A DNA stretch of 64,000 nucleotides, taken from assembly GCA_965178125.1 (NCBI GenBank), contig OZ237772.1, positions 186,001 through 250,000 of the forward strand, written 5' to 3'. The DNA comes from Bilabrum cf. latius (lineage: Eukaryota). Shown piece after piece: positions 1 to 64,000 of the stretch. The notes beneath the pieces are model-generated. The model had not been told where the DNA came from and did not search any database. It saw only the letters and a list, made by a program, of their open reading frames with translations. A program made the position numbers and the translations under genes. How positions within the stretch are numbered: position 1 is the first letter of the stretch; each line of letters opens with the position of its first letter.

Positions 1-1223
1 CGCACAGAAATATCACCCATGCGGACCGCTGCAAGTCACCAAAGTACCGAGACCACGTGGACTTTGCGCTCTGGAGCTGGTCCAGAACCAGCGAGGGCTG
101 CGGCGGCTTGAACACGTCGGCGGCAATCACGTCTTGCATGAGCACGCACCTCGGGTCCTTGTGGTCGGTGATGCCGGGCGGAAGGACGCAGGCCTGCCTC
201 CCGTTGTCTGTGACGTTGAAATCGGGGACGCACCGGTTCAGCACCGGCACGGAGTTGGTCGGTTGCAACCAGCAGTTCCTGCTCGCCCGCTGGCAGATGC
301 TCTCCTGCTCGGCTTGCAGGCCGCGGGCCTCCAAGTCCGACCGGTGCTCGCGCTCAACCAGCATCCGAGCGTGTGACGAGTGTTCCATGCTGTGCTCTCC
401 GAAGGGCAGGTCGAATTCATCGAAGATTTCCTCCTCGAACGCCTCCACTTGGTCCTCTCCGGCGCCCAGGGCAATCAGCCTCCTGGCCTGCTCGCTTGAC
501 GACACGATCGCGCTTCGAACGCAGGCGTCTGCGAACGGCTTCTCCTCGGCTGAAATTTCATAGTTGCATATGACATCCAGAGCGCTGGGGCACTTTGCCT
601 GACACACGCCGTAGAACCTCATCTGGTCGAAATCGCCCTGCAGCGCCAGCCTCACGTTGTAGACGTAGTCCTCGTTCATGCGCGGGTACGTGATCACTTG
701 CTCGTCTTTGAAACCGTCCGTAACGCCGCACGTGTTGCCTTCATAGTCGGTGCCGTAAAACAGCCTCCTTGGGTTGCCAAGGGCAAACCCAGTGGACGCC
801 ACGCCCACCATTCCGACCCAGAAGATTATGAACGCAATGCAGCAGCACATGTCTGTCATCTTTCGCTTTTCGGAAGGGATAAATCCAAGGGGCTGCGATA
901 TCCGTGGGGGCAATGCCAGAGGCGTATGAGTCGGTCTCGTTTGCGGGGTGCGCGGGGTAGACGGGCCCATACATGCTGTGGCTGTATGCTAAATGCAGCA
1001 GATTGAACGCATGAGAAAGCTACCAATAGAAACAATGTGTACATCTTACCTCGTCGCCTTCATCACTACAAGTGCTGCATAGCTTTGCACAGCAACCGCA
1101 CTGCGCTGGCACGTCACGATCAACGTACTGTGGTCTCCCATCGGAAGCTCCTTTCTGCTTCGAAAGCTCGCTCTTTGGAGCTTCGGAAGGATTGGGTGCG
1201 TTTGTTGCGTCTTTGTCTGCCAT
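1..1223 (-). CDS. Choline transporter-like (CTL/SLC44 family) protein, 5' part; runs off the window start
   Basis: Exon 1 is 1223-1050 (MADKDATN...EGDE|GTAAG), then a phase-0 intron to CGCAG|892. Exon 2 reads PLGFIPSEKRKMTDMCCCIAFIIFWVGMVGVASTGFALGNPRRLFYGTDYEGNTCG, the characteristic CTL N-terminal TD..C / G.P.RL.YG.D..GN.CG pattern. Confidence 0.85.
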
Positions 1224-4200
1224 GCTGTCGGATGATCGACCGGGCAGGAAATAAAGCACACAACTCTGCTCTCGTGCTCCGGTCTAGCTGCCTCTGGTTT
1301 TCGTGGCTCCGGTTGTATACAAACATCTCGTTACAAAGTCACAATACAGACAGACTTGTGAGCCCTACCGTTCCGTCAGGGGGCTCATTACCGGAATAAA
1401 AATCGCCGATTGGGCCTATTTTCAGGGGCCGTGTTCCAACCATTGAAAATCATTAAAGAGAATAATAACTCATTTAATATAATATTTACTTCATTAATAG
1501 TATTGTGTGCAAATTTCAAGTCTGAAACGTACTTATTGACGAAGATACAGCGGGTGCAGTTCAAGCTGTCGGCCACCGAGCACGGGATTCACGAAATTCG
1601 CCCCGGCAGGTCGCATAGGAGGATATATTTCAGGTAGCGTTTATGCTTTCATTCCTCGATGAATCGGCATGATCTTCTCTCTCACACTAAATGTATTTAT
1701 AATTATACTAATGGCGGTCTGAAATTGCACGAATTGCAGTTATTGATGCCTGGGTTTGGTGAAGAGCGTGGGCGGGCCGCTGTGAGCAATTTTCGAGGCA
1801 CCTGCATCCTATTTCCTGTGCACCCATTGGCCTCATCAGGCGGCTACAGTATGTTATCCGTACAAAAGAGCATTGTAGGTCCACACGTGCTTGCTGCTCG
1901 CAACGACGAGCCTGGTGCCTCCCGGTTTCTGCCAGAGGGCTGCATGGGCTGGTTGTAGTTTTTTCTGCCTGCAATGCGTGTTCGGCATACCTGCTGGTTA
2001 ATACTCTCAATTTTGTGATAATTATATATGAAGTGTTAACGATGAGCTTTATGGGCATGTGGATCCAGTTATTCGTCTGATGCAGCGTGACTGGCAAGCA
2101 ACTTGCACTGTCCAAAGATAGTGTGCATACATCCTTTACATGAGACCTAAGATGAATTTCCGTAGCATTGATCTAATACAAAGGACCTTGTTGAACTGCT
2201 GCGGTTGCACAGTGCATGTTCTAGTTGCCTCCGACTCTACATGAGGGCCCTAGTTTGCTGCAACCCCAGGCTGCATACATCTGCGTCCCAGCTGCCACCA
2301 CGGCCCATATTAACTTACAACACCTAGCAGGCCCCACAGACATCCTCTGCTACTATTCAACACTGCAAGTAGCTCCTTTAGCCCGTTTATTGCTAATTGA
2401 GAGCTTGCAGCCCCCCGCGCAGTTGCTAGCAGGCTTGGCACGTCCGCCTCCTTCTCAGGGTTGCACGACCATTTCATGGGACGATTAACAGATGACAACC
2501 CCTCTAATTCAGCAATACTATGGCTTCAACCATCTGGTAAGGCGGGAGTATCAGAACCGTACTATATCTGCTGCATAGACCTGACCCCCAAGGTGCCCCC
2601 CGCGACGTGTCACAGCTCTTCCGTGTGGTTGGGCCTACTATGCTATACTGAGATTTGGACCGGTGCTCTCAACACTGAACACCATTAAATGTCATCAGCG
2701 CTCCTCTGCTAGCCACGCGATCCACAGCCTTGCCTTTTGGTCTGAACAGTGGTGGTGTCATGAGCAGTAGCTGTCTGAGCCCGCAGTTGCCGAGCCCCTG
2801 CCGTGCAGCCTCATACACCAAAGCCGCAAAGACAGTCATGCTCAAATGACAGTAAATATGTCAAAGAGATTGTGGTTACGCTACCGGGGCATACACAGGG
2901 CTGTGGGTCGTGGGGCTTGCCATGCTCCAATTACCTTCCACAACTGCTCAACCCTCCGCCAAGTCCGTGGCAACCTTGCTTGACATCTCCTGACCGCACC
3001 CACTGCATGCTTACACCAATATGCGTATTATATGTGTTGCAGGCTTTGATTCAGCCGTTATGCTTCAAATAAGCCCGGAGGCTGACGCAACAAGCGAACC
3101 ACTGGTCGATAGCTTACCAGGGTGCCACTGCCAGAAAAATTATGCTGCATATGCTCATACCCCGCAAGACTAATAAGCACTTAATGAAAATTGATTCCAT
3201 AAGGTTCAATTCGCCCAGGACATGTGGCCTTGCTATAGCGAGGTTTTGCAACTCTTGTCCAGCCTTGCCTGCTCAGGAAATACGGTACTTATGGAATATC
3301 AATGGGTTGACGGATACCACGACAAGCCAGAATCTATGAATATTAACCCATAAAGCTGCTTGAATTATCGAAATGAGCTCAATTGAGACGTTGAAGGTGA
3401 CCAAGGCTTGGCTACGAAGCAGCACCAAAAGTTAGCCTCGCCTTACCGTAAATTTACAAAGTCAAACGAGATATTAACACCCATAAAATGAGATCAAGCT
3501 CATTAATATTCAGCTACGATTAATTATAGCATGTTTTAATGATGCCAGGAGTAATGAAGAGCCGGTAAAGGGCAGTCTGTTTATGCTGCCTGCTCGCCCG
3601 AGATTCCGGTAATGAGCCCCCTGACGGTTCTTGAACTCGGGAGATCGACAAGGACCTTTTTTATTTTTTACTTCTTGCCGACCACGACGGGGTGGCATAA
3701 TTTTTCGCGTATCAGTGTGTACCATTCGCGTATCACATATTAACATGATGTATCATAACGTATTGCGGGGTTTGTTTTTCCATATCCAAAAGGGATACCT
3801 CTTGCGAAGAGGGTGACTTCGAGAGAGCTCTACAGGTTCGCGTATCACTCCTATCCTATGGATATCCAGCTGTTACAGTCCTATGAATGCATTTTTTGAC
3901 TCGCATAGAAGTTATGAGTTGGGTTGGTCTTTGGAAAGCGAAAATAGATAGGATGGTAGGCTGGAATTACGCTCAAATCTCGCACTACTGACACTTCAAG
4001 AGTGTATCACTGTGTATCAGTCATGTATCAAGCGTGTATCAGGCACCCCAGTACAGGTTCTTATGGTTAACAATATCTTGAGCAAGACAATACGTGCAGT
4101 TCAAGAGAATAATGGCTTTGTATCGCCCGGTGAAGTTCCAGTTGGACAGACATCACCATAAGGAACGTTCATTCAAGCCAGGTTATGCACAGGCTGCACA

Positions 4201-4325
4201 GCCCAGTCTTGCCGGCCGCTTGGAGCATCAATGAACCATGAACAAGTCCCAGAACGATTCAATCGCCAATTTATGGTGCATTGTTAGAACGAGCAGTACA
4301 TATGGCCATTGAGGTGGGCTACAAG

Positions 4326-5933
4326 GGCCGGCAGGACAGGGTGAGGGGGGCGTGGTGGATGGACTGGATGGGGCCAGTGAGGCCGGCAGGACAGGATGGG
4401 GGGGGCGTGGTGGATGGACTGGATGGGGCCAGTGAGGCCGGCAGGGCAGGGTGAGGGGGGCGTGGTGGATGGACTGGATGGGGCCAGTGAGGCCGGCAGG
4501 GCAGGGTGAGGGGGGCGTGGTGGATGGACTGGATGGGGCCAGAGAGGCCGGCAGGGCAGGGTGAGGGGGGCGTGGCGGATGGACTGGATGGGGCCAGTGA
4601 GGCCGGCAGGGCAGGGTGAGGGGGGCGTGGTGGATGGACTGGATGGGGCCAGTGAGAGGCCGGCAGGGCAGGGTGAGGGGGGCGTGGTGGATGGACTGGA
4701 TGGGACCAGTGAGGCCGGCAGGGCAGGATGGGGGGGGCGTGGTGGATGGACTGGATGGGGCCAGTGAGAGGCCGGCAGGGCAGGGTGAGGGGGGCGTGGT
4801 GGATGGACTGGATGGGGCCAGTGAGAGGCCGGCAGGGCAGGGTGAGGGGGGCGTGGCGGATGGACTGGATGGGGCCAGTGAGGCCGGCAGGGCAGGGTGG
4901 GGGGGGCGTGGCGGATGGACTGGATGGGGCCAGTGAGGCCGGCAGGGCAGGGTGAGGGGGGCGTGGTGGATGGACTGGATGGGGCCAGTGAGAGGCCGGC
5001 AGGGCAGGGTGAGGGGGGCGTGGTGGATGGACTGGATGGGACCAGTGAGGCCGGCAGGGCAGGGTGAGGGGGGCGTGGTGGATGGACTGGATGGGGCCAG
5101 TGAGAGGCCGGCAGGGCAGGGTGAGGGGGGCGTGGCGGATGGACTGGATGGGGCCAGTGAGGCCGGCAGGGCAGGGTGAGGGGGGCGTGGTGGATGGACT
5201 GGATGGGGCCAGTGAGGCCGGCAGGGCAGGGTGAGGGGGGCGTGGTGGATGGACTGGATGGGGCCAGTGAGGCCGGCAGGGCAGGGTGAGGGGGGCGTGG
5301 CGGATGGACTGGATGGGGCCAGTGAGGCCGGCAGGGCAGGGTGAGGGGGGCGTGGTGGATGGACTGGATGGGGCCAGTGAGAGGCCGGCAGGGCAGGGTG
5401 AGGGGGGCGTGGCGGATGGACTGGATGGGACCAGTGAGGCCGGCAGGGCAGGGTGAGGGGGGCGTGGTGGATGGACTGGATGGGGCCAGTGAGGCCGGCA
5501 GGGCAGGGTGAGGGGGGCGTGGTGGATGGACTGGATGGGGCCAGTGAGAGGCCGGCAGGGCAGGGTGAGGGGGGCGTGGTGGATGGACTGGATGGGGCCA
5601 GTGAGAGGCCGGCAGGGCAGGGTGGGGGGGGCGTGGTGGATGGACTGGATGGGGCCAGTGAGAGGCCGGCAGGGCAGGGTGAGGGGGGCGTGGCGGATGT
5701 ACTGGATGGGACCAGTGAGGCCGGCAGGGCAGGGTGAGGGGGGCGTGGTGGATGGACTGGATGGGGCCAGTGAGGCCGGCAGGGCAGGGTGAGGGGGGCG
5801 TGGTGGATGGACTGGATGGGGCCAGTGAGGCCGGCAGGGCAGGGTGAGGGGGGCGTGGTGGATGGACTGGATGGGGCCAGTGAGGCCGGCAGGGCAGGGT
5901 GAGGGGGGCGTGGTGGATGGACTGGATGGGGCA
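4326..5933. repeat. G-rich 55/57-bp tandem satellite, about 29 units
   Basis: Unit GGCCGGCAGGGCAGGGTGAGGGGGGCGTGGTGGATGGACTGGATGGGGCCAGTGA, with or without an extra GA, repeated head to tail with few substitutions. Confidence 0.97.
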
Positions 5934-6276
5934 AGTAGGGTCCTGAGTTGGACTTATGCCTTGAGGTCTAGAGATTTAACCTTTCAAAGGCAACTGTCCG
6001 TGATACCATGCTTGAATACTGAATAAGATCCGGGATGTTTTGAAGCTAATCGGATAAGGTTATAAGAAAGGTGGCATTCTAGTAGGCTAAGTATAGAGCG
6101 ACACAATAAATCAGTTGGTCAAACAAACATGATCCCCAACTGAGTATCAGCATTAGCTTCCCGGTAGTGTCGAAGTCGATGAAGTCGAACCAACTATCGT
6201 CGAGATTATGAACACTTACAAACGCCAAAACAACCAAAATACGAAAAATACTAACCCATCACCCACAAGCCTAGCG

Positions 6277-9200
6277 CAGCCACACCTGCACCCCAACGCG
6301 CCCCTCACCAACAACGGCACAGTCACCGGCCTAGCCAAGGCCCCCTGCAGCCACACGACCAGCACAGCCACACCTGCACCCCAACGCGCCCCTCACCAAC
6401 AACGGCACAGTCACCGGCCTAGCCAAGGCCCCCTGCAGACACACGACCAGCACAGCCACACCTGCACCCCAACGCGCCCCTCACCAACAACGGCACAGTC
6501 ACCGGCCTAGCCAAGGCCCCCTGCAGACACACGACCAGCACAGCCACACCTGCACCCCAACGCGCCCCTCACCAACAACGGCACAGTCACCGGCCTAGCC
6601 AAGGCCCCCTGCAGACACACGACCAGCACAGCCACACCTGCACCCCAACGCGCCCCTCACCAACAACGGCACAGTCACCGGCCTAGCCAAGGCCCCCTGC
6701 AGCCGCACGACCAGCACAGCCACACCTGCACCCCAACGCGCCCCTCACCAACAATGGCACAGTCACCGGCCTAGCCAAGGCCCCCTGCAGCCGCACGACC
6801 AGCACAGCCACACCTGCACCCCAACGCGCCCCTCACCAACAACGGCACAGTCACCGGCCTAGCCAAGGCCCCCTGCAGCCGCACGACCAGCAACTACCAG
6901 CACAGCCACACCTGCACCCCAACGCGCCCCTCACCAACAACGGCACAGTCACCGGCCTAGCCAAGGCCCCCTGCAGACACACGACCAGCACAGCCACACC
7001 TGCACCCCAACGCGCCCCTCACCGACAACGGCACAGTCACCGGCGTAGCCAAGGCCCCCTGCAGCCGCACGACCAGCACAGCCACACCTGCACCCCAACG
7101 CGCCCCTCACCAACAATGGCACAGTCACCGGCCTAGCCAAGGCCCCCTGCAGCCGCACGACCAGCACAGCCACACCTGCACCCCAACGCGCCCCTCACCA
7201 ACAACGGCACAGTCACCGGCCTAGCCAAGGCCCCCTGCAGCCGCACGACCAGCACAGCCACACCTGCACCCCAACGCGCCCCTCACCAACAACGGCACAG
7301 TCACCGGCCTAGCCAAGGCCCCCTGCAGACACACGACCAGCACAGCCACACCTGCACCCCAACGCGCCCCTCACCGACAACGGCACAGTCACCGGCGTAG
7401 CCAAGGCCCCCTGCAGCCGCACGACCAGCACAGCCACACCTGCACCCCAACGCGCCCCTCACCAACAATGGCACAGTCACCGGCCTAGCCAAGGCCCCCT
7501 GCAGCCGCACGACCAGCACAGCCACACCTGCACCCCAACGCGCCCCTCACCAACAACGGCACAGTCACCGGCCTAGCCAAGGCCCCCTGCAGCCGCACGA
7601 CCAGCACAGCCACACCTGCACCCCAACGCGCCCCTCACCAACAATGGCACAGTCACCGGCCTAGCCAAGGCCCCCTGCAGCCGCACGACCAGCACAGCCA
7701 CACCTGCACCCCAACGCGCCCCTCACCAACAACGGCACAGTCACCGGCCTAGCCAAGGCCCCCTGCAGCCGCACGACCAGCAACTACCAGCACAGCCACA
7801 CCTGCACCCCAACGCGCCCCTCACCAACAACGGCACAGTCACCGGCCTAGCCAAGGCCCCCTGCAGACACACGACCAGCACAGCCACACCTGCACCCCAA
7901 CGCGCCCCTCACCGACAACGGCACAGTCACCGGCGTAGCCAAGGCCCCCTGCAGCCGCACGACCAGCACAGCCACACCTGCACCCCAACGCGCCCCTCAC
8001 CAACAATGGCACAGTCACCGGCCTAGCCAAGGCCCCCTGCAGCCGCACGACCAGCACAGCCACACCTGCACCCCAACGCGCCCCTCACCAACAACGGCAC
8101 AGTCACCGGCCTAGCCAAGGCCCCCTGCAGCCGCACGACCAGCACAGCCACACCTGCACCCCAACGCGCCCCTCACCAACAATGGCACAGTCACCGGCCT
8201 AGCCAAGGCCCCCTGCAGCCGCACGACCAGCACAGCCACACCTGCACCCAAACGCGCCCCTCACCGACAACGGCACAGTCACCGGCCTAGCCAAGGCCCC
8301 CTGCAGACACACGACCAGCACAGCCACACCTGCACCCCAACGCGCCCCTCACCAACAATGGCACAGTCACCGGCCTAGCCAAGGCCCCCTGCAGACACAC
8401 GACCAGCACAGCCACACCTGCACCCCAACGCGCCCCTCAACAACAACGGCACAGTCACCGGCCTAGCCAAGGCCCCCTGCAGACACACGACCAGCACAGC
8501 CACACCTGCACCCCAACGCGCCCCTCACCAACAACGGCACAGTCACCGGCCTAGCCAAGGCCCCCTGCAGACACACGACCAGCACAGCCACACCTGCACC
8601 CCAACGCGCCCCTCACCAACAACGGCACAGTCACCGGCCTAGCCAAGGCCCCCTGCAGCCGCACGACCAGCACAGCCACACCTGCACCCCAACGCGCCCC
8701 TCACCAACAACGGCACAGTCACCGGCCTAGCCAAGGCCCCCTGCAGACACACGACCAGCACAGCCACACCTGCACCCCAACGCGCCCCTCACCGACAACG
8801 GCACAGTCACCGGCCTAGCCAAGGCCCCCTGCAGCCGCACGACCAGCACAGCCACACCTGCACCCCAACGCGCCCCTCACCAACAACGGCACAGTCACCG
8901 GCCTAGCCAAGGCCCCCTGCAGACACACGACCAGCACAGCCACACCTGCACCCCAACGCGCCCCTCACCAACAACGGCACAGTCACCGGCCTAGCCAAGG
9001 CCCCCTGCAGCCGCACGCCCAGCACAGCCACACCTGCACCCCAACGCGCCCCTCACCAACAACGGCACAGTCACCGGCCTAGCCAAGGCCCCCTGCAGAC
9101 ACACGACCAGCACAGCCACACCTGCACCCCAACGCGCCCCTCACCAACAACGGCACAGTCACCGGCCTAGCCAAGGCCCCCTGCAGACGCACGACCAGCA

Positions 9201-9636
9201 CAGCCACACCTGCACCCCAACGCGCCCCTCAACAACAACGGCACAGTCACCGGCCTAGCCAAGGCCCCCTGCAGACACACGACCAGCACAGCCACACCTG
9301 CACCCCAACGCGCCCCTCACCGACAACGGCACAGTCACCGGCCTAGCCAAGGCCCCCTGCAGACACACGACCAGCACAGCCACACCTGCACCCCAACGCG
9401 CCCCTCACCAACAACGGCACAGTCACCGGCCTAGCCAAGGCCCCCTGCAGACACACGACCAGCACAGCCACACCTGCACCCCAACGCGCCCCTCACCAAC
9501 AATGGCACAGTCACCGGCCTAGCCAAGGCCCCCTGCAGCCGCACGACCAGCACAGCCACACCTGCACCCCAACGCGCCCCTCACCAACAACGGCACAGTC
9601 ACCGGCCTAGCCAAGGCCCCCTGCAGACACACGACC
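6277..9636. repeat. 88-bp C/A-rich tandem satellite, left arm (about 38 units)
   Basis: Unit TCACCAACAACGGCACAGTCACCGGCCTAGCCAAGGCCCCCTGCAGACACACGACCAGCACAGCCACACCTGCACCCCAACGCGCCCC; it stops abruptly at ...ACGACC|TTAGCAGG. Confidence 0.97.
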
Positions 9637-9810
9637 TTAGCAGGTCTGGGGTTACAACCAGTAAGACCGGAACTGTAGAAACTGGGATTGATTTGCGTGA
9701 AGCTCGACTCATCTTCCCGAGGGTACGCCGAGTACAGTGGTCTCGGCCGAGCTCAATAAGACACGTTCTACAGGATATTGTAGTTCTGAGTCGGCTTGCA
9801 AAAAGTTTTC
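9637..9810 (+). repeat. Split direct repeat A1
   Basis: TTAGCAGGTCTGGGG...GCAAAAAGTTTTC recurs at 16375-16548. Confidence 0.95.
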
Positions 9811-9840
9811 GGAAAAGTGCGCGTGACTTCACTGTGAAAT

Positions 9841-11030
9841 ATGGCCCAGGTGGAGCAGGGCACACAGGCTGCAGCGGCTCTATCGCATCTTCAAGGTTCC
9901 TAGCCGCACAAGGCATTGATTGCTATCGCAAAGCAAGAATCCGCAAATATTCTGGATAATTGCGTTGGTGAATCCTGGGAAGCATGGATGGAAACAGCAA
10001 TGGGCGCCGGAGGTCATGCTGGGTTCATCGAGGCTATCAGCAACCAAGCAGCGGGCGACAAACCAATGGACACGGCAACAGCAAACGGTCTGGGTAATGA
10101 CTTTAAGACCTTACTGTCGGTGGGAATGGACGACAACCAGAAGAAACGGGCAGTCCTGATGACGGCCACGGCATGGGTGATTTCACTGTACGTGAAATTA
10201 CCTCATCGTCCTACCAAGGAGGAGCTGAAACGAGTTTTGCACGACTGCAAGCGTAACTTCCCTGCTTAGGAAGGAGCGCAGCTGTCAACAGGTGCAGCTG
10301 GATGGTTTGCGGTCCTCACAACGTCTGCGGGCGGTGGGCTCCTACATCAACTACTACGAGCTGCAGCAGTGTTGCAGTCCGCGTATGGTCCGCTGCGAGC
10401 GGCCAAACGGACATCTCTGCTGTCAATGACACGTTTCGCCTCTAATTGGGGGTGGCGACTTACGACTGAGAAGTTGGAATAGCAGGACAGCTACCCGGAC
10501 CACGTGCTTGCGAAGGCGATCGCAGCCGTGGTAAACGAACAAAACGCGACACAGGCCCTGGGAGAAGAACAAGACGATGCAGATGGGGAAGCTCCTGGAG
10601 AGGACCCCGATGACGTCGATGCAGAGGCTGACGAGGTCGAGCAGGTCCAGAAGCTCCCGCCAACAGCTTGGCCCACGACCGACGACGCGGCGACCCAGTT
10701 CATCACGCAGGAGAAGGCGGCGTGGAGCGCAGCAGGTGATGTTCTACATCGTGCTAACGCCATTGTCGCATGGTGGGTTCCGCGGCTGGATGCCATGCGT
10801 GAGGAGTGCAAGACGGGGGACGGGCGCCAACGCACGGCTCGGATCTTAAAGACGCTCGCCGACGTTCTCCCGGACTAGAAGATAGGAATATTTCTAGCTG
10901 GTAAGGTGGATGACCTGTTCCAGTCGATTCTGCCAAAGGACGAGGAGCTCATGAAGGAAATCGGTAAAATGGCCGTGAGGGAACTCACGTCAACACTGAT
11001 GAACCCTGCGGGAGCATCGTCAGGGGCAGC

Positions 11031-11070
<40 letters not shown>

Positions 11071-12411
11071 TTCTGGGGCGGGGCTGCGGGGAGCGCAGCG
11101 AGCGCACCTGCAAAAGCTTAGAGATGGCCTACGTACCGCCTGCAGGCGGTCGTCGCTCACGCCCTTCGTACGACCCTTCACGACTTGGGCGACAAGCTGA
11201 AAACTGCCCGTATGGATTTCGGACATCGGGTGCTGGCAGGCACACAGTACCAGCCTAAGGCAAGTGATACCGCGGTACGCGCAGCTCACTCCAGTGTGAC
11301 TCTCTGGCTGCCCCAGGGAATGAGCTGGGTGTTGGAGTAGCTTGTCGGTCCTATCAATTACCTCCTGCCGCTGTATCTGGATGCGGACTCCCACACATAT
11401 GTCTGGTCGGGCAAGACCACGACGATAACCGCCTACATCCACCGGTTGAGCGAGCGTACTTCAGGTGCGCTGAGGGCAGCAGGACACGCTGGAGATTGGG
11501 ATCGGATCGTGAAGGCGGCCGATCGGTTGAACACTATCGTCACTCGTGCAGGAGTCCGGGGGCTGGACGATCTCCCACCGTGGGATCGGGCACTGTGGCA
11601 TGCGTACGCAGGACACCACGCAATGGTGCAGGAGGACGTCTCGGATTTGACATTGAGCAACCCGGAGTCCAAGGATATTACCGCCAGAGCCTTCATTCGA
11701 TCGGTGCAGGGCGCAGCGGCCGCAGTAAAGGAGCGGTTTGCTCGGAGCGTCAGCATGCAAGGTGGACATTGTGGCTTGGGCCGCATGGTAGTCGAACTGA
11801 TGCTCGCCACTAGGATCGGATTCTATCCAGATCTGTCTGCAGCCGATGCGGGGACGATGCAGCTGCTCTTGCGTAGCATCCCGTCAACTCTCCTCCCAGA
11901 GCCACCCAGGCGCGGCCAGGACACCATGGACCGGCAGAATCACCTGATGCCGCACTAGTTGGCAGTATGGCTGGCGCAATACTTCAACGTGAACACTGGG
12001 CCGCTCGGGAGCAGATACCCGGGCAGCGGAGTCCCGCCCACGTCATCGGCATCCAGCGCAACCAGCGGTTCGGGGACATCAACGTCCGCCTCGCCAATGG
12101 GATCGTCAGCTGCAGCGGGTGCAGCAATGGCCATGCAGATTCACAGCAGCCCCACGAAGATGCATCCGGAGTCGGCCTTCGCGGCAATGGCAATGCAAGC
12201 AGCCAAGCGCGCTCACCACCAGGGCCAGCAGCGCCTGGGGTAGAAGCGCGGGCGGGGCAAGCGCGGGTAGAAGAAAAACGGGCCGAAGCACAAGCACCAC
12301 CGGCACGGGAACACGGGACAAGACAATCGTGTCAAGGCAGGTCAAGGCGCGGCGTCTGGCGCAGGTGCGGACGACAGCGACGACGACGGCGATTCCCAGG
12401 CCAGCTCCTAA
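9841..12411 (+). CDS. Retrotransposon ORF1 (putative Gag-like), 856 aa with TAG=Gln
   Basis: One frame from ATG 9841 to TAA 12409-12411 with nine in-frame TAGs (9901, 10267, 10480, 10876, 11119, 11338, 11956, 12241, 12268) and no TAA/TGA. It joins five track ORFs and has a basic His/Lys/Arg-rich C-terminus. Gag identity is inferred from position only. Confidence 0.75.
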
Positions 12412-15172
12412 AAGGAGGCGAGGGGAGTGGACGAAGTAAAAGCGCGGCTAATCAGCACAGGGGTGCTTTGGGATGATTGTGTACAAAGAGGATTTCAATC
12501 GCTATCACCCAAACAGCAAGCAGCCAGCGTTCGTATACTCTCCTCATGGCTAGACCACCCCAGAGAGGGCCCCGACCCAGACCTGATTGACCTTCTGCGG
12601 CTGTTCCCAACGGGACCCCGGGGCCACAAACATCAAGCGGAACGATTTTCGGCCAAGGACTGCAGAAAGCGCGCAATCAGCGCCAGCTCACCACGAGTAG
12701 CCCAGTAGTGGCTCCGGGCGGCGCTTCGGCGAGATTTGGGATGCATGCGGGAGGCGGAGCATACGCCACCCCCCAGGCGAGCACGAGCCCTTGCAGAACA
12801 TCTACTAGCGGCGCGACGACAGCACCCCCAGCGCGAGGCGCAGAAGGGCCAGGTCGAAGTGCAGCCGCGGTAGTAGGAAGCAGCACGAACATCAGCACCG
12901 ACGTAGCAGCAGCAAGGCGGCAGAGTGCCTCCGACGTTCGCACTAGAAGGAGAGGTCCGACTAGGTCACGGCGAAGGGGGACTCATACTGCCTGTCAAAT
13001 CCACGGGACCATCCCTTGATGCTAGAGTTAGCCTTGGGGGGACCCGGGAGGAGGCCTCGAGGAATTAGTCGTCCGCTGTAAAGCAGGCCACCCAGGAGCG
13101 AACTCTTGTAGCCCGTCAGGGAGCCAGAGCAGAGCACACCGAGAGGGCTATTGTGGAGCAACGTAGCGGCATGAACTCGCAGAGCAGCGCACTGAGGAGC
13201 ATGCAAGTGCACAGTGGGGACAAACTGTATTGGATGCATCTAGCTACATGCTCAGACTGCACCGCGCAGTTTTGTCCGGTGGCAGAGGTGTTGCACGTCT
13301 TAGGCAAGTATGGCGCGCCTTTCCACTGGTACCTCGAGCCTGACGCAGCGATCAAGGCTCCACGAGACGGTGGAGACGTCGACTGGCACGAGGGTACCTT
13401 GACCCAATCAGCCCTGTCCACTGAGATTCGAAAGCAGGCAGAGGCAGGATTCATTCGAGTTACATCGGCACCGGCAACATCAGATATGCCGAGAGCCTTT
13501 CTGGTCCGGAAATACGCTTGGAAGCTCACCCCCGGCGTGGGCATGCAGCGACGCACAGTACCAAGTGAGAAGGCCAGGCTCGTCGTGGATTTCTCGGGAC
13601 TACGACCACATGCAGCATAGCTGCATTTTGGGCTAGATGGACCAGCAGAATTTGCAGCTCAATTGGATCCAGGGTCATGGATATATAGTTGGGACGTGGC
13701 AAAAGCTTTCTATGCCTTCAAGGCTCACCCGGCTTCCTGGAACTTCACGTGGTTCAGCGCGAACGGCCTAGCGGCACATTTTTTTTCGCATGCCGATGGG
13801 AATGGTGCACTCGCCCATCCATCTACAGACAGCCACCGAGTCGTTGGCGGACATCATCCGAGCAAAGCGCTTCCTTCAGTCGGTATACATGGACGATTTC
13901 GCCGGGGGAGAACGACAAGCACCAGCGGCATGGGCGGGTATGTTCACCTCCGTCCTCACCGCACGACAGGCAGGTTTCAGCATGAGCATCAGCAAACTGA
14001 CATTGCCAAGCCAAAAGATGCGTTTCCTGGGAATGGATATCTCGACGTCACCTACGATCGACGCGCGAGCCCCACCGGACAAGCAGAAGGATCTCGCAAT
14101 CACGTTGAAGGCCACGATGCGGGCATCAAGGCAACGACTGCGCATTCCAGTTGACCTACTGGAACATCTGTAGGGGAAGGCGCTAGCGTATGCAGGAGGC
14201 AGTAGGGGCCAGATGGCCCGCAGTGCGGCACTCGTCGTTGTGGCAAACGAAGCCAAACGGAACGGCAGCAACGCATTCCTACGCCCAGATATAGCGCGAG
14301 CAGTACAAACTCTCCAGGGGATGCTAATGCGAGACGCAACTACGTCGATGTCAAAGCTCTTGGGTATAAATACTGAGCGGAGCGCTCCAGATCCCCAGGA
14401 TGCCGCATGCGGACTCGGAGCCAAACCGGGATCGAAGTCTGGCGCCATTTCGATATTCGGCAGTTCAGACGCTAGTGTATCCACCGGAGCTATCAGTATT
14501 GGAAGGCCAATTTGTTCAGCCCTAGTGTTTCCACTTCCCCGAGATATTTGGGGAACGGAAGGTAGCACGGACCCGGAGAAGTCATCAACAGCCCGTGAGA
14601 CCATAGTAGCAGCAACGGGAGCACTCAGAGCAGCTCTGCAGTGCAGACCAAGCACTCCGACTACAATATATTGGGATTGTGATAACGCTGGAACTTGTGT
14701 CCAGTTGTGCACCTTCAGGGGCTCCACAGTTAGGACGCAAGCAACCCTGACGAGGCTAGCGGATATCCTGGATTCTAGGAAAATTACACTTGTTCCACGG
14801 CATCTACCACGCAGCAAGCCTTGGGTAGCTGCTAACGACGCACTTGGAAAGGCTGACCACGCCACAGCTCACACATTGTGGGGGCAAGCAGGAGTATCCA
14901 CGGTGACGGTCACGTGTTGTGAGGAGACGATACTGTTGCATCCGTTGATCAAGGGAAAGGAGTGGCCTCCGTCGCAGCCAGAATTGCTCGCCGCCCTGCA
15001 CCAAGCAGCAGATGGACACACGAGACGATCAGATTGCAGCAAAGGTATGCACCATGATGAAGAGCCTGACGGAGGCGACCACACGGCCGCGGGTGGAGCA
15101 CCGCCCTCCAGCCCGCTCGGCGGATCTGGCGGGAGCCATCGCCCTCAGCATGATCAAGACCAAGGAGACTGA
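12412..15172 (+). CDS. Retrotransposon pol: reverse transcriptase plus RNase H, with one frameshift at the T8 run 13779-13786
   Basis: RT motifs RLVVDF, SWDVAKAFY, (FF)RMPMGMVHSP and VYMDDF. RNase H motifs SSDAS, TARET, WDCDN and AANDALGK. TAGs read through (e.g. 13618, 14171); ends in TGA. Start uncertain: same frame as ORF1, first ATG at 12745. Confidence 0.85.
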
Positions 15173-16145
15173 AGATAAGAAGCGGAAAAGCATCGCCAAG
15201 TTCAAGAAGTACGCCAGCGAGGCACGAGACGAGTCCCCCACACGCTGCTCTTCCATCCTGAGCTACCTGTACGTCAGGGTTAGGGACGACAAGGTCGGCG
15301 AGGGCACCATCAAGAGAGAATTTGGCCACTTGGTCGAGCATTTTTTGGAGATTGGCGCCCCGATTGCCGACGAAACAATGCGGCTGGGTCGGAAATTACC
15401 GAAAGGGCGGGCCAAGTAGCTGCACCTACTCGGCAACCGCCGGAAGCGAGCACGAGTGATCCCAACCGAGGACGTGATGTACGTCAATGATCAAGTCATC
15501 AAGATGGGTTCAGACAAGGAGCTCTGCGCTTGGGATGCGTTCATCCATGGCTGCATCATCCTTGGGCGATCCAAGGAAATCCTGAACCTGAAGCTAGGAG
15601 ACTTGCAAGAGTATAAGTCCAAGGACAGTACATGGGTCGTGGCCAGCATGCGTCGCAAAACAACCAAGGACAGAGATGAACCAGAGCAGGCCGTCATTCC
15701 GCTGGACGATGGTGGCCCATTTCGAGTTGCCGAGCTCGCAGCTCTGGGCATGCGCGCACGAGCGAGAGCGCTGACAGCGATGAGAGCCCGGAACCCGACG
15801 AATACGGCACTCACGAGCACGTCAGGAGCAAGTGGACTACGCTTCATCAACCCGGATGCGCGAAAGACTGGGAAATGGCATCCCAAGAGCTGGACAGCAA
15901 CTATGCGGAGCATTCTTACCAAGTACCGGCGGCCAGGCACGCCAGTGATCAGGTTCACTACGCACTCAACGAGGCGAACGGGAGCCACCATGGCGGCGGA
16001 AGGGGGCATTTCAATTGAGCAATTGATGCAACAAGCTGCGTGGCGGTCACCCGAGACAGCGAACTACTATCTGGGCATGAGCACCAGATCGAGGGCAAGA
16101 GCGATGCTCGCGGCCTACCGGGGAGCAGTCACAGCAGCAAGTTAA
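15012..16145 (+). CDS. Tyrosine recombinase (YR) of the retrotransposon
   Basis: Two track ORFs in one frame joined through TAG 15417-15419. Catalytic pattern GRSKE (R), HSTRR (HxxR), AAWRS (W) and NYY (Y); overlaps the 3' end of pol; ends in TAA. Confidence 0.9.
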
Positions 16146-16220
16146 CGTGACCCACAGGTCAGTATGCGTAGGGCGGCAAGCCGCAGTGGCCACAGGTGGC
16201 CAAATCTGCGGGTCAGTACG

Positions 16221-16548
16221 GCGCAGGCTGCACCAGCAGCCGGGTCCCCTTGTGGCACCACGGGTGGTCAACCGCCCGAGGAGCCGGGACCCAGCGCGCC
16301 CTCGCATTTATCTAGCAACCCTAACCGGAGGTTCTAGAACTGATTCGATGTAACGTACAAATCAATGTCAGTTTTTAGCAGGTCTGGGGTTACAACCAGT
16401 AAGACCGGAACTGTAGAAACTGGGATTGATTTGCGTGAAGCTCGACTCATCTTCCCGAGGGTACGCCGAGTACAGTGGTCTCGGCCGAGCTCAATAAGAC
16501 ACGTACTACAGGATATTGTAGTTCTGAGTCGGCTTGCAAAAAGTTTTC
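16221..16548 (+). repeat. Internal B1-A2 junction of the split direct repeats
   Basis: ...AATGTCAGTTT|TTAGCAGGTC... is the element right end fused exactly to its left end. Confidence 0.95.
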
Positions 16549-17099
16549 CCGCCCACCCGCAAAGTGTAGAGGAAGTAGAAGGATGAGGGTCATGACTCTG
16601 GGCCCGAGTTGGGAGCAGTGGACTACGCGGCACCACGACGGTTGGAGCGCGATGGACTGCCCAGGGCCAGCGAGGTGGCACACAGCGACAGCGCACCCGG
16701 CAGGGCAGAGGGCATGGCACACAATCAGGGACATGAGAGGCGCCACCGGACGCCGGCGGGCGGCACTCAGAAAGCGCGTGATCTTGGCGGCATCGACTCA
16801 GCCAGCAAGTCACTCGCGGACAGTCAGCAGAAAGAGGGGTCGTCATCTCACGGAGAGGGCGGCACCTAGGCGTGGACGAGTTTCTACCGGAACAATTTGG
16901 GTCTTTCTAGTTCAGGCCATGCAGACACTCTGACGGATTTGGATGTAGGGGTCGTCACCTCACTGAGAGGGCGGCACCGAGCTCGGGTGACTTTTCCCAG
17001 CCATAGGCTGGGTGTTTAGAACTTCGAGCGCATCTGCTTGCATTGTATGAATTGAATAATACCTCCGGTGGGTAGGCACTTTGCTTACCCGCGTCAGGC

Positions 17100-17253
17100 G
17101 CGCAGGCTGCACCAGCAGCCGGGTCCCCTTGTGGCACCACGGGTGGTCAACCGCCCGAGGAGCCGGGACCCAGCGCGCCCTCGCATTTATCTAGCAACCC
17201 TAACCGGAGGTTCTAGAACTGATTCGATGTAACGTACAAATCAATGTCAGTTT
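17100..17253 (+). repeat. Split direct repeat B2 (right terminus)
   Basis: GCGCAGGCTGCACC...AATGTCAGTTT matches 16221-16374. Confidence 0.95.
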
Positions 17254-19998
17254 AGCACAGTCACCGGCCTAGCCAAGGCCCCCTGCAGACACACGACCAG
17301 CACAGCCACACCTGCACCCCAACGCGCCCCTCACCAACAACGGCACAGTCACCGGCCTAGCCAAGGCCCCCTGCAGACACACGACCAGCACAGCCACACC
17401 TGCACCCCAACGCGCCCCTCACCAACAATGGCACAGTCACCGGCCTAGCCAAGGCCCCCTGCAGACACACGACCAGCACAGCCACACCTGCACCCCAACG
17501 CGCCCCTCACCAACAACGGCACAGTCACCGGCCTAGCCAAGGCCCCCTGCAGACACACGACCAGCACAGCCACACCTGCACCCCAACGCGCCCCTCACCA
17601 ACAACGGCACAGTCACCGGCCTAGCCAAGGCCCCCTGCAGACACACGACCAGCACAGCCACACCTGCACCCCAACGCGCCCCTCACCAACAATGGCACAG
17701 TCACCGGCCTAGCCAAGGCCCCCTGCAGCCGCACGACCAGCACAGCCACACCTGCACCCCAACGCGCCCCTCACCAACAACGGCACAGTCACCGGCCTAG
17801 CCAAGGCCCCCTGCAGACACACGACCAGCACAGCCACACCTGCACCCCAACGCGCCCCTCACCAACAACGGCACAGTCACCGGCCTAGCCAAGGCCCCCT
17901 GCAGACACACGACCAGCACAGCCACACCTGCACCCCAACGCGCCCCTCACCAACAATGGCACAGTCACCGGCCTAGCCAAGGCCCCCTGCAGCCGCACGA
18001 CCAGCACAGCCACACCTGCACCCCAACGCGCCCCTCAACAACAACGGCACAGTCACCGGCCTAGCCAAGGCCCCCTGCAGACACACGACCAGCACAGCCA
18101 CACCTGCACCCCAACGCGCCCCTCACCGACAACGGCACAGTCACCGGCCTAGCCAAGGCCCCCTGCAGACACACGACCAGCACAGCCACACCTGCACCCC
18201 AACGCGCCCCTCACCGACAACGGCACAGTCACCGGCCTAGCCAAGGCCCCCTGCAGACACACGACCAGCACAGCCACACCTGCACCCCAACGCGCCCCTC
18301 ACCAACAACGGCACAGTCACCGGCCTAGCCAAGGCCCCCTGCAGACGCACGACCAGCACAGCCACACCTGCACCCCAACGCGCCCCTCACCAACAACGGC
18401 ACAGTCACCGGCCTAGCCAAGGCCCCCTGCAGACACACGACCAGCACAGCCACACCTGCACCCCAACGCGCCCCTCACCGACAACGGCACAGTCACCGGC
18501 CTAGCCAAGGCCCCCTGCAGACACACGACCAGCACAGCCACACCTGCACCCCAACGCGCCCCTCACCAACAATGGCACAGTCACCGGCCTAGCCAAGGCC
18601 CCCTGCAGCCGCACGACCAGCACAGCCACACCTGCACCCCAACGCGCCCCTCACCAACAACGGCACAGTCACCGGCCTAGCCAAGGCCCCCTGCAGACAC
18701 ACGACCAGCACAGTCACCGGCCTAGCCAAGGCCCCCTGCAGACACACGACCAGCACAGCCACACCTGCACCCCAACGCGCCCCTCACCAACAACGGCACA
18801 GTCACCGGCGTAGCCAAGGCCCCCTGCAGACACACGACCAGCACAGCCACACCTGCACCCCAACGCGCCCCTCACCAACAATGGCACAGTCACCGGCCTA
18901 GCCAAGGCCCCCTGCAGACACACGACCAGCACAGCCACACCTGCACCCCAACGCGCCCCTCACCAACAACGGCACAGTCACCGGCCTAGCCAAGGCCCCC
19001 TGCAGACACACGACCAGCACAGCCACACCTGCACCCCAACGCGCCCCTCACCAACAACGGCACAGTCACCGGCCTAGCCAAGGCCCCCTGCAGACACACG
19101 ACCAGCACAGCCACACCTGCACCCCAACGCGCCCCTCACCAACAATGGCACAGTCACCGGCCTAGCCAAGGCCCCCTGCAGCCGCACGACCAGCACAGCC
19201 ACACCTGCACCCCAACGCGCCCCTCACCAACAACGGCACAGTCACCGGCCTAGCCAAGGCCCCCTGCAGACACACGACCAGCACAGCCACACCTGCACCC
19301 CAACGCGCCCCTCAACAACAACGGCACAGTCACCGGCCTAGCCAAGGCCCCCTGCAGCCACACGACCAGCACAGCCACACCTGCACCCCAACGCGCCCCT
19401 CACCAACAATGGCACAGTCACCGGCCTAGCCAAGGCCCCCTGCAGCCGCACGACCAGCACAGCCACACCTGCACCCCAACGCGCCCCTCAACAACAACGG
19501 CACAGTCACCGGCCTAGCCAAGGCCCCCTGCAGACACACGACCAGCACAGCCACACCTGCACCCAAACGCGCCCCTCACCGACAACGGCACAGTCACCGG
19601 CCTAGCCAAGGCCCCCTGCAGACACACGACCAGCACAGCCACACCTGCACCCCAACGCGCCCCTCACCAACAACGGCACAGTCACCGGCCTAGCCAAGGC
19701 CCCCTGCAGACACACGACCAGCACAGCCACACCTGCACCCCAACGCGCCCCTCACCAACAATGGCACAGTCACCGGCCTAGCCAAGGCCCCCTGCAGCCG
19801 CACGACCAGCACAGCCACACCTGCACCCCAACGCGCCCCTCACCAACAACGGCACAGTCACCGGCCTAGCCAAGGCCCCCTGCAGACACACGACCAGCAC
19901 AGTCACCGGCCTAGCCAAGGCCCCCTGCAGACACACGACCAGCACAGCCACACCTGCACCCCAACGCGCCCCTCACCAACAACGGCACAGTCACCGGC
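17254..19998. repeat. 88-bp satellite, right arm (about 31 units)
   Basis: Same unit and orientation as 6277-9636, resuming directly after B2. Confidence 0.97.
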
Positions 19999-20745
19999 CC
20001 GCTAGCACACCCCAGAAGCTGATATGCATTCAGAATATTTGGTATTAAGGTAGAATGAGCCACAGGCCATTGATTGGATCCTTTATACGGATAGGGAGAC
20101 TCAAGCACACTCTAGTTGGTGTTTGCCTCTGATATTCAGCCGGTTCAGCAACACTATGCCATTGAGCTGCATCATGTTTTGCGCTCCGTACAGCTTAAAT
20201 ACCACTCCAAAGTGGTGGAACGCACCAACATACTATCTCAGGGCCTCTTAAAGTTTACCCCAACCGTTGATTCAGGGTATGGCCAATCTAGGGCCTTTAG
20301 ATGTGCCACTTTCAAAGACTTGGTACTGTTTAGGTATAGGACCCCTAAGTCTCTACCAACGACTATTTCTGCAATTAACGCGCAACTATTCGCGCCTAAA
20401 TTATTACGAACGGCCAGGGTAATTCCAGAGTAGGTAGAACGTACACTGGTCAGCAAGGACCAAGACGCTTTTAGCTTGCACTACAAGCTGAGGATGAGAA
20501 TCCATTTTGCACATATTAACATCACGATACACAACAATACATTTGCCTAGAGTACAAATTTTACTGTTAAGTATCATAATATACCGGTGATACACGGCAA
20601 TACATCGAGATACAGGCTGAAGGAGGCTGCAAGTATCCTCAGTGTATCATCTTCTGGATCGCCGATAAGGTTCGATTTTGCCGTGATCCGATCGCTTTTC
20701 CTAAACCAGACCTTTTGGACTTGTCGACGGTGCACAGCGCCGGAT

Positions 20746-23700
20746 ATGGCGTCAACCCCAAGATCGTTGAGGGCTTAGGTCCGAAATGCTCAAAGCTCGA
20801 ATATAGGCAGCACTGGTAAGACTAGTTTTGTATGGTTTCGGTCATCAATCCAGTCCAGACAGTCACCTGTACGGCTTGGATTGAGTGCCTCTTCTGAACA
20901 CGGCCTGCTTTCGAAAATTAATAATGCGACCTACTATCAGCTTATCTGAAATAATGTTTGCCTCGATGTGGTATCGTATTTCGCCTTGTTGCAGCTTGCT
21001 GGTGGGGACCCTTCCGAACAACGTTGCGACCGGCGTCACCAGTCGATCGTATTCCTGCTTGCATTGCAATATATATCCATCGCAGGATTGCAATTCATGT
21101 GCGTCATTGCGTTTGCAGCTGCCATGTTCTTGGGTGGAATACTGATTGGACTTCTCGTCTTCGAATCCGGCGAAGCGCCTGGCGTTGCGTCGCCGGTCCC
21201 GGGTCTGCCTGGCCTACGGGGCATTCCAGACAGCAACAGAGCACTGAGCATGATGCCTTCCATAGTTCGTAACATCACATGCCGCGTCACGGGAGGCTGC
21301 ACCCAGCCGCTGGTCGCCGCTCCCCTCCCCGGGTAGAACAAGCTGCCGGGCAATGGAGTGCTCGCTCCAGGCGGCCTCGGCAAAGCAATTGCGCCGGGTC
21401 ACTCGCTCCTGGACCCGGACAACGCCGCAAAAGATGTGGTGGAGGGAACAGCCCCTAGCACCGATCAAGGGACAGAACCAGTGGGGGGTGCTGGCTTGCA
21501 GCAGCAGCCGCAGTAGCCGCAGCAGCCGCTCGCTGAGAAGGAGAAGCAGGCACCACCAGCGGGCGAGCAATCTGAGCCGGCCGCTACCGCTACTCAGACT
21601 CTCCCCGCAGAGCCCACGGACTGGCTGGAGTTCGACGGCGGCATGAACGTGGCGCTGCAGAGCAGCGGTGACCACGCAACCGTCACCGCGGGCGCCTGGA
21701 TTAAGATGAGCTCGGGCGGCAACTCCCAGATCCGGGTCATCATGGGAAACCGCAAGTCCGGCTGCGAGCTGAACGGCGACCACTAGGGCTACACGTTCCA
21801 CGTGAACCAGTGGGAGACTGGTGACAGAGACCTCCGGTTGGAGTGGACAGAGTCCGAGGGGCACTGCGGGGTGGCTGCGGCCGGGCCGGGGACGGTGCCT
21901 GTCGACCAATGGGTGCACGTGGCCTTCTCCATCCAGAACCCCGACACGGCGGCGGGCACCGAGGGTCGGGCCATGGTGTATCTCAACGGACAAATGGTGG
22001 GCAGCGCGGCGGTGTCCACCCGCCTGGTGCAGGAGGAGAGCTTCCTCACGCTGGGCTCCACAAACGACGCGCAGTACTACTTCGCGGGCAACATGGCCAA
22101 CGCGTTCGTCATGCCTCATGTTGCCACTCCCAAGCAACTGCAGGCCGTCATCAAGGCCACCACGCCTCAGGCATTCACCGACACAGCCAAGGCCGCCGCA
22201 GCACACAACCGCATGACGGTGGGCCTGCTGCTCCGAGGGATGGACATTCCCTGGGACAAGGCCAAGGGCGCGATGAACACGCTCACGGGCTGCCACGAGC
22301 TCACAGGGAACACAAAGATCATCTCCATCCGGAGCGAGAGGGGCAGCCCCTCGGGGCTCACAGACACGGAGACCCCAACGGACATAATCCACCCGTCCGA
22401 TCCTCCCAAAGACCCGTCCCTTGCTCTGCCCGAGCCCCCGAGAAAGCCGAGCTTCAAGGCGTACGGGGCATACAAGGGCGGCACCCGGAACCAGTGGGTG
22501 TCCCGGCTGATGAAGCTGGAGCAGTCCCGCGTGAAGGGTCCCTGGCAGGGTGCCTCTGCCGAGCTGCTTGCCAGCGGGGCTTTCTCCGACGAGGTCTCCG
22601 ATGAGGAGATGCGCGCCAGCGATGCCACCGGTGCCAAACGCGCCGACGAGATTCGCGACGCGATGCGGTTCGTTTGGAACGGGTACAGGAAGCACGCGTG
22701 GGGCGCAGACGAGCTCAAGCCAAGGTCAGGACAGGCCAACAACAACTGGGGCGGGATGGGATTCACGCTGATCGACACCCTCGACACCTTGTGGATCATG
22801 GGGCTGCACCGGGAATTCGCGGAGGCGCGCGAATGGGTCGCCACGAAGCTCTCCTTCGACAAGCACCGCAGCGTGTCCGTCTTTGAGACCACCATCCGCG
22901 CGCTGGGCGGTCTCCTCTCCGCCTACGACCTCTCAGGAGACCGCGTGTTCCTCGAGAAAGCGAAGGACCTCGCGGACCGCCTCATGCCCGCCTTCAACAC
23001 GCCCACGGGGATCCCTCACGGCCAGGTGAACCTCGAGTCGGGCCAGAGCAACAACTTCGGGTGGACCGGCTCCTCTAGTATCCTGGCGGAGCTTGGCACT
23101 CTCCAGGTGGAGTTCAGGTACCTGTCAAGGGCTCTTGGGATTCCAGAGTACGGCCGCAAGGCGGAGCACGTGATCGAGGTGCTGTCCCAGCACAAGGGGC
23201 AGTACGGCCTGTACCCCATCTATTTTAGCGCACAGACGGGCAAGCCGACCAACAGGCACGTGACATTCGGTGCCCTTGGCGACTCGTTCTACGAGTACCT
23301 CATTAAGGTGTGGGTGCAGGGGGGCAAGAAGGAGGGCATGTACAGGAGCATGTTCGACGCGTCCATGCAGGGCATGACGGAGCAGCTGCTGCAGGAGTCC
23401 TCGCCGAGCAAGCTGCAGTTCGTGGCCGACTGGAACGGGAATTCCGTCGTCCACAAGATGGACCACCTGGTCTGTTTCGTGCCTGGCATGCTGGCGCTCG
23501 GTGCCTTCTACGCTGAGGGCACGGCTGCTGAGGCCAACGTCCAAAGGGACTTGCAGAACGCCAAGCGTGTCATGTACACGTGCTGGCAGATGTACAATCG
23601 GCAGGCAACTGGTCTAAGCCCCGAGTACGTCCATTTCCAGGGCGGCAGGGACATCGTAGTGCCCGGCAACGCTCCCTTTTACATCCTCAGACCGGAGACC

Positions 23701-24102
23701 GCTGAGAGCCTCTTCATCATGCACCAGCTGACTGGCAACCCGATCTACAGAGAGTGGGGCTGGGAGATGTTCAAGTCAATCCGGAAGTTCTGCAAGACCA
23801 CCTATGGGTTTGGGGCCCATCCAGACGTGAGAGAGACGGGGCGACAGCCGGACGACAGGATGGAGTCTTTCTTCCTGGCTGAAACAATGAAGTACTTGTA
23901 CATGCTGCAGGCTCCCGACCACCCGATTTCTCTTGATGAGTACGTGTTCAACACGGAGGCGCATCCCCTGCGCTAGTTTCCCAAGTGGAGCGCGCCCTCG
24001 CCCAGAGGTTCCGGGGGTTCGGTGGCCGGATCAGTGCGGGAGGTGCGCGAGGCCGGTGGGCCCATGCGAGGGACGGATGGGCTTCCTGAGGAATCTGCTT
24101 GA
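20746..24102 (+). CDS. Type II membrane alpha-1,2-mannosidase (GH47) with a LamG/ConA-like domain before the catalytic domain
   Basis: Exon 1 is 20746-20815|GTAAG, with a phase-1 intron to CGCAG|21086. TM segment FMCVIAFAAAMFLGGILIGLLVF; LamG-like TVTAGAWIK...WVHVAFS...VYLNGQ. GH47 motifs WGADELKP, SVFETTIRALGGLLSAY, GALGDSFYEYL, LRPETAES, MESFFLAET and FNTEAHP. TAGs at 20776, 21334, 21514, 21784 and 23974; TGA at 24100. Confidence 0.92.
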
Positions 24103-24293
24103 TTTGAGTGTTAGAATATGTTGCGCTGGATCGTACCAAAACTCACTCGACACTGGCGAACCTGATCGGAACCCGACTGCGAACGTCGCTCGAAAATCAA
24201 GACTCATTTCGTTCGACCGACCACGTGCATATGGTCTGCATGAATGATGCATCTTATTGACACGAACCCTTGTATTCTCATAGATACTTGCAA

Positions 24294-27290
24294 ATGAACT
24301 GTCAATGGCTGGCAGTCTTTTTCAGCATTCTAGCTGGGGCTGGGGCCACGGTTCTTGTCACGAATTAGCCACACAGCTTACATTGGAGCTTCTGGTCCCC
24401 CAAAAATTCAACTAGGTTCCTGCCAGTACAGGCACATTTTCGGTGTCCCGCTGATGTACATGGCACTACGCCGCTACAAGTTGCTTGGAGGCTTGCGGAG
24501 CATTTTGGCACGGATTCGAGCCCCCTTCTTGGACAAATTGCAGGATACATAGTACAACATCCCACTGTACCAGTTGATGATGGGGGGAGGAGTGGGCCAA
24601 TTAAGGTTTAGGATCTAAGGTTGCTGAATCGGACTGCCCTCACGGTAGGCAGCATGTCGTCTCCGCGTGTGCTCAAGAGGCAGTGCAGGCTGGTTTCCGA
24701 AAATAGCTCAGCGATGATTCCATTCAACAAAAAGTTAGCGATCACACGGCAACCTGCCAATCACGGAGTAGGCCTGAAGCACGACGACGCCACGATCCCA
24801 CTGCCGAGGGAGTGCCCCTGGCTCAAATCGGCCGCTATCGGATTAATGCATTCCGATAGGGACGGCTAGCAGTGGGGTTGGCCTCATGCATTGGCTTTGA
24901 CACAGCCTACTGCGCATGTTCCCAAATGGGCATAGATCGCTGCTCTGTGGAAACCCTCGCTGCGCCATGAACACTCGAAGTTGGTTTCCATGGCGCACTT
25001 GCCAAGGTTTGCATCGCAAACAGATCAACCCCTGGCACGAAGGAGATACCGTACCCCCTATCGTATCCATGATGTTCTGTAGGTAAAAGTGACCACTAGC
25101 GGGAAGTTTGACTTTCATAAGGGCAGCCGCGAGGAGGCGTCACCGACTGGGGCATTCGCCTGGGAGTGGCTGCCGCTAGAAGCTGCCATTCGGTACCTGG
25201 CGGCAGCAGTCGGCGTGTAGGGGACCACCCATTTGTCTGCCGAGCAGGTTACTCAGCGATTGGCCGAGCTCTGCGAGCTGCAGACAGTACTGGCAGGGCA
25301 GCCGGGTAGAGTGAGAATTCGCAACGTGGAAGCTGCACTGCATGCAAGTGCGCGCCGGCTAGACCCTGCTGTGTGTGTCAGGATCCAGGTGGGACTCACC
25401 CACATGGGCATTCCCGGAGGGGAGCCCATGCCGGTCGCCCACGCAGTGCGGGTGCTTCCCGCTGGCAGTGCGCGCTAGAGGTGGAGCTCACTGGCACAGG
25501 CAGGGAGAGGGAAGGAGGGCAACATGCACGTGGATGCAATACACGACGCTGAGCACGACCCGAAGTGGTGGAGCGTTGCGCGGCCCATGCAGCATGCCGC
25601 CAGGGCAGTTGCATCCGTGTGCCTGGGCAGGGTGGTGCACCCCGATGACGTGGTGCTGGGGAAGCGGCCCGGCACTCAGGCGCACTATGCTGACGGCAGA
25701 GCGTCCGACCCGTCCACCGGGATACCCGCCCTTAGGGTAGTGAAGCCCACAGCAGCTGCAAAGAAGCGCACGTTTGGTGACGGCATGGACGACGAAGCAC
25801 TGTCCAGGGAACAAGAAATCGGCCAACATGAACTGCAAGCTGGCTTTCACCACGAGCATCGCAGTCCGCAATTGTCGAGCCCATTCTCGGCAATACACCA
25901 ATGTGATGCCGCATGGCAGGGGAAATGCAGCGATAGGACGAAGCTAGTGTACCGGACGGACGTAGTGACGATACCCTACCCGCTGCTGCCTGTGCGGTAC
26001 GGTGCATTGGCCTATCTTCAAACGCACGTGCCTGCTGCGCTTGCCACAGACGAGATGACCCAACAAGAAAGGTGTGTTCAGTCTGCTCAGATCCTGTGGG
26101 ACGGGCCTGACTCTGATACCATCCGGCTGCTCCGAGCTGGACTCACCACCAGCAATGGCCAGCGGGTGGTCAGTCCGGATACCGACCAGGATGAACCGAA
26201 TCTCGCGGCCTAGCTAGAGAGGGCCGCCCGATCGCTTGGACCCAAGGGATGGAAGGGGTTGTCAACGCACTGCAAACTCTTGCAAGGACAGTGGCGGGGC
26301 CCTGAGTGGTTTGACGGAACGGATGGTAAGAATATTTTCTTGTCCCAGCTGCAGACTGGGGCCGTGCTGGATCCCCGGCAGATTGTGAACGCATGTCTCG
26401 AAGATGGGCAAGCTGCCTTCGAGAGACTGAAGACCAGCGTCAGCTCGAGCGATCTGCAGTCGCTTGCCGTGACTCCTCTGTCCATGGCCAGGTCGCTGTG
26501 TTTCTGGATGGACAGCTGTGCACCCGGCAAGGACCCGGGGTGCCTCCGGGGGTTCCATCCGAGACCTATGCCGTTCCTGTCGCAGCAAGTGATGCAGCAG
26601 GACCTGTGGGTGGTGCAGATCGCGATGCAGGGCAAGAGGGGCGGGTTCTTCATCGAGGCGGGGGCAGTGGACGGCCGCATGCTCAGCACGACGTGGGCGC
26701 TGGAGAGAGGGTTTGGGTGGAGGGGGCTGCTGGTGGAGGCTCGCGGTGAGGAGCTGGAGGCGATGCGCGTGAGGAGGCCGAGGTCCACCTGCGTGTATGC
26801 GGCGCTTGGGGCGAAGGATGGTGGGTTTCTGGAGATGAGTGCCTCTGGGGATGATCCCACGGGCATGATGGCAGTGACGTCACAGGTTGACACGAGCGGT
26901 CTGGACCAGTCTGGGTGGCAAGGCCGCGGACGCGCTCCGATTCGCCGGCTGTCTTCGATTTTGGACGAGGTGGGTGCCCCTTCCAGGATCGATTTCCTGA
27001 CTCTGGACATCGAGGGTGGAGAGCTGGAGGTGCTGGACAACTTCCCATTCGACAGGTATTCGTTCGGGGCCATGGCCATCGAAACAAATGTGGAGGAGCC
27101 GAGGAGGTCGCAGATCCGGGGCGTGCTCGCGTCGCACGGGTACGTGTACGCCGGGGGTTTGGGTCTCGATGACGCGTACCTGCATCCTGATGTGGCAGCA
27201 GGTGTTCTTGAGGCACTGGAGGATCAGGCGAGGGCGAGGAGAGGCAGGGGGCGGCGTGTGGCATTCGGAGGGAGGGATATCGGGACGTGA
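24294..27290 (+). CDS. Secretory-pathway protein with C-terminal FkbM-type (Methyltransf_21-like) methyltransferase, paralog 1 (998 aa with TAG=Gln)
   Basis: One frame with no TAA/TGA from signal-like MNCQWLAVFFSILAGAGA to TGA. Motifs GFFIEAGAVDG, TWALERGFGWRGLLVEA and IDFLTLDIEGGELEVL. Confidence 0.85.
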
Positions 27291-27460
27291 ATGTAGCTAG
27301 CATCAACCTAAAAGACGGATCCGCGGAATGCCCGGCCGGCCAGAATCATGTTCCCACCCTAGATCCATGACTCTGTGAAGCGATCATAGATAAGGTTACG
27401 ATCCATGACAGCTAGCAGTGCTTGTCGTTCTCTGATAACCCATAAGGAATGACATTCATA

Positions 27461-27524
27461 CTGCCTGCCTACCTGCCTGCCTGCCTGCCTGCCTGCCTGC
27501 ATGCCGGCCTGCCTGCCTGCCTGC
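27461..27524. repeat. (CCTG)n microsatellite, imperfect
   Basis: Run of CTGCCTGCCT... between two convergent gene ends. Confidence 0.9.
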
Positions 27525-27536
27525 AAGTCATGCTGC

Positions 27537-30500
27537 TTATTTCTGCCCGCGGTGATACATCACCCAGTCCTACTACTCCAAGCATGATAGCGCTGACAAC
27601 GCAGGGTGCGTTGCAATCTACTCTGCAAATGTAAGTTCCATCGCGGCCTGCTCCGAGTCGAGGTCGAGGGCGGCGCATACGGCACTCATGACGCCTTTCT
27701 TTGCACTCGGCTGGTAGCACGCTTCCACCCATGCAGCAGATGCGCCGTCGCCAGAGTTCCACATGATGAACTCGCTGTGATCTTGAAGGGCAAACCGCTG
27801 GGCGTCGAGCACGGCAGATGTGACAAGACGTCGATGCCACATCGCGCGAGCATCTGCGGCGGTGGCGAGGCTGGCTGGCATCGCAAATCGTGGCAACCGG
27901 TCACGAGCTGGTGCACCTCCGATCCCCAGCCTCCCGCCAGCAGAGTGTCCCGCGCAGCTTGGTAGGCGTGCTGCAGCTTCGAATGGCATCGCAGTCGCAA
28001 GGCTGGCCCAGCCATGCGCCGGCTTACCCTCGTGGTCCAAGACATTCTGCGTGTCTCCCATGGGCGAACCAACGTAAACCACAGACTCTCGATCGAATTC
28101 CACGGGCATTCGACAGCATATCCCTGCTGCTTCTTGCAGCAGGCTGCGATCGTCCGCAGAAAGCCCTCGAAGCAAGAAGTCGCCAGCAGCCTGCAACGAC
28201 TTCCCAGGCACGTTAGAGGATATATCCAGCAGGTGTGAAACAAGCCGCGCGGCCCTACTGCCAGGAGCGGTATACTGACCTGATGCCTGCAGCGGGTCTT
28301 CTGCGCCGGCTGCTGATACAAGCGAGGCCAGCACATTTTCCGAGGAAGTGATATGGCAATTGCACCGGTCCACCAGCGGGTTTTTATCTCCTGGCATTGG
28401 ACCCTTCTCCCCCGCATGGATGACCAATAACGCCGCGGCAACATCTCTGTATGGGCCAGCACTGGCCGAATGCGAAGAACGGATTCGAACAACCCCGCTC
28501 GTGCCATGCTTTGGCCTGCTTCCGCCCATTTCATCCGCTCCTGCCGAGAAACAAGCCCGCATCGTCCACGAAGGCTAGACTATTTCCGACATGAAGTGGC
28601 TCTTCAGCTGTGCTTGGATGCTCAGCAAGCGCCCCTCCTCCGCCTGCAGGCCCCTCTGCGAACCCTAGTCGCTCAACATCCACACTGGTGGGTCCTAGGC
28701 AGGCCCCCCCACGTGCTCTGCGGTCCAGCCGAGCTTGCGCAACACAGCCTCGCTCGACGCCGTCGAGAAAAAGACACTCTGGGAGCTGACTGCCTTGGCG
28801 TCCTGCGTTGTGACGAGTGCGCACTGGCCGTGAAGGGAGCAAAGGTGTGAACCAGCACCAACCACTCCTGACTAGTGTCTCCCGTCTGGAAGTAGAGATC
28901 CATCACCGGTCCTGGCCACCAGTTGCTCCCTGCACCCCTTCTCCTGCCCGCGGCCGCACCGTAGCAGCATGCTCGGATTTCCGTCATGCAGGATGATTCG
29001 GCCACCCATCTACGCTTCAGATTCGCCGGGCAGACTGGTGCCCGCACCGTCGTGCGGCACTACAACTGTCCTCCTGTCGACGTGCATGGCCCACGCAGCC
29101 ATGTCGGCGTAGGCTCCCGCCTTGGAGTGGTCCCCGTCGATGAACAGCAGGTCCACGGTTCCCTAGGGAACAACATGGGCGGCCCTCACAGAGTGCATCC
29201 TGAGCATGTACGCCTGGTGTCCGGATCCCGAGGCACCCACCATGCTGCGGTAGTTCATCAGGGTGTCGCTTCCACCGGGAATTGCCTTCTCGGAATTGAA
29301 TTCGAAGTCCATCCAAAGGTCAACGGATATAATTCGTGCCGCCCAGTTGCCTCTGCGACGAAGCGCCGCTAGCATGACCACCGCGCTGAGCCCCTACAGG
29401 CTTCCGATCTCCACGATGACCCCAGCGGGCGGCAGGAGACGGGCTCGCTGCGTGAGAGTGGTAACGTCCCCGCCGAGCAGGCTTCCAGTTGCGTTCCGCT
29501 GCAGAGCGTAATGTCTCACCCTTGCGTCGAGTGCAGACTCCAGCATTAGCCCGGTGTCGACTGATGATCTTGACTAGCCCCGGCACCAGTCGGATGGGGC
29601 TGCATTGCCTTGCAGTGCGTCCGCCTGGAACGTAGTGGGGTCTACAGCTGCAGCTTCGCTTTGCCACGGTCCCAGATCGGTAGCATCTGCTGGTATACCC
29701 CGGAGGGCGTAGGGGGCGCAGCCTGCACCCGGGTCTGATTCAAGGGAGTGGTGCTGCCCGGGCTACGCACCTGCCTACCGTGCAGTGCGCGCAGCGTCGG
29801 TGGGCGATCCGGCGACGCCAGGCAACGCCATGTATTTGCTCGCGTGATGCACGGCACAAGCTAGCGCAATGGGTAGCGATGCAGCCTTTGCTAGGCAATT
29901 CGCAGCGTCTGCAGCCCGCCGCAGATCCTTTGCAGTGGGCCTCGCGACGGGACTACCAGAGGCTTCCTGCATGCCGCTGCCGAGGCTGTTCATGGCCGGT
30001 GGGGCAGGGAACAAAATTTTACCTTGCCAAAGGGACTACATTGACTCGATATCGCCGTATGAATTCAGCGGGTGCTTGTGAGACGCATCCATGGACAGGG
30101 GATTACGGTGCTGCCGCGACCGGATTGTTGAAGAAGCTGCGACCGCTGCATCCGCCTGCTGCTCCCTTGTGGCATCCAGGGAAAGTGCGGCAGCCAAGGC
30201 GTCCAAATCGTAGAATTCATCTGTAGCTGATGATACGCACGGATCGATTGCACGGGGACCACGCATTACACGGTTCTCGATCGTGAACAGGTAGTGTTTG
30301 CCCCAGCCATCTTGAGCATGATTTTTGTCAGAATTCTATCCAGCCGCATCATGCAGAGCTGCCCTGGTCAAAGCAGATATAATGTCAACCACACAGGCGA
30401 ACCTTATTGAAGAATCAAGCTAGCCTCCCAATGTAGAGCCGTCATAAGCCACTCCAACGCTCCTCACAGGGTCGCTCTTTAGAAGCTTCGCCATAGAATG

Positions 30501-30554
30501 CGTTGTACTGGCCATCAAGACAACTGAGGCAAATACGCTGCAGTGCTATAGCAT
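27537..30554 (-). CDS. Secretory-pathway protein with a class I SAM methyltransferase domain (Methyltransf_24-like), about 1005 aa with TAG=Gln
   Basis: Signal-like ML*HCSVFASVVLMASTTHS. Motifs GVIVEIGSL*GLS, IISVDLW, VDLLFIDGDHS and GGRIILHD lie in one frame interrupted only by TAG; ends in TAA. Confidence 0.78.
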
Positions 30555-30822
30555 AATTCAGCCGGGCAATAGATCAGAATCGCCTAGCTATGCCGTATTA
30601 TTCGGCAAGGTGATCGGTCTTTTGATTGATTCCGGATTCCGATTTTCCGGGAGTTGCGAATAGTTTACAGCAGGGCCCAGGGGCGTAGGGCTGGGCCTAG
30701 GCCTAGGTCTAACTGTACGGGGGCACTTTGACTGCTTTGCATCAGGTGCGTGTGAAGTTTGCAACAGGCCCAATTTGAACGAAATACGCCTGCATCGGCC
30801 ATCCAGCTATCTAGGACGAAGT

Positions 30823-33300
30823 TCAGACCGGATCGATAGCTCCGGTCGCTACAGCCCACGTCACCTCCTCTGCCTAACCTGGCTGCTCGAACGGAGGCAA
30901 GTGGTTGTACCGTCCACGAGCTTTGTACTCCTCGATGCGACCCTAACAGTAACCTCTCAGGAACAGTGCCTGCCGCACCTCTCGTTCGCAGCTGCTGTTT
31001 CCATCGGATCGGGCCGGTAGCGGACCAAAGCCGTCTGCAGCCGCCACGCTGGTAACACAGTCTGACGGCGTATATTCGCCGTCTGGAAGCAAGGAGGCCG
31101 TATCTGCCTGAAATAGCTTCGGGACAAATGTCTGCTCCATTAGATGCAACATGCACGCACCGGTGTGGACGTCATCTGCAAACACGCTCGCTGGCCCCTC
31201 CGCTGCCCCGCTCCCCGCGATGGCAGCATGCAGCTCTCGTTGAAGGTGTGCGGATGGCCTGCCAAGCAAGTTTGTACTTCCGTTCGACCTGCAACCAGCT
31301 TGCGATCGTCCTGCGAATGCAGACCACTGCCGCACTGCCGGCGCAGGGTGCGTCACTAGCTTCACTCTGTGGATCATCAGCGTCTGCGCCAGATCCGTGC
31401 GTACCATCCACTTGCTCCGGATGGTTCGATCGAACCAATGAAGGCGCGATTTGTCGATCGGAGACGCGGTAAACAGTGGCCAATATCGATGCGGGAGCGC
31501 ATCTTTCTTCCACCACGCGAGATGACGCGCCTGCTATACACGCAGAGGCAAAGATGATCTCAAGGAGAGCTGTCGGTCTCGAGTGGCTGCCAATCCGTGC
31601 ATCCTGAAAGTGTCCACTGATAAAAGGGCTTGCCTCGGCATGCCGGCGAGCACAAATGGCTGATTCATCGCAGTGTACCCAACCTACCTCATGTCCTGAT
31701 ACATGGGAGCGCCAGGGTTCATCAAGAGGTCCTGGGGCGGGCATTGCTTGAACTGGCTTGCCACGACGGGCTTCAGCGACGCTACGGTGAAGCGATTCCA
31801 GAAGTAGATCGATCCGGGCAGCGGTTTGCCTTTTGCCACAGCATTTGAGTCCGCGTCCCGGATCAATCGATCGAAGGAAGTCACGTTGATGTACTCGTCC
31901 ACATCCATGTTGATCATCCACTCGGCCAAGGGCTTGCCGTACTTGAACAGGAAGTGCATCATCGAGTGCGGCTGGGCCTCGTGCTCGTACAGACCACTCT
32001 ATTCCAAATGGTGGTTGTACTTTCTGAAAGGCCACGACAGTTCCAGCACGGTTGGATTCTGCTGGTTAGAGACGTGCACGTGCTTCATACACTGTGAGGC
32101 TGTGCCGGGCCGTAGTCGCGGTGGCGCTGCACAAAGTCGCACGCTACTGCCAGGCTCAAAATCAGCCGTAGGATCCACCACCGTTTGGCGTGCATCGTCG
32201 AGCTGAATGCCCTCGCAGTAGAACTAGATTGCCTGCACGGTCAGGCAGGCGCCCTGCAGCCATTCGTCGTCGTTGCGGTAGGCAACCACGGCCTCCACGC
32301 CCCTATCAGCATGAAAAGCCGCCCACGATGCCATGTACTTTTCCTTGTCTTCCAGCAACATCATGGTCGTGGCCATCAGCCGATAGGGGCGGGGGTCCAC
32401 ACTCGTCATCTCCTCGACGTATGCCTCAGGCTGCGGCTGAGACTCTGGTTCGAGCGGAAGGCCTGATGCAGTCGGACCGCCAGAGTTTAGACGCTGATGC
32501 TACAGCCGAGGCCACAGACAGTACCATCCCGGGTGTGTAATGCATTCGATTGGTGCCTCGCATTGAGCGTTTTTGTCGAAAGCAAGAGCCGCCGGCGCAT
32601 CATTTTGCCTGCGCCGCAGATGCAGATGGCCTTGGACGGAACGCAGCTGACTGCCTAGCACGTCAGCATGCCAGATGCGGCGTATGTGTATGTCACCAGC
32701 ATACTCGATCGAAACGACCATGAACTAGTCGATACCAACGTCGTTTGGCAGTCTCCATCGATGGACATCCCATGCATTATGGGGGAACTGGTCCTTCGGC
32801 ATCGACGGGGAAATATCGCGGTGAAACAGCCGATGCCAACTAGATCCATTCCGTGACGACCGTACTCGTGCTTTTAGTTCTTCTACCCGAATGCTCATCC
32901 GCCTAAACTGCGGCACTACTGCGAAAAGCTGCCGATCTCTAGCAAAAACATCGTAGAAAACCCATCGTCGTCCCGCGTTTGGAGGCTCCATACCCGAAAA
33001 ATTCTCGTTTGTATGTTTCTACAAATCAGCTCCAAGCTTCCAAGCGCAACTGGCAAGGGGTGCGCCGACCGGCCCGTCAACTTGCTCGTCATCTAGAGCT
33101 CCACCAAATGCATCGGATTGCTTACACAGCATTGCCGGCTGCACTCTGTGATATGGGTGGCCTGATTGTTGTAGTACTGCTGGCCACCCGCTTAGATGAT
33201 GATTGGCATCGGCTGCATCAGATAGGTCACTGATCAACCCACGAGCGGCATCGAGCTTTACAATGACTGCAACAACAATCGAGCACAGCACCCCTGCCAT
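30823..33300 (-). CDS. Glycosyltransferase, GT92/GT2-like GT-A fold
   Basis: Seven same-frame track ORFs joined through TAG. Signal-like MAGVLCSIVVAVIVKLDAARG (alternative ATG at 33327). Motifs YMASWAAFHADRGVEAVVAYRND, WPF and AQPHSMMHFL...EWMINMDVDEY (DxD); ends in TGA. Confidence 0.75.
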
Positions 33301-33583
33301 GCCATAGTCCTGGTGACATAGTATCATTGCAAGTACGTGAATGCCAATACTGCGAGATTTCTTTCAATACAAACGAGTGAAAGGAATAACAGAACTAGTG
33401 CACATGTGGCATTGAGAAAGAGAACCAATGCGAATCGCCCACCCGTAGCCTTTGAGAGGCGTTCGTCGTTCGCTGGATTCATGCCCATTGCTTGCGAACC
33501 CAAACATGAATCGCGGCTACTATCGTAGGCCTTTAGTGTGGTATTCATGGTGTACACTAGCGTTGAGGGGCTGGAAGCAGGAT

Positions 33584-35656
33584 ATGCTGCCTGTGTGTTT
33601 GATAGGCGCCATTGCAATGGCGAGCCTTGCAATGGTGGCGGACTCTACTGTGGTGCTTGACAATCTCCATCTGAATGAAGGATATCATGACAGCTGTTTG
33701 GGAGATGCTGGATTTGCCAGCACCAGGCTCCCCGGAATCTTACAATCAGTCCCTGATGCAGAGACGTGCCCTATCGATGGATACGTTGTATCTGCAGCAG
33801 CTGTTCGACTCCCTGGGCCGTTTCACGGAGACCACAGCGACTCTTCTCTGCACTCTGATCTGCAATTCTTAAGAAGAGCTGCGAGGCATGCTCAAGATGC
33901 AGTTCAAGGCAGCAGAGCAGCAGCGCGACGGTGTTCCACGCCATCAGTGGATTGTGGACAACCTGTGCCCGGCCGGAATTATGTCGATGATTTCAGCTCT
34001 GTTGATGAGATATGGCGTGTTGAGCCAAGCAGGCTTGCCCCTGCGTCGCGTGGTGTCGGAACGGAAGAACCGGCGGAGGCATACGCTACAATGCGGCTCC
34101 GGAATGTAGCCGTATCCGGGCGTACTGTCATTTTCGGGGGCAAGCATCGACGACAATTGGCGTAGGAATGGGCCGATGCTTTGCATCAGTACCAAATGCA
34201 AGCATCGACGACAGATGAAAACCCACAGGTGCACTGTGACGGCTGGAATGGTGGCATCATCACCACCACTACAAACAACAACTCCTCTCCCCCGTGGTGG
34301 GAGGCGCCGTGGTTCGTGCCTTCACTGATCCACATGAACCACGTCGGTCACATGCTCATCCACAACGCCTTTCCATTGGCATTCGCCCGCTGGGACGAGA
34401 TGGGCCAGGAGCAGGGCATCGATCGTCTCTTCCAGCCCCTGGAGACCACCAAGGAGCAGCGAGCGAGGGCGCAACGATCCGCGGCGGCTAGGCCAGAGGA
34501 CGTGTCTCTCGGGCGGCCCCCCACTGAGGGCAGCATGCAACGGACCACTCGTCACATCCTGGGGGCATTCGAGCGATCCTACGGTGAGACTGTAGCTAGT
34601 CCCTACCGGTCGCCTGCCCCACACAACGACGGCACAGTGCTGTACATGCCGGGCAATAGACCGGTCGAGGGAGGTGGCGACCCTGTGCTCTATCGGGGAG
34701 GGTATGGGGAGATGGTGGCCAGGCGACTGGCGTGGAAGACCAGAAGTGGGGGCCAGCTCCAGACCCGGGGGCAGGTGAAGGCTCTGTATGAGGAAGCTGC
34801 CAGAGGGGGGCACCCATGGGGGGAGGAGTTCTTGGCTCGGGAGCAAGTGCATGGGGTTGTGGATCACGAGTGGGGTGTGGATGACCCCGGGTTCGTGTGC
34901 CTTCGGCGGCTCCGGGTGGGCGCACGGCCCAGCTTGGAGTTCTCACAACAAGAGGGGCAGACCCTGGCCAGCGCGTCCATGGCAGGACTCATGTTTGCCG
35001 ACCTGGTCGTGGCCGCAGCAGGCGGGGACAGGCGCAGGCCCAGGAGCTGGCCCCCGACCGCGGTGATCGTGAGACGACCAAAAGGTACTCTAAGAACAAC
35101 CGACCCTGCCACGCACCAGCAGCTTGCACTGGAGCTGCATCAAGCGGGGTTCCGAGTGGCGGTGGGCGAGTTTGAGAAACTGAAGCCGCACGAGCAGGTG
35201 CGACTGGCAAGCGCTGCTGATGTGCTGGTGGGTGTGCACGGGGCTGGGCTGTTCCACCTGATGTCGATGCGGATGGACTCGGTTGTAGGCCAGTTCGTTC
35301 CTGCCTCATCCTCTTACGCATACTGGTTGCCCATCTACAGGCTGGCAGCAGCCACTGGCATTCGCACCATTGGATACCCAATCTTCTGTCCAGACGAGAA
35401 CGAGCGATCAGTGTTGCTTGATTGGGCGAATGCAAATGATCGTGGAGAACCAGTGAGCCTGCGATCGTCGTGGTGGAAGGCCGAAGACGTGTCCATGCAG
35501 GAGAGGTGCACGTGGGAGAGGGAGCAAGGTGCGTGGATCATCTCCAAGGTGACTCGGAGGGCCACGTAGCATTTTGTTGGCGATATTGCGGGTATGCTGC
35601 TGTCGGGGGCGGCAAGGGACGTATGGGTGTCATCGGGTGGTTTTCGTTTAGTTTGA
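33584..35656 (+). CDS. Glycosyltransferase family 61-like protein
   Basis: Signal-like MLPVCLIGAIAMASLAMVA; HVGH motif; EQVRLASAADVLVGVHGAGLFHLMSM is the GT61 HGAGL signature. TAGs at 34163 and 35567; TGA at 35654. Confidence 0.82.
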
Positions 35657-36213
35657 ATCAGCCGAAAAGGTTATAAAACCACCTAGATCTAAGGTCTCTT
35701 GGATTATCACTTTCAAGTAACCCAAATCCATGGATGGTGGTAAGTCGTGTCTGTGTATCTCACCTGCAAGAAACCAAGCATCCGAGATGGCCTGAAGTCC
35801 AGGGTCACACTTATTGTTTCGCACCCAACGTAGAGCAGTCTTGCGCTCCCGAGTGGAATTCCGATGGCAAAAAAAGTAACGCTCCCGAATGCCGGCACCA
35901 AACACGAAGGACAGTGCGTGCAGATCGTGGCAACACGCGTTGAAGTTTCGCAGTGATCGTCGGGCAGGATGCGCGGCGGGACAGCCATCCAGCAGAGCCT
36001 TGCTAACCCAATCTCACCTCGAACAGGTACGGCGCCCAACGAGCTAACCCAACCTAAGCGACCTCCTTGACTTCGCTAACAAAGCCTGACTGACCCCGAA
36101 TCTACATTTTTTGAACTACCTGTGGCTAGCCCTAACATCCAAAGTGCACGGATCTTACAGGTTCAAGGTTCCGGGTCAGACAGAACCACTGATCAGGTTG
36201 GCCAACGTGGCCA

Positions 36214-39207
36214 TCACGTCCCGATATCCCTCCCTCCGAATGCCACACGCCGCCCCCTGCCTCTCCTCGCCCTCGCTTGATCCTCCAGTGCCTCAAGAAC
36301 ACCTGCTGCCACATCAGGATGCAGGTACGCGTCATCCATCCCCATTCCACCAGCGTAAACGTACCCGTGCGACGCGAGCACGCCCCGGATCTGCGACCTC
36401 CTCGGCTCCTCCACATTTGTTTCGATGGCCATGGCCCCGAACGAATACCTGTCGAATGGGAAGTTCTCCAGCACCTCCAGCTCTCCACCCTCGATGTCCA
36501 GAGTCAGGAAATCGATCCTGGAAGGGGCACCCATCTCGTCCAAAATCGAAGACAGCCGGCGAATCGGAGCGCGTCCGCGGCCTTGCCATCCCGACTGGTC
36601 CAGACCGCTCGTGTCAACCTGTGACGTCACTGCCATCATGCCCGTGGGATCATCCCCAGAGGCGCTCATCTCCAGAAACCCACCATCCTTCGCCCCAAGC
36701 GCCGCATACACGCAGGTGGACCTCGGCCTCCTCACGCGCATCGCCTCCAGCTCCTCACCGCGAGCCTCCACCAGCAGCCCCCTCCACCCAAACCCTCTCT
36801 CCAGCGCCCACGTCGTGCTGAGCATGCGGCCGTCCACTGCCCCCGCCTCGATGAAGAAACCGCCCCTCTTGCCCTGCATCGCGATCTGCACCACCCACAG
36901 GTCCTGCTGCATCACTTGCTGCGACAGGAACGGCATAAGTCTCGGATGGAACCCCCGGAGGCACCCCGGGTCCTTGCCGGGTGCACAGCTGTCCATCCAG
37001 AAACACAGCGACCTGGCCATGGACATAGGAGTCACGGCAAGCGACTGCAGATCGCTCGAGCTGACGCTGGTCTTCAGTCTCTCGAAGGCAGCTTGCCCAT
37101 CTTCGAGACATGCGTTCACAATCTGCCGAGGATCCAGCACGGCCCCGGTCTGCAGCTGGGACAAGTGCGTGTTCCTTCCATTGGTCCCGTCAAGCCACTC
37201 CGGGCCTCGCCACTGGCCCATGTACGTCTGGCAATGTGGTGACAACCCCTTCCATCCCTTTGGTCCAAATGATCGGGCGGCCCTCTCTAGCTAGGCCGCG
37301 AGATTCGGTTCATCCTGGTCGGTATCCGGACTGACCACCCGCTGGCCATTGCTGGTGGTGAGTCCAGCTCGGAGCAGCCGGATGGTATCAGAGTCAGGCC
37401 CATCCCACAGGATCTGGGCCGACTAGGCGCACCTCTCCTGCACTGTGATCTCATCCATCGTGAGTGAGGCGGGCACGTGAATCTGCAGCTCTGGCTTTAA
37501 GCCGTACCGAATGGGAAGCGAAGGATAGGGCACGACACGTGTCACAACCGTGCTGCTGTCGAATAAAGGACCGTCAATACCATTGATGCAAGCGCCTGCT
37601 GACACAGCGTTGCACTGATGAATGGACGAGAATGGGCTCGACAACTGCGGCCTGCGATGCTCGTGGTGAATGCTAGTTTGCAGTTGCTGTTGGCCGATTT
37701 CTTGTTCCCTGGACAGTGCTTCGTCGTCCATGCCGTCACCAAACGTGCGCTTATTTGCAGCTGCTGTGGGCTTCACCACTCGAAGGGCGGGTATCCCGGT
37801 GGACGGGTCGGACGCTCTGCCGTCGGCATAGTGCGCCTGAGTGCCAGGCCGCTTGCCCAGCACCACGTCATCGGGGTGCACCACCCTGCCCAGGCACATG
37901 GATGCAACTGCCCTGGCGGCGTGCTGCATGGGCCGCGCAACGCTCCACCACTTCGGGTCGTGCTCGGCGTCGTGCATTGCATCCACGTGCGGGTTGCCCT
38001 CCTTCCCTCTCCCTGCCTGTGCCAGTGAGCTCCACCTCTAGCGCGCACTGCCAGCGGGAAGCACCCGCACTGCGTGGGCGACCGGCCTTGACCCCTCCTC
38101 TCCTGGAATGGAGACGGGTGCGAGTCCCACCTGGATCCTGACGCACGCGGCCGGGTCCAGTCGGCGCGCACTTGCATGCAGTGCAGCTTCCGCGTTGCGA
38201 ATTTTCACTCTACCCGGCTGCCCTGCCAGCACTGTCTGCAGCTCGCAGAGCTCGGCCAATCGCTGAGTGACCTGCTCGGCAGACAAATGGGTGGCTCCCT
38301 ACACGCCGACTGCTGCCGCCAGGTACCGAATGGCAGCTTCTAGCGGCAGCCACTCCCAGGCGAATGCCCCAGTCGGTGAGGCCTCCTCGCGGCTGCCCTT
38401 GCGGAACTCCAACACGCCCTTCCTGAGCTTGAGTACCTCAAAAATGTCGTTCGCCTACTGTGGCGCGGCATATGTTCGGTTCTGGTGCGCGGTTGCAACC
38501 GAACGAGGAGCGGGCAGGTGCGCCATGGAAACCGACTGCCCGCTCTTTTGCCACGTAGAGGATTGCCCTTCGGCAGTATGTGGCAACCCATGAGATTCTA
38601 TGTTATTCCAAATGGTATACCACTCATGCTGCGTGTTTATGTGGCTGGTGACCTGCTCCAGGCCAAGGGCGGCCGATTTGAGCCAGGGGCACTCCCTCGG
38701 TAGCGGAATCGTTGCTCTATCGTGTATCAGCCCTGCTGCATGCTCGTAGGGATTCTAATCTACGATTATTGGACGGGGAATGTCCTTCATAGTGCCAAGA
38801 TGTTGGCAAATTGTGCGCAGCAGTTGAGGAGATGCGAGACGCGCAACTGCCACGACAGATCGGTTCGTTTGGCGCAAATCCCACATGCGAACTGGTTCCA
38901 CCTTGCTTCCATACGGCACAAACACCCCCCAATGATTCAAAATATACTGGGCAACGTTCCCCATCTGGTGGCTTGAATCTGTCCCAAACTGCCGAACGAG
39001 CTACCAAATCACCTACGGAGACGATACGCCTTCCGCGTCATCATGATCAGGGCAACGGAATGATACTAACGATGGCGATGCATAATTCTACCCAGTATCC
39101 GAGTGGTAGCGCCAAAACGAGCTGCCAGCATGATGCCGCTCTGCTAGTAATTTGGAATTCACACTACATGCCAAGATCAGCGCAAGCACGCCTAAAACAC
39201 CTGTCAT
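36214..39207 (-). CDS. FkbM-type methyltransferase paralog 2 (997 aa with TAG=Gln), inverted copy of 24294-27290
   Basis: Signal-like MTGVLGVLALILACSVNS; collinear with paralog 1 over its full length (FRCP, FGTDSS, PRECPWLKSAA, VSMAHLP); near-identical methyltransferase domain. Confidence 0.85.
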
Positions 39208-39475
39208 ATGCTGGCCTGTTTCAACAATTTTGATCGAAAGTCTCAGAGGACCCTGTCATCATGATGTGGACACGCTGCCACTGGGCGAACGTCTGGTGAA
39301 CGGGTCAAGCACTGTGTTCTTATTTCGCCACAGTGCGCTGCATTTTACCTAGAGCCACGTTCGGAGGAGGGCGGGGCTGCCGGGGGTGATGGAGACTAGG
39401 GAATGAAAGCTGCTCGAGGTGGTGCCGCTGGGGTTGCCTCCAAGCCTTTTTACAGTGCAGCAGGAGTGTGAGGCT

Positions 39476-41351
39476 ATGGTCGCCCAGGGCTCACTGCCCA
39501 GTGAGCCTGCGGCAAGGGACGAGTTCTTCGCCTAGGAGGAGGAGGCGGTCAAGAGGGTAATCAAGCGTCTGGGGGAAGTGGTCGAGAAGCGCGAGGCAAG
39601 CAAGAAGAGCAAGATCAGGAGCGGTGGCGCGGTATCGCATGGTGCTGCAATGGGGGGGCGCTGGTGTGGCGGGGGGCGCTGGTGTGGCGGGGGGCGCTGG
39701 TGTGGCGGGGGGCGCTGGTGTGGCGGGGGGCGCTGGTGTGGCGGGGGGCGCTGGTGTGGTGGGGGGCGCCGGTGTGGTGGGGGGCGCTGGTGTGGCGGGG
39801 GGCGCTCGTGTGGCGGGGGGCGCTGGTGTGGCGGGGGGCGCTGGTGTGGCGGGGGGCGCTGGTGTGGCGGGGGGCGCTGGTGTGGCGGGGGGCGCTGGTG
39901 TGGCGGGGGGCGCTGGTGTGGCGGGGGGCGCCGGTGTGGCGGGGGGCGCTGGTGTGGCGAGGGGCGCTGGTGTGGCGGGGGGCGCTCGTGTGGCGGGGGG
40001 CGCTGGTGTGGCGGGGGGCACCGGCATGGCGGCGGGTGCTGGTGTGGCGGGGGGCGCTGGTGTGGCGGGGGGCGCTGGTGTGGCGGGGGGCGCTGGTGTG
40101 GCGGGGGGCGCTGGTGTGGCGGGGGGCACTGGCATGGCGGGGGGCGCTGGTGTGGCGGGGGGCGCTGGTGTGGTGGGGGGTGCTGGTGTGGTGGGGGGCG
40201 CTGGTGTGGCGGGGGGCGCTGGTGTGGCGGGGGGCGCTGGTGTGGTGGGGGGCGCTGGTGTGGTGGGGGGCGCTGGTGTGGTGGGGGGCGCTGGTGTGGC
40301 GGGGGGCGCTGGTGTGGCGGGGGGCGCTGGTGTGGCGGGTGCTGGTGTGGCGGGTGCTGGTGTGGCGGGGGGCGCTGGTGTGGCGGGGGGCGCTGGTGTG
40401 GCGGGTGCTGGTGTGGCGGGGGGCACTGGCATGGCGGGGGGCGCTGGTGTGGCGGGGGGCGCTGGTGTGGCGGGGGGCGCTGGTGTGGCGGGGGGCGCTG
40501 GTGTGGCGGGTGCTGGTGTGGCGGGGGGCGCTGGTGTGGCGGGGGGCGCTGGTGTGGCGGGGGGCGCTGGTGTGGCGGGGGGCGCTGGTGTGGTGGGGGG
40601 CGCTGGTGTGGCGGGGGGCGCCGGTGTGGTGGGGGGCGCCGGTGTGGCGGGTGCTGGTGTGGCGGGCGCTGGTGTGGCGGGGGGCGCTGGTGTGGCGGGG
40701 GGCGCTGGTGTGGCGGGGGGCGCTGGTGTGGCGGGGGGCGCTGGTGTGGTGGGGGGCGCTGGTGTGGTGGGGGGCGCTGGTGTGGCGGGGGGCGCCGGTG
40801 TGGCGGGGGGCGCTGGTGTGGCGGGGGGCGCTGGTGTGGCGGGGGGCGCCGGTGTGGTGGGGGGCGCCGGTGTGGTGGGGGGCGCCGGTGTGGTGGGGGG
40901 CGCTGGTGTGGCGGGGGGCGCCGGTGTGGCGGGGGCCGTGGTCGCAGCGGCTGTAGACCCCGCCCCCACCAACACGCAGCTGATGAGGCAGCGGTACGGA
41001 GCATTAGGGCTCGAATACATACAGCGCGATACCATAGTACAGCTTTGGGGGCAACTTGCGCAAGCTGCAGAGGCTATTCGCGGCTTGCAAGAGAGGGAGC
41101 GGAGAGCCGTGGAAGCCTACAAGAGACTGGGACAAGAAGCATGCGACCTGGAACTCGCAAAATAGGAATTAGCAAAAACGCCAGGCAGTCCTAGAAAGAC
41201 AAGAAGAGTAGGGGACTTGAGTGCGTCTGCGGGGGCTGCACAGCGCGAATTCGTGGCGCAAATGGCAGAGTCCACAGGTGCAGTTGCCGCAGCTTCTGGG
41301 GCCGGCGACGGTGGTCCAAAGTTGATTCGCGAAATCCTGGCCATGACATGA
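39476..41351 (+). CDS. Hypothetical protein with a long (AGVAGG)n tract and a coiled-coil-like C-terminus; needs a 1-nt correction in the G7 run at 39652-39658
   Basis: MVAQGS...EFFA*EEEAVKRV...HGAAMGG joins the AGVAGG frame if one G is removed. After the repeat the frame continues through TAG 41163 to TGA 41349. No recognisable domain. Confidence 0.45.
39652..40935. repeat. 18-bp minisatellite GGGGGCGCTGGTGTGGCG (about 70 units, with some 15-bp variants)
   Basis: Directly visible; the length variants differ by 3 nt, so reading frames stay open. Confidence 0.97.
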
Positions 41352-41798
41352 AATCGAGCAATACTAGCCGAAAGTTCTCGGTATCGAAGTCGTAGGTACA
41401 CTCAAATGAAAATAACAGTAATAAGCCTTCTTTTGGAGAAGAAAAGTAGATCAATGCAGCATGGCATAGGAACTTATGGCTGATGGCAGAATTACTGTCC
41501 CCTATCTCGCGCCAGAATCGGCCCGAAAACGCGCTAAGTCCAGCATCCCATATCTCAGCATCAAATGACCGTATGAGCAAACTGAAACCAGAAAACGCGA
41601 GCGTTTGTGGTCAAGAATCCACTGAGATAGGGAGTAGTTCGCTGCGGGGATCCCAGGGGTTGCTTGAAGGTTCGTTGTGAAGTCGGGGGGGGGCGTCATC
41701 AGAAATCCGGAAGTGGCTCTATCGTTTTCTGTTGTGATTATCATGCAAAATATAGCCTTTTTGAGTGTTAAGGCAAAAACTTTATCTCTGTAATACCT

Positions 41799-44700
41799 AT
41801 GTCAATTCAAGATACTGCCAGATCTGGCAACGTTGAGGAGTTTGAACAATGTATAGCGCAAGGAGGGTCCACTGCGTTTGCCCTTGACGTGAGCACCTCG
41901 TTATTCTGGGTGGCAGAACAGTATCTGAATGTGCATGGACTAATGATATATGTATTTTGAAAGGATCGCAGCGCTTCGGGATGTCTGCCTTGCATGTAGT
42001 GGTGGAGTGTGGGCATCAACACTTGTTCGAGATTATTTCCAATCGATTCCCAACACAAGATTGCGTGAACTGTGAAACAAAAGTAAGAAAACCAAACTGG
42101 TATCTAAAACTTGCGTGCGTCCTCTTTAACGCTGGCAAAGTCATTCATCAAGTCCCCCTGCTTCTTTTAGCAGTTCGGTGATAGTCCGCTTGAGCTAGCC
42201 CTGGCTAACGAGCATGAGGACCTTGCCTTGTGTTTGATTAAGAGAGGGGCTGAACTCATCAGGGTGTCTGCTGTGAGTGTAATGATTATGTATTGGTAGA
42301 TTTTTCGCGGGCGAGGTAGTGGGGTAACTCAACGATAGGCCTATGGCTAGCACACGAGAAGCAAAGTTTATCTCCCTAGCAATGTTAACGTAGGATGATG
42401 TCATGACTCCGTTGTGTCACGCTGTTGAAGCAAACTGCATCAGAGCTTGCCTCGCGCTGCTGCGGGCAGGCGCTCCGGCAGACGGGCCGTGCTGTGCAAC
42501 CACGGGCGCGCTTCGAGAGAATTTCAGACCATCATGCAGTTTCGACAAGTGGCAGCTAGAAGAAGACATCCGTACGCCCCTGCACCGGGCCTGCGAGCTG
42601 GGTCTTGAAGAGGTCGCCGACCTGCTGATGGACTGGAGCGCGTGCCCCTACCTGCACCCCTGCCACGTGAGTCGACAAGTATCGGATTGTAAATCGAATC
42701 CATCGCATTGGATACCTTGTACACATGTATGCGTGCCCATGGACTAATACTGGGAGTTTTGTGTAGTTTGGGATGTATGCGGCTCCGAAATCATACTGAT
42801 TAGAACATTTTTCGTTGTAACTTGCATGCTGCAGAAAGGCGAAGTCTCCCAGAAGCTGTTCGACTGGGTGTCCCCAATGGCGGAAGCTGCTTCCAACGGG
42901 CATCCTAGCGTGGTGCAGTGCCTTGCGATGCGCGGTGTAGACCCAGACGCCACAGTTACGGATCCCCGAGTGAGTGCAGTCGCAATGCGCGAAGGTCTGG
43001 CAGCCATCATGAGCGAGGAGAAGCTAAGTGACTCTGACTCAGAGAACAGCGGTACCAATGACTGCGAGGAGGAGGAGGAGGAGGAGGAGGAGGAGGAGGA
43101 GGAGGAGGAGGAGGAGGAGGAGGAGGAGGAGGAGGAGGAGGAGGAGGAGGAGGAGGAGGAGGAGGAGGAGGAGGAATTCGCGAAAGCTCGCATCGCCCAC
43201 CCCGCCTCGCCTCTCGAGCTGGCAGTGGAGGCCGGCTGCATGGAAAGCGCCGAGATTCTGGCTAGGCACGGCGCGTGTGTCACGAGACGGATCATCCGAA
43301 TCGCGGAACAGGAGCATGATCCATTGCTGATCGAGGCGAGCCATGCATTGTGGGCCAAATACGGCTGTGACAAGGCCCGATGCGATGATATGCGTGCTGC
43401 TGGAGCGACAGTCCAGTTAGACAGGCGATTCACCGGACAACAAAACGTGAGAACCTGAACGCCCTAGTGTCCGAGTGCCCCAGCTGGCCTCGTTGAGATA
43501 TATGTCTGCCACCCTCCATGGTATCTGCCCATGCCTAACTAGCGCAGGACCCACCACCTCCGCCCATCGAGCTGCAAGTTTCTTAGATGAACGGGTGTAA
43601 TGTCGCCGTGCTCTAGGAATAGCTGTGCAGGGGTCCTTGCCCGGAGGTTGTCTGCACAACAGCATCTGGTCGAAGCGCTTGGACTCCTCTTACATTAATG
43701 CACTTACCCCCTGGCTGTCCAACGTGGCCTAGTATACTGTGGTGCATAGAATACGTCAACACCGAATGCATCGAGCAGCTCTTGAGGCACGGGGCTGACC
43801 CCATGCAGGAAGGCAAAGCAAACGCCATTGATATGGCTGGTCACAGAGTTGAAGATGCCATTCGTGCACGCATAGAGAAGGGATCTGAATGTACTAGGCC
43901 GGTCCATTTGGCCGCGTTCGAGGGCAGACATGACGTTATTGAGCTACTCGTTAAGAAGTACGATTCGCCTGTTGACTTCGAGGAAGATACGGTGAGCAGA
44001 TAGATACCTGCAATTTGCCCAACAAAATCATGTGTTGTTGAGTGAGTATGCTACAATTCGATGAGTCCTTGGCTGCGTCCTGTTCCAATCGCAGGACGCC
44101 ACCTCCCCGCTCGAGCTGGCGCTTCAGTCGCACCACCTTGCGTGTGCGATTACGCTGCTTGGGGCTGGAGCCAAGATCAGGGATTGTACGCCCGCGGCAG
44201 TCGTCGCCTTTCTCCAGGCGATTTCGACCAAGAAGACTGACCGGGCCGCAAATATGGTGCCTTTGACACGGGGAGAGCTGCATGATTTCTTGCTGTAGCA
44301 GTCAAGAGACGCTGTCGCAGAGTTCGCCGACGTTACAGCTCAACTCGCTGCATTTGATGACCTGGATGATCCGAAGAACGGCATGAACAAAGAGATCGTT
44401 TGCGATCGGTTAAGGCTAGTATGTTTGAAGGGGCCTCATGAGGATGAGTTTGGCCATGATGCGGCCGCAGGTAAGTACAAGACAACCAAACTGCACCCAG
44501 CGAGCCTGCAAACTTAGATTGAAGCCACGGTTCCGCACCAGCTGAGGTGGTCCAGGCTCAGGGCAGTGACCCGTTTCAGGCATGCGCATGATGCGAAAAG
44601 GGACGCAGCCCTGGTGTTTAAGGCGGCGAGCGAGGGCAGGCCGCTGGAGCTAGCCAAGAGGCTGCGGCTGGGCAAGCTAGCCGGAGGCATCGCCCGGGTC

Positions 44701-45930
44701 GGACGCTCCCTTGTTCCTGCCCTGCAGGCGGCATTCCAGCGGTCTCAGCTCAGGCTCTGCCATGTAATTAAACCTCTGGCAGTTTGGTGCGGGGCGAAAT
44801 CTGTGCAGCCAGTCTAGTAGATTGGAGATGAAATCGATGTGGTTGGTTGCACCCCGCTGCTAGCATCCATCTTTGGCGAACACCCCGAGTGCACTGAAAC
44901 TCTGCTCAGATATATCATGGGCGGCTTGCCTGATGCCAAGACGGAAGATAGCGCGACACCTGAACGGCTTTGCGAGTTGATGCAGAACTTTGTGGCGGCT
45001 ACTAGCGCTGCAGAGGGTCTGCAGTCGGCGCAGGCCGACGCTGTTTTGGCTGCAGGAAACGGCCAGGAACTGATTCGGTCGGGAGTATAGATTGTACCAG
45101 AGGCCGAAATGTTCGATCAATGGCAAGCGCAGCTCCGATGGCTCTGCGGTCACCAGGAGAAGATCGTTTTCTCGGCTCCAGTATTCGGCAGGGCTGCCCG
45201 GGACCTTGAATGTAAACTTGAGACCCCACACGCCCGTAGTCTGGAGCTGTCTTTGATTGAGGTTTACGGAGTAATGGCATCGGCTGGGCTAGCTAACGAT
45301 CCATTGCGAAAGGTGCTGTTGCCATTGCTGACACCAGCGCTTCGGCTCACTGCCACAAGCCTGGCGGTATCAAACATGCCGCACCTTCAGGTGGCCGCTC
45401 GATCCGCGCTTTGTTTTCAGAAGGATGTTGCCAGTTTCTTACGTTATGCTGCCGCCATACACGCCTTTGGTGGTGGCGATAAGGCGGTAGGACAGGCAGA
45501 AATGAGGTCCAAAGCTCTGGAGGACGCACTGACCGAGATCGAAAAAGCCATGGCGGAGCCTGCACCCGACGCAGATTCAAGTTGGCTCACGCAGACTGCC
45601 GAATACGACCTGCTGTTAGGTCCCAAGCACGCATGCATCCGAAGTCCAGGCACCGCCCAATCCGATTCAGATGAGCAGGGTGGTTAGGGTTCAGCGAACT
45701 GCGCAATGGTGGAAGGCAGCCCTGGTTCCACTCATGGGGGCGCACGCGCGTGCTGCATTCCGGCTGTTTCGCGGGGCCTGCAGCAGTTGGTCAAGGAAGT
45801 TCACCCCCTTGGCCGTTTTGCACCGACGCGGTAGGCTGTACTGGAAATTTTGGGGCGCACGCAGGAACTGCATGCTCCTACGGACGATGGGATAGGCCCG
45901 AATCCCGAACCAGGTGAGGCACACGCGTGA
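41799..45930 (+). CDS. Multi-exon ankyrin-repeat protein, paralog A
   Basis: Exons encode GMSALHVVVECGH, GDSPLELALANEH, TPLCHAVEAN, TPLHRACELG, SPMAEAASNGH and PVHLAAFEGRH, with GT-AG introns. The last exon is open with TAG=Gln to TGA 45928. Confidence 0.82.
43066..43173 (+). repeat. (GAG)36 perfect trinucleotide repeat encoding poly-Glu
   Basis: 108-bp uninterrupted GAG run inside an exon of ankyrin paralog A. Confidence 0.97.
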
Positions 45931-46505
45931 TTCGACGTCAAGGGGGCGGGGAGACCACGCTTGCCGAAGTCCTCATGTTTGTGTACTCGTGTTTCTTGTA
46001 GCACTGCAACGCGCCAAGCTGCAATGCACTGCAACGCGCCGAGCTGCATTGCAGTGTGGTACTGCATAGCGAAGCGGGCAGACCTCACGGGCAGGTAGAC
46101 CTCTACGCCGGGCAAAGGGGGTATGTGTTGAGAGCGGATGCGAGGTACACGGTTGGCATGCAGTTGACGACTCACGTCGGCACATTGAGGAATGCGAGCG
46201 TACTGTGAGAGTTGTGGAGCTTCGAGCTGGCGAGCATTGTTGGTGCAGGTTGGTTTCGTGCTTGTGGCGCCACTGATTGTGCCAGACTTGGCGAAATCGA
46301 CAGGTTGCCCTGCAATAATGTGGCCTGTGGTAGCTGCGTCGTTCAACTCTGTCGCGGGCGGGTCTGGGGCCCGCATGCTGTGGGAGTGTCGGTCAAGGTC
46401 TCCGGCTCCGAATTGTACGAGAACAGCATTAATGTGTATTAGCAAGCTCACAATTCAAGGAAAGGCAAGCCATTTCGACTCAGTAGTTGAAACATTTAAG
46501 TTCCA

Positions 46506-49500
46506 ATGGCACTTTTGACAGCAGCAGCTGCTGGAGACTTCCGCTTGTTCAAGCAGGATCATGATCTGGCTGAGGCTGATGTCTTCGGATTTGATGTAAG
46601 CCTAATCTTATTGGATTGTATTGCGGATTGAATCGCTTAGGATTTCAAAGTGGCTATTTATCATTATGAGTGCATGTCGCAGCCAAATGGCATGTCTGCT
46701 GTGCACCTAGCTGCTGAGAATGGGCACAAGGGTATCGTTCAAACTATTATGGAACGCTTTCCCGAGAAAGATTGCATTAACCTAGAGTCGAAAGTGAGGA
46801 CATTGTACCATTTGTACGCTTAGCTATGCAAGTACCCTGCTCACCGGTTCCAGTCCTAGCTGTGCAACTCAATGCTGCAGAATTCGGATACGCCACTCGA
46901 GCTCGCACTATCGAACGAGCACGACGACCTCGCAAGCTTTCTCATTGAAAATGGAGCCGCAGTAAATTGGCTGAGTAGTGTGAGATGGTTTAACGCAATG
47001 GCTCTGAAAAATTCGGCTGTGACTCTGCCACGCGCTACTTCTCGGTCTATTTGGTTAGATGTAGCTCGATGCACGTTTTGGGAAATGTAAACTATCCTCC
47101 CTTGCAGGAAGAGCATATGACGCCGCTTTGTAGGGCAGTGGATACCGGAAACCGCATCATGTGCTCGAAGCTGCTGCAAGCAGGAGCACTCGTTGACGGA
47201 GCTTGCTCACTCCACGGCGGCTTGCACAAGCACTTCGAAGGAGCCGCGTTCAGGTATTGCACAGGAGCACATGAGCTCCGCACCCCCCTGCACCGGGCCT
47301 GCGAGCTGGGCCATGAAGAGGTCGCCGACCTGCTGATGGACTGGAGCGCGTGCCCCTACCTGCACCCCTGCCACGTGAGCTGGATCGGCTACGTTACTCG
47401 CTGCAGAGCCATGCTTAAGAATGTGTGCGGAACGATCAGCTCATTTGCCAATATACATCTGTTTAGCTTACGATTGTAATGCAATTGCGCAGGCAAAGGA
47501 GAACAAGTGGTTCGACTGGGTGTCCCCAATGGCGGAAGCTGCTTCCAGCGGGCATCCTAGCGTGGTGCAGTGCCTTGCAGTGCGCGGTGTAGACCCAGAC
47601 GCATCGATCACGAGGCCGAACCTCCGAGGTAAAGGCCTCGAATCCGCGCTTGCCAAGCTAGCCGATGAAGAGGGCGAGCCCGAGCTCGAGCATGGTGGTG
47701 GGCAGGAGGGTGGGGGTACCACCCACCCCGCCTCGCCTCTCGAGCTGGCAGTGGAGGCCGGCTGCATGGAAAGCGCCGAGATTCTGGCCAGGCACGGCGC
47801 GTGTGTCACGAGACGGATCATCCGAATCGCGGAATAGGAGCATGATCCATTGCTGATCGAGGCGAGCCATGCATTGTGGGCCAAATACGGCTGTGATGCG
47901 GCGATCCGCGAGGACGATGCTGCAGCATCTTCCAATCCCGAGCCGCAAGAAGTAAGAGACTAGCTCAACACAAACCAGCTGCCGGTGTATGACTATCTAT
48001 GACTTCATCGCGATCGGTGGCACTCGATTGGCTACCAATACCTGGCAAAATCCCTGCTTCCAATTTATCTTGCTTTGAAACGGTGAATGGGTGGATGCCA
48101 CATATGCCACCCGCGGGCCTATCACTCCAATCTACTTCCTCGCAGGCTTCAGACGTCAATGCCCACCCAATGCATCTTGACGTTTCGTAGATCCTGGGCT
48201 GCCACGCTGCGGTGCTTCAGGGGCAGCTGGCGAGAGGCCCGTGTCCGGAGTATGCTAGGACAACTGCGCCCGCAGGTGCTCCATCCCACGACTCCCCGAA
48301 TGCATTCGTGCACCGCCACAAGGAGGAAACGACCCCCACCATGCAGTGGGCCATGGACCATCTGAACACCGAATGCATCGAGCAGCTCTTGAGGCACGGC
48401 GCAGATCCTATGCAAGGCGGTGACGCCGGTCTGATGGTCGCCGTTAAGGACTCAAGGGAGCTGGTGAACGCACGTAAGAGCAAGGGTGTGCCTCACATTC
48501 GGCCCATGCACATGGCAGCCCTCGTGGGTAGACCGGACGTGATCGAAGTTTTGATCAAGTACGGCGCACCAGTCGACTACGAAGACGATGTGGTGAGCAC
48601 GCGGCATCGCTGGACTTTGGGCGCACCTCACCTTTTGCTAGACATACATTACCGTAAACCCCGACGATACAAACGAATAGTCATTGCTTGAATTGCAGGA
48701 CGCCACCTCTCCGCTCGAGCTGGCGCTTCAGTCGCATCAGCTCGCATGCGCGATTACGCTGCTTGGGGCTGGAGCCAAGATCAGGGATTGTACGCCCGCG
48801 GCAGTCCTCGCCTTTCTCCAGGCGATATCGACCGAAGAAACAGACAGAACTGTGAGCGAAGTGCCCGCACAGCAGGCAGCACTACGGTTGCTTCTCCTTC
48901 GCAAGTCAAGGAGCTATCTGAAAGAGTATGCCGGGTACGAAGCCACGGTCGACCATTACAAGGATGGCATGGGGCCTCTGGAGCAGCTCATGAAGAGGCG
49001 TATCGCAGCTGGACGGTGGAATCACAGTGCATTTCCGACAGATAAGTTCGAGGAGCCAATTTTGCGGTGCAGGTACAGGTCAAAGAAGCTGCACCCGATT
49101 CTGCTGCAGCACCAGCTGGAATGGCTTCGCGGCAACGGCCCAGCTCGACTGCGCTCTCTTCTGCTGTTCCGACGAGCAATAGATGCTAAAAGGGACGCCG
49201 CTATGATCTACAAGGCGGCGAGCGAGGGCAGGCCGCTGGAGCTAGCCAAGAGGCTGAGGCTGGGCAAGCTAGCTGGTGGGTTGTCAACCTGCGGATGCAT
49301 GCCAATGGCCACAAGCGATGCAGCATTCGCAACGGTCGCTACCCTGGCCGGCACGCAAACCGCCGAGCTCGCACGAAGGGCTGGATTACGCAGGGGTGCG
49401 GGCGGGAGCGTGCACGTTCTCTGTACGCCGCTTGTGGCATCGCTGCTGGGCATGCATCAGGAGTGCACGGCTGTGCTCATGGAGGCTCTTGAACTGGGCC

Positions 49501-50489
49501 TTCTGCCGGAAGCAAGCACGCAACCGAATTATCTCGATGGTCTCGATGAAAGCCTTCTCGCATCATTGGATCATACGGAAGTTGTAGCAGCGATTGAGTG
49601 TGCTTCTGGGCTGGCGCACAGCGCCGGCAGCGACTTGATCAGTGCCGTTCGGTGTGGCAAGCGGCTTGCGGGCATCAGCATGAAACTAGCCGAGGCGGAC
49701 GCGGCATGCCTGCGGAAGCTGATTGACCACCAAGAGACGATTTCCGTGCGCCGTGCGAGGTCAGGGGCAGCTGAAGCGCATTGCATGATGCGGGTGCCCC
49801 TACTGAGCCTCGTTTGCGTGATGCAGGCTGCTGGACTCAACGATAGCCCTCTGTTGACAAGCATTGAGCAGTCCGCCGGTGCTATAGAAAGGCTGCTGAC
49901 AGTCTGCATCCGCGAGGCTCATGCTGCAATGCAGGCAGCAACAGCACGCCAGGCGGTCCAGGTTTACGACGAGCTTAGTGAATTCATAGTCGCAGCGGCT
50001 CGGGACCATGCCTTGCTGGGTGGCATGCCTAGGATCGATGTGAAGCAGCGGGCTGTGCATGCCTCTAGTAGGGCAATGGAGCAGGAAAAGGCACTGCTCG
50101 AAGAAGGGACAGAGTAGGGTGCTGATATCCTCCATCCCGCTAGCGTTCTCTTGCGCGACATTCTGGTGGAATGTGAGCCATCACTTGAGACAGATGCAGA
50201 TGGAGCGGTTGCTGCAGGTTTCAGTGGCTCCATGGGCAGAGGTGACCGAGACAGTGGATAGTCTGGACTGAAGGTGCTGCGTCACATGATTGGCACGTTG
50301 CCCATGCTACCCAAGTCGAAGGAGACCATCCTTGGTTTCTTGGCCGCTCTTGAGTCACATTGGGCCGAGCAAGGGCACGTGCGAGCATAGGCTAGCCAAG
50401 CCCAGCCTTCCAGTGCTAATGAGGAGTCCATCAGGCAGATCGTGGCTGCCGTACGGGCAGCGTGTGCCAAGGCAGCTTTACGGCAATAA
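46506..50489 (+). CDS. Multi-exon ankyrin-repeat protein, paralog B (tandem duplicate of A)
   Basis: Same exon order and equivalent intron positions as A (GMSAVHLAAENGH, DTPLELALSNEH, TPLCRAVDTGN, TPLHRACELGH); blocks of near-identical DNA; ends in TAA 50487 after TAG read-through. Confidence 0.82.
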
Positions 50490-50869
50490 CCTGAATGACA
50501 AGCGCTGCATGACGAGCTGTTGGGCTCCTTGCTTAGGATGTATGCTTCCGTACAGGCTTTTGCTTAAAATGATCTACAGTCAGGACGGCCTTTCTGGGAG
50601 TGCTTATTCTGCCGATGATGAAACCAGCCGGGCCTGATCTCACGGACGCGTGGCGCCGCGCAATTCGGTTCGTGCCAGCGGCGGAACTGCATGCCCATAG
50701 TAGAGCAAGAGGTTAATAAAGCAAAGACTGGCGAGCGCTGCTCCTCAGCGCCCGAATAGCACGCGGCTTGATTGCCGGTCGAGCCTAATTGTGACCTCTC
50801 AACTTCCACATCTGCATGTGGTTGGGTGATCCGATCCCCCTGATCCGAGTCACTCGTCACACACATGCC

Positions 50870-51210
50870 CAAACCCCCACCTGCCCGGCCTGTGCCTCCC
50901 CCTTCTAATCCGCCGTATCACCCCGATGACCCCACCACTCATCTTCTCCTCCACTACTTCCTCCCCACTTGGTGAACTGCCGCCCTCTCCCCTCTGCTTC
51001 GCCTCCCCCCATCCCTCGCCCTCTGTACCTCCATCCCCGCCATCCCTCGCCCTCTCTATGCTCCGCCCCCCCCTATCCCTCGCCCTCTCTCTCTACTCCA
51101 CCCTCTCCACCCCCCCCCCCCCCCCCCCCGCCCTCCCATCCGTCGCCCACCCCGAGTCGCCGCCGCTCCTGGTCTGCATCACAAGCCTATATTTCTCTCT
51201 CACTCCTCCG
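50870..51210. repeat. Pyrimidine-rich low-complexity tract including a long poly-C run
   Basis: Strongly C/T-skewed intergenic stretch with about 20 consecutive C around 51110-51129. Confidence 0.8.
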
Positions 51211-51935
51211 CATCGCTACGTCGCATCTGAGCCTGCACCTCGAACAGGTACGGCGCCCACCGCGCGACCTCAATCCCAGAGACCTTGCTGGCCTCACCAA
51301 CAAGGATGGTGGGTGGAACAGAATTTCTTTGAGAGGTGTTCTGTTTTAATTAATACTTACTTTGTTACTCTGTTTCTAGGTAACCTGCCAGAATACCAGA
51401 ATAATTTGTGCGTGCAAAATAATGGTTTAGTGAATGGTTTAGTGATATGAAATGTGCAGAAATCGTCGATCAGGTAGGGAGAATCCAGGTCGATATCGTC
51501 GATCCGATCGATATTTCTAGCATTTATCTTCCCTTCTCGTGCGTGCTCGGCTCGGATCAATGTTGCGTGCACTTACAGCCGATACAGCAGGACGTGGGAC
51601 TGGAAGTGATGTGCACAGAATCTTTAGGATTGTGGCGTTGAATAAGGCACGATCTACTAAAACCCTTCGCTCAGATAATTTTGATCTATCATGTGAGTTT
51701 GCCACGTTTAAATTGAATTGTTTACGTACAGCAGTGGCGGAGCCCAGGCAAAGCAACGAATTGCATGCAGGAATATTCTGTCGAGGTTGGCAGCTGTGCC
51801 AAACATGCCGCGCAATCCGCGGCGATGTAACCATGGCTCCGAAGTCGTTTTTAAGTAGCTGATTCTAACTGGATTGGTCAGCACCGCCGACCCATTGCTC
51901 TGTGTGTTATTTGGCATCGCCGCAGGCTAGAGCCC

Positions 51936-54887
51936 ATGGTATTCCTGGCTGTCTTGGCAGTAGCCCAGCCTCTAGACCGTGGGAGATTCGGGACCTCCAG
52001 AAACACGATAATTTCATCTTTGGCGGATGCCATCTACGAGTCAAACCATGAACCAAGCCAAAGCGTGCGCAGAACACCGCGCCAACTGAGCCAGCCGACA
52101 TCTGTAGGGACAGTTGCGTCATCTTTCCATGTCTCAGAGGCACAGGAGACATTTCCAGATTATGAAGATACTGGAGGGAACTTCGGGAAATCCTTGGCAC
52201 ACCTGGGTGACCTTGACGGCGATGGCTCGGCAGATATAGCAGTGGGCTCTGATGGACCCAAAGCTGCATTCGGCGCCACGACTGGGGCCGTGTGGATCCT
52301 TTTCCTTGACGCGAACGCCACAATTAAGTCATTGTAGGAGATATCAGATGCGCAGGGTGGCTTCACTGGGACACTTGGGAGTGGTGACTAGTTTGGGAAA
52401 TCCTTGGCAGCTATTGGAGACTTGAGCGGCGATGGCACGCCTGACCTGGCAGTCGGAGCAACCGGTGACGATGATGGGGGAGTCCGAGGTGGGGCTGTAT
52501 GGATTCTCTTTCTGGCATCAAACGGCAAGGTTAAGTCGCACCAGAAAATTTCGCACACCTAGGGCAGCTTCACCGGATTTCTTTACGGTTTCGATCTGTT
52601 CGGAACTGCCGTGGCTGATTTGGGTGACATTGACGAAGATGGCACAACCGACATTGCAGTGGGAGCAGTTGGTGATGACGATGGTGGTTTCAACCGCGGG
52701 GCCGTTTGGATCCTTTTCCTGAACACAGATGGCACTGTGGACTCGCATCAGAAGATATCTAGCAGGCTAAGGGGATTCACGGGGTCGCTGGGTGACAGTG
52801 ATGCCTTCGGGAACTCCTTGACATCTCTTGGCGATCTGAACGCCGACGGCACGAACGACCTTGCCGTAGGTGCATACAGGGACGATGACGGAGGGTCTGA
52901 CTGCGGGGCCATCTGGATCGTTTTCTTGGACACAGATGGCACTGACAAGTCCAGCCAGAAGATTTCGCACACGGTAGGTGGCTTCACTGGGACATTGAGC
53001 AGCGGCGACGAATTTGGCTTTGCCTCTGCGGCCATCGGCGACCTGGATAGAGATGGAGTGACCGATCTGGCCATTGGAGCTAGAAACGACGACGACGGTG
53101 GTTCCAACCGTGGGGCTGTATGGATTCTCTTTCTGGCCACAAACGGCATGGTCAAGAGTCACCAGAAAATATCTGACACCAACGGTAGTTTTAGTGGACC
53201 TCTGGACAACAGCTTCAAGTTCGGGAATACGATTGCAACTTTGGATGACATCGATGGAGACGGGAACTTTGACATGGCGGTCGGTGGGGGCGGCAGTCGT
53301 GCCCCGTGGATTATTGAGCTGGTTGCAGCAAGCCCGTCACCTACTCCCAGTGTGAGCGCCACGCCAACTGCGTCGCCAACCTCCAGTGTGACCAGTAGCC
53401 CAAGCAACAGCCCAACCCCGAGCAACTCGCCTACAAGCAGCATTACACCATCGCCAAGCTCCACCAGCACCAGTACCGCCTCAGCAACGGCCAGCTCCAC
53501 CAGTACCTGCAGCGCCACTCCCACGGCCAGCATTACAAGCACGAGTAGTGCCACGCCAACTCCGTCAACAACAAGCACCAGCAGTGCCACACCATCGCCC
53601 ACGGCCAGCATCACCAGCACCACCAGCGCCACACCATCGCCAAGCTCCACCAGCACCAGTACCGCCTCAGCAACGGCCAGCTCCACCAGTACTTGCAGCG
53701 CCACTCCCACGGCCAGCATTACAAGCACGAGTAGTGCCACGCCAACTCCGTCAACAACAAGCACCAGCAGTGCCACACCATCGCCCACGGCCAGCATCAC
53801 CAGCACCACCAGCGCCACACCATCGCCAAGCTCCACCAGCACCAGTACCGCCTCAGCAACGGCCAGCTCCACCAGTACTTACAGCGCCACTCCCACGGCC
53901 AGCATTACAAGCACGAGTAGTGCCACGCCAACTCCGTCAACAACAAGCACCAGCAGTGCCACACCCAGCGTTTCTCCTACTCCGACAAGCAGCATATCGT
54001 CGGCTCCAAGTGCTGGTCCGTCCTGCAGCGACGGCGTTTAGAATGGAGAGGAGAGCGACATCGACTGCGGGGATCCATCCGATGACCAGTGTTCTCTGTG
54101 CCAGCAGGGACGGACGTGCACTGCCTCGATCAACTGTCTGGACGGTTTTGATGGCCTTGTTTGCGATAGCGCCACCATGAGATGCTCGGTGTAGGTGCTG
54201 TCGGCTGGCAGGGCGATCAGCGTGACAGGCACAAGGATCTACGGAGTCTCGGCATTCGTGTTTCAAGACAGCCTGCAGACGCCGCTTATCGACGGATTGG
54301 TTGACGTAGGTGGTGCGGATCAGGCGCTTGTGACTCGCGTTGATGAGTTGCAAAGTGCGGAGACCGGCCGGCGGCTGCAAGACGCTGGTCGCGCCACCGC
54401 TGCACCGGGTGTTGAGATAGACGTGAGCATCATCATTCCATTAGATCGCTAGGACGAGCTGCAGACGACGCAAGGCATCCTTGGCTTCCTCGATGGCACC
54501 CGTACGGACTCGAGTGGACAAACCCTTCAATCTCGTCTGCTTGCCTAGGCTCCTTCCAGTGGGCTGACCATATCGATCGAAAACGTGCAGGTGTCGACTG
54601 AAGTGAGGCAGCAGGACGTGCAAGTCTAGGGAATTATGCCGAGCGAGTCCGGAGGTGCAGATGGCGACGGCGGTGCAGGTGGGCTGAGCTCTGGTGCGCT
54701 TGCTGTCATCATCGTCGTGGGTGCCGTTGCATTGGTCGGGTCTGCAGGTGCATACTACGTATTTTGCAGACGCGACAAGGAGGCGGGCGAAGAGTCGCTA
54801 GTAGAGAAAAGTGACGGTGAGCAAGTCGCCAGCACCGAAGTGCGCGCAGCGTGTTCCGTGCAGCCAGCCGCCGGGGAGCTCGTTTGA
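51936..54887 (+). CDS. Type I membrane protein: FG-GAP (integrin-alpha-like beta-propeller) repeats, Ser/Thr/Pro stalk, Cys-rich motif and TM helix
   Basis: Six FG.S/A...GDLD.DG..D.AVG repeats (five followed by GAVWILFL-like segments); STP-rich stalk; CSDGV*NGEESDIDCG; TM GALAVIIVVGAVALVGSAGAYYVF. One frame with eight TAGs, ending in TGA. Exact start uncertain. Confidence 0.88.
53445..53965 (+). repeat. 186-bp coding tandem repeat (about 2.8 copies, 62-aa mucin-like unit)
   Basis: ACACCATCGCCAAGCTCCACC... recurs at 53445, 53631 and 53817. Confidence 0.9.
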
Positions 54888-55355
54888 GACTGCCTCGGCG
54901 CTGGGGAAGGTCGATGGAACCAAGGGATCCAGCTACTACCGATGGGTCTAAGGTTCCGGGGACTAGATTTATGCAGGATCAAATGTCCGCCATTTGAGAC
55001 CCGAATGTGTCATCAGGGCTACTACTAGTATGCCCGGTGTTTCAGGACGCCCACCCACTCTGTGGGTGGCATGAAGTGCTCGAACCCCGCTGGGGCTCCT
55101 GCCTGCTTGTCCTGAAACCCATGTGTCTGAAAATACTGTACCCTACTGTGTCATATTTGGGTATTTGTAATCCATTTTTGGATCAATGCACCGTCCATCC
55201 GGGATCCGGATTCCGTGTGGGGATAAGGAAACACTCGGGCCTATCCAGGCCATAGTTCTTGGTGGGCAGGCCAGGCCCAGCTCGCCTGTCCGACCTTATC
55301 AAAATACAACTGCAATGTAAGGTTATGATCTCGGATTTCTACCAGGCCATCCGGA

Positions 55356-57356
55356 TCAGTCCTCGATGGACTCCTCGCTACCGCCCTTCGCAGTCCCTTG
55401 GTCGCCCCCGCCCTCGCCCTCGCCAGCGGCACCCCCCGCTGACTTGCCCTTGCTCACATCGATCCCGTCGTCCTCTTCAGCCTCCTCTTCCTCCTCCTCC
55501 TGCTGCCCAGTGCCCTCGCCCTCCGGGCCGGGACCCTCCTCCTGCACCCGCTCGGGCACCATGTCCTCTTCACGAAGGCCGTACCTCTCTGGCTCCTGCC
55601 CTGCCCCGTGCGCGTGCGAGTGCCCGTGCCTGTCCCGGCTCTCCCCCGATGCACCACAGCATACGATAACGAGGAATGCCAGCACGGTCAATGCAACAGC
55701 CCCTGACACGGCTGCCACGAGTGGGTTCCGCTGGACTACCTTGATGCTCTTCTAGACCACCCACTGCAGCTTGCTCATCACGGAGTCGTCCATCAGCAGA
55801 GCGTCGAGCTCCTTGTCCGCTGCGTCTTCAGCCGCCTTTTTCTTTGCGTCTGCATCTGCTTTGATGGCCGCTTCTTGTGCCTCGTGCCTGTGCTTCCACT
55901 CCTCGATGGCAAACTCGTTGGCTTCTTCCTCGTCGGTGCCAATGTACACGTTATCGAAAGCCAGATCGTCCGTGTGGGCAATCACCTCCAGGATCACCCC
56001 CGTCACCTTAAGGGCCTTGGCGACGTCACCCGCCACAGGCTTGTAATGGTCAGGGTTGGGGATCTCCCTCGGCTTCCACTCGCCCTTGTATTCGGGGTTG
56101 TCAATCATCTTGGGAGTCCATTCTCCATCGAAATCGGGGTTGGGAACGAGAGGTGCCTCCCACTCACCGTCCTCCTCGTCGTCCCAGTCTTCCGGCTTGG
56201 AGGCCTCAGGATCCGGCATCTGCGCCTCGTCCACCCAGTCCTCGGGCTTCTAGTCTTCGGGGTCAGGGATTTTGGCCTCGTCCACCCAGTCCTGCGGCTT
56301 GGTGTCCTCTGGATCCGGAATCGTTTTGGGCGGCTCGAAAGGAGGGTCGAAGGCGCCATCGTCGTGAAGGCTCCCTTCGTTCACAGTCTCTCCGTTGACA
56401 GACACCTTGAAGGTGTCGTCGGGTCTTATCACCAGCTGGAATAGCTGCGAGCTGGCGGCCTGGTTCCACACGGCCTTGCCCCCCGCGGGCTGTACCATGT
56501 GGTGTTCCCTGACCTCTTTCGATTCCGGGTTGCGGTGCCTCACGATGAAGTGGACCTTGTTGGTGCCCGCGCACTTGTCGGGCCCGAACATGACGCTGTA
56601 CAGCTCCGGTTTGCTTAGGTCTGTGGAGGGGCCCAGGGTCAGCGGCTCCGAGTCCTCATCGCTCTCTTCATCTTCATCGTTCTGTTGCTCCTTGGGCACC
56701 CCTGCGACCTTCAGGTAGCCGCCGCCGCACCCGACCGGCTGCTGGGCCCTGATTTCGTACTGCAGGACGAATGGCTTGCCGTCTGCTCCCGGCGTGAGCT
56801 CTTGAGGCTCGCCTTCTTCCTCACCCAGCATGCGTGCGAGAGCGAATCGGCCTCCAGACGTGAATGTAAGCATGCGCTCCCCCTCGTACCCTCCCGTGAG
56901 GGCGGTCGGCTTCTTGGCCTCCAGTCTGGACTTTTGCTTCTTGGCTTCGCCGCGCGTCGACAAAATCCAATTCTGCAAGGTTTTTCATGTTAGGACGCAT
57001 ATTGGGAAAATGAGACGACACTAGTGCGTGTTCGCCACCTGGATGAGGTGGCAGAGTATTTCAGCGGGATACACGTGGACCGCGACCACGTACCACGCGG
57101 AACGAGCAACCATAAGTGTTCATCTCACGTCGAAATTCTCCTGGAAGGTTTCCAACATGACTGCAGAGGCAGGCCTTGCGGCAACCGAGTACTCAATCGT
57201 TTCGGGCTCCTCATTCTCTGCCTCTGGATCTTGCACATCCTCATCCAGGCTTCCATCAGCGTTCACTTCAGCGGACTCGAATTCTTCCGCATCATCGGCC
57301 GCTCGAGTACCATAGATAAGACACAGTGATAGCACCAATGCAGCTACGGTTCGCAT
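55356..57356 (-). CDS. CANX: Calnexin
   Basis: Exon 1 is 57356-57129 with a signal peptide, then an intron to 56972. Motifs CGGGYLK and YSVMFGPDKC; P-domain repeats IPDPED.KPEDW and GEW.P..I.NP; TM helix and acidic tail. In-frame TAGs at 56252-56250 and 55754-55752; TGA stop. Confidence 0.95.
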
Positions 57357-57529
57357 CCCACGCCAGTGGTAGGTCAGTACAAATGCGAGTGTGGCCGCGT
57401 GGCGTTCGGTTGCAACCATTGGGCGGCGCCGCGAGCGGAACCACACTCTGATCACCGAGAAAGTTTGCGTAGGAGATAGTGGTTACTTAGTCTCTCAAAT
57501 CGTGCAGACAAGCGCCTTATAGATCAAAC
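57357..57529. promoter_or_regulatory. Probable bidirectional promoter between calnexin and FARSB
   Basis: Only 173 bp separate the two divergent start codons; no specific motif identified. Confidence 0.5.
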
Positions 57530-60076
57530 ATGCCCATCATTAGTGTGGCACGAGACGAGCTGATGCGAAGGCTCCAGGCCGATATGAGCTAGGATGAATT
57601 CGAGCACTTGTGCTTCTCGTTCGGGATCGAGCTGGATGACGTCCTCACGGAGGAGGAAGAAGCGAAGCGCGCTGCAGCTGACATGACGGAAGCAGAAGGG
57701 ACTGGTGAAGAGGAGTCTAAGGCTGCAGAAGCAGCGGACCCTGCGGCATCGGGCGAGGCGGCCGCCGCAACCTCTGCCGGATCTGACAAGCTAGTTTACC
57801 GCATTGAGGTTCCCGCCAACCGATACGACATTCTTAGCCTGGAAGGTCTTGTTCGTGCACTGAACATTTTCCGCGGCGTCGAGTCCATGCCGGTGAGGAT
57901 GCGAAGGCTCATGCTGCAGGTGCATCGTCCCACTCCCTACAGGGTGCCCTACTGCGCTCAATCAGCGGCATTTGCATGACGATCCAGCTCCGTTACACAT
58001 CTCTTTCAAATTTCATCAGATTTTAAGGCGCCGCAGAAGTACAAGCTCGCCGACCTGGGCGACCGCCCGATGCTGTCGATCAAGGTAGGCAGGGAGACAG
58101 CCGCCATCCGGCCGTTCGTAGTCTGCGCTGTCCTCCGGAACGTAAAGCTGGACGCTATTAGCCTCAAGAGCTTCATCACGCTGCAGGACAAGCTCCACTT
58201 CAACATATGCAGAAGACGGACGCTGGTCGCAATCGGGACCCACGACCTGGACACGATCCAAGGCCCCTTCCGGTACGATGCCAAGGAACCAAAGGACATC
58301 GAATTCGTGCCCCTTTCCCATTCCGAGTCGTACACCGCGGACAAGCTGCTGGAGCACTTCGAGACGGACCCCGAGGTCAAGCACATCAAGCCCTACGTCC
58401 CCATCATCAAGGATGCCCCCAGATACCCCGTGATCACCGACTCCACCGGCCGCGTCCTGTCTTTGCCCCCCATCATCAACGGAGACCACAGCAAGAACAC
58501 CATCGATACGCGCAACATCTTTATCGAGTGCACGGCCACGGATCTCGCCAAGGCCAACACCGTGCTCAACACGATCGTGTGCACGTACAGCCAGTACTGC
58601 ACGGAGCCCTTCGTCGTGGAGCCAGTCAGGGTCGAGTACGAGGACGAGTCTTTCCACGCTCCCTACGTAACACCCGATCTGAGCTATCGCCCGATGCGCG
58701 TGTCCATCGATGATGCGTGCAGCATGGCAGGGGCGGAGTTCACTCGAGAACAAGCCGCGGAATTTGCGACCAAGATGGGCCTGGACGCGAAGGTGCTGCC
58801 CACAGACGAAGACGCGGCAGCGAGCGTGACGCCTGAGGAGGAGGAGGGGGCCGCGGGAATCAAGAGTACCCGCGGCTGGATCCTGTGCTCCGTGCCCCCG
58901 ACCCGCAGTGACGTCATTCATGCGTGTGACGTACACGAGGATCTGGCGATCGCGTACGGCTACAACAAGATCGTCCCAAGGATTCCCGCGACTGCCACCG
59001 TGGGCGCGGGCCAGCCCGTTAACCTCCTGTCCGACCTGCTGCGGCACGAGATCGCCTATGCGGGCTACGAAGAAGTTCTCACGATGGCCCTGTGCTCTAG
59101 AGCCGACAACTACACCAGGGTGGGCCACGAAGATGACGGCAAGGCGGTGGGGATCGCCAACCCAAAGACCAAGGACTTTCAGATCGTCAGGACGAGGCTG
59201 CTCCCAGGGCTGCTCATGACCCTCCGGGAGAACAAATCCGCCAGGGGACTCGGAATCACAAGCGGGGTCAGGCTCTTCGAGATCTCCGACGTGTGCGAGA
59301 CGAGTGAATCGGCAGACGCCGACACGGGTGCCATCAACCGAAGGGAGCTCGCCGCCCTGTACGCCGGCCCTACCGCCGGCTTCGAGGTGGTGAGGGGTCT
59401 GTTGGACACGGTCATGACGGCTCTAGAGGTGCAGTACACCCCTGGGGCAAAGAGCGCGGAAGCGGCTGCAGCTGTGGCGGCTGAGGCTGGGGCTGGTACC
59501 AGCCCCGCACCCGCCGCAGAGTATTTGCTCAAAGAGTACGCCGCTGCTTGCGCCAAGGCGGCCGAGGCATGGGCAAGGAAGCAGGCGGGCGATGATGAGG
59601 ACGAGGAGGACGATGCGGGCGAGGACGAGGACGAGGCGACAGGCGATGAGGGGGAGGCGAGAGCACTCCGTGAGGCTGGTTTGCTGGCTGCCGATCCTTC
59701 GCGCCTGGCTGGTCGCGGCGGACTGAGGTACTACATTGTGGAGGGGCGGGATCCGACGTATTTCCCCGGGCGGTGCGGCCTCATCGTGGTGGAGAGGTGT
59801 GACGAGGGCAGCGTGGCGTAGGGTGCGCCCGTGGTGCTGGAGCGCAGGGTGCTTGGCAGGTTCGGGATCGTTCACCCCAAGGTATTCCACAACTTTGACC
59901 TGAACGAGTACCCTGGGTCCGGGCTGGAGCTGGACATCGACCAGTTCGTGCGCTGGCACGGGCTAGAGGCCGCAGAGGCGTCGGAAGGGGCCGGGTCCGG
60001 TGGCAGCGCCTCGGGCAGTGGGGAGGGGGCAGCAGAGAAGAGGGCAGACCCCTCGAGTGGCGCTGGTGGGGACTGA
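57530..60076 (+). CDS. FARSB: Phenylalanyl-tRNA synthetase beta subunit (cytosolic type)
   Basis: MPIISVARD...S*DEFEHLCFSFGIELDD, YRIEVPANRYDILSLEGL, LQDKLHFNICRRRTLVAIGTHDLD, VLSLPPIINGDHSK, VPPTRSDVIHACD and FGIVHP. Intron 57893-58036; TAGs at 57590 and 59819; TGA stop. Confidence 0.96.
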
Positions 60077-60332
60077 GTGCAGTCGAATTGAGGACCGGGA
60101 CGGTTTCACTTTGATTGATCTCAGATTGTAATAATTGCGATCCTCGATATCCTGCTCATACCACAAACCTCCGCATCCGAAATGGATCCTGATTCCGGAT
60201 GGTTTGATCAAGATCGTTGGCAAAACAATCCCAGTAACACTCTGAGCACGAGGACAGAGAACATCGAAGAACGATGCACCATGCACGGATGCGCCAAGCA
60301 CCATTCAAGGCCGTCCCCATAGGCAAGTGGAC

Positions 60333-62791
60333 TTAGTAAGCGTGCTACGCTGCGGGCCCCCGCCCGACCCAGTCGAGAGGCACGGCAGACACGTAGTCCA
60401 CGCTGACGGCACCACCGTTGGCAGCCACACCGAACGCGCCAGACCGCGGGGCGTCGGAAATGTCCACCTCGATGCGCGGCGCCAGCGGCACGATCTTGGT
60501 TCCGTAGCCGGGCACGATGTCGGGGAACTGCGGGTTTGCGAAAACGCGCACCTTGGTGCCGTCCAGCTCTGCGCGCACGAGGTTCCAGCCGTCCGAGATG
60601 ACGCCTGCGCTGGTCTTGTTGCCCATGTCGAACGACCCAACCGTCTTGCGGTTGCCGTCGGCAGTTGCGACCTGGAGATTGACCACCTGTGTCGCGCTGT
60701 TGAGGGTCACCACCAGCCCGGACTCGAATTTAGTTCCCTGCCGGATGCCGCTGCCCACACCGATGCCCTGCTTGTCGGCGGTGCGGTCGGCCACGATAGG
60801 AAGATGCAGGTGCGTTCCAGCCGCCGTGGCAGTATTGGTGTGTACCTCAGCCGAGGAACAAGCCGTGGCCTGCGCAACATCGGACGATGACGTGCTCGCA
60901 CGCACCCACAGTTCCGCAGTCGTGCTTCCGTTGACCCACAAAGACGCCTCTACCACACCGTCGCCGACCTCGATGGGGCTAGCGGCGGCTTTGGCCACCT
61001 TGTCGGCCTCGTAAATCGGAGCACCGGGGCCCTCCTCCACGGGGTTCCAGCGCCGCAGTGCGCTGCACCTTGGCTCGGGGGCCAGATCGGGGAGCGCCGC
61101 CCACGCCTCGCCTTCGGGCAGATAGAGCCAGATGTCGTCAGTAAGCCATGAATCGCCCGTCGGTTCCGGCAAGAAGGCGTCCACAAAGATGGGGCTAGCG
61201 CCTGGTGCGTCATCGACGAATCCAGGCGAACCTTCGCCCACGTTGTTCCGCACCCATGCCCGGATGGCACATGCCTCTGTGTATGAGACGGGCTCCCCGT
61301 TGGGCCAGATGGTCCCGTCCCATGGAATGGCCGGCTCCGGGTCCCCTGGTTTGGCCCTCCACTGCCAGCGGGTGTTCGAGTTGCCGACCATGACCTCCCA
61401 GTTCAGCATGACCCCAGGTACCTGTAGCTCGGGGTTGGCCTTGGCCTGGGCGGCCTGGCCGAACATGAAGTGCATCACGGTGATGACGGAGCCGTAGTCC
61501 TTCTGGCCCTGGTACCACCGCGACCCTGCCTCTGTGACGAGTGCGCCCTTGGCCGGTGCCGCGTGGATCGAGGTGTTCCACGCGGGGAAATCCGTTGAAT
61601 ACTGGTGGTAGTTAACCACGTCTGTGGCGCTGTTGTCGCTCCAGCACGAGGCGACCTGCAATGCAATGCAATGGGTGGATAAGGATACGAGAGGTGAGCT
61701 TGCCATTGAGTGAGGAGACCATTGCCGAGAGGTGCCATGATGCCACACCGCCGACAAATAAATCGAACCATGCAAAGAATGTGGACACACCAGACCTAGA
61801 CTACAGCGAAAGGCAGTGCAGCGCAATGCTGTGCACTCACCATTGCTTTGGGGTACATTTCATCGACCCACTGCCGGGACAGGGCTCGCAGCTGGCACGA
61901 CGAGAACTCGCTGCCCTTGGGGTTCGGCTGGTTGCTGTGCGGCTCGTTGTAGATGCCGATCCACTGAACTCGGGTGTCGTTCCCGTAGCGCCCTGCAACG
62001 CCCTGCACGTACGGCTTGAAAGCCTCGTACGGGCCCTGTCGCTGGGGCATCTACGGACTCGTGAACCAGCAGCCTGCGGTGTGACGAGTGAATGGCAGGG
62101 GTGGTATGTTGTGACGAGTGCGTGGACGCTTCCCATCCCATCAGACTGCAAGAAACGCCAGTCTGGTGGGATGCAGCGATGCAGCGCGTCGCTTTTCAGG
62201 AAGCGCGCGCTGGCTATGACCCCAGAGCAGATGATGATAGTCTACACGCGCACATGCATCCAACGTTTTTTTTATAAATTCCCTCTCACCGTTGTGGTAG
62301 CCGTTTTCAGGCTTGCATGGGTGTGTCAGATTGCCGGTTGCCTCGCCCAGCTCCGTGTGCCGGTGGCAGTCATCGTAGAGAACAAGACCCACCTTAATGC
62401 CGTACTGGCTCGCGATCTCGATGGTCTTGTCGGTGGCCGCAAACAGGGTCTTCCCTTCGTCTTTGCGGAAGATGTGCGAGTGCAGAAAGAGCCGGATGGT
62501 GTTGTAGCCCAGGACCTTTGAGGCGGCCGACAGGTCGGAATGTACCTGGTCCCAGAACTGGTCAGGATACGCAAGCCAGGCGTTACCTCCCGCTAAGGAA
62601 GGAGTGTATTCGGCTCCAAACCACTGATGGGTGTCGTAAGGAGCTCCTGTTGGGGGGCGAGGAGTGTCGGCGCAGTTGGATCCTCCAACCGTTGCGGTCT
62701 CGTACGGGAACCTCCCGTCGGTGGCAGCCGTGTAATGCGCGGCGAATCCAATCAGTCCAATGCATGCGATTGCGTGCTTCACAGACTTCAT
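60333..62791 (-). CDS. Secreted clan GH-A (GH5-like) glycoside hydrolase with a C-terminal beta-sandwich domain
   Basis: Signal peptide; GYNTIRLFLH; acid/base motif GIYNEP; NYHQY; candidate nucleophile LVTEAG. Introns 62289-62074 and 61840-61656; TAGs at 62053 and 60347; TAA at 60335-60333. Confidence 0.8.
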
Positions 62792-63281
62792 GATATATTC
62801 GAAAGAGACTGCTGCAGTCGACACTGCGAAGAAAGCAACGTTGAACGGGGGCGTGTTAGAGCCGAACTTTGCCAGCCAAATATACTAAAAGTAGTATGCG
62901 AGACTCGCTGCAACACATGTCAAGCTACAAGTAGAGGAGCTTTACAGGCCACCAAATATTGCAGCAACCAAACCGATATGGCGCTGCATGCTCTATCGCA
63001 CCAGTCGTACGCAGGTACTAGGTGGTAAGAGAATGCTCGTTGCCCAACAATGAATGCCTCACAGTCTAATTATGCGAACCAGGTGCTATGTGCGACCCTC
63101 GCTGGTTGTGCTGAGCAAGAAATGCATTTTGCGCCCAGTTGCACTAGGCCTACGGCTTCCGGCTTCGCTGCCATCGACGCGCCGACACATTTAACGAACT
63201 TTCTGGCGGCCATTGGCATTGCAAGGCAATCCTGCTTAATTATCACAGTCTTTCTCGTGGTCTAGCGGGCATCGATTGGCA

Positions 63282-64000
63282 ATGCGATCGAAGAAGAGCG
63301 CCCGAGAGCTCGAGTCAGATGGATCCGCACTTCAAGGCTCCATCAACCAGGGTGCAGGATGCCCTCCCTGCTCCCCAGCCAGAATCATTGTTGATATCGA
63401 TGAACCATAGGGTCTGTCGAAGATGGGGTTCGGGGAGGCCATCGCGGACGACTACTAGAGACGGTGTGTTCACTTCGTGTCCGACTACTGGGGTTCGGAC
63501 GTGTGGACAGGGCTGACGGCATCGAGTACCATCACTATATTTCTAGCAACATTTGCGTCTACTGTTGCGCTGAGCGAGCTCGCGCGGTAGACTTGCGGGC
63601 AGTACATTGGGGCCACTGAGTACCTGCTGCTCAACAGCGTGGCTGGTATTATCCATTCAATTTTTGGGTGCCAGCCGTTCCTAGTGCTTCGTCCCACCGG
63701 ACCGATCACTTCGTTTATTCAGGAGATCTACAAGCTCTCCCTGCAGCTGGGCGTTTCGTTCCTGCCGTTCATGAGCTGGATCGGGCTCTTTGTGGGAATC
63801 TACATGTTGCTCGTTGCCGTGTTTGGGGGCTCCCACTACATCACATACTTGACGCGATTCGGTCACGACATGTTTGCTTTTTTTGTGTGCACGATATACA
63901 TCGTGGACGGCGTGCAGAACACGGCGAACCGCTTCGCCGTCGACCCGTTCGCAGAGGCTCTGTTCGAGCTGCTCATCTTTTTGCTCGTCGTGGCACTTGC
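63282..64000 (+). CDS. SLC4/BOR1 family bicarbonate/borate transporter, 5' part
   Basis: FGEAIADDY*RRCVHFVSDY, SIFGCQPFLVLRPTGPI, FMSWIGLF and YITYLTRFGHDMFAFFVCTIYI match SLC4 TM-domain motifs; in-frame TAGs at 63456 and 63588; runs off the window end. Confidence 0.88.

Follow-up and report, generated by a model that had tools for sequence, protein, structure and literature searches.

In the analysed window, a 64,000-nt stretch of contig OZ237772.1 from Bilabrum cf. latius with a GC content of 59%, TAG functions as a sense codon within genes that are expressed and spliced. In the nuclear code, UAG very probably means glutamine at every position, with UGA, the main terminator, and UAA kept as stops; this corresponds to NCBI table 15. 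That UAG is sense in working genes follows from a comparison of ORF lengths and from the retention of TAG in spliced RNA-type contigs. The number of ORFs of at least 550 codons was 2 under the standard code and 14 with TAG as sense, in comparison to 2 with TAA, 4 with TGA and 15 with both TAA and TAG as sense. This test, run in six frames with tandem arrays masked, is independent of the choice of segments; two of the 14 long TAG-sense ORFs were antisense shadows of FARSB and GH47. In 16 coding segments (11,505 codons) we counted 84 TAG, 328 CAG and 124 CAA codons, and no TAA or TGA, the two zeros being partly built in since the segments are bounded by TAA or TGA. An earlier note on this DNA had described TAGs in frame within intact genes, and these figures bear it out; all 12 codons that it cited were found at their positions and in their frames (56252, 55754 and 37425 are the first bases of codons on the minus strand), as was the glutamine run at 21514 (CAG CAG CAG CCG CAG TAG CCG CAG CAG). 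The features of the window are as follows.

9637..17253, plus strand: Ngaro-type tyrosine-recombinase retrotransposon, outside the range covered by the earlier note (20746-64000); its frames also carry TAG (ORF1 9, two ORF2 pieces 7, recombinase 1)
21097..24102, plus strand: LamG and GH47 alpha-1,2-mannosidase (Pfam); 4 TAG (21334, 21514, 21784, 23974); ends in TGA
24294..27290, plus strand: FkbM-domain gene A (Pfam), paralog of 36214-39207; 8 TAG; ends in TGA
27537..30515, minus strand: Methyltransf_24 gene (Pfam); 16 TAG; ends in TAA
30823..33300, minus strand: GT2-like gene (weak Pfam match below cut-off); 9 TAG; ends in TGA
33416..35656, plus strand: GT61 reading frame (Pfam), start uncertain; 2 TAG, counted from 33587; ends in TGA
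36214..39207, minus strand: FkbM-domain gene B; 9 TAG, 3 of them shared with gene A; ends in TGA
42300..45930, plus strand: ankyrin-repeat gene A, several exons with approximate limits; ends in TGA
46600..50489, plus strand: ankyrin-repeat gene B, several exons with approximate limits; ends in TAA
51936..54887, plus strand: FG-GAP repeat membrane protein (Pfam); 8 TAG; ends in TGA; RNA-type contig over the 3' part
55356..57356, minus strand: calnexin (Pfam), intron 56973-57128; TAG at 56252 and 55754; ends in TGA
57530..60076, plus strand: Phe-tRNA synthetase beta (FARSB; Pfam), intron 57892-58035; TAG at 57590 and 59819; ends in TGA
60333..62791, minus strand: putative glycoside-hydrolase-like gene, labelled from its appearance (two exons scanned with Pfam, no match), introns 61654-61838 and 62073-62288; TAG at 62053 and 60347; ends in TAA
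63423..64000, plus strand: SLC4/BOR-type transporter, 5' part; TAG at 63456 and 63588

Gene calling with the standard code breaks most genes of the host lineage. UAG makes up a minor share of the Gln-type codons (16%). It is rarer in conserved genes of high GC3, with a share of 12/135 in six such genes versus 75/411 elsewhere, and its sites are mostly weakly constrained; in calnexin and in the FG-GAP protein, TAGs precede membrane helices. Such low, weakly constrained use would suit a codon that is young or slower.

The transcript evidence comes from contigs of runs X5-X7, none of them on record as RNA, which we took as RNA-type because they skip GT..AG introns that the DNA run X1 retains; X1 may be the source of the window and was left out of the count. 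Five introns, each 144-239 nt long and bounded by GT and AG, were defined by the spliced contigs. Contigs of run X5 covered all 13 modelled TAG sites in 54000-64000: 12 lay on listed pieces without any other letter, and 62053 was inferred via a bridging contig. Runs X6 and X7, from a second study, covered 4 of the 13 sites. No covered TAG was altered in X5-X7. In-frame TAGs in the DNA would also arise from errors of sequencing, from pseudogene decay by nonsense mutation, or with mRNA edited to CAG; the change from CAG to TAG is a frequent transition and also the commonest nonsense mutation, so that the paralog swaps described below do not by themselves exclude decay, and contigs drop rare variants, which limits the test for editing. 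However, two studies apart from the probable source run yielded spliced contigs with the same TAGs, indicating that they are neither errors nor edited; TAGs are also common to diverged paralogs, and frames of 1000 codons are free of matching TAA or TGA nonsense codons and of frameshifts. This explanation is largely refuted and is the least probable of those considered here.

The identity of the residue was examined in paralog pairs and homolog columns. Where only one of two paralogs has TAG and local identity is at least 0.6, TAG pairs with CAG in 4/4 columns; in three more columns both copies have TAG, and a fifth TAG/CAG pair was recognised by eye. The swaps listed in the earlier note are all present, namely TAG 37425 of FkbM gene B with CAG 26079 of gene A, TAG 44515 of ankyrin gene A with CAG 49113 of its paralog B, and TAG 47835 of ankyrin gene B with CAG 43309 of gene A (in a stretch 99% identical). 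We add two TAG/CAG swaps in the ankyrin pair (TAG 43614 and 43620 of gene A, at 48218 and 48224 in gene B) and a TAG/CAA swap, 39015/24477, in a weaker alignment. The FG-GAP and CxDGVQNG sites put forward in the same note also fall in Gln-led columns: Gln occupies 190/244 at 52335 (Arg 9), and 28 of 79 CxDGxQNG motifs at 54039 (Lys 21, Arg 3). Column 52560 has Gln 119, Glu 121 and Arg 6 of 522, and calnexin 55754 is Gln in both of its two closest orthologs. Gln is enriched within four residues of TAG (1.29) about as it is near Gln itself (1.31); a position-specific classifier of neighbours did not pass its controls and was not used.

That UAG most likely encodes glutamine is well supported, Gln ranking first in both scored comparisons, although on a small sample. 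The alternative that UAG is sense and read as another residue, Arg foremost, then Lys or Glu, or as a mixture of Gln and Arg, draws on the best partners at 16 TAG sites, which were Gln in 6, Arg in 5 and others in 5. CAG and CAA pair with Arg in only about 2-4% in the two higher identity bins, and the excess of Arg partners of TAG is unexplained, but three of the five Arg partners came from alignments of identity below 0.45 and no partner was Lys. Arg also outscored Gln in columns 21784, 23974 and 52389, the relative P0002 has Arg at FARSB 59819 (P0001 has Ser), and the SLC4 TAG column is Arg/Lys in homologs. No Gln was present in the 77 and 113 aligned rows of columns 23974 and 56252, and these two sites, as well as 57590 and 59819, have homolog columns other than Gln. 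TAG scored 2.6 over 7 homolog columns versus 19.1 over 6 for CAA. Pfam scoring with TAG as Q, R, K, E or L set Leu apart but did not resolve the polar residues, Lys lying slightly above Gln for SLC4 and Methyltransf_24. Against this, the pairwise likelihood over the 16 sites placed Gln ahead of Lys by 14 bits and of Arg by 16, and over 8 homolog columns Gln scored 6.3 bits versus 1.3 for Arg, a margin of 5; moreover, a CUA anticodon is one base away from that of tRNA-Gln(CUG). We therefore regard another residue as quite improbable. The reading of UAG as Gln proposed in the earlier note stands, with a less clean residue call, Arg as runner-up and several of its cited columns non-Gln.

Fifteen frames ended in TGA (10) or TAA (5), in line with the gene ends reported before. 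The claim that UAA remains a stop also holds, since internal TAA was absent, whereas use comparable to that of TAG would predict about 36; in this one window UAA and UGA do not occur within reading frames but end them. In favour of ordinary table 6, with UAA and UAG both Gln and UAA very rare, two of the five TAA ends have a TGA within three codons downstream, and Ngaro ORF1 ends in TAA and is followed by ORF2 in the same frame. Yet besides the missing internal TAAs, adding TAA as sense gained only one long ORF. After TAA 60333, the next stop in frame comes at 60158, past the 60200 end of the RNA-type contig, which is a weak hint, and a metagenome calnexin with a table-6-like code (L011) has both TAA and TAG in frame, unlike the window. 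We consider table 6 very unlikely. A somewhat better, still small, chance is left for a context-dependent UAG that is read as Gln within genes and terminates translation close to the 3' end of mRNAs, in the manner of UAA in Blastocrithidia. TAG was found in the last 50 codons in 11/82 cases versus 5.2 expected (p about 0.015), and TAG 60347, four codons upstream of a TAA, may be a terminator; no TAG terminator was shown in the window. The late excess could, however, reflect old UAG stops turned sense. Segments 3' of the last TAG scored as coding in 13/14 genes, whereas the in-frame downstream stretches were negative in 12/14. Homologs keep the Phe after TAG 23974, so that the GH47 frame runs on, FARSB and its relative P0002 share the position of the terminal TGA, and the RNA-type contigs extend about 60-260 nt beyond the gene stops.

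The host, a single-celled eukaryote, is apparently related to stramenopiles, probably outside ochrophytes and oomycetes and perhaps Bigyra-like, judging from protein sequence comparisons. The named FARSB and GH47 matches were stramenopiles, except for one bee protein. In the FARSB tree, which the earlier note had suggested, the host grouped with unnamed environmental sequences, separate from named ochrophytes and oomycetes (clade support 95/92), and in the GH47 tree it fell in a clade of unnamed sequences, likewise apart from them (SH-aLRT 98); neither tree includes a ciliate or a non-stramenopile outgroup. Cantina lay outside the host clade, on a long branch. The proposal of a non-ciliate host is upheld in that ciliates were absent among the named sequences in the best 120 matches of FARSB, calnexin and GH47, most of these matches being unnamed. 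Five GH47 relatives, with 31-49 Gln each and no stop, look standard-code, although full-length relatives are a biased sample because a database would shorten TAG-using ones. The FARSB of P0002, 96% identical to that of the host, begins late, directly after the Gln at 58592; this may reflect a TAG there and was not counted as evidence. A metagenome scan with FARSB found no relative, and the calnexin metagenome alignment (80 loci, the best 46% identical) contained none that was close. The recombinase had no match among viral contigs, nor the hydrolase-like exon among prokaryote genomes; a cysteine motif search gave a single weak plasmid match. ARAGORN and Rfam gave no match in the 64-kb window, tRNAs included.

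On the model of known cases, a copy of tRNA-Gln(CUG) would have mutated to the anticodon CUA, which would pair with UAG and not with UAA, and eRF1 would have lost its grip on UAG and kept UAA and UGA. The code itself is already known. In Iotanema spirale, also a non-ciliate eukaryote, UAG is Gln and UAA is a stop, and eRF1 carries a T32G change (Panek et al. 2017, PMC5304391; PMC9161772); Iotanema, however, is a fornicate. The ciliates Hartmannula sinica, Trochilia petrani and Protocruzia tuzeti share the same assignments of UAG, UAA and UGA with the host, but have UAA as the main stop and UGA as the rarest, and 58-70% of their UAGs lie at conserved Gln positions (McGowan et al. 2024, PMC11687900), in contrast to few in the GC-rich host window with its predominance of TGA ends. 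UAG alone is also reassigned in the rhizarian exLh and TARA ciliate MAGs (to Leu) and in Scotinosphaera (to Ser); both readings were rejected here as they score far below Gln. Table 6 likewise reads UAG as Gln, with in-frame TAA that the host window lacks. Code-15 crAss-like phages reportedly use the same codon table (PMC9523058), with a bacterial release-factor system, as opposed to a spliced eukaryotic nuclear genome.

Searches of an open-access library found no stramenopile UAG-to-Gln change or other nuclear stop-codon reassignment in stramenopiles; the novelty suggested in the earlier note rests on these searches and on the placement among unnamed relatives. An independent origin of the change would follow from the probable position of the host within stramenopiles but beyond ochrophytes and oomycetes, together with GH47 relatives that appear to use the standard code. 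On balance, we lean towards an unreported, fairly recent UAG-only change to Gln in a GC-rich stramenopile lineage with standard-code relatives. It would be the first nuclear stop-codon reassignment found in the supergroup and the second case outside ciliates in which UAG alone became Gln; UGA being the main stop in this lineage, AT pressure could not have removed UAG. A handful of eukaryotes are known to have codes in which UAG and UAA differ in meaning, and the way in which eRF1 and tRNAs distinguish the two codons is not yet settled (PMC5304391, PMC9161772). A new origin at 59% GC with UGA as the main stop would not fit codon loss by AT pressure and would suggest that a suppressor tRNA competes with eRF1. 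Because a long assembly, RNA data from at least two studies and close database relatives exist, the lineage lends itself to direct tests of the tRNA, of changes in eRF1 and of how genes that once ended in UAG were extended.

The window (59% GC) holds 16 coding segments with 11,505 codons, among them 84 TAG, 328 CAG and 124 CAA, and all 12 codons cited in the earlier note were found in the window sequence in their frames. TAG-bearing frames matched by Pfam are GH47 with LamG, two FkbM genes, Methyltransf_24, GT61, FG-GAP, calnexin, FARSB, ankyrin and SLC4; a GT2-like frame matched weakly. Since the coding segments are bounded by TAA or TGA, we compared the codes by ORF length instead, counting ORFs of at least 550 codons per code with the arrays masked. 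The standard code gave 2, TAG as sense 14 (two of them antisense shadows), TAA as sense 2, TGA as sense 4, and TAA and TAG together 15. All three stop triplets were common in non-coding sequence (10.6, 13.6 and 18.0 per 1000), and internal TAA numbered 0 against about 36 expected. Tandem arrays and other repeats are as follows:

4326-5936, tandem array of 55 bp
6273-9636, tandem array of 88 bp
17255-19906, tandem array of 88 bp
39653-40935, tandem array of 18 bp
9637-9810 and 16375-16548, Ngaro repeats A
16221-16374 and 17100-17253, Ngaro repeats B
43066-43175, about 37 GAG codons in ankyrin gene A

The Ngaro-type retrotransposon (9637-17253) is inserted in the 88-bp satellite. Its ORF1 ends in TAA, and ORF2 continues in that frame immediately after, so that the TAA may be a readthrough site; the reverse transcriptase frame shifts where eight T stand in a row (13779-13786). 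Elsewhere, five adjacent long single-frame genes at 24294-39207 encode methyl- and glycosyltransferase-like proteins; the FkbM pair is an inverted duplication with the last 2.2 kb 91% identical and the starts diverged. An exon at 2-856 (minus strand; GC3 0.81, 16 Gln codons, no TAG) had no match in Pfam; by its look it resembles a choline-transporter-like protein.

The reconstructed genes terminate at TGA (10) or TAA (5) in 15/15 cases, as the earlier note had claimed, with a TAG terminator impossible by construction. The FARSB end coincides with that of its homolog P0002, and both FkbM paralogs share the same TGA terminator. The last 50 codons were mildly enriched in TAG (11/82 versus 5.2 expected), yet segments downstream of the last TAG scored as coding in 13/14 genes, and the Phe following TAG 23974 in GH47 is kept in homologs. 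This pattern would arise if former UAG stops had become sense and their frames now ran to the following stop, and equally if UAG had a dual meaning, sense and stop.

Contigs from 7 runs in 3 studies matched 54000-62000, and those from 4 of the 8 listed runs were aligned to 54000-64000. The contig of X1, a DNA run, is unspliced throughout and may be the source of the window. The RNA-type contigs skip GT..AG introns of 144-239 nt: those of X5 and X6, from one study, lack five, and those of X7, from another, lack two. X5 covers all 13 modelled TAG sites of this region: 12 lie on listed pieces with no alternative letter, and 62053 is covered by a bridging contig whose middle piece is absent from the listing. 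The four calnexin and FARSB sites are covered by X6 and by X7 as well, and no letter difference was listed at TAG sites in X5-X7 contigs across 54000-64000; as contigs conceal rare variants, they could hide minor editing. UAG is present in mRNA, unchanged in spliced contigs of two studies, and translation of spliced housekeeping genes continues through it. Between the X5 contigs of the convergent gene pairs at 54887-55356 and 60076-60333 there are gaps of just 22 and 55 nt.

As to the residue, paralog columns with TAG on one side only (local identity at least 0.6) had CAG in the partner in 4/4 cases, and 44515/49113, aligned by eye, makes a fifth pair, in keeping with the swaps described earlier; three further columns have TAG in both copies. 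The FG-GAP repeat TAG (52335) also lies at a Gln position, as proposed, with Gln in 190/244 aligned rows; the four repeats further on in the gene carry CAG there. For 54039 in CxDGxQNG, a motif present at 41/71 loci, Gln was commonest among 79 distinct prokaryotic motifs (28) after removal of 14 motifs matching the Gln-containing seed, with Lys next (21) and Arg at 3. The repeats of this gene (51936-54887) match database proteins at 35-62% identity, and those with names come from Planctomycetaceae MAGs; its cysteine motif occurs also in myxobacteria, Patescibacteria and archaea. A transfer from prokaryotes is possible.

Calnexin 55754 has Gln in 2/2 close orthologs. Pairwise likelihood over 16 sites, with substitution frequencies taken from the alignments themselves (gap-free columns, identity at least 0.35), gave Gln -64, Lys -78 and Arg -80 bits, and the homolog-column score was Gln 6.3 versus Arg 1.3 over 8 columns overlapping those sites; the column-method control returned the right residue for 58/60 sense codons scored. 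Gln enrichment near TAG resembles that near Gln at four window sizes. Against this, the best partner was Gln at 6 of the 16 sites, Arg at 5, and each of Trp, Thr, Asp, Glu and Val at 1; at FARSB 59819, Arg stands in P0002 (96% identical); columns 23974 and 56252 contain no Gln among aligned homologs; and in two domains Pfam scoring placed Lys above Gln, with margins of 1.6 and 0.5 bits. Among Gln-type codons, TAG accounts for 8.9% in six genes of high GC3 and for 18.2% in the remainder, from which we infer that it accumulates at fast-changing polar sites. That reading leaves the Arg excess unaccounted for. UAG is likely read as Gln.

Named FARSB matches are diatoms, brown algae, oomycetes, Triparma, Cantina and one bee protein, those of GH47 are ochrophytes and one oomycete, and calnexin matches are mostly fungal (27-40%). 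In midpoint-rooted trees with ciliates left out, the window FARSB (27 rows, 26 of them fetched homologs) groups with the homolog P0121 (100/100) within a 14-row environmental clade (95/92), separate from ochrophytes and oomycetes; a 55-row quick tree agrees. GH47 (34 rows) falls within a 21-row environmental clade (98 SH-aLRT). Five GH47 relatives with 31-49 Gln each and no stop suggest a standard code around the lineage, in a sample biased because TAG-using relatives would appear shortened in the database. We know of no stramenopile nuclear reassignment, and none was found in a search of mainly open-access literature. The A1-ORFs-B1-A2-B2 layout of the Ngaro element, the one that PMC8547959 describes in Cafeteria, is compatible with a bicosoecid-like host but no marker of one.

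Among metagenome calnexins, the frames of loci L067 (65% GC) and L002 (42% GC) have one in-frame TAG each, no TAA or TGA, and are otherwise open; these TAGs may be errors or may point to other UAG-reading eukaryotes. Locus L011 (303-1049) has both TAA and TAG in frame, with TAA at the repeat position equivalent to window TAG 56252, and by its sequence appears to be a table-6-like organism (UAA and UAG both Gln).

In the mechanism suggested by PMC11687900 and PMC5304391, a tRNA with a CUA anticodon would decode UAG and not UAA, and eRF1 would have to drop UAG recognition, T32G being the change in Iotanema. Neither gene was found in the 64-kb window. Across PMC11687900, PMC5304391, PMC9161772, PMC12153298, PMC8547959 and bioRxiv 10.64898/2026.07.28.741278, the lineages named for UAG=Gln alone are Iotanema, Protocruzia, Hartmannula and Trochilia. 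We consider it highly probable that UAG encodes Gln here with UAA and UGA as stops. The lineage could already appear in supplementary taxon tables or under a code label in a database. The feature is real and the code already known; the lineage is probably new and independent for this code.
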